Below are positions 1 to 63,439 of a stretch of DNA of 63,439 bases, one piece after another; position 1 is the stretch's first letter, and the number at the start of each line of letters is the position of its first letter. Both the position numbers and the translations under genes were made by a program. The stretch lies in the sequence record DRR378314_1256; one strand, written 5' to 3'. The notes beneath the pieces were generated by a model that saw nothing but the letters and a program-made list of their open reading frames with translations, had not been told where the DNA came from and ran no database searches.

Positions 1-580
1 CTGGGGCGGTATGATCAACGGCATGATGACGCTTTCAGGGGCCTGGCACAAGCTGCGCACCGACCCGATCCTCCGTTTCCTCGTGGTGTCCCTGTCGTTC
101 TACGGCATGTCCACGTTTGAAGGCCCGATGATGGCCATCAAGACGGTTAACGCGCTGTCGCACAACACCGACTGGACCATTGGCCACGTGCATTCCGGCG
201 CTCTGGGCTGGGTTGCCATGATCAGTATCGGCGCCATCTACCACCTGATTCCCAAGCTGTGGGGCCTGCAGGCCATGTACAGCATCAGCCTCATCAATGT
301 CCATTTCTGGCTGGCGACCGTAGGCACCGTGCTCTACATCGTTGCCATGTGGGTAAACGGCATCATGCAGGGGCTCATGTGGCGCGCCGTCAATGAAGAC
401 GGAACGCTGACCTACAGCTTTGTGGAAGCCCTTGAAGCGTCCGAATCCGGCTATTTCGTGCGGTTCCTTGGCGGTGTGATTTTCCTGGCCGGTATGCTGG
501 TGATGGCATACAACGTGTACATGACCGTGCGTCAGAAAGAAGCCGTTGCTCAGGACAATACAGCAGCGCAAGCGGCGTAA
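1..580 (+). CDS. ccoN: cbb3-type cytochrome c oxidase subunit I, C-terminal part (truncated by window edge)
   Basis: [12 protein letters not shown] and [14 protein letters not shown] heme-copper oxidase motifs; directly upstream of ccoO. Confidence 0.97.
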
Positions 581-595
581 CGGGAGACAGAGTCA

Positions 596-1204
596 ATGAA
601 ACACGAAATTGTTGAAAAGAACCTGGGGCTGATGATCGCGCTGATCATCTTCACCATCAGTGGTGGTTTTCTCGCAGAGGTGGTTCCACTGTTCTTCCTG
701 GAAGAAACCAACGAGCCGGTTGAAGGCCTTGAGCCTCTGTCGGCACTGGAACTGGAAGGCCGTGACATCTACATCCGTGAAGGCTGCCACGTTTGCCACA
801 CCCAGCAGATCCGTCCGTTCCGCGCGGAAACCGAGCGCTACGGCCATTACTCCGTAGCGGGCGAGTTTGTCTACGATCGTCCGTTCCTGTGGGGGTCCAA
901 ACGTACTGGTCCTGACCTGGCCCGTGTCGGTGGTCGCTATTCCGACGCCTGGCAGCGCCAGCACCTATACGATCCTCGGAGTGTCGTGCCTGAATCCAAC
1001 ATGCCCGCTTTCCCGTGGCTGTTCGAAGATCGCATTGATCACAAGAGCACCGAGGCCAAGCTGAAGACACTTCAGACCTTGGGCGTGCCCTACACCGATG
1101 AGCAAGTTGCCGGTGCGGCCGAAGAGGTCAGGGGCAAGTTCGAAATCGAAGCCCTGGTGGCGTACCTGCAGCAGCTTGGTACCGTGATTTCAGATAAACG
1201 GTGA
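596..1204 (+). CDS. ccoO: cbb3-type cytochrome c oxidase subunit II
   Basis: [14 protein letters not shown] heme motif, [18 protein letters not shown]; operon position. Confidence 0.97.
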
Positions 1205-1209
1205 TCCCC

Positions 1210-1395
1210 ATGGATATTAACGAGTTACGCGGCATTCACTCACTGGTCATTATGGCCATGTTCCTTGGCATCATCTGGTGGGCCTACAGCGCCCACCGGA
1301 AGCAGCCCAACGACGAGGCGGCCCACCTGCCCTTCGACGATGACGACGTGGAAAAGCGTACTCTTGAACAGGAACAGACGGAGAATAAGCAATGA
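1210..1395 (+). CDS. ccoQ: cbb3-type cytochrome c oxidase subunit CcoQ
   Basis: Small single-TM protein (FLGIIWWAY...EAAHLPF) between ccoO and ccoP; ATG at 1210. Confidence 0.92.
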   Translation: MDINELRGIHSLVIMAMFLGIIWWAYSAHRKQPNDEAAHLPFDDDDVEKRTLEQEQTENKQ

Positions 1396-2282
1396 GTACC
1401 TTCTGGAGCATCTGGATCAGTGTGATCGTGCTCGGTACCGTGTTTGGCTGCTGGTGGCTGCTCTATGCCACCCGCAAGGGCCAGAGCAGCGATACTGAAA
1501 CCAACAAGACCGTTGGCCATTCGTTCGATGGCATTGAGGAATACGACAACCCACTGCCAAAGTGGTGGTATTACCTCTTTATAGCGACCTGTGTTTTCTC
1601 GCTGGGTTACCTCGCCCTCTACCCGGGCCTGGGAAATTACAAAGGCTTGTTGGGTTGGACCTCAGCCAACCAGTGGGAGGCCGAAGTACAGCAGGCCGAC
1701 GCCCGTTACGGCGAGCTCTACGCCAAGTATGGTGACACACCGGTGGCCGAACTGGCTGAGAACGACGACGCCATGCAAATGGGCCAGCGGTTGTTCTCGA
1801 ACAACTGTGCCGTCTGCCACGGCTCCGCCGGGCGCGGCTCCCTCGGGTTTCCCAACCTGACGGATGACGACTGGCTGTACGGCGGCGACCCGGACACCAT
1901 CCTGACCACCCTGCACCAGGGTCGTAACGGTAACATGCCCGCCAAAGGCACTATGCCGGGCATGACCTCTGAACAGGTTGATCAGGTCGTCAACTACGTT
2001 CTCAGTTTCAGTGACCGTGCAAAAGATGAGGAAGCTGCTGCCAAGGGAGAGCAGGTCTTTGCGCAGGCGTGCGTGGCCTGTCATGGTCAGGACGGCAAGG
2101 GCAACCAGGCCATGGGCGCTCCGAACCTCACCGACAATACCTGGCTGTACGGTTCTACCTATGAGTGGATCAAGGAAACCGTGGTGAACGGTCGTGCAAA
2201 CCAGATGCCCGCACAGGGTGGCCGGCTTTCCGACGACCAGATCCAGATCCTGGCTGCATACGTCTACAGTCTGTCCAACTGA
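1392..2282 (+). CDS. ccoP: cbb3-type cytochrome c oxidase subunit III (diheme)
   Basis: GHSFDGIEEYDNPLPKWW, two CxxCH (CAVCH, CVACH), ATGA overlap with ccoQ. Confidence 0.97.
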   Translation: MSTFWSIWISVIVLGTVFGCWWLLYATRKGQSSDTETNKTVGHSFDGIEEYDNPLPKWWYYLFIATCVFSLGYLALYPGLGNYKGLLGWTSANQWEAEVQQADARYGELYAKYGDTPVAELAENDDAMQMGQRLFSNNCAVCHGSAGRGSLGFPNLTDDDWLYGGDPDTILTTLHQGRNGNMPAKGTMPGMTSEQVDQVVNYVLSFSDRAKDEEAAAKGEQVFAQACVACHGQDGKGNQAMGAPNLTDNTWLYGSTYEWIKETVVNGRANQMPAQGGRLSDDQIQILAAYVYSLSN

Positions 2283-2288
2283 GTTACC

Positions 2289-2309
2289 GGCCGGGACCCT
2301 GTCCCGGCC
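2289..2309 (+). terminator. GC-rich hairpin after ccoP (terminator or mRNA-stabilising stem)
   Basis: GGCCGGGAC-cct-GTCCCGGCC perfect 9-bp inverted repeat just after the stop; no long U tract. Confidence 0.5.
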
Positions 2310-2413
2310 CGGTCTGCTCAACCCTTGGCCTGCATCTGCGGACCAAGGCTTGAGAAGATCGCCTGCCACACAGCCCACTGTGAACAAGGGCACCACATCA
2401 TCGGGAGGTAACG

Positions 2414-3847
2414 ATGAGCAGTGAGATTCCGGTCAAACAGATTGACCCATCCTCTGACACCTCCGACAACAATAAAAACACCGGAACTGTCGACCTATAC
2501 GCTAGCCGCAAAAAGATCTACGTCAAGGAGGTCAAGAAGGGCTTCTTTCAGCGTATCCGGAATGTCAGCCTGACAGCCCTGATGGGCATGTACTTCCTGT
2601 TCGTCTGGTTCACCATGGATGGGCAGCCGCTGATTCATTTCGATCTCCCGGCCCGGGAATTCCATCTCTACGGAACCACGTTCTATCCCCAGGACTTCAT
2701 CCTGCTGTCGGGCATGCTGATCATCGCGGCTTTTGGCCTGTTTTTTATCACCACGCTGTTTGGCCGTGTCTGGTGCGGCTATACCTGCCCGCAAACCGTG
2801 TGGACGTTTATCTTCATGTGGGTTGAGGAGCGTATAGAAGGCAGCCGAAACAAGCGGATGAAGCTGGACAAGGCACCCCGTTCCGCCGAGAAAATCGCCA
2901 AGAAATCCGCGAAACATTCCGCTTGGCTGCTGATTGCACTCGCCACCGGCCTGACGTTTGTCGGTTACTTCTACCCCATCCGAGAGCTCATCGCGGATCT
3001 GTTTACCCTGCAGGCCAACGGTTGGGCGTATTTCTGGGTTGCCTTCTTTACAGCCGCCACTTACCTCAACGCGGGCTGGATGCGCGAACAGGTATGCCTG
3101 TACATGTGCCCCTATGCGCGCTTCCAGTCCGTCATGTTCGACCCCGATACCCGCGTGGTGTCCTACGACCCCAACCGGGGAGAGCCCCGCGGTGGTCGCA
3201 AGAAAGGCGTTGAACCCTCGGAACTGGGCCTCGGCGACTGTATCGACTGCGGCCAATGCGTTCAGGTCTGCCCTACCGGCATCGATATCCGTGACGGGTT
3301 GCAGTACGAGTGCATTGGCTGCGCGCTGTGCATTGATGCGTGTGACGAGGTCATGGACAAGATGGAGTATCCGCGTGGGCTGATTCGCTATACCACCGAG
3401 AACGAGCTCGAAGCCAAAACCTCGAAGCTGATGAGGCCGCGCACCTTCGGCTACGGCTTTGTTTTGCTGCTGATGGTTTCAGCCCTCATCTTCACGATTG
3501 TCACCCGCGTTCCGGCGCAGCTCGACGTATTGAGGGATCGCGGCGCCCTCTTCAGCTTTAACGGTGAAGGCCGAATCGAGAACACCTACACGCTGAAAGT
3601 CGCCAACATGTCGGAAGTACCGCACACCTTCACGATTTCCGTGTCCGGACTGGAAGGCATCCGATTGCTGACCACTGACACCATAACCGTGGCGAGCAGT
3701 GAAAACCGGGCTCTGCCCACTGTCGTGGATGTCGCACCCGAAAGCATCTCGGAAAGCAACAATGCCATTGTCTTCACCCTTGAATCACAATCCGACGAAT
3801 CGCTCGTTCTTGAAACCGAAAGCCGATTTGTCGGTCCAAATCGCTGA
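2414..3847 (+). CDS. ccoG: Cytochrome c oxidase accessory protein CcoG (4Fe-4S membrane protein, cupric reductase family)
   Basis: GRVWCGYTCPQT, CLYMCPY, CIDCGQCVQVCP and CIGCALCIDAC ferredoxin motifs. Confidence 0.96.
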   Translation: MSSEIPVKQIDPSSDTSDNNKNTGTVDLYASRKKIYVKEVKKGFFQRIRNVSLTALMGMYFLFVWFTMDGQPLIHFDLPAREFHLYGTTFYPQDFILLSGMLIIAAFGLFFITTLFGRVWCGYTCPQTVWTFIFMWVEERIEGSRNKRMKLDKAPRSAEKIAKKSAKHSAWLLIALATGLTFVGYFYPIRELIADLFTLQANGWAYFWVAFFTAATYLNAGWMREQVCLYMCPYARFQSVMFDPDTRVVSYDPNRGEPRGGRKKGVEPSELGLGDCIDCGQCVQVCPTGIDIRDGLQYECIGCALCIDACDEVMDKMEYPRGLIRYTTENELEAKTSKLMRPRTFGYGFVLLLMVSALIFTIVTRVPAQLDVLRDRGALFSFNGEGRIENTYTLKVANMSEVPHTFTISVSGLEGIRLLTTDTITVASSENRALPTVVDVAPESISESNNAIVFTLESQSDESLVLETESRFVGPNR

Positions 3848-3891
3848 TTTCCTGGCGTCAACGTGGGAGAGCAGCTTTGAGAGACAGCTTT

Positions 3892-4407
3892 ATGACTGAA
3901 AATGCACCCGTAATTCCCTGGTACCGGCAACCCTGGCTCTGGTTCCTGCTGATCTTTCCCGGGGCCGCTATTATCTGGTGCTCCATTGCCATCACGATAG
4001 CGATGAATACCGACAATTCCATGGTCACCGATGATTACTCGAAGGAGGGTCGAGGGATCAATATGGAGATCGCCCGTGACCAGAAGGCCAAGGACCTGGG
4101 CCTGGCGGCGGATATGACGTTTGGCAAACGGGAAATCACACTAACCATGGATACCGCCAGCGGGCCAGCGGACTACCCTTACCTGATTCTGAGCCTGTAC
4201 CACCCGACCATGTCAGAGCGTGACCGCACCATACAGTTCCGGACAATCGGTGAAGGACAGTACAGCGCGTCTTTGCATCAACCGATTGAGGGCCGTTGGT
4301 ATTTTGACCTGCGCGGCCCCGACAACCAATGGCGACTGAAGGGTGAGTCGAGCCTGCCATCCCAACGCTCCCTGAGCCTCGGTGTGGGCACAGAAGACCG
4401 CGGGTGA
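3892..4407 (+). CDS. ccoH: FixH/CcoH family protein
   Basis: PWYRQPWLWFL N-terminus, VTDDYSKEGRGIN; position between ccoG and ccoI. Confidence 0.9.
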   Translation: MTENAPVIPWYRQPWLWFLLIFPGAAIIWCSIAITIAMNTDNSMVTDDYSKEGRGINMEIARDQKAKDLGLAADMTFGKREITLTMDTASGPADYPYLILSLYHPTMSERDRTIQFRTIGEGQYSASLHQPIEGRWYFDLRGPDNQWRLKGESSLPSQRSLSLGVGTEDRG

Positions 4408-6854
4408 CCCCCTTGGACTGCTATCACTGTGGTGAGCCGGCGAACGGCACGCCATCCATCACCCTGACACTCGAAGGCGAGTTGCGACACTTCTGCTGCC
4501 TTGGGTGCAAGGCAGTCTGCGAGACCATTCGGGCCGAAGGGCTTACCGGGTTCTACCAGTTCCGAACCGAGCCGGCGGTTACCCCGAAGGAACTCAGTGA
4601 TTCCGAGCGGAACCGGATCCGTGAGCTGGATCATCCCCTGGTCCAGAAATCCTTTGTTTCCCCAGTCACCGCCGGCCAGGAAGCCACCTTGCTTGTAAGC
4701 GGCATTACCTGCGCCGCCTGCATCTGGTTGCTGGAAAACCATATGGCCAAACAACCGGGTGTGGTGTCGTTTTCCGTTAACCATAGCACCCAGCGTGCTC
4801 GGCTGGTCTGGAACCCGGAGCACTCAAAGCTCAGCCAATTGCTGATTGCCGTCCACGAACTGGGCTACCGCGCCCGTCCCTATCAGGCCGATGAGGCCGA
4901 GAAAGCCCTGAAGGCGGAGCATCGCTCCGCACTGATCCGCCTGGCCGTGGCAGGTATAGGTGCGTTCCAGAGCATGATGCTGGCCTTCCCGCTGTATTTC
5001 GAGCTGGTGAACGACCTGTCACCGGAGTTTGTCAGTTTTTTCCGCTGGTTCAGTCTTCTCGTCGCCACCCCCGTGGTTCTTTACAGCGCACGACCGTTCT
5101 TTACCAACGCACTCAGGGACATTCGCAGCCGGCACCTGACCATGGATGTGCCGGTGGCCACCGCTATCGGCCTGGCCTATGTTGCCAGTGCCTGGGTGAC
5201 GGTCTTTGGCGGCGAGGAAGTCTATTTCGAGTCCGTCTGCATGTTCACCTTTTTCCTGCAGCTTGGCCGCTACATCGAGATGCAGGCCCGTTACCGAGCA
5301 GGACTGACCGGTAACGCGCTGGCCGGTTTCCAACCCACGGTCGCCAACCGTGTCCGGGGCGATGACAGTGAGGTTGTCGCCACCCAGGACCTGGTGGCCG
5401 GAGACGTTATTCGCATCAGGCCCGGAGAGACATTGCCCGCCGACGGCGTGATCGTCAGCGGGCACTCCACCCTCAACGAAGCCGCCTTGACGGGCGAATA
5501 TCTGCCGGAAACCCGCCGAGAGGGCGATCCTGTCCACGCTGGCAGCATCAACGGTGAGAACCCTTTGGAGATTGAGGTTCGCCGCGCGGGCGCTCAAACC
5601 CGACTGTCCGGCATTTTGCGGGTTCTGGACCGGGTGCAGGCCGAAAAGCCACCCGTTGCCTTGACGGCCGACCGTATTGCCGGTGTGTTTGTCAGCCGCG
5701 TGCTGATCCTGGCCCCGCTTATCTGGATTGGCTGGTGGCTGGCGGGTGCCGATAACGCCTTCGACATTACACTCTCTGTCCTGGTGGTGACCTGCCCCTG
5801 CGCTCTGTCACTCGCCACTCCGACGGCGATTACGTCGGCAACCATGAGGCTTCGAAAGCTCGGCTTCCTCCCCACGCGAGGACATACCCTGGAATCCCTG
5901 AATACCATAGATACGGTGATATTCGATAAAACCGGGACCCTCACCCGAGGCGAACTCAGCCTGGTGGACACCCGCGTGTTCGGTACTCTTGATGTCGATC
6001 GGTGCCTGCAACTGGCAGCCAGCCTGGAAAATCATTCCGAGCACCCCATCGCCAGGGTATTTCACCCGATATCCGGTGGCAGCGCCGCCAGGCAGGTACA
6101 GAATCACTTGGGTGGAGGCCTGTCGGGGGAGGTGGACGGCGTCCGCCTTTACATTGGCCACCGCGATTTCGTCAAAGACAAGGTTAATCGCCCGGCACCG
6201 GAGACGGACTCGTCCCACGGTATGGAGATATGGTTGGCCACGAACGATGACTGGCTGGCCCGGTTCACGCTGGACGACGAGCCCAGACCGGACGCGAGCG
6301 AGGCCGTGCAGGCACTGCAGCGTGCCGGAATGAGAACCATCCTGCTCAGCGGCGACCGCTCGGGCCATGTGGAGCAGATTGCGCGGAGGCTGGGCATTGA
6401 CGAAGCGATCGGCCAGGCTTCGCCGGAAGACAAGCTCCAGGTGCTGGAGACACTCCGTGACGAGGGCCGTCATATCATGATGGTTGGCGATGGGCTCAAT
6501 GACCTCCCCTCCATGGCCGGTGCGGGCGTGTCCGTTGCCATGGGAACCGCCGCAGACCTGACCCAGCTCAAGGCCGATGCCGTCCTGTTGAGCGGCCAAC
6601 TGACGCAACTGCCAGAAGCCCTGAAAGCCAGCCAGGATACACGCCGCGTCATCCGCCAGAACATGGCCTGGGCACTGACCTACAACGTCTGTGCGTTGCC
6701 CCTGGCGGCGGCCGGCCTGGTGCCGCCCTGGCTGGCCGCCATCGGTATGTCCCTGAGCTCACTGGTGGTCGTACTCAATGCCATGCGACTGGGCAGGCCA
6801 GGTGGCAACCACGCGCCATCCAACGTGGCGGTTGGCGCCGAAGCAACGTCCTGA
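4404..6854 (+). CDS. ccoI: Copper-translocating P1B-type ATPase CcoI/FixI
   Basis: CYHC/CCLGC and GITCAAC metal-binding sites, TGE, CPCAL, DKTGTLT, HP, GDGLND. Confidence 0.96.
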   Translation: MTPLDCYHCGEPANGTPSITLTLEGELRHFCCLGCKAVCETIRAEGLTGFYQFRTEPAVTPKELSDSERNRIRELDHPLVQKSFVSPVTAGQEATLLVSGITCAACIWLLENHMAKQPGVVSFSVNHSTQRARLVWNPEHSKLSQLLIAVHELGYRARPYQADEAEKALKAEHRSALIRLAVAGIGAFQSMMLAFPLYFELVNDLSPEFVSFFRWFSLLVATPVVLYSARPFFTNALRDIRSRHLTMDVPVATAIGLAYVASAWVTVFGGEEVYFESVCMFTFFLQLGRYIEMQARYRAGLTGNALAGFQPTVANRVRGDDSEVVATQDLVAGDVIRIRPGETLPADGVIVSGHSTLNEAALTGEYLPETRREGDPVHAGSINGENPLEIEVRRAGAQTRLSGILRVLDRVQAEKPPVALTADRIAGVFVSRVLILAPLIWIGWWLAGADNAFDITLSVLVVTCPCALSLATPTAITSATMRLRKLGFLPTRGHTLESLNTIDTVIFDKTGTLTRGELSLVDTRVFGTLDVDRCLQLAASLENHSEHPIARVFHPISGGSAARQVQNHLGGGLSGEVDGVRLYIGHRDFVKDKVNRPAPETDSSHGMEIWLATNDDWLARFTLDDEPRPDASEAVQALQRAGMRTILLSGDRSGHVEQIARRLGIDEAIGQASPEDKLQVLETLRDEGRHIMMVGDGLNDLPSMAGAGVSVAMGTAADLTQLKADAVLLSGQLTQLPEALKASQDTRRVIRQNMAWALTYNVCALPLAAAGLVPPWLAAIGMSLSSLVVVLNAMRLGRPGGNHAPSNVAVGAEATS

Positions 6855-6896
6855 TACCGTAATCACTGAATCACTCAACGTTTCCGAGGTAGCTCT

Positions 6897-7118
6897 GTGC
6901 AAATCGTAATGATCCTGGTTCCGGTCATGCTGATACTGGTGGCACTGGGCATCCTGTTGTTCTCATGGGCTGTCAAGAACGGCCAGTATGACGACCTTGA
7001 TGGGCCGGCCCATCGCATCCTCTATGACGATGACAAAGACATGATCCCGGACGACGCCAAACAGCCCAAGCAGGACGCTAACTCTACCGAGGAGCCGGGC
7101 GACAGCCACAAATCCTGA
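6897..7118 (+). CDS. ccoS: cbb3 oxidase maturation protein CcoS
   Basis: N-terminal TM followed by WAVKNGQYDDLDGPAHRIL. Confidence 0.93.
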   Translation: MQIVMILVPVMLILVALGILLFSWAVKNGQYDDLDGPAHRILYDDDKDMIPDDAKQPKQDANSTEEPGDSHKS

Positions 7119-7816
7119 TGGGCGAAGAACTTTACCTGAGTTATTCCAGCGCCTTCCTGATTGGCCTGCTGGGAAGCACCCATTGCCTGAGTATGTGCGG
7201 CGGGATCAGCGCGTCCCTGTCTATGGCACTGCCCGTCGGCCGGGGCTTTCGTGCTCGCCAGACCGGCATGCTGCTCGCCTTCAATGGCGGGCGGATTGGC
7301 AGCTATGCGGCGATTGCCGCCCTCATCGCGTTATTGAGCACCAGTGCGGCAGCCTACTGGACGCAACTTGGCCCGATACTTCGAACACTGGCGGGAATTC
7401 TGCTGATCCTGATGGGGCTGTCCATGGGGCAATGGTGGCAGGGCATTCGCTACGTGGAACGCATCGGCGCCCCCGTCTGGAAGCGACTGCAGCCTCTCAC
7501 CGCCCGGGTGCTGCCGGTGCATCATTTCCACCAGGCTCTCATTCTCGGCACGCTCTGGGGCTGGTTACCCTGCGGGCTGGTCTACAGCACCCTCGGCTGG
7601 GCCGCCTTGCAACCCAGTGTGGGCAGCGCCGCCGCCACCATGCTGTTCTTCGGCCTCGGAACCCTGCCCTCCATGCTGGCCACCGGCTATGCCGCTACCT
7701 GGATACGCAAACTGCGGGAACACACACACTTTCGGCGGATTGCCGCGCTGTTACTGATCGGTTTCGGTGTCTGGACCCTTCCCGTGACCGCCATCCTGCA
7801 CTCAGGGCATGGGTAG
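7118..7816 (+). CDS. DsbD_2 / TauE-SafE-like membrane protein associated with cco operons
   Basis: HCLSMCGG, GWLPCGLVY, FGLGTLP motifs; multiple TMs. Confidence 0.88.
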   Translation: MGEELYLSYSSAFLIGLLGSTHCLSMCGGISASLSMALPVGRGFRARQTGMLLAFNGGRIGSYAAIAALIALLSTSAAAYWTQLGPILRTLAGILLILMGLSMGQWWQGIRYVERIGAPVWKRLQPLTARVLPVHHFHQALILGTLWGWLPCGLVYSTLGWAALQPSVGSAAATMLFFGLGTLPSMLATGYAATWIRKLREHTHFRRIAALLLIGFGVWTLPVTAILHSGHG

Positions 7817-7843
7817 ACGGCACACCGAATACCCCGAGCCCCG

Positions 7844-8755
7844 TCAGATATTAAGTACGTCCAGGCGCCCAAAATTCGGTGTCTGCGGCTCGACAGCACC
7901 GGCGCTCCGGCTCGGCGCGTCATGACGGCGACCCTCGCGGAAGTCATACAGGGAGTTATCGGCCAGGTGTGACGGCTCAACGTTGCACAGGGCCCGGAAC
8001 ATGGATTCCAGGCGCCCGGGGTGCTGCTTGTCCCAGCTCTGGAACATATCCTTGATCACCTGTCGCTGCAGGTTCTCCTGGGAACCGCACAGGTTGCAGG
8101 GAATGATCGGGAACTCGCGCAAGCTCGCATAGCGGGCAATGTCTTTCTCGCGGCTGTAAGCCAACGGACGAATCACCGTGTTCCGCCCGTCGTCACTGTG
8201 GAGAACCGGCGGCATGGATTTCAGCTTGCCACCATAGAACATGTTCAGGAACAGCGTTTCCAGGAGATCGTCGCGATGGTGCCCCAAAGCAATCTTGGTA
8301 ACGCCGTGTTCTTCCGCAAAATTATAGAGAATTCCGCGACGTAGGCGGGAACAAAGTCCACACGTGGTCTTCCCTTCCGGCACTTTTTCCTTAACAATAC
8401 TGTAGGTGTCCTTCTCGATGATGTGGTACTCAATACCGAGGGCCGAAAGGTACTCAGGCAGCACTTCCTCGGGGAAACCGGGTTGCTTCTGGTCCAGGTT
8501 CACGGCAATCAGCTCAAAACGCACTGGCGCGCTCTTCTGGAGGTTCAGCAGAATATCGAGCATGGCATAGGAGTCTTTGCCGCCTGACAGGCAACACATG
8601 ACTTTGTCGCCAGCCTCGATCATCGAGAAATCAGCAATTGCCTGCCCCATTTCCCGGCGCAGGCGCTTCTGCAGCTTGTTCAGTTCCAGTTTCCGCTTAC
8701 GCTCCGCTTCGGGAGCCTGGGCCGTTTCGGAGTTGGCAGTTATTGCTTCGGACAT
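7844..8755 (-). CDS. ttcA: tRNA 2-thiocytidine(32) synthetase
   Basis: PP-loop SGGKDS, CGLC and CNLC motifs, LGHHRDD. Confidence 0.96.
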
Positions 8756-8828
8756 AAAAAACGTCGTTCATAAGGTCAGTGAGCGTCGGATTATACGCGT
8801 GCAAATGTTCCAGGGACAGGATACAGAC

Positions 8829-9473
8829 ATGGATATGTTAGACACAAAACCGGAAGCCACCGGTAAACGCGAATTCAACCGCATTCGCAACCGCAGTGCC
8901 ATTCTTGATGCAGCGCGGGAGTGCTTCCGGGAACGGGGGTACGACAACTCCACCATTCGCGATATCGTACGCCGCACCGGCCTCGCGGCTGGCACGTTCT
9001 ACAATTACTTTTCCAGCAAACAGGATATTTTCGCGGCCCTGTTGACGGACTTTCTCAGCGGCCTGAATCACAATCTCACCGAGTGCCGGAAATCCGCCAA
9101 TTCTGCCGAAGATTTCATCTATTTCGCGTATCTGTCGCTGTTCCGGGCCACCGCCAGCGACCCTCTGGTCTACGAACTCGCCCACCGGAACGACCGCGCC
9201 ATTCGGGAACTGTTCGGCTCGGACATTCTCGGGCTTGCCATGCTCTCCCTTGAGGAAGACGTCAGGAACGCCGTGGAGCGTGGCCTGCTGCCCGAACTGG
9301 ATGAAGAATACCTGTGCGCCGCCTTTTTCGGTGTGGGATACGAACTCAGCCTGCGCCTGGCCTACCGAGCTCATAAGCGGCCTGCCGAGGCGGAAGCCGA
9401 GGCCAGGAACGCCACCCGGTTCGCCACGGACCTGTTCCTGAAAGGGCTGGAGCGAGACATGCCCCTTCCGTAA
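8829..9473 (+). CDS. TetR/AcrR family transcriptional regulator (start uncertain: 8805/8829/8835)
   Basis: ILDAARECFRERGYDNSTIRDIVRRTGLAAGTFYNYFSSKQD HTH. Confidence 0.9.
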   Translation: MDMLDTKPEATGKREFNRIRNRSAILDAARECFRERGYDNSTIRDIVRRTGLAAGTFYNYFSSKQDIFAALLTDFLSGLNHNLTECRKSANSAEDFIYFAYLSLFRATASDPLVYELAHRNDRAIRELFGSDILGLAMLSLEEDVRNAVERGLLPELDEEYLCAAFFGVGYELSLRLAYRAHKRPAEAEAEARNATRFATDLFLKGLERDMPLP

Positions 9474-9500
9474 CGGCGCCCCGTCGCCTACCATTGAGGC

Positions 9501-10163
9501 ATGAACCAACCCGATACCGCTACACAGGGCGCACCGGCGCGAGACGCCGATGCGTCAAATGAGGCCCTGAGCTTTCAGATTCAGCACCTGCTGGTCGCCA
9601 CCGAGCACATTCTTCGGGGGCACCCCGCGGGAATCAACGAACTGGGACTCATCAAGACCCTGCAAAAGCCGCCGTGGGAGCTGATTGGCCCGGTCAATTT
9701 CGGTGAACCGGACAAGCTCTATCCGGTTCATTTCCTGCTGTTCCATGTCTTGTATCGGCTACGGGACCAGCTTGCCGCGGGCGGCGAAACACTGACCATT
9801 TCACCATTGGTGATCCAACTCCGAAACAGCGATGTCGTGGCCGGTTACGGCGTGCCGGACCGAATGGACGAGTTGCGGAAATTCTATCTAGACCTGTCCA
9901 AGTACGAGCTGCCGGAAGACGCGATAAACCGGATGATGGACGATTTCTGGTCTGGGCGCAGTGGCTACCGACCCGCAGACACGGAGGCTCGCGAAGCAGC
10001 GGAAGTCCTGGGGTTTGAATCAATCCCGACAGGCTTTGACGACGTAAAACAACGCTTCCGGCGTGCGGTGATGCACGCACATCCGGACCGGGGTGGCGAA
10101 ACCGAAGCCATCCAGGACCTGAACCAGGCCTTCGCCGTGCTGAAGGCACACTTTCGGACCTGA
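9501..10163 (+). CDS. DnaJ-related protein (N-terminal DNAJ_related domain, C-terminal J domain)
   Basis: HFLLFHVLYRLR, C-terminal HPDRGG J-domain motif. Confidence 0.85.
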   Translation: MNQPDTATQGAPARDADASNEALSFQIQHLLVATEHILRGHPAGINELGLIKTLQKPPWELIGPVNFGEPDKLYPVHFLLFHVLYRLRDQLAAGGETLTISPLVIQLRNSDVVAGYGVPDRMDELRKFYLDLSKYELPEDAINRMMDDFWSGRSGYRPADTEAREAAEVLGFESIPTGFDDVKQRFRRAVMHAHPDRGGETEAIQDLNQAFAVLKAHFRT

Positions 10164-10197
10164 ATACACCGGACCTCCAGATTTCAAGGACAGCTCA

Positions 10198-11232
10198 ATG
10201 GCAAGACGAATGACGACCCGACATCTCCTGCTTTTCTCCCTCGCGGGCTTCACCCTGACCGCCAATGCCGACCTGGTCGTGCTTCAATACCACCATGTCA
10301 GTGATTCGACACCGTCATCCACCAGCACCTCGGTATCACTGTTCGAGGGGCAACTGGACATGATCGACGAACTTGGGCTTGAGGTGGTTCCCCTTGAGTC
10401 AGGGACCCGCGCGGCACTCTCCGGGAGCGTGTCCGACAAAGCCCAGGTGTCTATCACCTTCGATGACGCCTACGAATCCGTCTACTCCCAGGCAGCGCCA
10501 GCGTTGGAAGCACGGGGTTATGAATACACGATCTTCGTCAATACCGAAGCCGTCGGCAGCCACGGCTATATGACCTGGGATCAGTTGGCGGAAGTCCGTG
10601 ATCGGGAAGGTGTGACCATCGCCAACCACAGCCAGGATCACGCTCATCTGGCGAAGCGCCCGGGGGAATCCGATAGCGACTGGGAGGCGCGTGTTGATCG
10701 TAGCCTGGATGCCGCCCAGGAAACCCTCTCCCAAAAACTCGGGACCGACGTGCCCATGTTCGCCTATCCCTATGGTGAGTTTGATCACGCCTTGCTGCAG
10801 AAAGTCGAGGAGCGGGGTTGGCTCGGTTTCGGGCAGCAATCAGGCGCTGTTGGCGAAACATCTGCCGCCACCCGCCTCCCGAGATTTCCAATGGCGAATG
10901 CCTACGGGCAACTGAACAGTCTTGAGGACAAATTGCGCAGCAAGGCACTGCCGGTTGATGCCAGCGCATTACCGGATGGCGTCATCGAAGAGAATCCGCC
11001 AACCCTGACCTTCACCGTGCCGGACACGATCACTGTGGACCGACTGAGCTGTTTTGCCTCCGGCCAGGGTCGTGTGGATTTTAAGGTGTCGGGAGGCAAT
11101 AAGGTCATGCTCCAGGCGCCCAAGCGCTTTAACAGCCGCCGCTTTCGCTACAACTGCACGCACCCGGCCACCGATGGCAGCTATTACTGGCTGTCGCAGC
11201 AATGGCTGGATCTGAGCAAGCCAGAAGACTGA
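10198..11232 (+). CDS. Exported polysaccharide deacetylase (CE4/NodB-like)
   Basis: Signal peptide, LQYHHV, ITFDDAY, NHSQDH, FAYPYGE. Confidence 0.9.
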   Translation: MARRMTTRHLLLFSLAGFTLTANADLVVLQYHHVSDSTPSSTSTSVSLFEGQLDMIDELGLEVVPLESGTRAALSGSVSDKAQVSITFDDAYESVYSQAAPALEARGYEYTIFVNTEAVGSHGYMTWDQLAEVRDREGVTIANHSQDHAHLAKRPGESDSDWEARVDRSLDAAQETLSQKLGTDVPMFAYPYGEFDHALLQKVEERGWLGFGQQSGAVGETSAATRLPRFPMANAYGQLNSLEDKLRSKALPVDASALPDGVIEENPPTLTFTVPDTITVDRLSCFASGQGRVDFKVSGGNKVMLQAPKRFNSRRFRYNCTHPATDGSYYWLSQQWLDLSKPED

Positions 11233-11235
11233 GCG

Positions 11236-12288
11236 TCACTCACCAGCGCGGGAGAGGCTGAGCTCACCGGTACGGGTGTGGGGGATGGCTTTGGGCCCGT
11301 ACTTGCCTTCAATGACCGTCTGCCCCGTCAGATCCGCCTCTCGGGTAAAGACCAACACCCAGCGCTCGCCCCGGCTCGGGAATACCGGGATGTACGCGTG
11401 AAGGTAGCCGTAGTGATACCAGGATTCCGGAACATAGCTGGCCACCAGATCGGTCACGATTCGAACGGGGGCGAGAGAGGCATCGAGAAACGCCACTGAA
11501 GGCACAAACATGCCGTCGTGGTTGAACGATCTGAGGTGGAGAATGAAGTCGGAGTACTGATCCGCCGATGGCAACCTGACAAGTCGGTAGTGGCTGTCAC
11601 CGGTGCTGAATGCATGGTGGGGTGAGCGGTCACCCATCGACACGCCAAACTCACGGCCTTCCTGCCACTGCTCCGGTTCCGTCTGCTCAAGCGCTTCGCA
11701 GCACTGCTCCGCCCATTGCTGGAAAAAGCTTTGCTCTTCAGGGTCAATGCCCAGAACCGCCATCGCTTCCGGGTCAGCGTCTTCCGGAAGGCCCGGTGGC
11801 CCAGTCGTTACTCCCCGCTGGTGGATACTGGCCTCGGTCAGTTGTATCGGTGGCTTGATCCGTCCTTTTTCAACGGCAGTCCGGGTATCTGGCTGGTAGT
11901 AGCTGACACGAATGTTGCCCTCGGCGTCCCGCCACGTGAAATAGGGCTTGGGATCGCCCGGACGAACGTAGCCGTCTTTCTCGAGCTGATTGCCATCGGG
12001 GTAGTTCTCGAGGTTGTACTCTTCGTGATATTCGCTGGCCGCAGTGTCTCCGGACGATGGTGGTTCGCCAGCGCTGTCGCGAGAGGCCTCCTCGCCCTTC
12101 GGGTCTGCGCTCTTGCCCTCATGGCTGCCGTCGGTGCTCTGCGGTATCGGCGACTGCCGTACCCGCCCCTGCTCGTCCACCCAGGTAAAATAGCCTTCCC
12201 GGCTGCCAGTGGCGTCGGAACCAGACAACTGACAGCCACCCAGCGCCAGGGCCAGGCAAACGATAACCGTAAAATGGCATTTGGACAT
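11236..12288 (-). CDS. MalM-like/FilE-like lipoprotein with two WxDxxG repeats
   Basis: Lipobox LGGC; repeats YFTWVDEQGRV and YFTWRDAEGNI; C-terminal half (FVPSVAFLD...HTRTGEL) resembles MalM. Confidence 0.65.
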   Translation of the reverse strand: MSKCHFTVIVCLALALGGCQLSGSDATGSREGYFTWVDEQGRVRQSPIPQSTDGSHEGKSADPKGEEASRDSAGEPPSSGDTAASEYHEEYNLENYPDGNQLEKDGYVRPGDPKPYFTWRDAEGNIRVSYYQPDTRTAVEKGRIKPPIQLTEASIHQRGVTTGPPGLPEDADPEAMAVLGIDPEEQSFFQQWAEQCCEALEQTEPEQWQEGREFGVSMGDRSPHHAFSTGDSHYRLVRLPSADQYSDFILHLRSFNHDGMFVPSVAFLDASLAPVRIVTDLVASYVPESWYHYGYLHAYIPVFPSRGERWVLVFTREADLTGQTVIEGKYGPKAIPHTRTGELSLSRAGE

Positions 12289-12322
12289 CGGGGCAAAACA
12301 CCCTTTCACACACGCTCTCGCG

Positions 12323-13948
12323 TCAGAATTTGGTGCGGAAACTGAGACCCGCCATGACAACCCGCAACGATGTCTTCACATCCAGACCCGCGTAGGGGTT
12401 GTAGATAATATTGGTTATATTGTCACAGTTCAGGTTACAGCTGCTATCCGCCGGGATCGTTTCAACCGAGTGGAGGTAGCTCAGGTTCATGTCTATCTCA
12501 GTATCCTTGTCCCACTGGTACCCCATACCCACACTGTAGAGATTGGCACCACCAAACGGCGCCATGATCTGGCGCTGATCATCTGGAATCACAGAGTCCC
12601 GAATCTCCATACCGGCACGTAAATCGAGCCGCGAGGAGGCGTGAAACTCCAGCCCAAACCCCCAGTTCCATTGGTCGGTGAAGCCCAGCGGCAGTCTCAG
12701 TGTGTTGGGCGTGGCGTTCTGGGGCGACAGAATCCGCGCCGCATTCAGGAATTCCAGGTTGCGGTCGAAGCGGAACACAAACGCGTCCCACTGCTTGTAA
12801 TCCGTCCAGCCCACATCCACGTTCACGGTCAACTTGGGATGGACATCGAGGCTGATACCGGTCTGGAAGTGCTGGGGATAGGTCAGATCCATGGACACAT
12901 TACCCGCTTCCCTCGGAGCACCGGAAGGCAGACTGAGAATCGCAGATGTGATGGCACCCAGTACGGAACCGTTTACGCTCTGCCAGAAACCGGACCAGTC
13001 GTCGGTGTACTCAATCTCGAAGGTGCCCTTCATGTTCATGTCGGCTTCTGAGGTATAACTCGCCCCCCAGCTGAACCACTCATTCGGCTCCCACATGACA
13101 CCAAGCGCGTAAGTGGGCGACAGCGTTTCCTGCACATTGATGCTCAAAGCACCAATGTCGTCCCACGGCCCCACGTTGCCCCCGCATAGTGCGAGCCACG
13201 GCTGCAGGGGCTCATCACCGCTTTCACAGTTAAATGCGTCCTGGAGTACCTCCGCGACGCCCAATAGCATGTTAGGAGCGCGCATGTACTGGTCCGCGGC
13301 TATACCCATGTGCGACAGATGGATACCGGCACCCACGGACCAGTCGTCGTTAATCTTGTAACCGACGGTTGGTGACAGATAGGTCGTCCGCTGCAGGGCC
13401 GTTGCCTGGGGCATATAGCGGCCAGGATCATCCTTGTCACGATAGAAACCGGCCGCCAACGGCAGGTAAAAGGCGTTACCAAACGTCAGTTTTGAGCCCG
13501 GCGGGTTGATGCTGATACCGGCGGACGGCGCGATGGCTGGGCCGGGCGGCGCGCGTAATATGCCAAAGCCCGGTATGTAGAGGGCAACATTGTTGGTATG
13601 GCTGTGCGTATTGGCGACTGGATCACGCTGTTTGCCGGTGAGAGGATCGGTTTCCAAGCCGTCGATACCGAAAATCTCGTAGCCATCCGGGGCGTGAAAA
13701 TCGGCGTCAATGTCCAGGTAGACACTCATCAAATTGACTTCAAGCTGACGCCCATCCAGTTTGGTCAGCCCCGCCGGGTTGTAATGGATCGCCATAATGC
13801 CGGGCGGATCGGCCGTAACCGCGTTACCCAGGGCCAGCGCCTTAGGATGGATGGTCAGGTTCTGTGCCAGCTGCGCCTCGACACCACAGGTCACCGAGGC
13901 TGCCAGAATGGCAGCGGCAATCCGTTTCTTGTGGCTGGTTATTCCCAT
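12323..13948 (-). CDS. OmpP1/FadL-family outer-membrane barrel (FilD-like)
   Basis: Signal peptide, ALGNAVTA...IHYNPAGL hatch motif, C-terminal Phe. Confidence 0.85.
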   Translation of the reverse strand: MGITSHKKRIAAAILAASVTCGVEAQLAQNLTIHPKALALGNAVTADPPGIMAIHYNPAGLTKLDGRQLEVNLMSVYLDIDADFHAPDGYEIFGIDGLETDPLTGKQRDPVANTHSHTNNVALYIPGFGILRAPPGPAIAPSAGISINPPGSKLTFGNAFYLPLAAGFYRDKDDPGRYMPQATALQRTTYLSPTVGYKINDDWSVGAGIHLSHMGIAADQYMRAPNMLLGVAEVLQDAFNCESGDEPLQPWLALCGGNVGPWDDIGALSINVQETLSPTYALGVMWEPNEWFSWGASYTSEADMNMKGTFEIEYTDDWSGFWQSVNGSVLGAITSAILSLPSGAPREAGNVSMDLTYPQHFQTGISLDVHPKLTVNVDVGWTDYKQWDAFVFRFDRNLEFLNAARILSPQNATPNTLRLPLGFTDQWNWGFGLEFHASSRLDLRAGMEIRDSVIPDDQRQIMAPFGGANLYSVGMGYQWDKDTEIDMNLSYLHSVETIPADSSCNLNCDNITNIIYNPYAGLDVKTSLRVVMAGLSFRTKF

Positions 13949-13985
13949 GAAATCTTCCCTTCCCGTAAAACGTCAGAGGCTGAAC

Positions 13986-14996
13986 TCACTCTTTGAGACC
14001 TGAAAACTTGATGGGCAGGGACACGCCCAGCGAGAAATCAGGTGCGTCTTCGGTAAGGCCAATACCAAGGCTGGTGTTTACGATGGTGGTGTCACTCACG
14101 CGGGTACCCAGCGACATGCTGAGGAAGCCACTCATCTGGTCCTGGGCAACGGCCTGGGTGCCGTCGCTGAAGGACAGAATGGTCTGGTCGCTGTAACTCA
14201 GCTGGGCAGAGATACTGAGGGAGATGTCGTATGACAGCGAATAGGCAAAGCCGGCGGAACCGGAGAGCCCAAAGCCCGGCTCAAGTTCCTGCAACACACG
14301 GGCGCCCCGCACTTGCTGCAAATCGGTTTCAGGAAGGTTGTAAGTGGCACTGGTAGACCCGAACACCACCACCGGGTCCAGTACCTTTGAAAAACTCACG
14401 CCGCCGGCCACCGAGTAGTAACCGCTGCCCGTGGACAGTTGCTCGTCGATATCGATCTCGTAGGGGCTGACACCTGTCTTGGTTGTGAAGGTGCCGAATA
14501 CCGTGGTGGACATCTTGCCAGGAACGTACGCAAACGGCTGCCAGCGAGCCGTTGCTGAGATATCACCAAAATCATAAATGTTCAGTTCATCCTGGGTATC
14601 GTACTTGACCACCAGGGGGATCCGCGCACCGACGGTCAGGTTATCCAGCAAGCCGTAATCGTAGGAAAACGCATTGGTAAAGTTATGGGTCGCCGACGGC
14701 ACCACATCGAGGTTACGAACCGAACCATCGGTAATTGCCAGGTCGAGACGCTGGTCACCGGTGTAGGAGTAATCGAACGAATAGTTCAGGGAATGAGTAC
14801 CCTTCTTCTGCAGCGAATAGCTGGTCTCGGCCGCCTGGAACACCTCTTCAAGCTGCTTGGATGAGTCCTCATCACCCTCCTGCCTGGCAAGCGCCTCCCT
14901 CGCCTCGTCCACGTTTCCTTCCTGCGACAATGCCATGGTTGGTAAAAGGCCAGTCACGGAAAAAAGGATAAAACCTCGCACTAACCAACGATTCAT
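13986..14996 (-). CDS. FapF/FilC-like outer-membrane transporter barrel
   Basis: Signal peptide, FGDIS, STGSGYY, DPVVVFG, GIGLTEDAPDF motifs. Confidence 0.75.
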   Translation of the reverse strand: MNRWLVRGFILFSVTGLLPTMALSQEGNVDEAREALARQEGDEDSSKQLEEVFQAAETSYSLQKKGTHSLNYSFDYSYTGDQRLDLAITDGSVRNLDVVPSATHNFTNAFSYDYGLLDNLTVGARIPLVVKYDTQDELNIYDFGDISATARWQPFAYVPGKMSTTVFGTFTTKTGVSPYEIDIDEQLSTGSGYYSVAGGVSFSKVLDPVVVFGSTSATYNLPETDLQQVRGARVLQELEPGFGLSGSAGFAYSLSYDISLSISAQLSYSDQTILSFSDGTQAVAQDQMSGFLSMSLGTRVSDTTIVNTSLGIGLTEDAPDFSLGVSLPIKFSGLKE

Positions 14997-15055
14997 CCTG
15001 ACTCCCTTATTTCTAATTGTATTGGTTCCTGTGTGCCGGCTTTGCGCCCGGCACG

Positions 15056-15856
15056 TTAATGGCGCCGGTAAAACAGCTGCTTACGGGTATTCTCAACACT
15101 GCCGTCCGGATTATTCTTCTGGCGTTCCAGCATGTTTCTGATCCGGCGTTCCGTGGATTCATGGAATTCGGGTAACTCCTGCAACGCCAGCAACGTCATT
15201 GTCTGGTCGTCCACAAACCGGAGGTCCTCCTCCTTCAACTCAAGGTAATCCAGCGGTTTGTCACTGCCGGGGAACACAATGAACAGCACGTTGTCGTCCC
15301 AGTTCTCTTCAAACTGGGCAAGCGTGAAGGAGATATTGCCAACCGCCGGATCGGCCAGATAAACCCGGCCATCGCGGATGGTGCGCAACACCACGAAGTG
15401 TTTGAAACCAGCATGCTGAATGGGAACGATGGCCGGATGATCGAGATCGATCAGGTCATCAATCGTTGCGCGGAACCCGCCGGACGGATAGCCCAGGGCC
15501 GTGACCAGGCGTTTCATATCAAGCATGGAAAAAGCGCGGCGCTGGACGATTCGCTCGCTCTCGCCGTAATGAAGCAGTCCTTCCATAACCTGGCGCTCAC
15601 CCAGATTCCGTCCCAGGTAATAATTGAGCACCGTGGTTAACGCCGCGCTGCCACAGCTGTAGTCATACGCCTGGCGCACAATGTTGCGGAACTTCTGTTC
15701 GACCAGGGGCTCCACCCGGGCATCGGTTCTTAACTCCACGGGGCTGGTGTCGAAATCCTGCTCAATCACAATGGTGCCCTGCTCATACGGCTCTACAACA
15801 ACCGCCTCCTGGGTCATTGTAAAAGTGAGGATGGATCCGGCGAGTACCAGCAGCAT
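15056..15856 (-). CDS. C39 family peptidase (FapD/FilB-like)
   Basis: QAYDYSCGSAAL (Cys), KHFVV (His), LADP (Asp). Confidence 0.9.
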   Translation of the reverse strand: MLLVLAGSILTFTMTQEAVVVEPYEQGTIVIEQDFDTSPVELRTDARVEPLVEQKFRNIVRQAYDYSCGSAALTTVLNYYLGRNLGERQVMEGLLHYGESERIVQRRAFSMLDMKRLVTALGYPSGGFRATIDDLIDLDHPAIVPIQHAGFKHFVVLRTIRDGRVYLADPAVGNISFTLAQFEENWDDNVLFIVFPGSDKPLDYLELKEEDLRFVDDQTMTLLALQELPEFHESTERRIRNMLERQKNNPDGSVENTRKQLFYRRH

Positions 15857-16108
15857 GGTTAGACGAAGTCCCTGTTATTATTAGACATCACGTTTTCCGA
15901 GTTACATCTTGTTACGGTAAGATACCGAAATCGCTAACCCCTTAAAGATAACTGTGCCTCAAATCTGCCGCTGCAGAAGGGGCCCTCCCTGCCGGTTTTG
16001 AGAACTGGTTCATGCCCCTCCCTTCCTGACAGTGGGAAGTTGACGCAGGACATGAAAGCCGGTATCACATTCTTTGCCACTGTCTGACACCAATTACTGA
16101 AGATCCTG

Positions 16109-18874
16109 ATGACAACAACACTGAATCCGGGACAACTGACGTTCATCGCTGCTAAAAACCAGAGCCCACAACCACCACCCGCCCTACTACACCGGGAAAA
16201 ATTCAACGACCTTCTCCACGGCCTGGAGCCGGTAAGCCTGCTGCTGGTGCATGCGCCGGCGGGATACGGCAAAACCACCACCGTGGCGGACCGTTTGGAA
16301 GCGCTGGAGGCAACCAGTGCCTGGTATCGTCTTGAAGTGGGCGACAATGACCCGGCCCGGTTCGCGGGCTATCTGGCCAAAGCACTTGAAATTGCCGCGC
16401 CCGGCAGCTGCAAGGCCACACTGCGGAAATTGCAGGACAAGGGTTACGACACGCTGGAAAGCTTTCTCACCGATCTTCTGGCCGAGCTTCCTCTGGACGG
16501 GCCGAACGAGGGCCCGCTGTACCTGGTGCTGGACGACTATCACCTGATTGATAACGAGGTCATCCACAACGCGTTGCGCTTCCTATTGAGGCATCAGCCC
16601 GCCTGCCTGACACTTGTCCTGATCACCCGGACGGTGCCCCCCATCGGCGTCGCGCAACTGAGAATGCAGGGGCGTATGACCGAGATCACCTCACGGGATC
16701 TGGCCTTTGGCGCCGACGAGGCACAGAGCTACTTTGAGAGCCGGTTACCGTTCGAGATCTCGCGGGAAAGCATCGAACGGGCTGTCAGGCGGGTTGAGGG
16801 CTGGGTGTCGGCGCTCCAGCTTCTGTCCGCATCCGCGCTGACGAGCATCGAATTCAACGATTTCGTGGATCAGCTCGAGTACGGCAACCAACACATCTTT
16901 GATTACTTCGACGAACTGGTGGGACAAGGGCTGACGGAACAGCAGCGAACATTCCTGCTGCGCACCAGCATACTGGACCGTTTCAACGCGCGGATGGTCA
17001 TGCGGGTGATGGACGACAGTAACGGCCAGGCCCTGCTCAGCGGCCTTCTTTCCATGGGGCTGTTCATCACGCCCGTGGACAATTCCGCCCTGTGGTTCCG
17101 CTACCATCCGCTGTTTTCCGTCTACCTCCAGCACCTGTTGAGCTGCACCACGGAAGAGAACCGGCAACAGTTGCACCAGCGGGCCAGTGACGCCTGGCTG
17201 GAACTGGACCACGCCGAAGAAGCCGCCCGCCACGCCATTGCCGCCAACGATGCGGACCGCATCACCCGCGTGCTGACCATTCACGGCCGCAAATTCTTCA
17301 CCGAAGGCCAGTTTATCCTGCTGCAGCGATGCCTCGACGCGCTACCCCAGGATGTCATTGCCCAGGACCCGACCCTGACGCTGCTTCGCGCCTGGGTGGC
17401 TCAAGGCCAGTACAAGTTTGATGAGGTTGAAAACTGGCTCTCCGCTGCCGAATCCAGACTCGAAGCCTCGATGACGGAAGACACCCAGCGCGCCGTGCAC
17501 GGCGAGTTCAGCGCCATTCGGGCCCAGGTCGCCATGAACTACGGGGATGGTGAACGCGCCCTGGCACTCGCACGGGAAGCCATCGACCAGGAGGCCCGTT
17601 ATCTGCCCACCTCCCGCGTGGCGGCGGCGTCCGTTATCGGAGAGGCGCTGTTCGTGCAGGGGGAACTGGAAGAAGCCCTCGCTCGCATGCAGGAAACCGA
17701 ACACCTTGCCCGCGCCCACCAGGCCCACCAGAACGTGATCTGGGCGCTGTGCCAGCAATCCGAAATCAGCGTTGCCATGGGGCTGCTGCAAAAGGCCTAC
17801 AACATCCAGGAGCGGGGCTTCCAGTACGCTGAGGAAAACCACCTGAACCACCTGCCGATACTGGAGTTCCTGTTCCGCATCCGCAGCCAGATCATGTGGG
17901 AATGGCACCACCTGGAAAACGCTGAACGCTGTGCGCTACAGGGCATCGAAATCCTCGAGGCCCAGGGCGAGCGCTGGTACGTGCAAAGCTATACATCGCT
18001 GGCCAAGGTGGCCCATGCCAGGGGCCGGCAAAGCCTGTGCGCGGACTACATCGCCAAGATGCAGAAAATGCTCGCCTCCGGGGACTATCACCTGGACTGG
18101 GTTGCCAATGCCCATGCCACCATGCTCGCCTACTGGGATGCCGTTCGGGACCGCGAAGCCATCCAGCGCTGGCTGACCATTGCCCCGCCTGTAGACCCCA
18201 CCACGGCGACCAATCACTTCAATCAGTGCAATGGGCGCAACCGGGCACGGGCGTATATGAGCCTTGGGTTATACAGCAAGGCGCAGCCTCTTCTGACCGG
18301 ATTGCAGACCGTGGCGGAACAGGTGGGGCTTAAAACAGACCTTAACCGCAATCATATCGCCCTGGCGCTGCTCTACTGGAATACCGAAGACCGCGAGAAC
18401 GCCCTGGAGCACATGGTGGCTGCGCTCCAACTGGCCAGTACCACCGGGGCCGTGGGCAGCTTCCTGCGCATGGGCAAGGTACTGATCGTTATCCTGAAAG
18501 CGCTGATCAACGATGAAGCGATTGATGGAATGGAACTGCAGCGGGCGGAACGCCTGATCCAGTTGGCCCAGCAGCAGCGGGATTTCAGCCGCGCCATCCG
18601 GATTTCACTGGACGAGGCCATCATTCAGGACATCATCGACCGCCCGGATGTGCCGGAGCTGATCCGCACCTCACCGCTTACCCGCCGGGAATGGCAGATA
18701 CTGAGCCTGATCCACGCGGGCCTGTCCAATGACCAGATCGCCGAGCACCTGAAAGTGGCCTCCACCACGGTAAAGACCCACATCCGCAGCCTCTACCAGA
18801 AGCAGAACATCAGCCACCGGTCAGAGGCCATCGAACTGGCCAAGGACCTGCTCAGCAAGATACAGGGGGAATAA
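16109..18874 (+). CDS. malT: Maltose regulon activator MalT (STAND ATPase with LuxR HTH)
   Basis: APAGYGKTT, LVLDDYH, WFRYHPLF, PELIRTSPLTRREWQ and TTVKTHIRSLYQK; MalT boxes and mal genes in the same window. Confidence 0.92.
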   Translation: MTTTLNPGQLTFIAAKNQSPQPPPALLHREKFNDLLHGLEPVSLLLVHAPAGYGKTTTVADRLEALEATSAWYRLEVGDNDPARFAGYLAKALEIAAPGSCKATLRKLQDKGYDTLESFLTDLLAELPLDGPNEGPLYLVLDDYHLIDNEVIHNALRFLLRHQPACLTLVLITRTVPPIGVAQLRMQGRMTEITSRDLAFGADEAQSYFESRLPFEISRESIERAVRRVEGWVSALQLLSASALTSIEFNDFVDQLEYGNQHIFDYFDELVGQGLTEQQRTFLLRTSILDRFNARMVMRVMDDSNGQALLSGLLSMGLFITPVDNSALWFRYHPLFSVYLQHLLSCTTEENRQQLHQRASDAWLELDHAEEAARHAIAANDADRITRVLTIHGRKFFTEGQFILLQRCLDALPQDVIAQDPTLTLLRAWVAQGQYKFDEVENWLSAAESRLEASMTEDTQRAVHGEFSAIRAQVAMNYGDGERALALAREAIDQEARYLPTSRVAAASVIGEALFVQGELEEALARMQETEHLARAHQAHQNVIWALCQQSEISVAMGLLQKAYNIQERGFQYAEENHLNHLPILEFLFRIRSQIMWEWHHLENAERCALQGIEILEAQGERWYVQSYTSLAKVAHARGRQSLCADYIAKMQKMLASGDYHLDWVANAHATMLAYWDAVRDREAIQRWLTIAPPVDPTTATNHFNQCNGRNRARAYMSLGLYSKAQPLLTGLQTVAEQVGLKTDLNRNHIALALLYWNTEDRENALEHMVAALQLASTTGAVGSFLRMGKVLIVILKALINDEAIDGMELQRAERLIQLAQQQRDFSRAIRISLDEAIIQDIIDRPDVPELIRTSPLTRREWQILSLIHAGLSNDQIAEHLKVASTTVKTHIRSLYQKQNISHRSEAIELAKDLLSKIQGE

Positions 18875-18881
18875 ACGAAGA

Positions 18882-19202
18882 TCAGTCCTCCGCGCAGGTT
18901 ACGCAAACCGTGGTGTAGGGCAGCACCTGTAACCGGCGGGGGTCTATCTCTTCCCCACAGCCCTCGCATTCGTCTCCCAGTCCGTTGGCGAGGCGTTCAA
19001 GCGCATGTTCGATCTGCGCCAGTTCACTGCGGGTTTCCGTCTCCAGCGAATCCACCACCTCATCGTTCTGGGTTTGTACAGCCTGCTCTTCAAAGTCCTT
19101 TTCCAGTGCGCCATCCTGGCGATGTTGGTGAGCCTCATACTTTGCCAGGCGCGCCTTCAGATCCGCACGCAGGGTTTCCAGTTCCGATTTCCGATTACTC
19201 AT
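18882..19202 (-). CDS. TraR/DksA family C4 zinc-finger protein
   Basis: Coiled coil followed by CEGC...RL...P...CVTC. Confidence 0.9.
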   Translation of the reverse strand: MSNRKSELETLRADLKARLAKYEAHQHRQDGALEKDFEEQAVQTQNDEVVDSLETETRSELAQIEHALERLANGLGDECEGCGEEIDPRRLQVLPYTTVCVTCAED

Positions 19203-19333
19203 TGCGGCCTCCGCCTTCGGGACAGTTTCGGATGGATGACTCTCTACAGTAAAGCATAGGACGCCGGGTCAATCGCAGCATCGCGTGGAATATGTCACTA
19301 TTCCCGGCTTTACGATTGGCGGAGACACTCACC

Positions 19334-20704
19334 ATGCTTTACACCACCGTAGCGGCCCTGGCCGCTGCCCTTGTTCTGTTTACCTGGCTGGGACTGCGGG
19401 CACGCCTGGCCGATGGCGGCCTGGATGATTTTGTGACCGCCCGCAACAGCCAGGGAGCCCGGGCTCTGGGGCTGTCGTTCCTGGCCTCCGGCATGGGCGG
19501 CTGGATACTCTTCGCGCCCCCGGAAGTCGGTGCCCTGGTGGGGCCGGTGGCATTGGCTGGCTACGCGCTGGGCGCCGCCCTGCCCTTTATCGTGTTTGCC
19601 TTCTGTGGCCCGGCCATTCGCCGCTACCTGCCCGAGGGCCGAAGCATCGGCGAATTCGCCCAGGCCTGCTATGGCACATCGGTTCGCCGCTACGTGTCTT
19701 TGATTTCCGTGCTCTACATGCTGTGCTTCCTCACCGCCGAACTGACCGCCATAGGCGCCATTACCTCACTGCTATCCGGGGTGAATGGCAACCTGGCCGT
19801 GCTCGGTGTAGCCGTTGCCACCCTGATCTACACCACCTGGGGCGGCCTTCGGGCCAGCATCGTCACGGACCAGTGGCAGGCGTTCCTGCTGATCGGGCTA
19901 TTGGCCATTGTTGGATTTGTGGCCATGGAGCGGCTGCCGGACCTGCAAATGGCTGACGCACCCTCCGCGCCTGTGGGCAGTGCCCTGGGCGTGGCCCTGA
20001 CACTGGTGATCGCCGTAACAGCCGCCAACCTGTTCCATCAGGGCTACTGGCAGCGCCTGTGGTCCGCCCGCGATACTTCGGCGCTACGAAGCGGCGCCTT
20101 GCTGGGCGGCCTGGTGACCATCATCGTGGTGGCCGTGGTCGGCGGCCTGGGCATTGCCGCCGCCATGAGCGGGGCAGATCTCGGTTCCCCACCCATTCCC
20201 TTCTTTGCGTTGCTGTCTGGCGCGCCGGCCTGGCTGACCATTCCCGCCCTGGTGCTGGCCCTTACCTTAGTCGCCTCGTCCGTGGACACACTCCAGAACG
20301 CGCTGGCCTCCCTGGCGGTAACCGAAAAGCAGGGGCTCTCGATCACATCGGCACGATGGGTAACCGTCCTCCTGATGATCCCCGTGGTGATCGTGGCACT
20401 TCAGGGCGTCTCGGTGCTGAGGTTGTTCCTGATCGCCGATCTGCTCTGTGCGACGGCGGTGATACCGGTCTTGATGGGGCTGTGGAAACGAATGACCACC
20501 ACCGCCGCCGTGTTCGGTGGCCTGGCCGGTCTGGCGGGCGCGATCATTCCTGGGTGGGTGACTGGTGGCAGCCTGACCGCAGGCCTTATGGCCGCCAGCT
20601 TCCCCGGTGGCATTCCTACCCTGGCTCCGTTCCTTGGTGCACTGGCTGCTTCCGCTGTGGTCAGCGTGGCGATAACGCAGGTTTGGGGGCGGAACAGGCA
20701 CTGA
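19334..20704 (+). CDS. Sodium:solute symporter family protein
   Basis: Many TM segments, GGLRASIVTDQWQ and QGYWQR SSS motifs; GGAGA RBS before ATG 19334. Confidence 0.85.
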   Translation: MLYTTVAALAAALVLFTWLGLRARLADGGLDDFVTARNSQGARALGLSFLASGMGGWILFAPPEVGALVGPVALAGYALGAALPFIVFAFCGPAIRRYLPEGRSIGEFAQACYGTSVRRYVSLISVLYMLCFLTAELTAIGAITSLLSGVNGNLAVLGVAVATLIYTTWGGLRASIVTDQWQAFLLIGLLAIVGFVAMERLPDLQMADAPSAPVGSALGVALTLVIAVTAANLFHQGYWQRLWSARDTSALRSGALLGGLVTIIVVAVVGGLGIAAAMSGADLGSPPIPFFALLSGAPAWLTIPALVLALTLVASSVDTLQNALASLAVTEKQGLSITSARWVTVLLMIPVVIVALQGVSVLRLFLIADLLCATAVIPVLMGLWKRMTTTAAVFGGLAGLAGAIIPGWVTGGSLTAGLMAASFPGGIPTLAPFLGALAASAVVSVAITQVWGRNRH

Positions 20705-20721
20705 GTATTCCGGTAGGAAAT

Positions 20722-20887
20722 GTCTAACACACCAAGGCAATGGGGGCGTTATGCAGGGAGGGAAGGTGACATTCAAGGCGAGCCTGTGAAAGTAGTTTCA
20801 GTGTGTTCCGGCCCAGGCGGGCCTCCAACGGAGAGTCTTGTCGCCGCTTCGTTCTGACAAGACTGCCGCTGAAAATCAGCGTTGTAC
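20722..20887 (+). mobile_element. Degenerate integron attC-like remnants
   Basis: GTCTAAC(20722)...GTTATGC(20748); inverted repeat AGTCTTGTC/GACAAGACT (20834-20864) followed by GCCGCTGA...C-GTTGTAC just upstream of RBS and ATG. Confidence 0.45.
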
Positions 20888-20902
20888 AATACGAGGCAAG
20901 AA

Positions 20903-21400
20903 ATGAACAAAGGAGTATTGACATTTTTCTGTGGAAAAATGGGGGCAGGTAAAACGACAAAGTCTCTTGAAGTTGCCCATGAGCGAAACGCCGTGCTGCT
21001 TTCTGAAGACGAGTGGCTTGCGTCAGTTTATCCGGATAGCATCAAGACACTGGAAGATTACGTAAAATATGCTGGTCGGCTCAAGCCTCAAATGAAGAAG
21101 CTGACTCAATCGATCTTGTCGGCGGGAACTAACGTAGTCATGGACTTTCCTGCAAATACAATTTCGCAACGAGAGTGGTTTAAAAGCATTTTCTCTGAGA
21201 TCCAGGCCCCTCACGAGCTGATTTACATCGATCAGCCAAATGAGATTTGCCTGGAGCAAATCGCAAAAAGGCGAATAGAGCAGCCACAGAGAGCGGCAAC
21301 TGATACGGAAGAGATGTTTGAGCTCGTTACAAAGTACTTTGTTGCCCCCACACCTGATGAAGGCTTCAACACAACCATAATTACGGCACATGCACAATAA
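20903..21400 (+). CDS. Small P-loop kinase-like protein (AAA_33/ZipA-like annotation class)
   Basis: CGKMGAGKTT Walker A, LSEDEW, VVMDF; AT-richer than flanks. Confidence 0.8.
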   Translation: MNKGVLTFFCGKMGAGKTTKSLEVAHERNAVLLSEDEWLASVYPDSIKTLEDYVKYAGRLKPQMKKLTQSILSAGTNVVMDFPANTISQREWFKSIFSEIQAPHELIYIDQPNEICLEQIAKRRIEQPQRAATDTEEMFELVTKYFVAPTPDEGFNTTIITAHAQ

Positions 21401-21463
21401 TCGCAGGTACGGGGTGAGTCTATTCGTGAGGGGATGGATTCCCCCTAAAGGAGGTCTCCCAAC

Positions 21464-21841
21464 ATGGATGTAAAAGGTTTAAATCGCGGCACCTGCCACT
21501 GCGGCAGCGTCCAATTCGAAATTGATCTTCCCAACGGCTTTGAGGACTTGAGCCGTTGCAATTGCTCAATGTGCGCACGTCGTGGCGCTGTCGTGACCTC
21601 GGTTCCGCTAGATGCTTTCAGAATTCTGCAGGGTGCGGAGAATTTGACGCTCTATCAGTTCAATACGAAAACGGCTGAACACTACTTCTGCTCTACCTGT
21701 GGGATCTACACACATCACAGAAGGCGCTCAAACCCGAATCAGTTTGGGGTGAACGTGGCGTGTATTGCGGGGGTAAATCCCTTTGAGTTGGGCGATATTC
21801 CTACCACGGATGGCATCAACCACTCGTCCGATCGCCGCTAA
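21464..21841 (+). CDS. GFA (Mss4-like, CENP-V) family zinc protein
   Basis: GTCHCG, CNCSMC, HYFCSTCGI. Confidence 0.9.
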   Translation: MDVKGLNRGTCHCGSVQFEIDLPNGFEDLSRCNCSMCARRGAVVTSVPLDAFRILQGAENLTLYQFNTKTAEHYFCSTCGIYTHHRRRSNPNQFGVNVACIAGVNPFELGDIPTTDGINHSSDRR

Positions 21842-21857
21842 TGGCTGATTGCACGTT

Positions 21858-21881
21858 AGTCCCGGCCTAACGGCCGGGACT
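21858..21881. terminator. Hairpin between convergent genes
   Basis: AGTCCCGGCC-taac-GGCCGGGACT perfect 10-bp stem. Confidence 0.6.
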
Positions 21882-21901
21882 CGATAGCCAATAGCGTCCG
21901 C

Positions 21902-22897
21902 TCAACCAGAGAGCAGTTCGATCGGATAACGAATAGTCGTCCTGTCGACACCCGGGCGGGAACCGAAATCCACCAGCCGCAGGCGGTTGCAGATTTTCTT
22001 CTCAAGGGCTGGCTCGTTCAGAGTGGATTCCACTACTGAACAGCTTGAGACCGCCCCACTCGACTCAATCACCAGTTCCGGCGTCACGCTGCCCTGCAGT
22101 GAAGGCTTACGGCGCAGTTCGCGGTTGTAGATGCTGTAGATGGCCGACTTGTTGGCGTCCATGGTGCGACGGAGCTCCTCGCGGCTGCGCTTGCTGGCAG
22201 CGGCCTGTTGCTCGCGCTCGGCGGCCTTCGCCTGGGCGACCACTTCTTCCGCTTCTTCCACTTGGGCTCGTTGCCGTTCCGCCAGCGCAACCTCGCGGGT
22301 TTCGCGGGTCAGGCCGGATTCATCCACGCCGGAGCTGCGGCCGGTGTTAGCCTTTTGTGCCAGGGTATCACCCGTCTTGCGGGCGATTGGTTCGGCCGTT
22401 GTGACGGTGGCCGGGGTGTCCAATTTGACGGATTTGCCCAGGGCACTCAGCTTGGAGAGCTCTTCGCCCATGGCGAGGATACCGGTGTTTTTTGCCTTTT
22501 CCCGGGCTTTTTCGACATCCTGCTGCGTGGGCTCCGGCTTCTCCGCCACCTGGGGCTCTGGTTCCGGTTCTGGCTCAGGTTCCGGCGCGGGCGGCTGTAC
22601 CTGGGGCTCGGGTTCGGCAACGGGTTGCTCTTCCGGTTCCGGCTTTTCGGGCTCAGGCTCGGGTTCCGGCGTTTTCAGTTCCGGGGGTGGTGGCGGTTCC
22701 TGTTTCTCAACAATCAGCTTGGCCAGTTGCGGCGGCAGGGCTTCACGCTCTTTGCGGTCCTGCTCCGGCAACTCAACCCAGGTGATGTACGCGGCCGCCA
22801 CAAGAAACAGCGGGACCACGAGGGTGGCAACCGCAAACAAGCGCTTGCGTTCTCCCGCCTCCTGATTCCAGGGCAATCCCTGACGATACTCTGCCAC
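21902..22897 (-). CDS. TonB-like energy transducer with AgmX/PglI C-terminal domain (GltG-like)
   Basis: N-terminal TM, long PEPEPE Pro-rich linker, C-terminal IYSIYNRELRRKPSLQG...IESSGAV domain. Confidence 0.8.
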   Translation of the reverse strand: MAEYRQGLPWNQEAGERKRLFAVATLVVPLFLVAAAYITWVELPEQDRKEREALPPQLAKLIVEKQEPPPPPELKTPEPEPEPEKPEPEEQPVAEPEPQVQPPAPEPEPEPEPEPQVAEKPEPTQQDVEKAREKAKNTGILAMGEELSKLSALGKSVKLDTPATVTTAEPIARKTGDTLAQKANTGRSSGVDESGLTRETREVALAERQRAQVEEAEEVVAQAKAAEREQQAAASKRSREELRRTMDANKSAIYSIYNRELRRKPSLQGSVTPELVIESSGAVSSCSVVESTLNEPALEKKICNRLRLVDFGSRPGVDRTTIRYPIELLSG

Positions 22898-22899
22898 AG

Positions 22900-23400
22900 C
22901 TAGGCTCCCTGCTCTGTTTTCTGGTTTACAGCCAGTGAAATACTGGCGTAGCCCGCGTCCACGCAGGTGGACATGATTTTCTTCAACAGCTCATAGGGCA
23001 GTTCGCGGTCGGCAAGGATGGTGATGGGCCGCCCTGCATCGGGTGCCGGTGCACCGGACCGGCTGGCCTGGTAATCCAGCTCCTCCTTCAGGGCGGGCTC
23101 TACCTGGCCACCGAAGGCCTGCAGAACCTCACGTTTCATCACCACACGGCCATTCACCAGGATATCGTTGTCCGTGACCGTCAGCGCGAGCACATCGCCC
23201 GGGGGCTGTTGGGCACTGGAGTCCGGCAGTTTGATGGCGTTGTCCTGGTTCAGCACCTGCACATCGGAGGATGAGTTCACCATCAGGAAGAACACCAGGA
23301 TGGTGAAGATGTCCATCAGCGACACCAGGTTCAGCTTGCTCTGTTGTTTGCCTCGCCGATGATGGCGCTTCAGGCGCTTGGCTTTCGCAGACTCTTTCAT
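22900..23400 (-). CDS. ExbD/TolR family protein (AglS-like)
   Basis: LNLVSLMDIFTILVFFL TM with Asp30; ILADRELPYELLKKIM. Confidence 0.9.
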   Translation of the reverse strand: MKESAKAKRLKRHHRRGKQQSKLNLVSLMDIFTILVFFLMVNSSSDVQVLNQDNAIKLPDSSAQQPPGDVLALTVTDNDILVNGRVVMKREVLQAFGGQVEPALKEELDYQASRSGAPAPDAGRPITILADRELPYELLKKIMSTCVDAGYASISLAVNQKTEQGA

Positions 23401-23894
23401 GACTGTTCAGCCCTCTTCGGTGCGTCACCCAGCGAGATCTCGGGGAACAGCTCAGCCTCGACCACATCACCGGCGACAACCGCTTCGTAAGAGCGCACCT
23501 TGTCCATGACCGACACCAACGTCTGATAGGAGGTGTCACTGGACGGCATAATGATGATGTTGCGCTTGTCCGGCAGCCTGCCCTTGAGCTCTTTCATGAC
23601 CTTACCGAGCATCTCGAAGTCGTGGGCCGCCTCGCGGTTGGCGATGGTCTTGATCACACCGCCCTGGTTGTCGGACACCACAAGCTGGTCTTCAAAGATG
23701 ACGACCTGTAGCTGGAGTTCTTTCTGTTCTTCAACGGAACTGCTGTCCACATCCGGAAAATTCAGTTCCAGCACGCTGGTGTGTGCAAACACCATATTCA
23801 GCAGCAGGACCGGAACCAGCACGATCATCAGGTTCATGAACGGTGTGATATCCAGGTCCGCTTCGCTGCGAAGCCGACGATGCTTACGCCTCAT
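23397..23894 (-). CDS. ExbD/TolR family protein (AglQ-like)
   Basis: LDITPFMNLMIVLVPVLL TM; SYQTLVSVMD. Confidence 0.88.
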   Translation of the reverse strand: MRRKHRRLRSEADLDITPFMNLMIVLVPVLLLNMVFAHTSVLELNFPDVDSSSVEEQKELQLQVVIFEDQLVVSDNQGGVIKTIANREAAHDFEMLGKVMKELKGRLPDKRNIIIMPSSDTSYQTLVSVMDKVRSYEAVVAGDVVEAELFPEISLGDAPKRAEQS

Positions 23895-23918
23895 GGCTCT
23901 AGCTCCCTGATTGAACCG

Positions 23919-24632
23919 TTACGCCACTGACCCGGCGGGGTTGGCTGCGCGGGAAGCGGGCTCTGCCGGACGGGCAGCGGCGGAGGCCGGTGCCTGGGGC
24001 CGTGCGCCGTTGCCGTCGGTGATCAGGTTCAGCACCTTGATGCCGGCCATCTCGAAGCTGTCGATGATTTCGTTGGTCTTGGTCTGGAGCACGGAGTGAA
24101 TCAGCAGCAGCGGGATCGCGGACATCAGGCCGAAGGCCGTGGTGTTCATCGCTACGGAGATACTCTGGGACAGCAGGCTTGCCTTCTGCGAAGGGTCCGC
24201 TGAAGCAACTGCCGTAAAGGCCGCGATCAGGCCGATGATGGTACCGAGCAGGCCCATCAGCGTGGAAATGTTGGCCAGGGTGGACAGGTACTGAGTGCGC
24301 TTCTCGAGGCGGGGCATGACTTCCAGAAGCCCCTCTTCCATCGCGTACTCGATCTCTTCCCGGGACTGGCGACGGGCCAGGCGCTGCAGGCCGAAACCGA
24401 TCATGGAGGCCATGGCACTGCCGGACTCCGTGGCATAGTTCAGCGCGCCCTTCAGATCCTTACCACCAATCATGTGGTGCAACCGGTTGAAATCCCGGCG
24501 GTTGGTGATCTTCTGGGCAGACAGGTAGATGTAACGTTCGGCGGCAACGATGAGTCCGATAATCAGCACGATGGCAATCGGATACATGAAAAAGCCACCT
24601 TCCTGGAAAAAGCGAACGGCGGTTTCAATCAT
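23919..24632 (-). CDS. MotA/TolQ/ExbB proton channel protein (AglR-like)
   Basis: GGFFMYPI, STLMGLLGTIIGLIAAF, ISVAMNTTAFGL; GGAG RBS before ATG 24632. Confidence 0.92.
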   Translation of the reverse strand: MIETAVRFFQEGGFFMYPIAIVLIIGLIVAAERYIYLSAQKITNRRDFNRLHHMIGGKDLKGALNYATESGSAMASMIGFGLQRLARRQSREEIEYAMEEGLLEVMPRLEKRTQYLSTLANISTLMGLLGTIIGLIAAFTAVASADPSQKASLLSQSISVAMNTTAFGLMSAIPLLLIHSVLQTKTNEIIDSFEMAGIKVLNLITDGNGARPQAPASAAARPAEPASRAANPAGSVA

Positions 24633-24767
24633 TTTCAGGGCACTCCATAGTCCGTATTTGCTGGCTAGTGTATGCGGCAACCGCCCCGGCGGGGGTAAGT
24701 TCACGCAAGTCTTTGTAGCGGTTTGTTTTTACATGCGTATGTGCACAGACAATGTGTGACACACGTC

Positions 24768-25085
24768 TCACTCTGACGTTGAGTCGGAACGTCCGGACAC
24801 CGTCGAATCCTCCGCTGAGGCGCGGAAATACTGATGATAGGACACCAGGCGCTGAAATTCCTGACGCTCCAGTGGTGCGATGGGGCGCTGGAGCATCAAC
24901 TGCTCGTCGGGCCGGGCCAGTGACTGCACCGCAGGCGCCTGCCAGGGCACCAGGTAGAGTACTGTGGGCACTTCCTGGTCCCCCCGGATTCGCGTGCCTT
25001 CGATCGTCACAACACCGTCCTGGGCGACGCAGGGGAATGCGATGATCAACAGCAACAGGCTGAGTAGGTGCTTTCTCGCGGTCAT
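24768..25085 (-). CDS. Small exported protein, GltF/CglF-like
   Basis: Signal peptide, IEGTRIRGDQEVPTVLY motif; position between TPR lipoprotein and motor. Confidence 0.6.
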   Translation of the reverse strand: MTARKHLLSLLLLIIAFPCVAQDGVVTIEGTRIRGDQEVPTVLYLVPWQAPAVQSLARPDEQLMLQRPIAPLERQEFQRLVSYHQYFRASAEDSTVSGRSDSTSE

Positions 25086-25681
25086 AAGCGGTTCCTGACA
25101 TCAAAGATCCAGTCCTCGAGGCGGGGATTCGGCTCTTCCGCCAACGACTGATACTGTTCGTAGAGAGGCAATGCCTCCTCCAGCCTGCCCAAATAGATAT
25201 CCAGCAGGATAGCCAGGTTCAGCATGGCCGGCAGGTGATTCGGGTCGGCCTCCAACGCCTGGCGGTAAAGGGTTTCCGCCTGTTCGAATTCGCCCTGCTC
25301 CCGTGCCATTACCCCGAGATGGGTCAACGCTGCGCTGTGTTGCGGGTCGCGCTCAAGAACCTGCCGGAAATACCCTTCAGCGGCGTCGGTGTTGCCCTCT
25401 TGCAGGGCAATAATGCCGAGATTGGCCAAGGGACCGGTTCGCTCTGGGTCGGCCTGATGGATCTGTTCGAACAGATCCCGCGCGTTATCGGTATCCCCAC
25501 CCCTGAGCAGGGCAACCGCCTCGCTGAAGTCCTGCGTTAACTCGGCCTCACGGGCCTGGCGTTCTTCCTCCGCCAGGTCTGCCGGGTCGGTTTTGGGCGA
25601 GGAGGCACAACCGGCCACCAGCACGACTGCCAGCAACAGGCCCACTCGCGTCCACCCCTGGAATGACCTAGCCCAGCTCAT
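25082..25681 (-). CDS. TPR lipoprotein (GltE-like)
   Basis: Lipobox VAGC followed by about 4 TPR repeats (NLGII, HLGVM, NLAILLD). Confidence 0.8.
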   Translation of the reverse strand: MSWARSFQGWTRVGLLLAVVLVAGCASSPKTDPADLAEEERQAREAELTQDFSEAVALLRGGDTDNARDLFEQIHQADPERTGPLANLGIIALQEGNTDAAEGYFRQVLERDPQHSAALTHLGVMAREQGEFEQAETLYRQALEADPNHLPAMLNLAILLDIYLGRLEEALPLYEQYQSLAEEPNPRLEDWIFDVRNRL

Positions 25682-28553
25682 CGACAACCTCTACGGTGAT
25701 TTCAGGTTTGTTGTAACGGCCTGGTAACAGGGTTTTCAGGGCCTCGTAACTGCGCTGAACCCATTCGTCGAAAATGCCGTTGCGGGCGCGGCTGGCGTTC
25801 TGTTCGTGGATATCGATGGCGTTGTCCTCAAACGGATAGGCCTGCTCTTCCAGCAATAGCTCGTACTGGGACAGTTCCAGCTCCGACAATCCTTCCGGGC
25901 GCTCAGACTCCATCAGGTCACGGCCGAGGCGCGCGTAGATGTGCGCAATCTGATAGCCAGCTTCGGTGGAGAAGGACGAAACGCCGTAACTCGCGGTTTT
26001 CTGGTAGGCAGTGACGGCCTCTTCCAGCGCTTCGGTCTTGGCGGCCATGCTTTGATTGAGCGGCAAGGTCAGGCGAATGCTGTCGTAATACGCCAGTGCT
26101 TCCCGGGCCAGAATGGCCGACGCCTCGGCCGCCAGGTAACGCATGCGGTCGTCCGCCTCGTCGGGATTGTCGTCCACGGTCTCCATCTGCTTCCTCAGCC
26201 AGAAACGGCGGCTGCTGTCGTCACCGATCTCCTGGTAAAGGCCGGCCAGGCTGTTGGCGGCTTCCATGTAGACATCCCGTGGTTCCGGGTAGGTATTGGC
26301 GTACCGCCGCCAGGTGTCGATGGCCTTGTTGGTGTTGCCCGCGCGCTCGTACAGGTCCGCGGCGATCAGCAGGTTCTCGCGCTTCTCCTCGTCCGTGGTT
26401 GCCATGGCAATCAGGTTGTTCAGCTCGTCCCCGGCTTTCTCCCACTGTTCGGTTTCTCGGTAGGCCAGTGCCAGCCTGGCCGGGATCGTATCGATCTGTT
26501 CATGGTTGGGATAACGGGACCGGAACGCCACCATTACGTCGATGGCATCCTGCCAGTGGCTGAGCTCGATCAGCAGGGTGGCGGCATCGTATTCGGCGTT
26601 GGCCCTCAGGCCCGAGGTGGGCGCAACCACGCCCACACGCAGGAACTCACTGACCGCGCCTGCGGTATCATCGGCATCCGCCAGGGCTTCCGCCTGACGG
26701 AAAACCGAGGCCGCCAGGCTTTCAATGACATCCGGTCGGCGCTCGTCAGTCTCCGACATGACCCGCAGCGTTTGTTGATAGGTGGTTTCCGCCTCGGCAT
26801 AGCGGCCCAGTTCAAACAGGCTGTGGGCTTTCAGCAACCCGGTTTCGGTCAGTATCTCCGCCCCGGGCGCGGGAACGCGGGCAATCATGCGGTTCGCCAT
26901 GTCCACCACTTGCGCGTAGCGATAGCGCTCGAATTCATGTTGCATGGCAATGTAGAGCACCTCTTCCGAGCGAGGGTCGTCGGGAAAGGCGTTCACGAAT
27001 CGCTGACGGTTCAGTTGCTGGAATTCGGCGTAGTCGTTGTAGGTTTCAACCGGCTCACGGGGCCAGGTCTTGGCGTATTCCCGGAAAGCCAGGACCGATG
27101 CGTAACCGGCCTCAGCGGCGCGTTCGGGTGGTTCGCCCTCCCACGGGAAATCATAGGCCACACGCTCAAAGGCTTCGATGGCGTCTGGCCACTGGGCCAG
27201 TTCCACATGGGTTTCACCCAGCAGGAACAACATCTCCGGTGTGCGCGGATGGGTCGGGAAGGTATCCGCGAAGGCCTCATAATAGACCGCAGCCTGTCGA
27301 TAATGCTCCTCCGATTCCACGCCTTCGGTCTCGCCCGCCAGCACATAGTGGCGATTGGCCAGCTCCGGAATCAGCTCTTCCAGTTGTTGCTGGATATAGA
27401 AAGCGGTCTCGTCATCGGCCTGTTGCAGATAGGCGCTATGAATGCCGTAATCCTGAACGAACGCCGCCTTGCGCTCCGGTATGTCAGCGGTGAAGCCGGC
27501 CTGTGCCAGGGTATCGATGATACGCATGTGGTATCGCGGCGCCCACGGGCTGCGTGGCCGGGCATCAATGTAGCGTTCGAACACGTCAATGGCGTCCGTG
27601 TACTGCTCCCGTTCCAGCAACAGCTCGCTGTAGCGGTCGTAGACCAGGATTTCGTAGGGTTTCTCGCCGGTCTCACGGAAGATCGCCTGCAATGTGTCCG
27701 CGCCGTCCAGGTAGGACAGTGACAGGCCAAACACGCGGAACAGGTCTTCCATCATAGTGCGGTATTCCTGACCGACGGATTCAACGTCCTGCTCCTCGGG
27801 CATCACCAGGTCCAGTACATTAATGTAGCTGAACAGGGCCTCCCGGTAGTCACTCTGCTTGAACTGGCTCCAGCCCAGCATGTAATGGGCGTTGACCAGG
27901 AACGAGGCGTCGTCCCTGCTTGCCGGGTCGGCGTCGATCACTGTGCGGAACGCCTGCTCAGCCTCGGCGTAACGGCGGTTGCTGAACAGCAGGTCACCGC
28001 GTCGGAACTGGGCCTCGACCCAGTATTTCGAGTCCGGATGCTCATTGACCAGGGTGGTCAGCGTAGCCAGGTGCTCTTCGCTCATGCCCCGCAGATCATA
28101 GGCTCGGGCCAGCTGGTACAGAACCTGGTCGTTGCCGGGGCGGTCCGGGTACTCCAACAACAGTTGTTCATAGGCCTCAATGGCCCCGGCCATATCATCC
28201 ACGGCGGTTTCAACCATCTTGTTTTCCGCACGCTGGAACTCCAGGTCCGCCAGCCGATGACGCACGGCAACCTGCTTCGCAGGATCTTCCAGCAGGGGCA
28301 GCAAGGCGCGGTAACTGTCCATCACCTCACCCAAGGATACGTCAGCGGCGACTTCTCCAGCCCGGTTGTCCGGCGCGGGCTCGATGGCTTCCTCCATGGA
28401 TTGAAGGGTGGCGAGAGTCCCCGGCTGGGGCTGTCTGTCATCACCCCCGCCAAACACGTCAGGCATTGAAAGCGATTGGCAACCCCCAAGGAGGCCGGCA
28501 AAAAGCACGGGCAGCAGGGCATCCAGGCGCCTGCGAATGACCGACTCAGTCAC
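25668..28553 (-). CDS. Large TPR lipoprotein (GltD/AgmU-like)
   Basis: GGAGG RBS then GTG 28553; lipobox LGGC; many TPRs; C-terminal YELLLEEQAYPFEDNAIDIHE segment. Confidence 0.8.
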   Translation of the reverse strand: MTESVIRRRLDALLPVLFAGLLGGCQSLSMPDVFGGGDDRQPQPGTLATLQSMEEAIEPAPDNRAGEVAADVSLGEVMDSYRALLPLLEDPAKQVAVRHRLADLEFQRAENKMVETAVDDMAGAIEAYEQLLLEYPDRPGNDQVLYQLARAYDLRGMSEEHLATLTTLVNEHPDSKYWVEAQFRRGDLLFSNRRYAEAEQAFRTVIDADPASRDDASFLVNAHYMLGWSQFKQSDYREALFSYINVLDLVMPEEQDVESVGQEYRTMMEDLFRVFGLSLSYLDGADTLQAIFRETGEKPYEILVYDRYSELLLEREQYTDAIDVFERYIDARPRSPWAPRYHMRIIDTLAQAGFTADIPERKAAFVQDYGIHSAYLQQADDETAFYIQQQLEELIPELANRHYVLAGETEGVESEEHYRQAAVYYEAFADTFPTHPRTPEMLFLLGETHVELAQWPDAIEAFERVAYDFPWEGEPPERAAEAGYASVLAFREYAKTWPREPVETYNDYAEFQQLNRQRFVNAFPDDPRSEEVLYIAMQHEFERYRYAQVVDMANRMIARVPAPGAEILTETGLLKAHSLFELGRYAEAETTYQQTLRVMSETDERRPDVIESLAASVFRQAEALADADDTAGAVSEFLRVGVVAPTSGLRANAEYDAATLLIELSHWQDAIDVMVAFRSRYPNHEQIDTIPARLALAYRETEQWEKAGDELNNLIAMATTDEEKRENLLIAADLYERAGNTNKAIDTWRRYANTYPEPRDVYMEAANSLAGLYQEIGDDSSRRFWLRKQMETVDDNPDEADDRMRYLAAEASAILAREALAYYDSIRLTLPLNQSMAAKTEALEEAVTAYQKTASYGVSSFSTEAGYQIAHIYARLGRDLMESERPEGLSELELSQYELLLEEQAYPFEDNAIDIHEQNASRARNGIFDEWVQRSYEALKTLLPGRYNKPEITVEVVDELG

Positions 28554-30591
28554 GGTCACCTCCTGCTTCGGCGGCCGGGTTCGCCGCCGTGCCGTTGCGA
28601 CCAAGGAAAAGCGTGTCCGCCAATCTCGCCGCGGCGTGACGGGTTGCCCGGAGGTATCCCTGCACTTCCTGGCTCTGCTGCTGAAGTTCATCATCCACCA
28701 ACGTGAGCAGATCCGTGCGTGCTGCCGAGAGAGCCTTTTCGACCTCTCCCTGCAATCGTCTCAGCTCGGCCTGACGGGCCTCTACCCGGGCTGTCAGGGC
28801 CTGATTTTCTCCCCCCGACGCCATCTCCTGTTCAATCAGCGCGCGCTGATCGACAAACACCGACATGGCCCGGTCCAGTTCCCGCAGTTGCTTTTCAGCA
28901 GCCCAACGATTGACCGCGTAATCATCGGCAATGCGCCAGTTGAAATAGGCTTTCATCCGCTCGAAGGTCTCACGCTGTTCGCGGGTGGATTCGTCATCCG
29001 GCAGTTGCGACAGGGTCTTTGCCACCTGCGCCAGTCGGTCCGCCAGTTCATGCTGTTCCTGCGTCATGAAGAACCGCATGTCCTCCCTGGCCAATGCGTC
29101 TTCAATAGCGCTGCGATACTCTGCCTGTCGCGCCAGCCATTGATCTGCGTTGAGCGCATCCAGTGCTTCGCGGGTTTCGCGAATACGTTGTTCCCGCTGT
29201 TGGGCACGGGTTTCCAGCATGACATCGAAGGATTCCAGTTGCTTTTGCCATTGGCCAAGGGAATCCCGCAACCGATAGAGCTCATGCAGATCACGCAGGG
29301 ACAACTGAAAGGACTCCGTCGCCAACAAGCCGGCCAGGCTGTAATCCGCCGGCCTGACCTTTACACGCCCGTAGGCATCGGTCAGTACGGTTGTTTCTCC
29401 CGGTTCTGGTCGCACCACAGCCGTTTCCATCGACCCGGCCTGCCCGGGGCTGTCACCCTCACGCACGAAGCGCAGGGCCTCGATCAATCGCGCTTCGGTT
29501 AGCTGCTCCCGCTCATTCGACAGGCGGGTGCTTAGCGACTGGTAATGACTGGCAGCCTCACGGTAGGCCTGAAGCGCCTGCTGCTGGCGATCCATCTGCT
29601 CGAACAGGAATCCGCGGGCATAGGGCACCTGCTGCAGCCAGGGCGTGAACAGCGGGCGTTGTTGAAGGGTATTCAGCGCTTGCAACGCCAGAGCGGCTTT
29701 GCCCTCGCGGGAGGCGGCAACCGCGTAGTCGAACAGGGCCTGGTCAGAAAAAACGCCGTCCAGGGCAATCTGCTCCAGGCTGGTCATCGCGCCTGCAAAG
29801 TCACCCCTGCTTAAATGGAGCCGGCCCATGGAGAGTTTGACCCGCTCGCGAAGCGCGGACATTTCACTGGCCAACGGCGGCTCGAGCTCAGGCAGTTCCT
29901 CAAGCTGGCTATCGAGACTGGCGAGCTCGGCCATCGCTTCTTCCGTCTGGCCTTCCGATAGCCGGCCTACCGCCTGGTTGTAATGCAGGTAGGCGCGCCA
30001 GGGAGAGCTCTCAGGCAGCGCGTCGATCAGGTCGTCAACGGTTTCCCCATTGGTCCCGGCAGTTCCGGCCAGGGCCAGTTGGCCCCGCAGATACAACCAC
30101 TCATGGTACAGCTCGTCGCTTTCGTCCTGCAGCAGCTCGTCGTCCACCCGTTCAAGGGCATCTTGAGCGGCGGCAGGATCCTGTTCCAGGTAGAACACCT
30201 TGCCCAAATAGAACCAGGCCTGGTTGCGAGTGCCCGGCGCCACGGCTGCGTCTTCGTCCAGCAACTTGCGGAACAGTGCCCCGGCTTCGTGGGTCATGCC
30301 GTAGGACAGCATCAGCCCGCCTTCCACCAGGGCGGGATGGTCGCCGTGGCCATCGATGCCACCTTCCTCGGTGGCCACGTTGAGACGAGTCAGCGCCTCG
30401 AACGCGTTGCCCTGATAATACTCGTACAGGGCCACCCCATAGGCGGGATCACTGACGCGCTGCGGCAGTTCATCACCTATAGCCACGGGGCCGTGAAGCA
30501 ACGCCGCAAGCGCGCCGGCAAGACTCAGCCCTGCCGGCGTACCTGCCGCTATTCGGTTCAGCCACTCAATCACGGACCGCGTTACTCCCAC
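28546..30591 (-). CDS. TPR and coiled-coil exported protein (GltC-like)
   Basis: Signal peptide, TPRs (AWFYLGK, YNQAV), long C-terminal coiled coil; overlaps both neighbours. Confidence 0.7.
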   Translation of the reverse strand: MGVTRSVIEWLNRIAAGTPAGLSLAGALAALLHGPVAIGDELPQRVSDPAYGVALYEYYQGNAFEALTRLNVATEEGGIDGHGDHPALVEGGLMLSYGMTHEAGALFRKLLDEDAAVAPGTRNQAWFYLGKVFYLEQDPAAAQDALERVDDELLQDESDELYHEWLYLRGQLALAGTAGTNGETVDDLIDALPESSPWRAYLHYNQAVGRLSEGQTEEAMAELASLDSQLEELPELEPPLASEMSALRERVKLSMGRLHLSRGDFAGAMTSLEQIALDGVFSDQALFDYAVAASREGKAALALQALNTLQQRPLFTPWLQQVPYARGFLFEQMDRQQQALQAYREAASHYQSLSTRLSNEREQLTEARLIEALRFVREGDSPGQAGSMETAVVRPEPGETTVLTDAYGRVKVRPADYSLAGLLATESFQLSLRDLHELYRLRDSLGQWQKQLESFDVMLETRAQQREQRIRETREALDALNADQWLARQAEYRSAIEDALAREDMRFFMTQEQHELADRLAQVAKTLSQLPDDESTREQRETFERMKAYFNWRIADDYAVNRWAAEKQLRELDRAMSVFVDQRALIEQEMASGGENQALTARVEARQAELRRLQGEVEKALSAARTDLLTLVDDELQQQSQEVQGYLRATRHAAARLADTLFLGRNGTAANPAAEAGGDRD

Positions 30592-31133
30592 TCAACAATC
30601 GCCACTTCGGGCTGATAATCAGAGGAGCGGTCGCGGATGCGGACCTCCAGGGCGGCAGTATCGGTGTCCTTCTGAAGTTGATAGGTCGCGGCCTGCTTAT
30701 AGGCGCGGTTATCCGGGCCGATGCCTTCAACAAATACGGTCACCTCGTGTTCGCCCGTCTTGAGGTTGCCGATGTGCAGGCGCTGCATGCCACCACGCTG
30801 AAGAGCCTTGGCCTGGCGCTCGGTATACAGGTGCGCGGCAACGGTTTCGTCATTGACCTTGAGTTTCACCGAATCCAGCTTGAGGAATTCGCCGGTGTCG
30901 AGGCTGAGAAACACCGCAAACTGGGTACTGGCCGGATACAGCAGATCCTCTTCCAGGATGAACAGGTCCCGGTTCAGGCGGATGACCTGCTTCTTCAGCT
31001 CTTCAACGCTCAACGAGACCGCACCGTCGCCAGTTTCGGCTTCGCTATTGTCCTGGGCCACGGCTGCCGGCTGCCAGAACGCCAGTGCGAGGCTGACAAT
31101 GTGCAGTGCGAATGTGTTCTTCAAGGTCATCAT
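30582..31133 (-). CDS. Conserved exported protein of unknown function
   Basis: Signal peptide, short coiled coil (LKKQVIRLNRDLFILEEDLL), beta-rich C-terminus; no HTH. Confidence 0.75.
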   Translation of the reverse strand: MMTLKNTFALHIVSLALAFWQPAAVAQDNSEAETGDGAVSLSVEELKKQVIRLNRDLFILEEDLLYPASTQFAVFLSLDTGEFLKLDSVKLKVNDETVAAHLYTERQAKALQRGGMQRLHIGNLKTGEHEVTVFVEGIGPDNRAYKQAATYQLQKDTDTAALEVRIRDRSSDYQPEVAIVEWE

Positions 31134-31153
31134 GTTGAATCGTCCCGACCTGG

Positions 31154-32323
31154 TCAGTATTCAAGAATCAGCGATGCCCGGGTTACAAAGGCATCGAACG
31201 AATAAAGGGGTTCTTCCCCCGGCAGGAAACTGCCAGAGGCCGTCACATCCCGGAAGTTGTCGTAGCTGAAATCGAGCCAGTCCACCAAGAGGCTGGCCTG
31301 CAGGCGCTGAATGCCCGGCAACGAGGTCTGCTTCCACTCGTACACCACGCCGCCACCGAGGGTGGTGCCGGAAAACGCACTCATTTCCTTATCCCGCGCC
31401 AAGTGGGTCTGGGAGTTTTCGAAGGCGTAGAGGTCGCTGTAGAAATCCGCCTCGTCCTGGACGTAGTAACGGGCACGCCCTTCCAGCGTCCAGCGGGGAT
31501 TCAGGGCGTGAACGTAAGCGAGCTCGAAGGTCTGGGCATCGATGCCCCAGCTGTCACTGAAATAGCGGAATTCACCGCGAATCGAGGCACGGTAAGGCAG
31601 GTAATAAAGGGCCCGGGTGGCCACGGAGAAACTGGTGCGGGTCTCCGGGTACCGCTCGGGCTGGTAGAGAAATTGGGTGGAGTTGCTCGGGTCAATGTAG
31701 CGATTACGGCGATAGGGATTCTCCAGGTAGCCTTCGTCCGTCACCACTTCCAGGTCAACGCCCAGCAGGCTGTTGCGGGTCATGACCTGGCTCAGACCCA
31801 GTTGGTAATTCTGGCGATCAGCGTCTTCACTGAACGATTCGTTTCCCCTGACACCCACCTCGTCCTGCCCCCGCGCATAACCCAGGGTGACCGTGGACAT
31901 GCCGCCGAAGAATTCCTGGCTGGCAGAGAAGTAGACGGTGTTGGCTTCGTAATCGTTCTCTGAGCTGTTGGTGTAACCCAGGCTCAGGATGGAGTCCTCA
32001 TGGAGGTAATCGACTCCAAGGGTGTATTCCGTGCGCTCTTCGGTGTATTCACTGGCCAGCGCCACCACATCCACGGACGCGGCGGATACCATGTCCACGT
32101 AATACTGGCCGGACACCGATACCTGCGGGCCAGCACTCTTACGCACCAGCACGGAGGGGCCATCAATGACCATGCCGCCGCCATCATAGCGGTGATAAAG
32201 GACATCCACGTTATCCTGCGGCAGGGTGGCGGCCGTCGCGAGTTGGCCGAGCAGCAGCCAACACATCAGGCCCGTTACCAGGGCGGAGAAAAGCCCGGAG
32301 CGATCAGTTACAGCCACAACCAC
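31154..32323 (-). CDS. DUF3570 family outer-membrane barrel protein
   Basis: VDMVSAASVDVV, SSENDY, GYLENPYR, RYFSDSWGI; C-terminal Tyr; adjacent to DUF4266. Confidence 0.8.
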   Translation of the reverse strand: MVVAVTDRSGLFSALVTGLMCWLLLGQLATAATLPQDNVDVLYHRYDGGGMVIDGPSVLVRKSAGPQVSVSGQYYVDMVSAASVDVVALASEYTEERTEYTLGVDYLHEDSILSLGYTNSSENDYEANTVYFSASQEFFGGMSTVTLGYARGQDEVGVRGNESFSEDADRQNYQLGLSQVMTRNSLLGVDLEVVTDEGYLENPYRRNRYIDPSNSTQFLYQPERYPETRTSFSVATRALYYLPYRASIRGEFRYFSDSWGIDAQTFELAYVHALNPRWTLEGRARYYVQDEADFYSDLYAFENSQTHLARDKEMSAFSGTTLGGGVVYEWKQTSLPGIQRLQASLLVDWLDFSYDNFRDVTASGSFLPGEEPLYSFDAFVTRASLILEY

Positions 32324-32543
32324 CTCCGGAGCCGCCTTCCGACCCCCTTGCTGATTCGCGAGCCTGATAAACGTGATGCATATAGGAGTCCGCTTTCCCG
32401 TGCCGGCTCAGGCTCATGACCGGGTCTGCGAGTTTGTCCCGCTCATAGGGCTTTACCCAGGGCTTGATATCGCTACAACCGGCAGCCCCCGCTGTCATGA
32501 GAATCACGATTGCCGACGCCATCACTGCTTTAAAAGGGTTCAT
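32304..32543 (-). CDS. DUF4266 family small lipoprotein
   Basis: Lipobox AAGC, VKPYER, C-terminal RESARG...GGGCGCN. Confidence 0.85.
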   Translation of the reverse strand: MNPFKAVMASAIVILMTAGAAGCSDIKPWVKPYERDKLADPVMSLSRHGKADSYMHHVYQARESARGSEGGSGGGCGCN

Positions 32544-32561
32544 ACACTCACCTGCCTTGGG

Positions 32562-33062
32562 CTATTCCCGCACCAGTTGCCGGATCTGCGCCTCGTAGTC
32601 GTCTTCATAGCCGGGCTGGTAGCCATGATGCAGAAAGCGGGCATTGCCATCGCGGTCAATCATGACCGTGGTCGGCATGGCCTGGACTTCGTATTGTTCG
32701 CTGACGTCACTTTCCGGGTCATAAAGGATCGGATAGCTGACCGGCACCTTGTCCAGGAAACGATGTGCCTCGTCGCGGTTCTCATCCACATTGACCGCCA
32801 GGATGGTGAAACCGAGATCTTTGTACTGGGCGTACAGATCGTCCATCAACGGCATTTCCTGCCGACAGGGGCCGCACCAGGACGCCCAGAAGTTGAGCAT
32901 GACCACTTCCCCACGGAAATCCTGCAGCCGCAAGTTCTCGCCCTGACGACTTTCCAGGGTGAAGTCCGGCGCTGGAATGTTCATTTCCTCCGCCTGGACG
33001 GTTGAAACGCCTACGAGTGTGGCCAGGGTCAGGGCCAATCCTAAAAATCGTGTTGTCATCAT
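32562..33062 (-). CDS. TlpA/ResA-like periplasmic thiol-disulfide oxidoreductase
   Basis: APDFTL, LNFWASWCGPCRQEMP, cis-Pro MPTT. Confidence 0.92.
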   Translation of the reverse strand: MMTTRFLGLALTLATLVGVSTVQAEEMNIPAPDFTLESRQGENLRLQDFRGEVVMLNFWASWCGPCRQEMPLMDDLYAQYKDLGFTILAVNVDENRDEAHRFLDKVPVSYPILYDPESDVSEQYEVQAMPTTVMIDRDGNARFLHHGYQPGYEDDYEAQIRQLVRE

Positions 33063-33074
33063 TGACTCCTGTTA

Positions 33075-33722
33075 TCAGAAAAAGACAGAGAGGCCACCGC
33101 TGACCTCGGTGTTCAGGGACGTTTTTTCCTCGCCCAGCACGTCGATCCGGTAGAAGTGTTCACGAACCCCCAGATGAATCGACACACTGTCCGTCAGCAA
33201 CACCTGGTAACCAGCCCCTACATTGACGGTAAACCGTGTGTCGCCGGCAAAGTCCGTGGCGCCGGCCCCGCCGATCAGATAGAAATTGGTGTTAAAGGCG
33301 TAGTTCTCGGTCAGGAAGGCCTCACCGGGCAGTACATTCATGCCAATGTTGATGTTGTAGTAGCGGTAGTCCCGGTCTTCATCTGAAAGCACCCGAACGT
33401 CCCCGGCCAGCTTTTCGAAACTGGTTTCGCCGCCTTCGGCAAACCCCACATTGGCCTCAAAGAAGAAGGTTTCGCTGAGGTGGTAGGTCAGCTTGCCGCC
33501 CCACAGGAACGACGACTCGAAATCCTCGATATTGATGATGCCGGCAAACGCACCGATCTCGAAATTCTCGGTGTCGATTAACGCCTCGTCGACCTTCTGG
33601 GGCCGCACGTCAGGATCGATCAATGGTCGGTCGTCCTCCTGGGCACTGACGGCAGGTGGCACCAGCATCAGGCCCGCAAACGGCAGGACGGTCAGAAGAA
33701 TATGCTTAATCCGATTTTCCAT
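33075..33722 (-). CDS. Small outer-membrane beta-barrel protein (GltA/B-like class)
   Basis: Signal peptide, alternating amphipathic strands, C-terminal SVFF. Confidence 0.75.
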   Translation of the reverse strand: MENRIKHILLTVLPFAGLMLVPPAVSAQEDDRPLIDPDVRPQKVDEALIDTENFEIGAFAGIINIEDFESSFLWGGKLTYHLSETFFFEANVGFAEGGETSFEKLAGDVRVLSDEDRDYRYYNINIGMNVLPGEAFLTENYAFNTNFYLIGGAGATDFAGDTRFTVNVGAGYQVLLTDSVSIHLGVREHFYRIDVLGEEKTSLNTEVSGGLSVFF

Positions 33723-34444
33723 TCTGTTGCTTCTTCGTTGGTTGCCCGATTAGTAAAAATCTTATAGTCCTTGACCTCGGCACGGATAAAATAGTTGTCC
33801 GTGACGTAGGCGCGCACGCCCAAGCCGGCGTGCCCAATGCTGTTGTCCCGATCATCGGGGGCCGCCAGGGTGGCCTTGGGCTCGATGAAAATATGCCCTA
33901 CGCCCAGCGTGAAGAAGGGCGAAATACGCCAGTGTGGAAACGGCTGGTGCACGATGTTGGCGTTCACCATGCGAATCTCGGAGGCGCTTCCCAGCACCTG
34001 CGACCCCCAGAGCTCCGCCGACAGGTTGCGGGTCAGAAGATAGCCGCCGTAAATGGCGGTCACCGCCGCTCCCTCGAACTCACCCATCATCAACCCGGCT
34101 TCCCAGCTGCGGCTGCTGAAGTCGTCAAAACGTGGATTGGTGAGTGAGACCTGTTCGCCCTCGCCATCCAGTGTCAGTTGCACATCGTCTATGTGCACCC
34201 AGCCTTCCCGCCCCTTACGGTCGGTCACCTTCAGCCAGGAGGTCTTGCGCATACGCAGTGTCAACCACTCGCCCTTCTCGCTGGTATGGAATACCGGATA
34301 GCCCACGGCCGGCCCGGTACGCCATTCCACAAAGGGCTCCGCCACCTGAACCTGGGGCATCGGCTCGTCGGCACCGCCCCACAGCCAGTCGGCGGCAGCG
34401 GACAGGGGCGCGGTTAGCAACAGCAGTATCAGGGCCAGTCTCAT
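33692..34444 (-). CDS. SH3 domain fused to outer-membrane beta-barrel
   Basis: WRTGPAVGYPV...WLKV...EGWV bacterial SH3 pattern; barrel strands ending SIFF. Confidence 0.75.
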   Translation of the reverse strand: MRLALILLLLTAPLSAAADWLWGGADEPMPQVQVAEPFVEWRTGPAVGYPVFHTSEKGEWLTLRMRKTSWLKVTDRKGREGWVHIDDVQLTLDGEGEQVSLTNPRFDDFSSRSWEAGLMMGEFEGAAVTAIYGGYLLTRNLSAELWGSQVLGSASEIRMVNANIVHQPFPHWRISPFFTLGVGHIFIEPKATLAAPDDRDNSIGHAGLGVRAYVTDNYFIRAEVKDYKIFTNRATNEEATEWKIGLSIFF

Positions 34445-34464
34445 GGTTAACCGTTCGGGTCCTA

Positions 34465-37113
34465 TCAGTCTGCCGGAGCATCAAAGGGGTTGTTGTAGTA
34501 CTGGCCACCGACATCAAGCCATTCGGCAATCAGGCGCAGCTCGGCCGGGGTGAGAAAGCCTTCGTGACTGCCCCCCCCACGGAACCGGTTGAAAAAATTG
34601 CCACTGGCGCGGGCGCCATTGACGGACATGGTGGGAGGTACGTTGACGTTCACCAGGATGGGGATGGGATTATCGTCATCATCCAGGATCAGCTCTCCGT
34701 CTTCGTCCCGCAGGAACTCCCCGGATTCGACCTGTACGTCAACCAGCTGGTCACCCATCAGTTCCTGTTCGTTGTCGTTAAACAACAACTCCCGATAGGA
34801 CTTGAAGTGATCCGGCTCATCCGACGAAGGACCATCACTGAGGTCCAGTTGCGCCTCCGGCAGTTGGGTCGCCTCATCCACGGCGGTATCCGAATGACAT
34901 CCCGTACAGGTGTAATCATCGATGTTGCCGGCCCCGTCATCAACGATTCTCTCGAGCCCCCACAACGGATGGATATGTTGCTCGTAATTGATGACCGTTC
35001 GACAGGCGCCGCGCCAGTCATCGGCGCATTCGGGACGAATCGGCGCGGGCGTATCAAGGTCTGCATAACTCAGCGAGAAGGCGGTGCCCGGTGTGAGACC
35101 GGCGTCACCGGGATCTGTCCACTGGTCGACGTAGACAGCATCTGGGCCAAGGCGACGGATTTCGTTCACCCGGGCCCAGGTTTCTGCCATGGTTTCACCC
35201 ATGTCAGCGAACAATGCGGGGTCGGTATTCGGGAATTCAATGCCAGTGGTCGGCGCGCCCGCGTAGACCGGGGCCGGCCCTGCATCCGGGCGGCCATGAG
35301 GCACCGCACTTCCAGGGTTATGGCAACCATTGCATGACAGGGTTTCTCCGGGCCGAACGTTCAACCAGTTCTGGTGGCGGGGCCCAATCCGACGCCCCTC
35401 ATCGTCCACCACGCTGATGGCAAACGCGACGTTAGCGGGCACAGCCACCCTAACGGATCCATCCGGCTCAACCGGCACGTACCCGAGAATCTCCCGCATC
35501 GACTGCGCCTGACTGCGGCCAAAGGCGGTGTTATCGAAGTCCCTGACCTCTTCATCAGGAATCGAGACCGGCTTCTCGAGGCGCAGAAAGCGCACGGGCA
35601 AGTCGTCAGCTGGAACAACCGCCGGGTTGGCGGTCTGGCCAATGCCCGCAGGAGACGTATCCACCCCATCAATGTCGTAGACACTGCGGATCTGGAGTAT
35701 GCCAAGACCGTCCTCGGCCAGCGTGGCCGCATCGCCGGAGAACTGAGATTCCGGAATAAACGTTGGCAGTGGCCTTGAGGCCATCAGTATCGCCTCGTCA
35801 AACTGTTGACCTTCTTCGGGCGACTGAATCGGACGCTGGGTGCCGGACGTCATATCCAGTAACCATAACCCGTAAACCGGGGCGGCGGCCCGGTAGGCAC
35901 CCGAGGCAATCCGTTCCTGAGTGCAGTTGAGGATATCGCCATCGCCATTGGCAAGCCTCAGCCGGCAAGGGCTCCAGCTAACGAGGTAGCGGCGGGTGCC
36001 ATCCAGAAACGGCGACACTGAACTGTAGTTTCCTCGCAACGAAATCTCGTTACCCAGAGACAATCCATTCACCAGCGACGTTTGTGCCGAGCCAGGGTTG
36101 CCGTCGACACGGATGCCTGCCTCGACATAATTCTCTACATCAATCTCTACCGGAACTGCCCCAAAGTTGTTGGTTTCGGTGGGCCGAAGCTGCGCCAGTA
36201 GTCGACCGGAATCCGTCGCTTGCGGGCGCAGATACTCAATGTTTACGTCATCGCTGACTGAGCCATGAGAGTGGCGACCATAAAGGTAACTGAGCCCGGT
36301 GCCGTCCGGGTTGACCTTGTAAAGATTGAACCCGTTGCCCTGGGTCTGGCCGGCGTTGTCCCAGCGGCTGAACACAATGGTGCCTTCATCCGTTACCAAT
36401 GGGTCCAGGTCGTGACTCTGGTTGAATGTGATCTGCTCGATGGTGTCTCCATCGGCACTCATCACGTGCAGGACGAAGGCGGGCACCTCACGTTCCTCGT
36501 CCAGTGCCGGATACTGGGGCTTGCCCTCGTCCAGAAGAATCGCGCGGGACACCCTTTGACGCGTGGATGAGAAGACGATGCGGCCGTCAGGCAGGTAGGC
36601 AGGCGCAATATCCTGGCCCGCCTCGGCGGTAACGTCAGAATCGATAACGCGGCGGAGATTGCCGGAAGCGACGTCGTACTCCCAGATGTTCCAGGTCGGC
36701 TGCTCGTCCTCATCGGCGTCTTCAATCTCCGGCGCCCTCATGGCGAAGAGAACCCGGGTGCCATCGAAGGACACGTTGAGATCCTTGACGTCGTAGCCAA
36801 GCGGTCCAGGGAACGCCGATGACGTGATATCACGCGATGGAGAGTCGGGAGACGCGCGATCCTTCAGGAACAGGCGTGCGCCGGGACGAAACTCCGCCGG
36901 TTCAGCCAGGTTGTCGCCGATAAGTGCGCCGTTATCCTCGTCAAAAAGCAGGGGGCGTTTTACAAAGACGACGGGATTTTCAACGACCACCGGGTCACTG
37001 GACTGACTATCGCCGCTTTGGAGACACCCTGCAGCCAGCGCAACAGGAAGAAGCGCGAAAACCCGGCCAACAACAGCCAGATAGCACCGTAACCCGCTGA
37101 CGCAAGAGGACAT
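34465..37113 (-). CDS. PD40 beta-propeller / hydrazine-synthase-alpha-like diheme lipoprotein (start uncertain, up to 37170)
   Basis: Lipobox AAGC; PAYLPDGRIVFSSTR and DPLVTDEGTIVFSRWD repeats; VEPDGSV...PGETLSCNGCH; second heme site CTGCH. Confidence 0.75.
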   Translation of the reverse strand: MSSCVSGLRCYLAVVGRVFALLPVALAAGCLQSGDSQSSDPVVVENPVVFVKRPLLFDEDNGALIGDNLAEPAEFRPGARLFLKDRASPDSPSRDITSSAFPGPLGYDVKDLNVSFDGTRVLFAMRAPEIEDADEDEQPTWNIWEYDVASGNLRRVIDSDVTAEAGQDIAPAYLPDGRIVFSSTRQRVSRAILLDEGKPQYPALDEEREVPAFVLHVMSADGDTIEQITFNQSHDLDPLVTDEGTIVFSRWDNAGQTQGNGFNLYKVNPDGTGLSYLYGRHSHGSVSDDVNIEYLRPQATDSGRLLAQLRPTETNNFGAVPVEIDVENYVEAGIRVDGNPGSAQTSLVNGLSLGNEISLRGNYSSVSPFLDGTRRYLVSWSPCRLRLANGDGDILNCTQERIASGAYRAAAPVYGLWLLDMTSGTQRPIQSPEEGQQFDEAILMASRPLPTFIPESQFSGDAATLAEDGLGILQIRSVYDIDGVDTSPAGIGQTANPAVVPADDLPVRFLRLEKPVSIPDEEVRDFDNTAFGRSQAQSMREILGYVPVEPDGSVRVAVPANVAFAISVVDDEGRRIGPRHQNWLNVRPGETLSCNGCHNPGSAVPHGRPDAGPAPVYAGAPTTGIEFPNTDPALFADMGETMAETWARVNEIRRLGPDAVYVDQWTDPGDAGLTPGTAFSLSYADLDTPAPIRPECADDWRGACRTVINYEQHIHPLWGLERIVDDGAGNIDDYTCTGCHSDTAVDEATQLPEAQLDLSDGPSSDEPDHFKSYRELLFNDNEQELMGDQLVDVQVESGEFLRDEDGELILDDDDNPIPILVNVNVPPTMSVNGARASGNFFNRFRGGGSHEGFLTPAELRLIAEWLDVGGQYYNNPFDAPAD

Positions 37114-37336
37114 TTTATTTTCGTAATGTTTAGTCACCACCAACGAACCCTGTTTGGCCTGAAAATCCATTTACATACGCTAAGTCGAGACGGGGCCTAT
37201 GCTCCAAGGCTTTTACGTAACGCTATGTAATAACGTGGAGCAGCCCTCAAAACCGCAGTTAATAGCTCGCCTAGACTTTAATCAATTGTAAAATGGTACT
37301 AATGTGCGAATGCTAACGAAATCGAGGGAATCGATC

Positions 37337-38590
37337 ATGACAGTCTTATGTACGACCCGGCAACTTATAAAAAGGACATTTTTACTCACTGTCCTGCTGG
37401 CTTTGGTCGGAACGCACGCTTCCATCGCAAGCGCTGGCCCCCGGGACCAGGCAAAACGTATCCATGAACGCATCGCCGGTGTTCCTCCTTCTCCGGAGGT
37501 GCTCGATCAGATGGCGGCAAATATAACCAACAATGGTGCGTCAGGCGCCGTTTCCGCCGCTTACACGGCCATGGAAGATCCAGCGTTTTACGATGTTACC
37601 CTCAAAAATTTCGTTGCACCATGGACAAATGAGGCGATGTCCCCCTTCGTGCCGTTGAATGATTACACGGCGACGGTCATTGGTATTGTGCGGGATAATC
37701 ATGATTTTAGACGCGTCTTATATGACGACATACTTTATGTCGGTAACGCCAGCCTGAACGGCATCTCGGCGTATTCAGCGTCGAACAACGACAACTATGA
37801 GGACCTTGAGCGCTCCGGTTACTCCCTCAGTGATGACAACGTGCTGGAACAAACCACGCAGTCCAGCCTGAATTCCGAATTGCCCACAGGCGCCACGGCC
37901 GGCGTGATCACCTCCCGGGCCGCTGCCCGTGCCTTTTTCAGCGCTGGCACCAACCGCGCTATGTTTCGGTTTACCTTGCTCAACCACATGTGCAACGACC
38001 TGGAACAGGTCGCAGACGTTTCACTGCCACCAGACCGCATCCGCCAGGATGTGTCTCGGAGCCCTGGCGGGGACAGCCGTGTGTTTCTGAGCAACTGCGT
38101 TGGCTGTCACACCGGCATGGACCCCATGACCCAGGCCTTCGCCTACTACGACTATCAGTACAACGCCGATACGGACCCTGACGGCGAGCTTGGCAGGCTG
38201 ATCTACAACTCTGTTAGCGACGTGGACCCGGAAACAGGTACCCGCGTTGTCGCCAAGTACCACATCAACTCGACCACGTTTGAGCAGGGGTACGTGACGC
38301 CGGACGATGGCTGGGATAACTACTGGCGGTCCGGCACCAATCGGCGCCTGGGCTGGGATGGTGCCCTGCCCGGCTCCGGTAACGGCGCCAAGAGCCTGGG
38401 GCGGGAGTTTGCCAATTCCGATGCCTTTGCCCAGTGCCAGGTGAAAAAAGTATTCCGCAATGTCTGCCTGCGAGAGCCTTCAAACGACAGTGATCGCTCA
38501 AAGATTAGCGAAATCGTTTCGAGTTTCCGCAGCGGGTACAACCTTAAAACTGCCTTTGCGGAATCTGCCGCGTATTGCCGGGGGGAGTAG
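37337..38590 (+). CDS. Exported monoheme c-type cytochrome with DUF1585/DUF1588-like features
   Basis: GAGG RBS, signal peptide, AGVITSR, CVGCHTGMDP, C-terminal FAQCQVKKVF...GYNLKTAF. Confidence 0.65.
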   Translation: MTVLCTTRQLIKRTFLLTVLLALVGTHASIASAGPRDQAKRIHERIAGVPPSPEVLDQMAANITNNGASGAVSAAYTAMEDPAFYDVTLKNFVAPWTNEAMSPFVPLNDYTATVIGIVRDNHDFRRVLYDDILYVGNASLNGISAYSASNNDNYEDLERSGYSLSDDNVLEQTTQSSLNSELPTGATAGVITSRAAARAFFSAGTNRAMFRFTLLNHMCNDLEQVADVSLPPDRIRQDVSRSPGGDSRVFLSNCVGCHTGMDPMTQAFAYYDYQYNADTDPDGELGRLIYNSVSDVDPETGTRVVAKYHINSTTFEQGYVTPDDGWDNYWRSGTNRRLGWDGALPGSGNGAKSLGREFANSDAFAQCQVKKVFRNVCLREPSNDSDRSKISEIVSSFRSGYNLKTAFAESAAYCRGE

Positions 38591-38596
38591 GACATT

Positions 38597-41116
38597 ATGA
38601 AAACCATAATCAGTAAAGGAACCCGAGCCCCCGCTGCGCTGTTCTCCGTTTTTGCTGCCCTGCTCTTTCTTGCGGGCTGTAACAGTGGCGAATCCACCGA
38701 AGCCCTTCCAAACACCGGCGGCGGCTCCAATACCGTTAGCTATAGCGGCCCGCCTCCCGCCAGCGACGATGTACTGAATTTCAAACGCAGCGTGTGGGAT
38801 GAGCTTTCAGGCCAGAACAAGTGCGGCGCCTGCCACAACGCCGGCGGCCAGTCACCTCAGTTTGTGCATGAGGGCGACATCAACATCGCCTACGCCCAGG
38901 CCAAAACCATTGTTAACCTGTCCGACCCGTCCCAGTCCGAGATGGTGACCAAGGTCGCCGGTGGCCACAACTGCTGGACGACGTCCGTCACTGCCTGTAC
39001 TGACCTGCTGACAGTCTATATCTCCAATTGGGCCGGTGGCTCTGAAGGGTCGGTGAAGACCGTGGAATTGCGGGCGCCGGATATCAACGAAGTTAACGAC
39101 ACGCTGACGTTTCCGGATGATCCATCAATATTTCAAAGCACTATCTATCCGGTCTTGACCGACTACTGCAGCGAGTGCCACACCAGCAATGGCCAGACGC
39201 CTTACATTGCCAGCACGGATGTCCAAACGGCGTACGACCAGGCCAAAAGCCGGATCGACCTGAACGACCGGGCACCTGAAGTGGGTCTTGAAGATGCGTC
39301 TTCGCGGCTGGTTGAACGGCTCCGGGATGACAGCCATAACTGTTGGGATAACGACTGCGTTGAGTCGTCCATCGTGATGCTGGCGGCGATACAGAATTTC
39401 ATTGCTGATCTCGGAGAGCCCGAGCCAATCCCCGCAAACCTCGTGACCAGCAAAGCTCTGAATCTGGCCGATGACGGCTTGCTGGCCAATGCCGGCGGCC
39501 GATACGAAGACAACGTCATCGCGCTGTACGAGTTCAAAGCAGGCGACGGCCCAACGGCCTTTGACACCAGCGGTATTTCCCCACCTCTGGACTTGACGCT
39601 CAGCGGCAACGTCGGCTGGGTCGGTGGCTGGGGTATTGATATTGGCCCGGCCTTTGAAACCGAAGAAGGCGACATGATTCGCGCCGGCAAGGCGCAAGGC
39701 TCCACAGCGAACAGCCGCAAACTGCACACCCTGCTGACCGCCTCCGGCGAGTACGCCATCGAAGCATGGGTGGTACCCGGCAACATCACCCAGGAAGACT
39801 CCCGTATCGTGACCTACTCCGGCTCTTCGACAGCACGCAATTTCACGCTGGGCCAGGACATGCAGAGCTACGAGTTCCTGCATCGGAGCACCACCACCGA
39901 CCAGAACGATCCAATGCTGACTGAAGCCAACCCCATGCTGTTGCAGGCGACGTTGCAACACGTGGTGGTGAACTTTACACCGGACGGTGGCCGCGAAATA
40001 TTCGTGAATGGCGAACCCTCAGGCGATGTCGACCCGGATTCCGCCGGCCTGCTGACCGACTGGGACGACAGTTTCGCCCTGGTCCTGGGCAATGAGACGG
40101 ACGGTGAATCGCCCTGGGAAGGCGCCGTCAGGATGCTGGCCATCCACGACCGTGCCCTCACCGCAGAGCAGGTTGCCGCCAACTACGACGTGGGCGTTGG
40201 CCAGAAGTTCTTCCTGCTGTTCAGCGTATCCCATCTGGTGGATATGCCGGAAAGCTTTATCGTCTTTGAGGTCAGTCAGTTCGACAACTACGGCTATTTG
40301 TTCTCAAATCCGTTCTTCATCAGCCTCGACGAGACCCAGTCTCCATCGGGCATAGCATTGAAGGGCATGAGAATAGGCATCAACGGCCGCGAAGTGGTGG
40401 TCGGCCAGTCGTTCGCCAATCTGGACGTCACGCTGAATGCCAGCGATTACGTGGCAGGCTCCGGTCAGCCTCTGTCGAGACTCGGCACGGTTCTCGCGCT
40501 GGAGGAAGGCCCGGAAAGCGATCAGTTCTTCCTGACCTTTGAACAGCTCGGCAGCAACACAGACGTCCGAGTGGAAGGCCCTGCCCCGACACAGCCACCA
40601 GAAACCGGTAGCACGGAATTCTCCGCCATCGGCCTGAAGACGTTTGACGAAGTGAATGCCTCCATGTCGAAAGTAACGGGTATTCCCACGACTCAGCCGG
40701 CCGTTGCCGCGACGTTCACGACCGTGAAGCAACAGTTGCCAACGGTAGAGGATCTGGAAGGCTTCCTGTCATCCCATCAAATGGCCATTACGCAGATGGC
40801 GATCCAGTACTGTGATGCCCTGGTGTCGGATTCCACACGACGCACCGCCTTCTTCCCCGGCTTTAACTTCGGTGAGAGCGCTGGCACCGCGTTTGACGAC
40901 GCTGGTCGGTCGCTCATCAAGACGCCGTTGATGGAGAAATTCGTCGGCACAAGCCTGAGTACTCAACCCGCGGATGCGGACATTGAAACCGAGCTGGACG
41001 CCCTGATGGGACGCCTCACCACCTGTGGTGGTAGCTGCCCTGCCGGCCGTACCGAAACCGTTGTCAAAGCAAGCTGCGCAGCCGTACTGGGCAGCGCCGT
41101 GACACTGATTCAGTAG
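38597..41116 (+). CDS. Diheme cytochrome c / LamG-domain lipoprotein
   Basis: Lipobox LAGC; CGACH and CSECH; LamG pattern (ALYEF, AIEAWV, QHVVV, IHDRALTAEQV). Confidence 0.75.
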   Translation: MKTIISKGTRAPAALFSVFAALLFLAGCNSGESTEALPNTGGGSNTVSYSGPPPASDDVLNFKRSVWDELSGQNKCGACHNAGGQSPQFVHEGDINIAYAQAKTIVNLSDPSQSEMVTKVAGGHNCWTTSVTACTDLLTVYISNWAGGSEGSVKTVELRAPDINEVNDTLTFPDDPSIFQSTIYPVLTDYCSECHTSNGQTPYIASTDVQTAYDQAKSRIDLNDRAPEVGLEDASSRLVERLRDDSHNCWDNDCVESSIVMLAAIQNFIADLGEPEPIPANLVTSKALNLADDGLLANAGGRYEDNVIALYEFKAGDGPTAFDTSGISPPLDLTLSGNVGWVGGWGIDIGPAFETEEGDMIRAGKAQGSTANSRKLHTLLTASGEYAIEAWVVPGNITQEDSRIVTYSGSSTARNFTLGQDMQSYEFLHRSTTTDQNDPMLTEANPMLLQATLQHVVVNFTPDGGREIFVNGEPSGDVDPDSAGLLTDWDDSFALVLGNETDGESPWEGAVRMLAIHDRALTAEQVAANYDVGVGQKFFLLFSVSHLVDMPESFIVFEVSQFDNYGYLFSNPFFISLDETQSPSGIALKGMRIGINGREVVVGQSFANLDVTLNASDYVAGSGQPLSRLGTVLALEEGPESDQFFLTFEQLGSNTDVRVEGPAPTQPPETGSTEFSAIGLKTFDEVNASMSKVTGIPTTQPAVAATFTTVKQQLPTVEDLEGFLSSHQMAITQMAIQYCDALVSDSTRRTAFFPGFNFGESAGTAFDDAGRSLIKTPLMEKFVGTSLSTQPADADIETELDALMGRLTTCGGSCPAGRTETVVKASCAAVLGSAVTLIQ

Positions 41117-41122
41117 AGGACG

Positions 41123-42685
41123 TTGACCATGTATATCAAACCTTCTCGCAAACGTGCACTGGCGACGGATCAACCTCTCCTGCACAGCGATCACGCAAGG
41201 CCGAAAACCCGGCGTGAGTTCATCGCCCAGGGCTTTATGACGGGCGCAGCGACGCTCTGCGGAGCCTCTATATTCAGCCTGTTTGCCAACCCACGGCAGG
41301 CGGCCGCGGCGTTGTCTCCAGACCTTGAGGACTGGAAGGAATCGTGCGGTATCGCGTCGGCCGGCGCGGGCAAGATTCCCTTTATCTGCTTTGACCTGGC
41401 GGGCGGTGCCAACATCGCCGGTTCGAACGTTCTGCTGGGCAAATCCGGTGGCCAGTTCGACTTCTTGAGCACGGCCGGCTACAACAAGCTGGGGTTACCG
41501 GGCACCATGCTGCCCAATGATCCCGCGTTCGTAAACCAGGAGTTCGGCCTGGCGTTCCATTCCGACAGCGGATTCCTGCGGGGCATGCAGGACAGCACGT
41601 CGGTCGCCGCCCGAGGTTTCATCAATGGTGCCATCATTGCCGCCCGCTCCGAGAACGACACCGGCAATAACCCCCATAACCCGATGTACGGCATCAGCAA
41701 GGCGGGCGCGGACGGCGAACTGCTCACACTCGTAGGCTCTCAGAGCTCCGAGAGTGGCGGCAACTCCATGGCCCCCATGAACCTCATCAACCCTCAGGTG
41801 CGCCCCACCAAGATTGACCGCCCGAGCGACGTTTCAGGCCTGGTGGATGTGGGCGACCTGACGGCCATTCTGGATCAGGACGATGCGGTTGCGGTGATGG
41901 AATCCATCCAGCGCATCAGCCGTAAGAAGCTGGACAATGTAAACACCACGCTCGTCACACGAGACGATGTGGTGAAAGACCTCGTCAACTGCGGCTATGT
42001 CAAAAGCGCGGACCTGACCGAGCGCTTTGCCGACCCGTCCTCTATCGACCCGTCTCAGGATACCGATATCGTGGGAGGCATTTTCACCGAGGCCCAGTTC
42101 AACGAAAACTCGCGCCTGGGCCGGGAAATCCGCAAAACCGCCGCGGTGATGAAACTGGTCCAGAACGGCTACGCCGGCGCCGGTACCGTCACCCTGGGTG
42201 GGTACGATTACCACACCGGCGAGCGGGGCACCGGTGAAGAGCGGGACTATTTGGCGGGCCGCTGCATGGGCGCTTGTCTGGAATACGCCCACCGAACACA
42301 AACACCACTGATGCTGTACGTGTTCAGTGATGGCTCGGTCTCAAGTAATGGTCGGCTGGACGAGTCCATGGCCGGGCGCGGCAAGGGCGAGTGGACTGGC
42401 GACAACCAGCAGACAGCTGCATCGTTCTTCCTGGTCTACAGCCCGGCAGGCCAACCCACGGCGCTGACCAACCAGATTGGCTTTATGCGTTCTGACGCCT
42501 CTGTGGAAACCGCCTCAAGCCCTGCGGCCAATAACGTGAACCAATTGGTGCAAACGGTGCTGCTCAACTACATGGCCCTGCACGGAGAACAGGGCATGTT
42601 CGAGAACGCCGACAGATTCCCCAACCACGGCCTCGGGAATCAAAACAGCCGGGATCGGCTTATCGCCCTCCAGCCGATTGTGTAA
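41123..42685 (+). CDS. Tat-exported DUF1501/DUF1552-like protein
   Basis: TRREFI twin-arginine motif, h-region and AAA cleavage site; CFDLAGGAN and GGYDYH motifs. Confidence 0.65.
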   Translation: MTMYIKPSRKRALATDQPLLHSDHARPKTRREFIAQGFMTGAATLCGASIFSLFANPRQAAAALSPDLEDWKESCGIASAGAGKIPFICFDLAGGANIAGSNVLLGKSGGQFDFLSTAGYNKLGLPGTMLPNDPAFVNQEFGLAFHSDSGFLRGMQDSTSVAARGFINGAIIAARSENDTGNNPHNPMYGISKAGADGELLTLVGSQSSESGGNSMAPMNLINPQVRPTKIDRPSDVSGLVDVGDLTAILDQDDAVAVMESIQRISRKKLDNVNTTLVTRDDVVKDLVNCGYVKSADLTERFADPSSIDPSQDTDIVGGIFTEAQFNENSRLGREIRKTAAVMKLVQNGYAGAGTVTLGGYDYHTGERGTGEERDYLAGRCMGACLEYAHRTQTPLMLYVFSDGSVSSNGRLDESMAGRGKGEWTGDNQQTAASFFLVYSPAGQPTALTNQIGFMRSDASVETASSPAANNVNQLVQTVLLNYMALHGEQGMFENADRFPNHGLGNQNSRDRLIALQPIV

Positions 42686-42690
42686 TCCGA

Positions 42691-42719
42691 TGTGGCCGGG
42701 CCTGCGGGTCCCGGCCACA
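42691..42719. terminator. Hairpin between convergent genes
   Basis: TGTGGCCGGG...CCCGGCCACA 10-bp inverted repeat. Confidence 0.6.
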
Positions 42720-42729
42720 CCTCCCGGTA

Positions 42730-43722
42730 TCAAGAACCCTCCGGCGCCATTAACCCGTCCGAATAATGCACCTGACGCTGCTCATCGATGATGATGGCAT
42801 CGATACCCTCCAGTCGATTAATCATCTCCAGGCCCTTGGCTGATCCCAGCACAAAGACCGCCGTGGACAAACCATCGGTTGTGATGCTGTCGTCGCCGAG
42901 GATGGTCACACTCTGCACGCCTTTTACCGGTTTGCCGGTCGCTGGCGAGAGAATGTGATGGACACGCTCGTGGTTGTCGTCGAAAAAGAAGCGTTCGTAA
43001 TCGCCTGACGTCGACACCGCCACGTTGGTCAGCGGCAGGACCATGGCGTTGCGTGATTCAGATCGGGGGTCCCGGATACCTACTATCCATGGCTTGCCAC
43101 GCTTGTCACCCAGAAGCCGCAGGTCGCCCCCGGCGCTCAATCGTGCCTGGCGAATGCCGAAGGATTTAAGGATGTCGATACCGCGATCAACCGCATATCC
43201 CTTGGCAATGCCTCCGAGATCCAGCCTGATGCCTTCATCAAGAAATCGGACGGTGTTGGCGTTGGGGTCCAGCACCACGGACTTGTAATTCACCTTTGAC
43301 AGTCCCTCCGCCAGTTCTTCATCGGAGGGCTGTTGCCTGGCGCGAAAATCGTACAGGTAGCCGACGGACCCGAAACTGATGTCGAAAGCGCCGTTGCTCA
43401 ATTCGGAAATACGCAGAGCCTGCTGAAGCACAGTAAACAAGCTGTCGCTCACTTCCACTGGCCCGTTGGCCGCCTCGCGATTCACCCGGGACAGCTCGGA
43501 ATCCTCCCGGTAACGGCTCATCTGGTGGTCAATGCGGTCGAACATCGCCAGTACCGCGTCTCCGGCCTCACTGGCCGCGGCCGGATCCTCGGACCAGAAC
43601 TCCATCTCGATGGCAGTGGTCATTGCCGTACCGCTCACACGCACCCATTCGGCCTGGGCTGGCATGGCCACGGTCAGCAGCATGGCCAACCCCCATGCCA
43701 ACGTCCGTGCAACTACCCGCAT
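42730..43722 (-). CDS. apbE: FAD:protein FMN transferase (start uncertain, 43683-43743)
   Basis: GAFDIS, LDLGGIAKGYAVD, AGGD, STSGDYER, HHILSPATG, DGLSTA. Confidence 0.93.
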   Translation of the reverse strand: MRVVARTLAWGLAMLLTVAMPAQAEWVRVSGTAMTTAIEMEFWSEDPAAASEAGDAVLAMFDRIDHQMSRYREDSELSRVNREAANGPVEVSDSLFTVLQQALRISELSNGAFDISFGSVGYLYDFRARQQPSDEELAEGLSKVNYKSVVLDPNANTVRFLDEGIRLDLGGIAKGYAVDRGIDILKSFGIRQARLSAGGDLRLLGDKRGKPWIVGIRDPRSESRNAMVLPLTNVAVSTSGDYERFFFDDNHERVHHILSPATGKPVKGVQSVTILGDDSITTDGLSTAVFVLGSAKGLEMINRLEGIDAIIIDEQRQVHYSDGLMAPEGS

Positions 43723-43800
43723 ACTAAACCGTCCGTTGCTCACTGCCCGCCCTCGTTTCGATAACCGTGTTCTGATCGTTGTGGTTGATGCCAACCCCCG

Positions 43801-43868
43801 ACTCATCCCCTCTACGCCCCCCTCATCCCCCCGTCTACGCCAATAAAAAGTGCGTCAGGAGGATGAAC
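43801..43868. promoter_or_regulatory. MalT-box array upstream of alpha-glucosidase/malK and divergent apbE
   Basis: Minus strand GGGGATGAGT (43801-10), GGGGCGTAGA (43811-20), GGGGATGAGG (43821-30), TTGGCGTAGA (43834-43); plus strand GAGGATGAAC (43859-68). Confidence 0.8.
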
Positions 43869-43969
43869 GACCGGGACCATCGTCGCACTATGCATGAAAG
43901 CTATTCCAGCGGATGCTCTCCGCTCCCACAATAACAATCTTTCACCGCCAGGGTGTTAAGCGAGGCAAG

Positions 43970-45583
43970 ATGATGAAGAACCCGGACTGGTGGCGTGGAG
44001 CCGTCATTTACCAAGTTTATCCACGCAGCTTCTACGATTCCAATGGCGATGGCATTGGTGACCTGCCCGGGGTCACTGCGAAACTCGATTACATCGCCAG
44101 CCTGAACGTGGATGCCATCTGGCTGTCGCCTTTCTTTACCTCGCCGATGAAAGATTTTGGCTACGACGTGTCTGACTATCGCGGCGTAGACCCGATTTTC
44201 GGCACCATTGAGGATTTCGATGAGCTCATTGCCGAGGCTCATAAACGCGATCTGAAGATCATGATCGACCAGGTATTGAGCCACTCTTCCGATCAGCATC
44301 GCTGGTTCGTCGAGAGCCGCGCGAGCCGTGACAACCCGAAAGCAGACTGGTACGTATGGGCAGACCCCAATGCTGACGGCACCCCACCCAACAACTGGCT
44401 GTCTGTTTTTGGCGGCTCCGCGTGGGCCTGGGACAGCCGCCGCAAGCAATACTACCTGCACAATTTCCTGACCAGCCAACCGGATCTGAACTTCCACTGC
44501 CCGGACGTGGTTGAACAGGTACTCTCGGATGTAAAGTTCTGGCTGGACCGGGGCGTTGACGGTTTCCGCCTGGATGCCATCAACTTCTGCTTCCACGATC
44601 CGGAACTGCGGGACAACCCGGCCAGCAATGCCGTTGCCGAGGGTTCCATCGGTGTACGCAAGGAAAATCCTTACGCCTACCAGTTCCACAAATACGACAA
44701 GACCCGCCCGGAAAACCTGGCCTTTCTGCAGCGCCTGCGTGCCCTGCTTGACCAGTACCCCGGCACCACCACTGTCGGGGAAATTGGCGACGACAACTCC
44801 CTGCAAACCATGGCGGAATACACCAGTGGCGGCGACAAACTGCACATGGCCTATTCCTTTGACCTGCTGACGGAACAGCACGGGGCCGACTTCTTCCACA
44901 AGACTGTCGACTCCATTGAGAAAAAACTGACCGACGGCTGGCCCTGCTGGGCCATCGGCAACCATGATGTTTCACGGGTTGCTACACGCTGGCAGGCGCG
45001 CTCGCCCCAGCAGTTGAAAGCCTATATGGCGATGCTGCTGACACTCCGCGGCAGTGTCTGTATCTACCAGGGCGAAGAGCTCGGCCTGACCGAGGCGGAG
45101 CTGGCGTACAAAGACCTGGTGGATCCGTATGGCATCAACTTCTGGCCTGAATACAAAGGCCGGGACGGTTGCCGCACCCCCATGGTGTGGCACAACAAAG
45201 CCGCCAACGGCGGCTTCTCCGATGCACGCCCGTGGCTGCCGGTTTATGATGAACATTACAACGCAGCAGTCGACGTCCAGCACGAGCAGGAGAATTCCAT
45301 CCTGCAGGCCTACCGGGCCTTCCTTGGCTGGCGCGCGCAGCAACCGGTGCTACTGAAGGGCGACATCGAGTTTCTGGACAGCCCCGAAAACACTCTGGTT
45401 TATACCCGGACCTATGAGGGTACCACCCTGCTGGTCGCCCTGAACCTGACGGATCAGACGGTTCAAATCACAGCGCCAACTGCTGGCCAGAGAGTCAGCG
45501 GTGCACCTGATTTCGTCGGCAGCTCCTGGAATGACCGGGAGCTGGAACTGCAGCCCTGGGGTGTGGAAATTGCAACACTCTGA
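43970..45583 (+). CDS. GH13 alpha-glucosidase
   Basis: WWRGAVIYQVYPRSF, GYDVSDY, QPDLN, GFRLDA, VGEI, NHD, YQGEELG. Confidence 0.93.
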   Translation: MMKNPDWWRGAVIYQVYPRSFYDSNGDGIGDLPGVTAKLDYIASLNVDAIWLSPFFTSPMKDFGYDVSDYRGVDPIFGTIEDFDELIAEAHKRDLKIMIDQVLSHSSDQHRWFVESRASRDNPKADWYVWADPNADGTPPNNWLSVFGGSAWAWDSRRKQYYLHNFLTSQPDLNFHCPDVVEQVLSDVKFWLDRGVDGFRLDAINFCFHDPELRDNPASNAVAEGSIGVRKENPYAYQFHKYDKTRPENLAFLQRLRALLDQYPGTTTVGEIGDDNSLQTMAEYTSGGDKLHMAYSFDLLTEQHGADFFHKTVDSIEKKLTDGWPCWAIGNHDVSRVATRWQARSPQQLKAYMAMLLTLRGSVCIYQGEELGLTEAELAYKDLVDPYGINFWPEYKGRDGCRTPMVWHNKAANGGFSDARPWLPVYDEHYNAAVDVQHEQENSILQAYRAFLGWRAQQPVLLKGDIEFLDSPENTLVYTRTYEGTTLLVALNLTDQTVQITAPTAGQRVSGAPDFVGSSWNDRELELQPWGVEIATL

Positions 45584-45619
45584 GTTCGCTTTCACAGATC
45601 AAACAAGAAGACATACGTT

Positions 45620-46735
45620 ATGGCCAGCGTCACACTAAGAAACATCTGCAAGAGTTATGACGAAACCCAGGTCACCCGCAATGTAAACCTGGATATCGAC
45701 GACGGGGAATTTGTGGTGTTTGTCGGCCCTTCCGGGTGCGGCAAATCCACCCTGCTTCGGATGATCGCCGGGCTGGAGGATATCACCTCCGGCGAGCTCT
45801 ACATCGGCAACGACAAGGTCAACAACTTGCCCCCTAAGGAACGGGAAGTAGGCATGGTGTTCCAGTCCTACGCGCTATACCCCCACATGAACGTGGCGGA
45901 AAACATGGCCTTTGGGCTCAAACTCGCCAAGACTGACAAGGCCGAGATTGACCGTCGCGTGAACGATGCCGCCAAACTGCTGCAACTGAACAACCTGTTG
46001 GAACGCAAACCCAAGGATCTGTCCGGCGGCCAACGCCAGCGGGTTGCCATCGGCCGAACCATCGTGCGCGAGCCGACGGTATTCCTGTTCGACGAACCCC
46101 TGTCGAACCTCGACGCCTCCTTGCGGGTGCAGATGCGCATCGAAATCTCACGGCTGCACAAACGCCTGGACGCCACCATGGTGTACGTCACCCACGACCA
46201 GGTGGAGGCCATGACCATGGCCGACAAGATTGTCGCCCTGGATAACGGCACCATCGCCCAGGTCGGCAAGCCTATGGAGCTCTATCACTACCCTGCCACG
46301 CGGTTCGTGGCAGGCTTTATCGGTTCACCGAAGATGAACTTCATCGACTGCACCGTGGAGTCCGCCAGCAGCCAGTCCGTCACCGTTACCATGCCCGGCA
46401 AACACTCTCTCGAACTGCCCATCAACGGCCATGAACTGACCGCTGGTGAATCCGTCACCGTGGGCATTCGTCCGGAGCACCTGAGCAACGATGAAGAAGC
46501 GGATATGTACCTCGACGGCGAAGTGACCGTGGTGGAGCGGCTGGGTTACCAGACTCTGGTGCATATGGACGTAAACGGCGTGGATGGCGTGATTACCATG
46601 CGCACCGACGGCAGCGACCCGGTCCAGGAAGGCTCTAAGGTGACCCTCGGCATCAAGGCGATCAAGTGCCACCTGTTCCGCGAAGACGGCAACGCCTGCG
46701 CTCGCCTGTACCGTGAACCCTGTATTGATTTCTGA
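45620..46735 (+). CDS. malK: Maltose/maltodextrin ABC transporter ATP-binding protein
   Basis: [44 protein letters not shown]-terminus. Confidence 0.92.
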
Positions 46736-46765
46736 ATAGCGTGACGGTAACAAATCTTTATAGAC

Positions 46766-46791
46766 CTGGGGCGGAGATGAACCCACCCCAG
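46766..46791 (+). terminator. Hairpin downstream of malK
   Basis: CTGGGG...CCCCAG stem followed by a T-rich stretch. Confidence 0.45.
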
Positions 46792-47005
46792 TAACTTGTT
46801 TATTTACACTAGTAGACCGGTCCGCGTAGCTAAAGCCACCCTTCGATGCGACTCGAACAATCCACGGCATGATCCCCGCCCCGTATTCAATAATCCAGGG
46901 GTGGGTTTCTTCAGAATTTCTAATCCGTTTATATCTTCCGTTCCAGTCGTACCGACAGAGGTAAAACCTAATCAACCATTTTCTACAGGGCCTCCCCGAA
47001 CTCCT

Positions 47006-47731
47006 TTACCGCCACCTTCTCAGTTCTGTCCTTGCCTCTTTAAGAGTGTGCACGCCCTCTAAGCTATTCAGGACATGAGTCTTGGAAAAAATCCAAGGGA
47101 CACTTGCACAAACTTGATCGAGACGTTCGGCGTTTTGCCTCCACGAAGCAGAATCAGGAAAAAACTGAAAGACCCTAACCCTCCCAGTTTTCACGACTAA
47201 CGCGTCGGAAAACAACTGAAGGTGACCCTCAGTAGCTCCAAAAGCGATAAGCAAATCGGTGGAGGTTGCGGTGATGAAATATAAGCCAGGGAGATAGGAG
47301 GATATATCCCGCCCGACCCAACTTTCCAAATCCATGCTACCAGGTTTTAGCGAGATTCTATTTCTATGGAGATACTCTTCATACTCACAATAGATTCCAA
47401 ATTCACAACCAAACTCGATGCTAGCACCTAAAAACTCTCTTATATTGTCGATATCGGGCTCTTCTTCGAATGTACCAGAGCAAATAATTACATCACTTTT
47501 TTTAAAGAAATTGAATATATGTCCATCGACAGTTCTTAGAAATAGATCATCACCATACTTTTCTGTAAAAGCATCGAAGCTGCTTTTGTCAGACAAGATA
47601 TTTTTTTCTGGAAACTCTGTTTCATCACAGGAGAATAGAGCCCCTGAAAAGATAGACAATTCCGTTGAAAAATACTCAACGAACTTTTTTGATCCAATTT
47701 CACCCGGAATGAAAATCAAACATTCATACAT
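47006..47731 (-). CDS. AT-rich hypothetical protein, candidate toxin immunity protein
   Basis: 241-aa ORF, GGAGG RBS before ATG 47731, much lower GC than flanks, starts 8 nt after the stop of a toxin-like fragment. Confidence 0.6.
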   Translation of the reverse strand: MYECLIFIPGEIGSKKFVEYFSTELSIFSGALFSCDETEFPEKNILSDKSSFDAFTEKYGDDLFLRTVDGHIFNFFKKSDVIICSGTFEEEPDIDNIREFLGASIEFGCEFGIYCEYEEYLHRNRISLKPGSMDLESWVGRDISSYLPGLYFITATSTDLLIAFGATEGHLQLFSDALVVKTGRVRVFQFFPDSASWRQNAERLDQVCASVPWIFSKTHVLNSLEGVHTLKEARTELRRWR

Positions 47732-47738
47732 TAACAAC

Positions 47739-47912
47739 TTACCTCCGAGCACGCCGATTTTTACGAGGAGGCCGTGGCCCCAGAAAATCCAAGCTTATCA
47801 AACTGTCAAACAATGCTTCTGCCTGTTTACTAACATGAGTATGCTTACCTGTAACCAAGATTGCTTCCAAGCCAAGTCTCCGCGCAACCTCGATTTCTCC
47901 CTTCAACTGTTT
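47739..47912 (-). pseudogene. Fragment resembling the C-terminal tail of a Tox-REase-7-like polymorphic toxin
   Basis: My translation: KQLKGEIEVARRLGLEAILVTGKHTHVSKQAEALFDSLISLDFLGPRPPRKNRRARR*; no ATG, upstream catalytic part absent. Confidence 0.45.
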
Positions 47913-48211
47913 AAAGACCCAACTACCGGTAGTTACGGGCGTCGTCGGGAGATAGAAATTCCTTTAGTAAAGTGTATAAAGTATTACGCAGAAATTAGTG
48001 CTTAGCCTCAAAGACGGGCTTGATCTCTGCGCGAGATCTTTCCCTCCCTCTTCATTTCGCAGCACATACTTTCTCAATACCTATTGGGTTAGGCCCATGT
48101 CGGGACCATCTGATTTCATCCGTTAATTGGCAATACATGGTGCATGAGTATGCATTATGCGACCTTCGCTGGAAATGTATTCGGATAATGGAAGACGTTA
48201 ACTATATCCGG

Positions 48212-48254
48212 AAAAAAGCCCGGTCAGCATGGGGGGGTATTAGCCTGACCGGGT
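48212..48254 (-). terminator. Rho-independent terminator of malEFG
   Basis: CCCGGTCAG...CTGACCGGG stem followed by TTTTTT on the minus strand. Confidence 0.85.
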
Positions 48255-48350
48255 CGCGAAGTGCATAAAAGGAAGACGCAGTACTCGCGGAAGGGCCGCC
48301 CGGGATCCTCCGTGGCGGCGTAGGAGAACGTTCAATTCAATCCAGCGTCA

Positions 48351-49241
48351 TCAACCCTTGACGCCGCCAGCTGTGAGCCCGCCAACGATCCATTTCTGGC
48401 AGTACAGGAAGATCAGCGTGATGGGCAGGCCCGAGAGCACCGCTGCGGCGGCAAAGTCGCCCCACAGGTAGTTCTGCTCGTACAGGTACTGCTGGGCGCC
48501 GACCGCCAGGGTCAGTTTGTCGGTGTCCACCAGCAGCACGGATGCCATCGGGTATTCCATGATGGTCATGATGAACGCCAGGATGAACACCACCACCAGG
48601 ATCGGTACCGACAACGGCAGCAGGATGTAGCGGAACGCCTGCCAGGTGGTCGCGCCATCCACGATGGCGGCTTCTTCCAGGGAGCGATCAATGGAATCGA
48701 AATAGCCTTTGATGGTCCAGATATGAAGGGCCATGCCGCCAAGGGAAGCCACAATCACTGCGCCATGGGTGTTCAGCCCCAGCCAGCTCACATGGTTGCC
48801 AATCTGGTCAAACAAAGCATACAGCGCCACCAGCGAGAGCACCGGCGGGAACATCTGGAAAATCAGCATCGACTTGAGCACAAAGCCTTTGCCTGCAAAA
48901 CGCATGCGGGCGAAGGCGTAGGCACTGGTGGTCGAGAGGGCCAGAATCATCACCGAGGAGATCACTGCGATCTTGATGGAGTTCCAGAGCCACAACAGTA
49001 CCGGGAATGGCGGCTGGGTGACCGTGCCGTCCTCCCCGGTATAGGGAATGCCCAGCGCCAGGTACCAGTGCTCCAGCGAGGGGTTCTCCGGCAGCAAGCT
49101 GCCGGCTGCAAAGTTCCCGCTGCGGAAGGAGATGGAGATCACCATCAGCAGCGGGAACAGGATGATCACGATGAAGCCCAACATCCCGAGATGGGAAGCA
49201 AGAACGCGATACTTGGTGGAGCGGGGTTCAACCATCGCCAT
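48351..49241 (-). CDS. malG: Maltose ABC transporter permease
   Basis: MAMVEPRS start, [33 protein letters not shown] end. Confidence 0.96.
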
Positions 49242-49251
49242 GGGTAGCTCC

Positions 49252-50793
49252 TTATACTTTTATTTTGGACAGTTTCAGGTTGATCAGCGACAGCGCACCA
49301 ACCACCAAGAAGATGGCTGTGGCAATCGCAGCCGCCAGGCCAAAGTTCTGTCCGGAATCCTGGAACGCGATGCGGTAGGTGTAGCTCACCAACAGGTCCG
49401 TGGTACCCGCAGGTGTGCTTGCGCCAATAATATCGGGCGCGCCACCGGTCAATAGCGCAATCAGGACGAAGTTATTGAAGTTGAACGCAAAACTTGCGAT
49501 CAACAGCGGCATCAACGGTTTGATGATCAGCGGCAGGGTCACGTTGAACAGATTGTTCACCGGACCCGCCCCGTCCATGGCGGAGGCCTCGTAGAGATCC
49601 CGCGGGATGGCCTGCAGCAGGCCCATGCACAGCAGCATCATGTAGGGGTAGCCCAGCCAGGTATTCACGATGAGTATCATGGTTCGCGCCAGGGCCGGGT
49701 CGCTGAACCAGTCTGGCCGCATGCCGAACAGGCCTTCCAGTACCAGGTTAATTTCACCGAAGTTCTGGTTGAACAGGCCCTTGAACACCAGGATGGAGAT
49801 AAACGCCGGTACCGCGTACGGCAGAATCAGCATGGTGCGGTAGAAGCCCTTTCCACGAATCTGATCCCACTGCAGCAAGTTCGCCAGCAACAGCCCGAGC
49901 GCCAGAGTGAACACGACCGTTGCGACGGCAAAGGACAGCGTCCACACGAAGATCTCAAAGAACGGTCCACGAATGCTCGGGTCGGACACCACTTTGAGGT
50001 AGTTATCCCAGCCGATGTTCACGGTCCACCCCGGCGACAGCGTCTGGCCATCCGCACTGCGGTAGAAGCCGGCGTCGTGGTCCGGGAAGTAGGTTACGTC
50101 CGTCTGGTTGTTGGTGATGCTGCCATTGTCGTGCAGCGTGAACTGGGCGTTGATGGCAGCGAAAGCGCGCAGGCTGGCCATGCTCAGGGCACGGCCATCC
50201 TCGGTCAGCAAGTCCAGTTCTGACAGCTCCGATCTCAGCTGGATAATGTCCCGAATGGCCAACGGTTCGCCAGCCGGCTTATCTGAAGCGGGTAACACCG
50301 GTGCACTGGTGTCGGAGCCATCCAGGGCCAGCGGCGCGGATACCAGATCCTGATGCTTGCCGTCCAGGTAGATCACATAGCCTGCGTCAGTGTTGTAAAG
50401 CTCGTAGTTGTAGCGCACGGAATCGGACTGGTAGGTCCGGTCCAGCAGGTTGTCCTTGACCTGTTCAAAACTCAGCAGGTTGCTGGCACTGTAGTTGGTA
50501 AAGCCAATACCAACCGTGTACATCAGCGGGAAAATAACAAACACCCCCATACCGGCTACCGCAGGGAAAATGTAGCGGTGGGCGTAGAGTTTCTTGTTCA
50601 CGAACACAAACACCGCCGATGCGGTGAGCACCAGGAACAGCATCGCGAACACGAACGCCTGCTGGGCATACAGGGCCAGTATCAGGTAGAGCGCCATTCC
50701 CACCAGGGCCGCCAGGGCACCCCATTTAAGAATCAGTCGGGTCATTGGAAGTCTGCTTTCGGTTCCGGGGGAGGACAGGGTTTCCGTTATCAT
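49252..50793 (-). CDS. malF: Maltose ABC transporter permease
   Basis: FTNYSASN, large P2 loop, [32 protein letters not shown]. Confidence 0.95.
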
Positions 50794-50861
50794 TGTAGTC
50801 AGCCCGTTTAAAGCCGTCGCCAGATTCGACAACGGCAGGTTTACAACAACAGGTCAGCACA

Positions 50862-50903
50862 GCCGGAAGTACCGTCCGCCATCTGGCTGACGGTACTTCC
50901 GGC
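50862..50903. repeat. Intercistronic stem-loop between malE and malF
   Basis: GCCGGAAGTACCGTC...GACGGTACTTCCGGC perfect 15-bp inverted repeat. Confidence 0.8.
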
Positions 50904-50910
50904 GCTGGCA

Positions 50911-52110
50911 TTACCGCGTAATGCGCTGTGCCGCCGAGTTCAGGGCATCCTCAACGGATTGTCTTCCAGAGGTGATGTTCTGTAGAGCCGGGCCCATGGA
51001 AGACCAGAACGCGCCCATGGCAGGTACGCTTGGCATGGGTTCACCGAGCTCGGCGTTTTCGAAGGTTGCCGCAATGTTCGGATTCGACGACAGCTCGTCC
51101 ATGAATTCCTTGTTGGCGACCGCGCCCAGGGGAACGTCGTTGTTCACCATCTTCAGGCCTTTGATGGACAGTGCGTAGTTCTCAAGGAACTCCACCGCCA
51201 GGTCCTTGTTGGGGCTCGCCGTATTGAGGGTAGCCGCCATCACGCCGACCATCGGTTTGCTGGGCTGGCCATCGACGGTGGGCAACTTGGCAACGCCAAA
51301 GTTGATACCGCTTTTCTCCAGGTTACCCCAGGCCCAGGGGCCGTTGATCATCATTGCGGTTTCGCCCTTGTTGAAGCTCGACTCCATGGCGCTGTAATCC
51401 GCACCACGAGGCATAACGCCTTCTTCAATCAGGGTGGTCAGCATGTTGGCGCCTTTCATGGCACCTTCGTTGTTCACGCCGGTGTCTTTGACGTCATAGC
51501 TGCCATCTTCGTTCTGGGCAAATATGTAGCCGCCGGCTGCGGCAATCATTGGCCAAGTGAAATAGGTGTTGTTGTAGTCCCACAGGATGGCGCGTTTGCC
51601 GTCTGCCGCCAGCTCCTTGTGGATGGCCGGGATATCTTCGAAGGCCTTCGGCGGCTGGGGCACCAGGTCCTTGTTATAAATCAGACCGATGGACTCCACA
51701 GCCATGGGGTAGCCATACATCTTGCCGTCGACGGTAACGGCATCCCAGGTGAAATCGAAGTTTTCATCGATAACGCGCTGTGACGGCTTGACCTCGGAGA
51801 TGATGCCGCTTTGCGCCCACTCGCCAAAACGGTCGTGGGCCCAGATAAAGATGTCGGGGCCATTGCCCGTGGCGGCAGACTGCTGGAACTTGTCGGTGGC
51901 ACTGTCCGGGTGAGCCACTTCAACGGGGATGCCGGTTTCCTCGGTAAACCAGTCGCCCACTTCCTGCAGGCCGTCATAGCCCTTGTCGCCGTTGATCCAG
52001 ACCAGGAGTTTGCCTTCTTCGATCTCGGCGTGGGCGGGTGCAGACAGCCCAAAGGTTGCTGCGACAATGGAAGCGGCCAGTGTGCTGCGGATAAAAGTTC
52101 GACGATTCAT
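50911..52110 (-). CDS. malE: Maltose/maltodextrin-binding protein
   Basis: [47 protein letters not shown]. Confidence 0.96.
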
Positions 52111-52261
52111 CAGGTGTTTCCTCTACTTGTTCTTGCCTTATTCTTGTTGTCCGCCCTGACACGAGGTTGGCCGGGCGGGCTGAACGCAAATCTTTTTATT
52201 GCGAGTAACCGAACTGTGTTGCAATTTGCCGTTGCTGGCATCAGCCCTGATTTCATTCCCT

Positions 52262-52294
52262 GAGGCGTAGAACGGGGGAGTAGTGAGGCGTAGT
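52262..52294 (+). promoter_or_regulatory. MalT-box array between divergent malE and amylase genes
   Basis: GAGGCGTAGA (52262-71), GGGGAGTAGT (52275-84), GAGGCGTAGT (52285-94). Confidence 0.7.
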
Positions 52295-52372
52295 GAATTC
52301 CGTCTACCACCCACTGTTCAGGTCTGGTTTGATTGGATAACCACAACAATAAATGGAACCGGAGCCCATTGC

Positions 52373-54196
52373 ATGAGCCAGACCCCGAAAAACCTCAGGT
52401 TTACCGCCAGCCTTGTGACGTGCCTCTCGCTTGCCGGCTGCGCCGGCGGCCAGCTAGAGACCGCCGCCCCACCCTCAGACAACCGTGCAGAGTTAACCGG
52501 TGGACTGTGCACCGCCACCCGGGAAGAGATGACCGTTACCGTTGGCGACGCCTTCAAAGACGGCGACTGGGTGCGAGATTACTACAGTGGCCAGAAAACG
52601 CAGGTAACAAACGGCCAAGTCACTCTTACTCCAGCTCCGGAAGCCGAAGGCCTGTTGTTGCTGGAGGCGGCCAACGCACCCGAGCAGAGCTTCACCTGGG
52701 CGGGGGCAACCGTCTACTTTACCGTGACAGACCGCTTTGCCAACGGCCGTACCGACAACGACCACAATTATGGCCGCAAACCCGACGGCAAGGATGAAAT
52801 CGGCACCTTTCACGGCGGGGATTTCGTGGGCCTGACGGATAAACTGGATTACCTTGAGGACCTGGGCGTCAATGCCGTCTGGGTTACCCCACCCTTCGAG
52901 CAGATTCACGGCTGGGTTGGCGGTGGCGACCGGGGCGACTTCCAGCACTATGGATACCATGGCTACTACGCCCTCGACTTCACCCGCCCGGACGCCAATT
53001 TCGGCACCCGCGAGGAATTCCGTACTCTGGTGGAAGCGGCCCATGCCCGCGGCATCCGAGTGGTCATGGATGTGGTCATGAATCATCCTGGCTACGCCAC
53101 CCTTCAGGATATGCAAACCTTCAATGTCGGTGGGCTGCGCGAAGGCTTTGAGAAGCACCTGCCCGACCAATGGGGAGACTGGAGGCCGGAATCCTGGGAG
53201 GATTTCCACGCCTACCATGCCCTGATCGACTACGATCACCCGGATTGGGCCAATTGGTGGGGCAAGGACTGGGTTCGCGCCGGCATCGGCGATTACGATA
53301 CTCCACCCAACGCCTCTATTGACCCGGTACGCGGCTCCCTTGCCTTCCTGCCGGACTTCAAGACGGAGTCCACCACAGCGGTGGACCTGCCAGTGTTCCT
53401 TCGCAACAAAGAAAACAGTCGTGCGACACCGCTTGAAGACGCGACTGTCCGGGATTATCTGGTCACCTGGCTGACCGACTGGGTGCGGGAATTCGGCGTT
53501 GACGGCTTCCGTGTCGATACCGCCAAGCATGTGGAACCGGAGGCCTGGAAGCAACTGAAAACTGAAGCCCAGAACGCGTTGGATACCTATCGCGCTGACA
53601 ATCCCGATCAATCACTGCCAGCAGAGGATTTCTGGATGGTCGCGGAGGTATTCCCCCATACCGTGACCCGCAGCAGCTATTTCGATGCGGGGTTCGATGC
53701 CGTCATCAACTTTGACCTGCAGGAAGAAGCCCAGGCCGGCGCGGCTTGCCTGCCCGCCATGGAGCCCATATACAGTGAATATTCCGACAAGATGCACGGC
53801 GACACCCCCTTCAACGTGATGAGTTATATCTCATCCCATGACACCCAGCTGTTCAGCCGCATTGCCGACAACACGCCGGCGATGCAGAAGCGGGTTGCCG
53901 CCGCCTTGCTGTTTACACCCGGCACCAGCCAGATATTCTATGGGGATGAATCGGGGCGCCAGTTTGGACCGACCGGTTCAGACGGTCATCAGGGTACACG
54001 TTCGGACATGAACTGGGCCGACATTGAGAACGGCGCGGCGGAACCGATCCTGTCCCACTGGAGAACGCTGGGCCAGTTCCGGGCACGCCATCCAGCCATA
54101 GGCGCCGGGGAACACGAGCGGCTCAGTGCCGACCCCTACGTTTTTTCAAGAACCCACGGCGACGACCGGGTGGTTATCGCCTTCGGCAAGGAGTAA
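52373..54196 (+). CDS. malS: MalS-like GH13 alpha-amylase lipoprotein
   Basis: Lipobox LAGC; EQIHGWVGGG, YHGYY, DVVMNH, GFRVDTAKHV, AEV, SSHDT. Confidence 0.85.
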   Translation: MSQTPKNLRFTASLVTCLSLAGCAGGQLETAAPPSDNRAELTGGLCTATREEMTVTVGDAFKDGDWVRDYYSGQKTQVTNGQVTLTPAPEAEGLLLLEAANAPEQSFTWAGATVYFTVTDRFANGRTDNDHNYGRKPDGKDEIGTFHGGDFVGLTDKLDYLEDLGVNAVWVTPPFEQIHGWVGGGDRGDFQHYGYHGYYALDFTRPDANFGTREEFRTLVEAAHARGIRVVMDVVMNHPGYATLQDMQTFNVGGLREGFEKHLPDQWGDWRPESWEDFHAYHALIDYDHPDWANWWGKDWVRAGIGDYDTPPNASIDPVRGSLAFLPDFKTESTTAVDLPVFLRNKENSRATPLEDATVRDYLVTWLTDWVREFGVDGFRVDTAKHVEPEAWKQLKTEAQNALDTYRADNPDQSLPAEDFWMVAEVFPHTVTRSSYFDAGFDAVINFDLQEEAQAGAACLPAMEPIYSEYSDKMHGDTPFNVMSYISSHDTQLFSRIADNTPAMQKRVAAALLFTPGTSQIFYGDESGRQFGPTGSDGHQGTRSDMNWADIENGAAEPILSHWRTLGQFRARHPAIGAGEHERLSADPYVFSRTHGDDRVVIAFGKE

Positions 54197-54198
54197 TC

Positions 54199-55086
54199 GT
54201 GCACAACCCCCAAACAGCAGATTTCATACCGGAAACACCCCTGATTCTGGGAATGATGCGGCTCCATGACCATCCCAGCCTCACGCAACCGGCCCGGCTT
54301 GCGGACTGGATTGCCGCCCGGCTGGATGAAGGCCTGAACGTGTTCGATCATGCCGACATCTACGGGGGTGGTGACTGTGAGCGGCTGTTCGGGGACGCCT
54401 TGCGGGCCCGCCCGGCGCTGGCCCAAAACCTCCGCGTGATTACCAAAACCGGCATTGTGCCGGCCGACCGGGACACATCGCAGTGGCGGGTAAAGCACTA
54501 CAGGGCGGAAGCGGATTACGTGGAGAATGCGATCAACAAGGCCCTCGATTCCCTTGCGGTAGAGCGGATTGACACCTTCCTGATTCACCGTCCGGACCCG
54601 TTGATGCAGGCCGATGAGGTTGCCCAAGCACTGGAAGCGGCGGTCTCCGCCGGTAAGATTCACCAGATTGGCGTCTCCAACTTCCTGCCCGAACAATGGC
54701 GATGGCTGGCCCGGAACACCCAACTACCTCTGGTGTGCAATCAAAGCCAACTGTCCCTGGCCCACACCGATCCTTTGTTCGACGGCACGCTCGAAGCTCA
54801 CCTCGCGGACGGACTTCGCTGGCTGGCATGGTCTCCCCTCGGTGGTGGTGGCCTGGCCGACCGCATCCCGGCAGCGCTGATGGATGAGGCTCGTGAAGAA
54901 ACCGGTCTGGATGACACCGGCCTGGCCATCGCCTGGTTGCGGCAAATTCCCGGTAACCCTTTGCCAGTGCTGGGTTCCATGAACCCCGAGCGCATCCAAT
55001 CAGCCCTACAGGGCGCCCGGAGCCCGATGCCAAGGGCGCTCTGGTACCGGCTTCTGGAATCGGTACGCCAAACGGCTGTTGCCTGA
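54199..55086 (+). CDS. Aldo/keto reductase (YdhF-like)
   Basis: FDHADIYG, ITKTG, LIHRPDPL, GVSNF, WSPLGGG. Confidence 0.9.
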   Translation: MHNPQTADFIPETPLILGMMRLHDHPSLTQPARLADWIAARLDEGLNVFDHADIYGGGDCERLFGDALRARPALAQNLRVITKTGIVPADRDTSQWRVKHYRAEADYVENAINKALDSLAVERIDTFLIHRPDPLMQADEVAQALEAAVSAGKIHQIGVSNFLPEQWRWLARNTQLPLVCNQSQLSLAHTDPLFDGTLEAHLADGLRWLAWSPLGGGGLADRIPAALMDEAREETGLDDTGLAIAWLRQIPGNPLPVLGSMNPERIQSALQGARSPMPRALWYRLLESVRQTAVA

Positions 55087-55253
55087 TTCACGCAAGCAGT
55101 GCGAAGACCATCACCTTCTGACAAATCGTTACACGACCTTCCACCTTCGTCCGATTGTTGCTCTTGCAGACACCCGCGACACTGGTCCTGATTCACAAAA
55201 ACAATATCAGGGCCCGCATTAACGGCCCGGCGCGACCAAGGAGGCCTGTGCCA

Positions 55254-56504
55254 ATGCTCTGCAAGAAGCTGCTTCTCTCTTTTTTACTGACTCTGCTCGC
55301 GGCAATGCCCGTTGCCGCTGAAGCCCTGAAAATCGGGCTCAACTACCCACAGACAGGCCGCTACAAGGATCAGGGGTTGCAACAGCGCCTGGGTGCTTTC
55401 CTGGCGGTTGATGAGATCAATAAAGCCGGCGGCATTATGGGGCGTGACGTAGAACTGGTGATACGCAATACCTCCGGGGAACCCGACAAGGGCGCCAAAA
55501 ACACCGCTGAGCTGATCGACAGCGAGGGGGTGCAAATGGTGTTCGGTGGTGTTTCCAGCGCTGTCGCCATTGCCTCCGGCAGAGCAGCACGGGATCGTAA
55601 CCGTATCTACTTCGGCACCCTGACCTACTCCAACGCCACCACCGGTGCCGCAGGCCATAGCCACATGTTTCGTGAGCCCTACAACGCCTGGATGACGGCG
55701 AAGGTGCTGAGCCAATACCTCAACACCCAGCACGCCGGCGACGAATACTTTTACATTACGGCGGACTACACCTGGGGCTGGTCGGTGGAAGAATCCGTGC
55801 GGAAGTTCACCAATACCAGCGACACCACTGCTCACCAGGGTGTAAAAACCCCCTTCCCCCGCGCGCTGATCACGGATTTCCGCCAGGCTCTGGAGCAGGC
55901 CGAACAAAGTGGCGCGAAAGTGTTGATGATGGTGCTGTTCGGCGACGATATGGTGCGTGCACTGAACGTGGCCTACGAAATGGGTCTGACAAAGAAGATG
56001 CAGGTTGTAGTACCCAACCTCACTCTCGGTATGGCCCGCCAGGTGGGGCCCACCATCATGGAAGGCGTCGTGGGCGGTTCGCCCTGGGTATGGAACGTAC
56101 CCTACCAGTACAACTATGCCCGTGGTAAGGCATTCGTAGAAGCCTTTTCCAGCCGCTACGAAATGCGCCCCTCCACGGCAGCGGCCTCCGCCTACAGCAT
56201 CGTCTACCAGTACAAAGACGCTGTGGAGCGCGTGGGTACCACAGACACTCGTCGGATCATCAGGACGCTGGAAGGCCATCGCTACACCTTCCTGAAGGAC
56301 GAACAGTACTGGCGGGATTTTGACCATCAGAACATCCAGACGGTCTATGTCGTGCGGGTAAAGCCCCGCGATCAGATCATGCAGGACGAACACTCAGCCG
56401 ATTACTTCGAGATCATCGATTCCATGCCAGGCGATGAGGCCGCCCAGACCCGTGAGGAATGGGAGGCCAGACGCAAGGAAGCCGGTCAGCCGCTGACGCT
56501 TTGA
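55254..56504 (+). CDS. Periplasmic binding protein, type 1 LivJ-like, with no adjacent permease
   Basis: Signal peptide, GAFLAVDEINKAGGIMGR, GGVSSAVA, DYTWG. Confidence 0.85.
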   Translation: MLCKKLLLSFLLTLLAAMPVAAEALKIGLNYPQTGRYKDQGLQQRLGAFLAVDEINKAGGIMGRDVELVIRNTSGEPDKGAKNTAELIDSEGVQMVFGGVSSAVAIASGRAARDRNRIYFGTLTYSNATTGAAGHSHMFREPYNAWMTAKVLSQYLNTQHAGDEYFYITADYTWGWSVEESVRKFTNTSDTTAHQGVKTPFPRALITDFRQALEQAEQSGAKVLMMVLFGDDMVRALNVAYEMGLTKKMQVVVPNLTLGMARQVGPTIMEGVVGGSPWVWNVPYQYNYARGKAFVEAFSSRYEMRPSTAAASAYSIVYQYKDAVERVGTTDTRRIIRTLEGHRYTFLKDEQYWRDFDHQNIQTVYVVRVKPRDQIMQDEHSADYFEIIDSMPGDEAAQTREEWEARRKEAGQPLTL

Positions 56505-56516
56505 CCAGCGGACGGC

Positions 56517-58139
56517 TCAGAGAATGTAGTCGGTGGTCAGGAACCCTGAGCGCCGGCTTTTGACGATGTCGTCGATCAACGCCTTGTTGCGGTCAGTCGC
56601 CTTGGTGGCAACGGTGGTGCGTATCGAAAACACCCTCAGGGCATCCGAAACCGAAAGCGTGCCCTCTGCGGAGTCCTTGCGCCCGTTAAACGGGAGCGTG
56701 TCGGGCCCGCGCTGGCACTGGGCATTGAGGTTGATCCGGCCCACCTGGTTCGCCAGGACATCCACCAGTTGAGCCACCTGCTCCGGGTCGGCCCCGAAGA
56801 TGCTCAACTGCTGTCCGAAGTCGGAGCCACGAACGTGATCAATCACCTCGTCGATCTTCGAATAGCGCACCACCGGTACGACCGGACCGAATTGCTCTTC
56901 GCGGAAAACCCGCATGGCGGCGTTTACCGGATACAGAATGGCGGGGTGAAAATAGGTTCCGCACACCTCGCCTCCGTTCCGATTGCAGATTCTCGCGCCG
57001 CCTGCCACAGCATCGTCAACCAGAGCCCCCAGGTATTCCGTCTTGCCCGGTTCCGGTAGTGGTGTCAGCGTGACGTCCGGATCCCACGGCATGCCAGCGA
57101 TCAGACCGTCCACCGCCTCCGCCAGCTTCTCGACAAAGGCATCCGCCACCGAGTCGTGAACAAACAGCAGCTTCAGGGCGGTGCAACGCTGGCCGTTGAA
57201 CGACAGCGCACCGGTCACGCATTCACGGACGGCCTCGTCCATGTCCGCGTCCGCCATGACAACGCCCGGGTTGTTGGCGTCCAGGCCGAGTACGGCTCTC
57301 AGGCGATGGGGTTTGGGATGCATCTGCTTCAGCGCCGAAGCACCCCGATGGGTGCCGATAAACGCAAACATGTCGATCTTGCCGCTTTCCATGAGTGGCC
57401 CGACGGTATCCCGGCCACGCCCGAAGATAATGTTGATCACCCCGGGAGGAAAGCATTCCTGGAACGCCTGCATCAGTGGCCCCATCAACAGAACGCCGTA
57501 CTTCGCGGGTTTGAAGACCACTGTATTGCCCATGATCAACGCGGGGATCAACGTGGTAAACGTCTCATTCAGCGGATAGTTGAACGGGCCCATACACAAC
57601 GCCACGCCCACGGGTAGCCGACGTATCTGCGCCACCACACCGCCGACCAGCTCGAACTTGTTGGAACGCCGGTCCAGATCTTTCAACTGCACAATGGTAT
57701 GAGCAATGTAGTCACAAGTACGGTCAAACTCCTTGCAGGAATCGTTGTAGCTCTTGCCGATCTCCCACATCAGCAGTTCCACCACTTCCTGGCGCTGCTT
57801 ACGCATGGCAACGAGGAATGACTCCACGTGCCCGATCCGTTCTTCCACCGATAGCCGCGGCCATTCGCCACTGCCCTGCCCGTAAGCCGCCACGGCTGCA
57901 TCCAGCGCCTCCAGGGCGTGATGTTTACCCATCCGCGGCGTCTGGCCGATCACCAATGTTTTGGGTGTATCGTCATCGGCTCGCAGGCAAACCGGGCTGA
58001 CCACGTCTGCATAGTCGCCTTCCCAGTGTTTCAGTTGGCCGGCCACCAGGTGATGGTCAAGCCTGAGCCCGTTGCCCGGCCGGAATTTCTCCGGTACATC
58101 CCCGATGTCCGGGAAAAATTCACGTATCCGCGTTGCCAT
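56517..58139 (-). CDS. gapN: Non-phosphorylating NADP-dependent glyceraldehyde-3-phosphate dehydrogenase
   Basis: ALDH fold: GPFNYPLNE, FKPAK, LGLDANN, SFNGQRCTALK, EEQFGP; co-oriented with tpiA and eno. Confidence 0.85.
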   Translation of the reverse strand: MATRIREFFPDIGDVPEKFRPGNGLRLDHHLVAGQLKHWEGDYADVVSPVCLRADDDTPKTLVIGQTPRMGKHHALEALDAAVAAYGQGSGEWPRLSVEERIGHVESFLVAMRKQRQEVVELLMWEIGKSYNDSCKEFDRTCDYIAHTIVQLKDLDRRSNKFELVGGVVAQIRRLPVGVALCMGPFNYPLNETFTTLIPALIMGNTVVFKPAKYGVLLMGPLMQAFQECFPPGVINIIFGRGRDTVGPLMESGKIDMFAFIGTHRGASALKQMHPKPHRLRAVLGLDANNPGVVMADADMDEAVRECVTGALSFNGQRCTALKLLFVHDSVADAFVEKLAEAVDGLIAGMPWDPDVTLTPLPEPGKTEYLGALVDDAVAGGARICNRNGGEVCGTYFHPAILYPVNAAMRVFREEQFGPVVPVVRYSKIDEVIDHVRGSDFGQQLSIFGADPEQVAQLVDVLANQVGRINLNAQCQRGPDTLPFNGRKDSAEGTLSVSDALRVFSIRTTVATKATDRNKALIDDIVKSRRSGFLTTDYIL

Positions 58140-58160
58140 GTCCAAAGATACTTCCTCCGA

Positions 58161-58958
58161 TTAATCCAGTGTGTCGCACTCGCTATCCTGCTCGGCGACG
58201 GTGTCTGCCAGCGCAGAGGCAATGTTCGTAAATTCATCCGCCTGCAAAGACGCTCCGCCGATCAGGCCGCCATCCACCTCCGGTGACGAGAATAGATCCC
58301 CCGCATTGGCGGCCTTCACGCTCCCGCCATAAACGATGCGTATGGATTGCCCCGCGCCCGTGTCGCAATTCTCCAGAAACTGACGGATCGCCCGGTGGGT
58401 GTCGGATACCTGCTCCGGCGTGGCGGTTCTGCCGGTACCAATGGCCCAGACCGGCTCATAGGCTATGATGCTGCCGTACAGACCCGCCATGCCGCTCTGG
58501 TCGGTCACCGCCTGCAACTGTCGCTCGACCACCGACATGGTCCGGCCCTGTTCACGCTCTTCCAGGGTTTCGCCAACGCACAGCACCGGGGTCATATCCG
58601 CAGACAGTACCTGCCGAAACCGGGTGGCCACATCGCCATCGGACTCGTGATAGAGGGCCCTGCGTTCGGAATGCCCCACCAATACATACCGGCACCCCAT
58701 TTCCTGCAGCATGGTGGCACTCACTTCGCCAGTATGCGCTCCAGACGTCGCACAACTGGCATTCTGAGCACCGAGTGCAATACCGGTGTAGCCAAGCAAG
58801 TCCCTCACCTGAAACAGATAGGAAAAAGGCGGACAAATGGCCATGTCGATGGTTTTTCGAAAGGGCCGGAGCTTTGCCAGCAACCGCACTAGCAGCGCCT
58901 GGTTGGAATGCAGGCTGCCGTTCATTTTCCAGTTCGCAATCAGAATCGGCTTTCTCAT
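58161..58958 (-). CDS. tpiA: Triosephosphate isomerase
   Basis: NWKMN, GHSERR, AYEPVWAIGTG, YGGSV, GGASL. Confidence 0.96.
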   Translation of the reverse strand: MRKPILIANWKMNGSLHSNQALLVRLLAKLRPFRKTIDMAICPPFSYLFQVRDLLGYTGIALGAQNASCATSGAHTGEVSATMLQEMGCRYVLVGHSERRALYHESDGDVATRFRQVLSADMTPVLCVGETLEEREQGRTMSVVERQLQAVTDQSGMAGLYGSIIAYEPVWAIGTGRTATPEQVSDTHRAIRQFLENCDTGAGQSIRIVYGGSVKAANAGDLFSSPEVDGGLIGGASLQADEFTNIASALADTVAEQDSECDTLD

Positions 58959-58991
58959 GGTTTGTCTCCTGTGATTCCTCGCGTCGACATA

Positions 58992-60425
<1,434 letters not shown>

Positions 60426-60462
60426 TTATATCGAAAACTCGGATAGGAACTTCTGCCGGTTT

Positions 60463-62472
60463 TTACGACACCCGGAACCGTCCAATCAGCGTTTCAATAT
60501 CACTCATCGACGCCTTGAGCTGATCGCTGGTGGCTACCAATTGCTCAATCTCTGCCAGGTTTTCCGATGAGGATTCACTGATCTCGGTGACATTACGCGA
60601 CACAGAACGGCTCACATCTTCCTGCTCGTCCATACCGGTGCGAACGTGTTCCGCACTATTGCGAATCTGATCAACCGCTTCCCGAATGGTTTCAACGCCT
60701 TTTGAGGCATCGGTAATCAGGGACTTGACCGACTCCAGGCGCTGGAAGCTGTCAGCCATGGAACTCACGGCCTCCGTCGCGTCCCCCTGGAGACGGTTGA
60801 CCAGACCACGAATGGTTTCCGTACTGCTGGTGGTCTTCTGGGCAAGCTGCCTGACCTCGTCGGCCACCACCGCGAACCCGCGGCCGAACTCGCCGGCCCT
60901 GGCGGATTCGATGGCGGCATTGAGCGCCAGCAGGTTGGTCTGGTTGGCGATTTCATCGATGGATTCGGTGATGCGCCCGATATCGTGGGATGCACTCTCC
61001 AGCTTCTTCAGTTTCCCGGAGGTTTGCTGAACCTGCTCCTCAAGTTCGTTCACGCACTCCATATTTGCGTTAGCCGTCGCCTTACTTTCATCCACCCGGC
61101 TGTTCACCGACTCCACCAGTTGATGAGTATCTCTCACAGCTTCCGCCACATGATGGCAGGACGCCTCCATTTGCGTCATGGCAGTGGCGATTGAATTCAG
61201 ATCATCGGACTGGCCCCGAATACGCTGGCTGAGATCGTGGGAAAAATCCGCATTGGACGCGGCCACCCCGGTAATTTCACCGCCGGCTTTCTGCAGGCTG
61301 CTCAACACCTCGCGCATGGCCGCTGCGAGTTTGTTGGCAGACTCTTTCAGTTCAATAAACTCACCATTGGCGCGGAACGTCAGTTCGCGACTGTAGTCAC
61401 CGCCCGCCATTGCCGAGAGGTGATTGACGGTGGCACGCAAGGGGATACTGATCAGCCGACCCAACCACACAGATATCACAACGGCGATAAACAGGATCAG
61501 CGGGACCAGGTAATACACCAACTGTTCCGAGAAGCGTGCCGTGGCATCAAGACTGTCGACGGTCTGTACAGCAGCCTCCCCGGCTGCCGTGACCATCTGG
61601 TCGATATGGCTGTTGAGATAATCGAGCCCGGCCTCGATGTCGGCGACCGTGCTGTTCACCGCCAGCAGGTTGCTGCGGTAATCGTAATACTGGCTGACAA
61701 TGCCGGTTTCACTGTTGACCGACTCAAAAAATTCGTTGGCGATTGGAGCAAGTGACTCCAGCGAGGCGATTTCTCCAATGATGGCCTCAATATCCTGCTC
61801 AACCGTCACGGTGTTGAATCGCAGGTTTTCCACCACGGCTTTCAGCCGTTCCGCATCCTCGGTACTGACCAACTGCATGATTAACAATTCGATATTGGAC
61901 AGGTTCCCCATGACCGTCATGAGCAGGTCCTTCAGGTAAATATCGGACCCGGCCGGTGCCGATGCTTCGCGAAGCAACAACTGTTTCATTTCCGAGGCTT
62001 TAGCCAGAAAGTCGGACAAATCACGGTTCACCGATTCAGAGACCCTGATGACGTCCGCCTGGTGTTCCCGGAGCCTGGTGGCTCGTTGTTGAAGCGCATC
62101 AAGCGCGTCCCTGTACTGCTGGGCAGGCTCTTCGAACCCGTTCAGCAATTGGATGTCGCCGGCCTCGGCGGCAAGCGATGCGACTTGTTCATCCAGCGCC
62201 GTTATCTGGTTTGTCAGCCTTCCGTAGCGGGCTTCCAGTTCCCGACTATCCCCTAACCTGGCGAGCGATATAACCGCCATGCCACTGCCACTGGTCGATG
62301 CCTCGACCGCCTGCACGGAGCGCTGGAACGGGAAGATTCTCTCCTTTACCTCCGACGTGCCCTCGGAAATGGACGTCATCATAGTGCCGTTGAACAGCCC
62401 CCAGCCCGCAAAGATCACACACAGCAAACCGAAGCCCAGGTATAGACGATGGATAACTGAAATTTTTCTCAT
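60463..62472 (-). CDS. Methyl-accepting chemotaxis protein
   Basis: Two TMs, helical periplasmic domain, [38 protein letters not shown]. Confidence 0.95.
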
Positions 62473-62546
62473 GCCCTATCAACCCCTACTGCCAGCCCTG
62501 GACAGGCCCGGAATCTGAAAAGGAAAAATCAGGTACGAAAAGGTGG

Positions 62547-62628
62547 AAAAAGGGCCGGCAGGGTCAACCCGCTAAACACGGGGGAACGCCTGAAATGCTA
62601 GTAAGGGGGGGTATGAAAGCAACCGGCC
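62547..62628 (-). terminator. Possible terminator/structured 3' region after the ABC binding protein gene
   Basis: GGCCGG...CCGGCC closing stem followed by CTTTTT on the minus strand; long internal region. Confidence 0.4.
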
Positions 62629-62742
62629 AAGACCCACCGACCTGACGGTGTAAGATCTGCCGCTGCCCCAGGAGACTCGGGACAACGGCAGGACACTACA
62701 GGTAAGTGATTTTCTGAGAGATCACTGGAACTGACTCAGAAA

Positions 62743-63439
62743 TCAGCTTTCGCGAGCCTGTTCCCAGGTTTTCAGAAGCTCTTCGTAGCGGACGGTTTTG
62801 CCTTGCGGCTTTTCGTTGTCCAGCTTCGGCTTGGGCGCACCCGGCTGATCCAGCCAGTACTGGGGATCACGCGGCTCGTTCAGCTTAGGACCACAGGTTT
62901 CCTGGACACTGGCGCGTTCAAGACGCTCCATGACACGGTCCTGGGCTTCAGCCAAACCATCCAGGGCTTTCTGTGGCGTTGCTTCGCCACTTGCAGCCTG
63001 GGCGATGTATTGCCACCACAGCTGAGCCAGCTTCGGATAATCCGGTACGTTGGTACCCGTGGGCGACCACTGAACGCGGGCCGGGCTGCGATAGAACTCC
63101 ACAAGACCACCGAGCTTGGGCGCCATTTCAGTCATGGCATCCGAGTTGATGTCAGACTCGCGGATCGGCGTCAGGCCAGCGATGGTTTTTTCCAGGGATA
63201 CGGTCTTGGACACCGTAAACTGGGCGTACAACCAGGCCGCCAGGCGACGTTTCTCCGGAGTGGACTTCATGAAGGTCCAGGAACCCACGTCCTGATAGCC
63301 CAGCTTCATGCCCTCTTCCCAGTAGGGTCCACGGGGAGAGGGTGCCATACGCCACTTCGGGGTGCCGTCTTCGTTAACCACCGGCAGGCCGTCTTCGATC
63401 ATGCTGGCAGTAAAGGCGGTGTACCAGAAGATCTGCTGG
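62743..63439 (-). CDS. Sugar/polyol ABC substrate-binding protein, glycerol (GlpV-like) type; C-terminal part, truncated by window edge
   Basis: PSPRGPYWEEGMKLGYQDVGSWT and PTGTNVPDYPKLAQLWW segments. Confidence 0.75.
   Translation of the reverse strand, partial: QQIFWYTAFTASMIEDGLPVVNEDGTPKWRMAPSPRGPYWEEGMKLGYQDVGSWTFMKSTPEKRRLAAWLYAQFTVSKTVSLEKTIAGLTPIRESDINSDAMTEMAPKLGGLVEFYRSPARVQWSPTGTNVPDYPKLAQLWWQYIAQAASGEATPQKALDGLAEAQDRVMERLERASVQETCGPKLNEPRDPQYWLDQPGAPKPKLDNEKPQGKTVRYEELLKTWEQARES

Follow-up and report, generated by a model that had tools for sequence, protein, structure and literature searches.

A Glt-like core and a putative outer-membrane redox module form a candidate two-block envelope system in gammaproteobacteria

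We identify 19 contiguous envelope genes in a Marinobacter locus and propose that they encode one system of two blocks, in which a Glt-like core (block A) would energize an outer-membrane redox module (block B); we put the probability of this reading at about 0.42. That the genes form one system is strongly supported, and its function would be redox work at the outer membrane driven by the proton motive force.

Results

Organization of the locus

The locus occupies positions 21902-43806 of the window, by which we mean the whole stretch of DNA analysed (63,439 nucleotides of record DRR378314_1256), and all 19 open reading frames are present at their listed positions. Adjacent genes abut or overlap, by coordinates, along a minus-strand run (21902-37170). 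A divergent plus-strand run (37304-42685) is followed by the minus-strand apbE gene (42730-43806), and a consensus promoter scan of the region between the two runs (37171-37303) scored no higher than shuffled sequence. The genes on one flank (GFA, a kinase, an SSF symporter, a MalT-type regulator) and on the other (alpha-amylase, MalK) are unrelated to the locus. Pfam and NCBIfam profiles together with motifs bear out the 19 envelope genes and the domains given in an initial annotation of this DNA, and the end of the locus, placed there at 43722, is corrected to 43806, the start of apbE. That annotation had also described the locus as free of a TonB-dependent receptor, and no Plug or TonB_dep_Rec family is matched among the 19 proteins. 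Neither an inner-membrane transporter nor an inner-membrane electron carrier (DsbD/CcdA, quinol dehydrogenase) is found by these profiles in the locus, so the electron source or sink would lie outside the locus.

Block A resembles the Glt core and its motor

Block A comprises the exported protein unk183, GltC-, GltD- and GltE-like TPR proteins, a small exported protein, an ExbB, two ExbD proteins and a GltG-type TonB-like protein, all encoded on the minus strand. The ExbB/TolQ-like proton channel, which is AglR-like (23919-24704; MotA_ExbB PF01618, E 2e-28), and the two ExbD/TolR-like stator subunits, which are AglQ/S-like (subunit 1, 23397-23894, PF02472 E 8e-16; subunit 2, 22900-23400, PF02472 E 2e-17), are contiguous with the TPR genes, and every match to the NCBIfam equivalogs TolQ, ExbB, TolR and ExbD lies below cut-off. 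The GltG-type TonB/TolA-like protein (21902-22897) has one N-terminal transmembrane helix, a Pro/Glu-rich linker and an AgmX/PglI C-terminal domain that reaches 66 bits against NF033768 (cut-off 40). Since it reaches 45 bits against the full-length GltG model NF033760, where the cut-off is 650, it is not a GltG equivalog.

The scaffold genes are candidate homologues of GltC, GltD and GltE that fit the Glt pattern in protein size, gene order and lipoboxes. The GltC-like TPR/coiled-coil protein (28546-30591), which serves as our marker of block A, has 1087 representatives at E ≤ 1e-3 and matches the GltC model NF033756 weakly (24 bits, cut-off 450). The long GltD-like TPR lipoprotein is listed at 25668-28694, where it shares 149 nt with the GltC-like gene; its lipobox, LLGGC, follows an internal start, and judging from the translation the true start is probably near 28559, just ahead of the lipoprotein signal. 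It matches 17 TPR-type families, all generic, and not the GltD model, and in some relatives it is fused to the GltC-like protein. The GltE-like lipoprotein (25082-25687) carries TPR families and a VAGC lipobox and scores 49 bits against the GltE model NF033758 (cut-off 225). A 105-residue protein with a signal peptide (24768-25085) occupies the gltF position of Myxococcus and is conserved 3' of the GltE-like gene in related loci; it matches no Pfam or NCBIfam family and is a candidate GltF by position alone. The exported protein unk183 (30582-31133) is predicted to form a long helix and a beta-sandwich (AF2 pLDDT 81) and matches no Pfam or NCBIfam family, nor any PDB entry at E ≤ 1e-3. Its gene lies directly upstream of the GltC-like gene in every core locus examined, including plain cores that lack block B.

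The Glt core of gammaproteobacteria, Marinobacter included, is known as one unit without an assigned function, and Marinobacter is named as a carrier of duplicated core copies (Luciano 2011, PMC3169522). The parallel that the initial annotation drew with Myxococcus Glt/Agl, and its mention of non-gliding carriers, accord with that account, while its GltF rests on gene position.

A divergent DUF3570 barrel with thiol proteins and ApbE

Block B comprises an HZS-alpha-like lipoprotein, two small barrels, a TlpA-type protein, a DUF4266 lipoprotein, a divergent DUF3570 barrel and a trio of monohaem cytochrome, dihaem LamG lipoprotein and Tat-exported protein. The DUF3570 outer-membrane barrel (31154-32323, minus strand) scores 126.7 bits against PF12094 (cut-off 25) over model positions 112-379 only. 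Residues 77-85 form a flavinylation-type motif, D-x-V-S-A-A-S-V-D, that aligns with the canonical D-x-L-T-G-A-S site. Across 67 sequences of the subfamily the form D-x-V-S-[A/S/G]-A-S-V-D is near-invariant, the variable residue of S-x-A-S being Ala in 52, Ser in 12 and Gly in 2. No second conserved motif of the [S/T]GA[S/T] type was seen in the divergent proteins, which thus have one site against the canonical two. The AF2 model (pLDDT 88.6) predicts 18 strands beginning about five residues past the signal peptide, no plug domain, and the motif in a long beta3-beta4 loop; Foldseek matches this structure to outer-membrane barrels. Canonical DUF3570 proteins are flavinylated by ApbE at [S/T]GA[S/T] motifs (Meheust 2021, PMC8238504). 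The motif suggests that the divergent subfamily may be flavinylated as well, with the caveats that Ala replaces the Gly of canonical ApbE sites in 52 of the 67 sequences, and that standard barrel topology is predicted to turn the motif loop outward whereas ApbE is periplasmic.

Two thiol proteins are encoded beside the barrel on the same strand. The DUF4266 lipoprotein (32304-32543; PF14086, E 2e-22), which has a lipobox, ends in CGCN, invariant in 61/61 sequences, and the TlpA/ResA-type periplasmic thiol-disulfide oxidoreductase (32562-33062; Redoxin, E 9e-31) carries CGPC, with the CXXC kept in 76/76. The exported FAD:protein FMN transferase ApbE (PF02424, E 5e-84) is encoded 10.4 kb from the DUF3570 gene in the Marinobacter window and adjoins it in other genomes. 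Two sets of further genomes fetched have apbE in or beside the locus in 7/9 and 5/11 cases, and so does locus L062. The gene accompanies either block and often stands directly before unk183 of block A. ApbE, DUF3570, the thioredoxin-like protein and DUF4266 thus share one neighbourhood, all above Pfam cut-offs.

Small barrels, haem proteins and a Tat substrate

Upstream on the minus strand lie genes for a small outer-membrane barrel of the OMP_myx_plus family (33075-33722; TIGR04565, 150 bits, cut-off 60), with an N-terminal extension of about 30 residues that is nearly invariant in 23 sequences, and for a protein that combines a second small barrel with an SH3 domain (33692-34444; SH3_4 at E 5e-6, with sub-threshold matches to OMP_b-brl and TIGR04565). 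The NCBIfam Glt models match neither at E ≤ 1e-3, TIGR04565 being the sole match. The HZS-alpha-like dihaem lipoprotein (34465-37170, minus strand) has a lipobox, PD40/beta-propeller repeats, a middle domain (PF18582, E 3e-16) and two CXXCH sites, kept in 68/68 and 66/66 of the sequences covering each. Its match to PDB 5c2v_A is confined to the middle domain (E 2e-9, about 65 residues).

The divergent run encodes the trio on the plus strand. The monohaem exported protein (37304-38590) has one CXXCH, present in 65/65 sequences, and a PSD2 (DUF1585)-like C-terminus; in its family PSD2 is matched in 16/20 members (best E 8.5e-6) and PSCyt3 weakly in 5/20. The dihaem LamG lipoprotein (38597-41116; Laminin_G_3, E 7e-20) has a lipobox and two CXXCH sites, each present in 48/48 sequences covering it. 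The 520-residue Tat-exported protein, Tat520 (41123-42685), carries a TRREF Tat motif whose RR pair is kept in 21/21 sequences. Twenty members of its family reach no Pfam family besides TAT_signal at E ≤ 0.01, and the protein has no PDB profile match, leaving Tat520 outside any redox family recognisable by these profiles. As a lead only, the Atlas lists DUF1501-bearing clusters near Tat520 at 0.92.

The two blocks are conserved together

Within a sample of 301 gammaproteobacterial genomes, whose kinship makes all counts overstate independent events, Tat520 is carried by 37 genomes, the HZS-like protein by 39 and PF12094 by 67; the GltC-like marker, scored on at most four candidates per genome, is carried by 62/300. 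The GltC-like marker is present in 35/37 Tat520 genomes and, by comparison of tables, in 38/39 HZS-like genomes. The initial annotation had held that a lack of co-conservation between motor and haem/ApbE genes would speak against it; these genes are co-conserved. Tat520 and GltC-like hits share a contig in 24 cases, lying at most 30 kb apart in 23. None of 36 canonical DUF3570 proteins (at least 160 bits) is on a contig with GltC or Tat520, whereas 37 of 50 low-scoring ones are, 36 of them within 30 kb; the divergent subfamily is all but restricted to core loci.

At least one block-B gene is found in 75/80 loci anchored on the GltC-like gene. Of the remaining five, four have fewer than 700 bases upstream, and in L062 block B lies on a different contig of the same genome. 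Block B joins block A through its DUF3570 end in the window, Marinobacter, Oleiphilaceae, Hahella, G117 and G167, and through its Tat520 end in the Steroidobacteraceae loci, G174, G187, G181 and G287. It stands 2-17 kb away in G062, G262 and G267, and is scattered or on another contig, yet present, in G003 and G292. The blocks are retained together through at least three different arrangements.

Individual parts can be missing. Motor genes are absent beside otherwise complete loci (L030, L048, L054, L057, L059, G174, G187, G117, G077, G274), the haem trio is absent from G170, G224 and G155, and the TlpA and DUF4266 genes are absent from G077 and G274. Plain cores without block B occur in G013, G030, G299 and as the second of two core copies in G001. 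Genome G049 keeps the trio and fragments of the HZS-like gene, with no core found. VWA proteins are encoded just upstream of the second Glt set in Hahella.

Discussion

We propose that, ahead of barrel insertion, ApbE would place FMN on the conserved Ser in S-A-A-S, and that the TlpA-type protein and the CXC lipoprotein DUF4266 would supply reducing power in the form of thiols or keep it up. Together, haems and flavin could make up a redox relay at the outer membrane. The inner-membrane ExbB/ExbD/ExbD motor would energize this module through the GltG arm and the periplasmic scaffold of GltC/D/E-like TPR proteins and, by analogy with the unmasking of CglB by Glt, might drive assembly, gating or surface exposure of the haem lipoprotein. 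Block B would be the dedicated outer-membrane module of the core, and the haem trio would belong to it in this class of locus. The data show gene content, motifs, predicted folds and the co-conservation of the blocks; flavinylation of this subfamily, each protein contact, the substrate, the direction in which electrons flow and the task of the motor are inferred.

Other readings assign the parts differently. The core might exist to bring the HZS-like and LamG lipoproteins through or around the small barrels, inserting, exposing or moving them in the way that Glt handles CglB; redox chemistry would then be the business of the cargo alone, whose maturation would be served by the flavin barrel and the thiol proteins. 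In published accounts of Myxococcus, the core docks on the outer-membrane barrels GltA/B/H, with GltC beneath, and the beta-propeller lipoprotein CglB is exposed at the surface. The two small barrels of our locus, one an OMP_myx_plus protein with a conserved extension, its beta-propeller lipoprotein and the VWA proteins of Hahella fit that picture. We nonetheless regard display as doubtful: the small barrels match no NCBIfam Glt model at E ≤ 1e-3, the surface location of the lipoproteins is putative, and the 18-strand barrel with the flavin motif has as tight a link to the core as the lipoprotein does, which pure display leaves unexplained. Energized uptake in the manner of Ton-dependent transport seems improbable to us. 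Here the GltG arm would open the DUF3570-like or a small barrel to let in a substrate such as a metal, which the haem, flavin and thiol proteins would reduce or process. In favour of uptake, the locus encodes ExbB, ExbD and a TonB-like C-terminal domain, some canonical DUF3570 clusters contain an iron transporter (Meheust 2021, PMC8238504), and a Tbp/Ton parallel has been drawn for Glt in the literature. Against uptake, the 19 proteins contain no TonB-dependent receptor or plug family, the predicted barrel begins about five residues past the signal peptide and has no plug, and the locus lacks an inner-membrane transporter.

The genes could also be two or three independent neighbours, namely a Glt core with a function of its own, a DUF3570/ApbE flavinylation module and the cytochrome/Tat trio. 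Such parts do occur by themselves, as in the plain cores, the canonical TlpA-DUF4266-DUF3570-ApbE clusters without a core (L138-L140), the lone trio of G049 and the genomes in which the blocks can lie on separate contigs. Independence is, however, very unlikely in view of the co-occurrence counts, a linkage that persists where block B is inverted with respect to block A, the near-confinement of the locus-type DUF3570 subfamily to core loci, and the frequent position of apbE directly before unk183 in block A when its presumed substrate belongs to block B.

The initial annotation, whose interpretation is supported in part, presented the machine as undescribed. This stands for the combination, as we found no paper describing a Glt core joined to block-B parts; the core complex (Luciano 2011) and the module of ApbE, DUF3570, DUF4266 and thioredoxin (Meheust 2021) are each published. 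A partnership that recurs in distant gammaproteobacteria gives the orphan Glt core its first testable job.

Comparison with known systems

The Nfs spore-coat system of Myxococcus xanthus shares the motor AglRQS, and some gammaproteobacterial sets likewise have no motor of their own. The core complex of GltC, D, E and G with AglR, Q and S (Group B genes) is regarded as ancestral to the Agl-Glt gliding and Agl-Nfs machineries (Luciano 2011, PMC3169522). Our locus shares with it one operon containing an ExbB-like gene, two ExbD-like genes and a GltG-type tail domain above cut-off, a long TPR protein, a TPR lipoprotein and a GltC-like protein, and also the extra gene that is absent from Myxococcales. 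It differs in scoring far below the GltC, E and G equivalog cut-offs, in a GltG-like protein without an FHA domain, and in lacking GltH, I, J, K and CglB; NCBIfam models for the further parts of the full gliding machinery, namely the Group A genes gltA, B, F, H, I, J, K plus the adhesin CglB, give no match at E ≤ 1e-3. The portions of the Glt and Nfs literature covered here describe no DUF3570 barrel, dihaem beta-propeller lipoprotein, thiol proteins or ApbE with these systems.

With the "DsbD systems" (Meheust 2021, PMC8238504) the locus shares ApbE, DUF3570, DUF4266, which ends in CXC, and thioredoxin-like families. Its DUF3570 subfamily differs in scoring about 80-155 bits over the central part of the model, against 160-446 for canonical members, and in having one motif, mostly S-A-A-S, rather than two [S/T]GA[S/T] sites. 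No DsbD gene lies nearby, and the genes stand in the midst of others for barrels, haem proteins and a Glt core; the main text of that study mentions neither ExbB, tetratricopeptide, gliding nor beta-barrel.

TonB-ExbB-ExbD and Tol-Pal have in common with block A a MotA/TolQ/ExbB proton channel, ExbD/TolR subunits and a Pro-rich arm whose C-terminal domain is TonB-like. In place of a plug receptor, Pal or TolB, the locus has a large TPR scaffold. Likeness to hydrazine synthase alpha (5c2v) extends to the middle domain, the PD40/propeller repeats before it and the second haem site after it. We rejected a full hydrazine synthase alpha (NF052339 gives 59 bits where its cut-off is 800, with the alignment limited to the middle domain); beta and gamma subunits are absent, and the HZS-like protein is a lipoprotein.

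Planctomycete-type PSCyt/PSD proteins are paired with Tat-exported DUF1501 proteins, a pairing on which we found no paper. The PSD2-like monohaem family and, as a lead, the DUF1501 clusters near Tat520 recall this arrangement, whereas the Tat520 family itself reaches no DUF1501 profile. The MtrCAB porin-cytochrome conduit moves electrons across the outer membrane by means of a barrel and haem proteins, and the locus resembles it in concept, with a barrel and haem lipoproteins that could pass electrons across that membrane. Where MtrCAB has a decahaem protein, however, the locus has five haem sites in three proteins, combined with a predicted 18-strand barrel, a putative covalent flavin and a proton-driven motor.

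Results

The locus under study occupies positions 21902-43806 of the window, where 19 genes all encode envelope proteins by family or signal, and it is sharply bounded because the flanking genes encode unrelated functions. A family and motif check of the 19 proteins bore out the domain list of the initial annotation item by item. The same calls place three motor proteins and a single-pass arm in the inner membrane. The hydrazine synthase alpha-like (HZS-like), LamG, DUF4266 and GltE-like proteins carry a lipobox, as does the GltD-like protein after correction of its start; ApbE has a plain signal peptide and no lipobox, and one product is a Tat substrate, the rest of the exported products having signal peptides. 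A promoter and terminator scan of the locus gave a signal no higher than that of shuffles. Unrelated to the locus, positions 12323-18874 hold genes for a FadL/TodX-type outer-membrane protein, a protein resembling C39 peptidases, and a divergent regulator of the MalT/LuxR type, together with a 336-aa ORF.

In Luciano et al. (2011, PMC3169522), a core complex is defined as gltC, D, E, and G with aglR, Q, and S and one extra gene. It is reported there as clustered in one region in several gammaproteobacteria and Geobacter, with two Marinobacter named as bearing duplications, and is described as having an unknown function and as insufficient for motility; its study in gammaproteobacteria, the authors suggest, could clarify the workings of the machines for gliding and sporulation. 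In the minus-strand run, the lower half matches this make-up. The C-terminal domain of the GltG-type TonB-like protein scores above its NCBIfam cut-off (66 vs 40 bits), and matches to the GltC and GltE equivalog models lie far under theirs. The exported protein encoded upstream of the GltC-like gene, unk183, probably corresponds to the extra gene that Luciano et al. describe; its model comprises a long helix and a beta-sandwich, and a search with this predicted fold returned no PDB match at E<=1e-3 and suggested no function. That the GltC-like and GltD-like proteins act together is supported by their fusion, over ~1500-1560 aa, in some relatives (loci L052, L053, and L068 of Marinobacter; protein representatives P0136, P0146, P0151, and P0187).

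We fetched 80 loci, extending 10 kb to each side of GltC, using aligned diverse GltC-like proteins. No stretch of the broad alignment, A1, was sufficiently conserved to scan for loci, and the narrower A2 was used; because a single peptide pattern from A2 selected the loci, the set is skewed to relatives. It draws on Marinobacter, other Oleiphilaceae, Hahella, Steroidobacteraceae, and one MAG each of Cellvibrionaceae, Acidiferrobacteraceae, and Wenzhouxiangella. The window itself derives from a Marinobacter, and its GltC-like protein is 91-92% identical to proteins of M. salarius and other Marinobacter. Of the 80 loci, 75 yielded at least one upper-half gene when the 19 window proteins were used in tblastn. 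The sequence upstream of GltC is <700 bases long in four of the other five, and in L062 the upper-half genes lie on another contig of its genome.

Within the class, 301 evenly sampled genomes were searched for the Tat protein (Tat520), the HZS-like and GltC-like proteins, and PF12094 (DUF3570). The Tat protein was present in 37 genomes, HZS-like in 39, and PF12094 in 67, among which genome G044 contributes one canonical match; GltC-like proteins were present in at least 62 of 300 genomes, with four candidates scored per genome and one genome unscored. GltC accompanies the Tat protein in 35 of 37 genomes, the exceptions being G007, where a partial match lies at a contig end, and G049; a comparison of two tables places GltC in 38 of the 39 HZS-like genomes, G049 again being the exception. 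Twenty-four Tat-protein matches share a contig with GltC and 23 of these lie within 30 kb; the 24th pair is 195 kb apart, at 43% identity. In G049 (loci L130-L132), the monohaem cytochrome, dihaem LamG lipoprotein, and Tat520 genes (hereafter the trio) stand beside fragments of an HZS-like gene, with ApbE 17 kb off and no Glt core found, which could be a decaying locus or a true stand-alone trio.

Full regions were compared from 9 + 11 + 3 further genomes. Block A, the Glt core, has the order [ApbE]-unk183-GltC-GltD-GltE-small protein-ExbB-ExbD-ExbD-GltG, and block B, the outer-membrane and haem genes, the order Tat520←LamG←cytochrome / HZS-like→SH3-barrel→OMP_myx_plus barrel→TlpA→DUF4266→DUF3570-like. 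Block B joins block A by its DUF3570 end in the window, G117, G167, G058, and the Marinobacter, Oleiphilaceae, and Hahella loci, and by its Tat520 end in G174, G187, G181, G287, and the Steroidobacteraceae loci. Elsewhere the two are separated by 2, 9, or 17 kb (G062, G262, G267), or block B is on a separate contig (G003) or split over three places (G292). The spacing from DUF3570 to Tat520 is ~9-10 kb in either orientation, and from this constancy block B is a coherent unit itself. The position of ApbE varies: its gene immediately precedes unk183 in seven genomes (G287, G262, G062, G267, G167, G058, and L062/G003) and the HZS-like gene in three others (G170, G224, G155), follows Tat520 in the window and in G117, and lies beyond DUF3570 in G181; the regions retrieved from G174 and G187 gave none.

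Reduced forms identify the constant partners. The trio is absent from G170, G224, and G155, and G077 and G274 lack TlpA and DUF4266 too; what stays constant in the extended type is therefore the HZS-like lipoprotein, both small barrels, and the DUF3570-like barrel, with the trio as an optional add-on. The trio-less loci of G170, G224, G155, and G077 (L114, L116, L119, L123) have ~1 kb between the HZS-like and SH3-barrel genes that matches none of the 19 window proteins and may hold an extra gene. Plain cores consisting of unk183-GltC-GltD-GltE-motor-GltG occur in G013, G030, G299, and as the second copy of M. salarius (G001). Motor genes are absent after the small protein, despite the presence of block B, in loci L030, L048, L054, L057, and L059 and in genomes G174, G187, G117, G077, and G274. 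Hahella has a second complete set with motor 20 kb from a motor-less set bearing block B, and a motor common to two sets is possible; AglRQS serves both Glt and Nfs. Two VWA proteins of 403 and 748 aa are encoded at most ~5 kb upstream of unk183 of this second set (G004, 4306000-4346000; L112-L113), the 403-aa protein immediately upstream, and both are reminiscent of the Myxococcus VWA adhesin CglB. At the orthologous locus in the complete genome of M. salarius R9SW1 (L004/G001), several genes read as broken: the GltC-like gene is spread over three frames, the HZS-like gene breaks at ~residue 696, a TGA occurs in the OMP_myx_plus barrel gene, and the open frame of the DUF3570-like gene spans only 200 aa. 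Either sequencing frameshifts or locus decay in R9SW1 would account for these breaks.

Meheust et al. (2021, PMC8238504) described clusters in which ApbE and DUF3570 occur with a thioredoxin-like protein and a DUF4266 protein ending in CXC; they report DUF3570 as flavinylated by ApbE at two [S/T]GA[S/T] motifs and call its function uncertain. All four families are present at the window locus. The PF12094 matches separate by score. The 36 canonical matches (160-446 bits, at or above the 160-bit threshold) cover the whole model, and none lies on a contig with GltC or Tat520; three canonical loci have the published order TlpA-(DUF4266)-DUF3570-ApbE. The 50 matches under 160 bits mainly cover model positions 100-385, and 37 of them share a contig with GltC or Tat520, 36 within 30 kb. 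Nine of the 13 unlinked low-scoring matches are in fragmented genomes with GltC elsewhere and four in genomes without a GltC match.

The motif V-D-x-V-S-[A52/S12/G2]-A-S-V-D is near-invariant in 67 sequences of this divergent, core-linked subfamily and aligns with D-x-L-T-G-A-S-P-N in two of three canonical proteins. The presumed acceptor Ser is retained, the Gly is mostly Ala, and there is one conserved site only. AlphaFold2, with a 35-sequence alignment, predicts an 18-strand barrel (pLDDT 88.6), and Foldseek matches the model to outer-membrane barrels such as PelB, FadL, AlgE, and PgaA. Short and long connections alternate, and the motif falls on the long-loop side, within the 15 residues that link beta3 to beta4. 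Given the usual topology with a periplasmic N-terminus, we infer that this side of the model would point outward or fold into the lumen, and flavinylation would therefore have to come before barrel insertion. For this subfamily, such an order would fit the modification of an insoluble, signal-less DUF3570 reported by Meheust et al. (2021, PMC8238504). A T-G-A-T in the monohaem protein was considered as a second flavinylation site and dropped, its first two positions not being conserved.

In 21-76 sequences, the twin arginines, the DUF4266 CGCN, the TlpA CXXC, and the five CXXCH motifs are invariant. The OMP_myx_plus barrel bears a conserved N-terminal extension of ~30 residues, reminiscent of the unstructured GltA/B N-termini of Myxococcus, which have a possible TonB box. 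The HZS-like protein matches hydrazine synthase alpha over a ~65-residue middle domain only, and 16 of 20 members of the monohaem family match PSD2. For the Tat protein, 20 members gave no Pfam family besides TAT_signal, and sequence and profile searches gave no solved structure; kinship with DUF1501, resting on Atlas features only, is a lead. A complex prediction of the SH3-barrel, OMP_myx_plus barrel, and GltC-like protein (residues 36-600) scored 0.00, which counts neither way as to binding.

With 22800-42700 divided into 30 bins, RNA-seq contigs of relatives, 85-93% alike and from four libraries in four studies, span 29-30 of the bins and run across the junction of the blocks. They provide weak evidence of expression: contigs can reveal neither transcripts nor levels, and the libraries may contain DNA. 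In run X1, an 18-kb contig over 30178-42700 has a depth of 171 and contigs over 22800-30163 a depth of ~16, the break falling ~420 nt inside the GltC-like gene. This hints that the blocks differ in expression, though contig depths cannot rank genes.

Discussion

We identify a conserved two-block gene set, with its motifs and predicted folds. The partnership of the blocks is kept through inversion and separation at 24-28% GltC identity, which shared ancestry alone hardly explains. Loci with a plain core on the one hand and G049 on the other would sit well with mere adjacency of the blocks, which we regard as very improbable against this record; that they form one system is, in our judgement, highly probable.

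We propose that the locus encodes a proton-motive-force-energised outer-membrane redox module, and assign this statement as a whole a probability of about 0.42. The mechanism is drawn from the Myxococcus model of barrels, GltC docking, and a surface beta-propeller lipoprotein. By this analogy, an ExbB5-ExbD2-type motor would bind the GltG transmembrane helix, the GltG arm would reach a GltD/E/C scaffold beneath the outer membrane, the small barrels would be the docking site of GltC, and the beta-propeller lipoprotein would be handled at the surface. The handled module would be redox-active: ApbE would place FMN on the barrel, alongside two thiol proteins and between two and five haems. This particular scheme of relay and gating is doubtful.

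Counting against all redox readings, no inner-membrane electron carrier is encoded at the locus. We consider a machine purely for lipoprotein display rather unlikely. Family searches of the locus genes and flanks detected no DsbD, TonB-dependent receptor, or inner-membrane transporter. Energised uptake appears improbable. An extension of the energised redox module is that the Glt/Nfs-type core may ancestrally have served not motility but the powering of an outer-membrane redox machine. In such a machine, a proton motor of the TolQRA type would work via a TPR scaffold to gate or position an 18-strand barrel with covalent flavin, together with a beta-propeller lipoprotein carrying two haems; electrons passing from thiol to flavin to haem, or in reverse, would then traverse the outer membrane, or act there, as required. 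We offer this as a speculative and unlikely extension.

What the Glt core does outside gliding bacteria has been an open question since 2011. It occurs in many gammaproteobacteria together with a fixed outer-membrane set of two small barrels, a flavin-motif barrel, a dihaem beta-propeller lipoprotein, ApbE, and thiol proteins, which ties this question to that of DUF3570 flavinylation, and both are testable in culturable, non-pathogenic Marinobacter. If the motor does drive outer-membrane redox chemistry, this would be a new use of 5:2 ion-driven motors, and an energised outer-membrane redox machine would be a new class of apparatus.

We found no paper joining a Glt core to DUF3570, HZS-like, or haem genes, and the supplementary tables of Meheust et al. 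(2021) and Luciano et al. (2011) might list such neighbourhoods; in the portions of text covered, neither paper (PMC8238504, PMC3169522) mentions the other's system. The parts are already in print, and their combination, as read from sequence, would be a Glt/Nfs-type machine with a new outer-membrane module.
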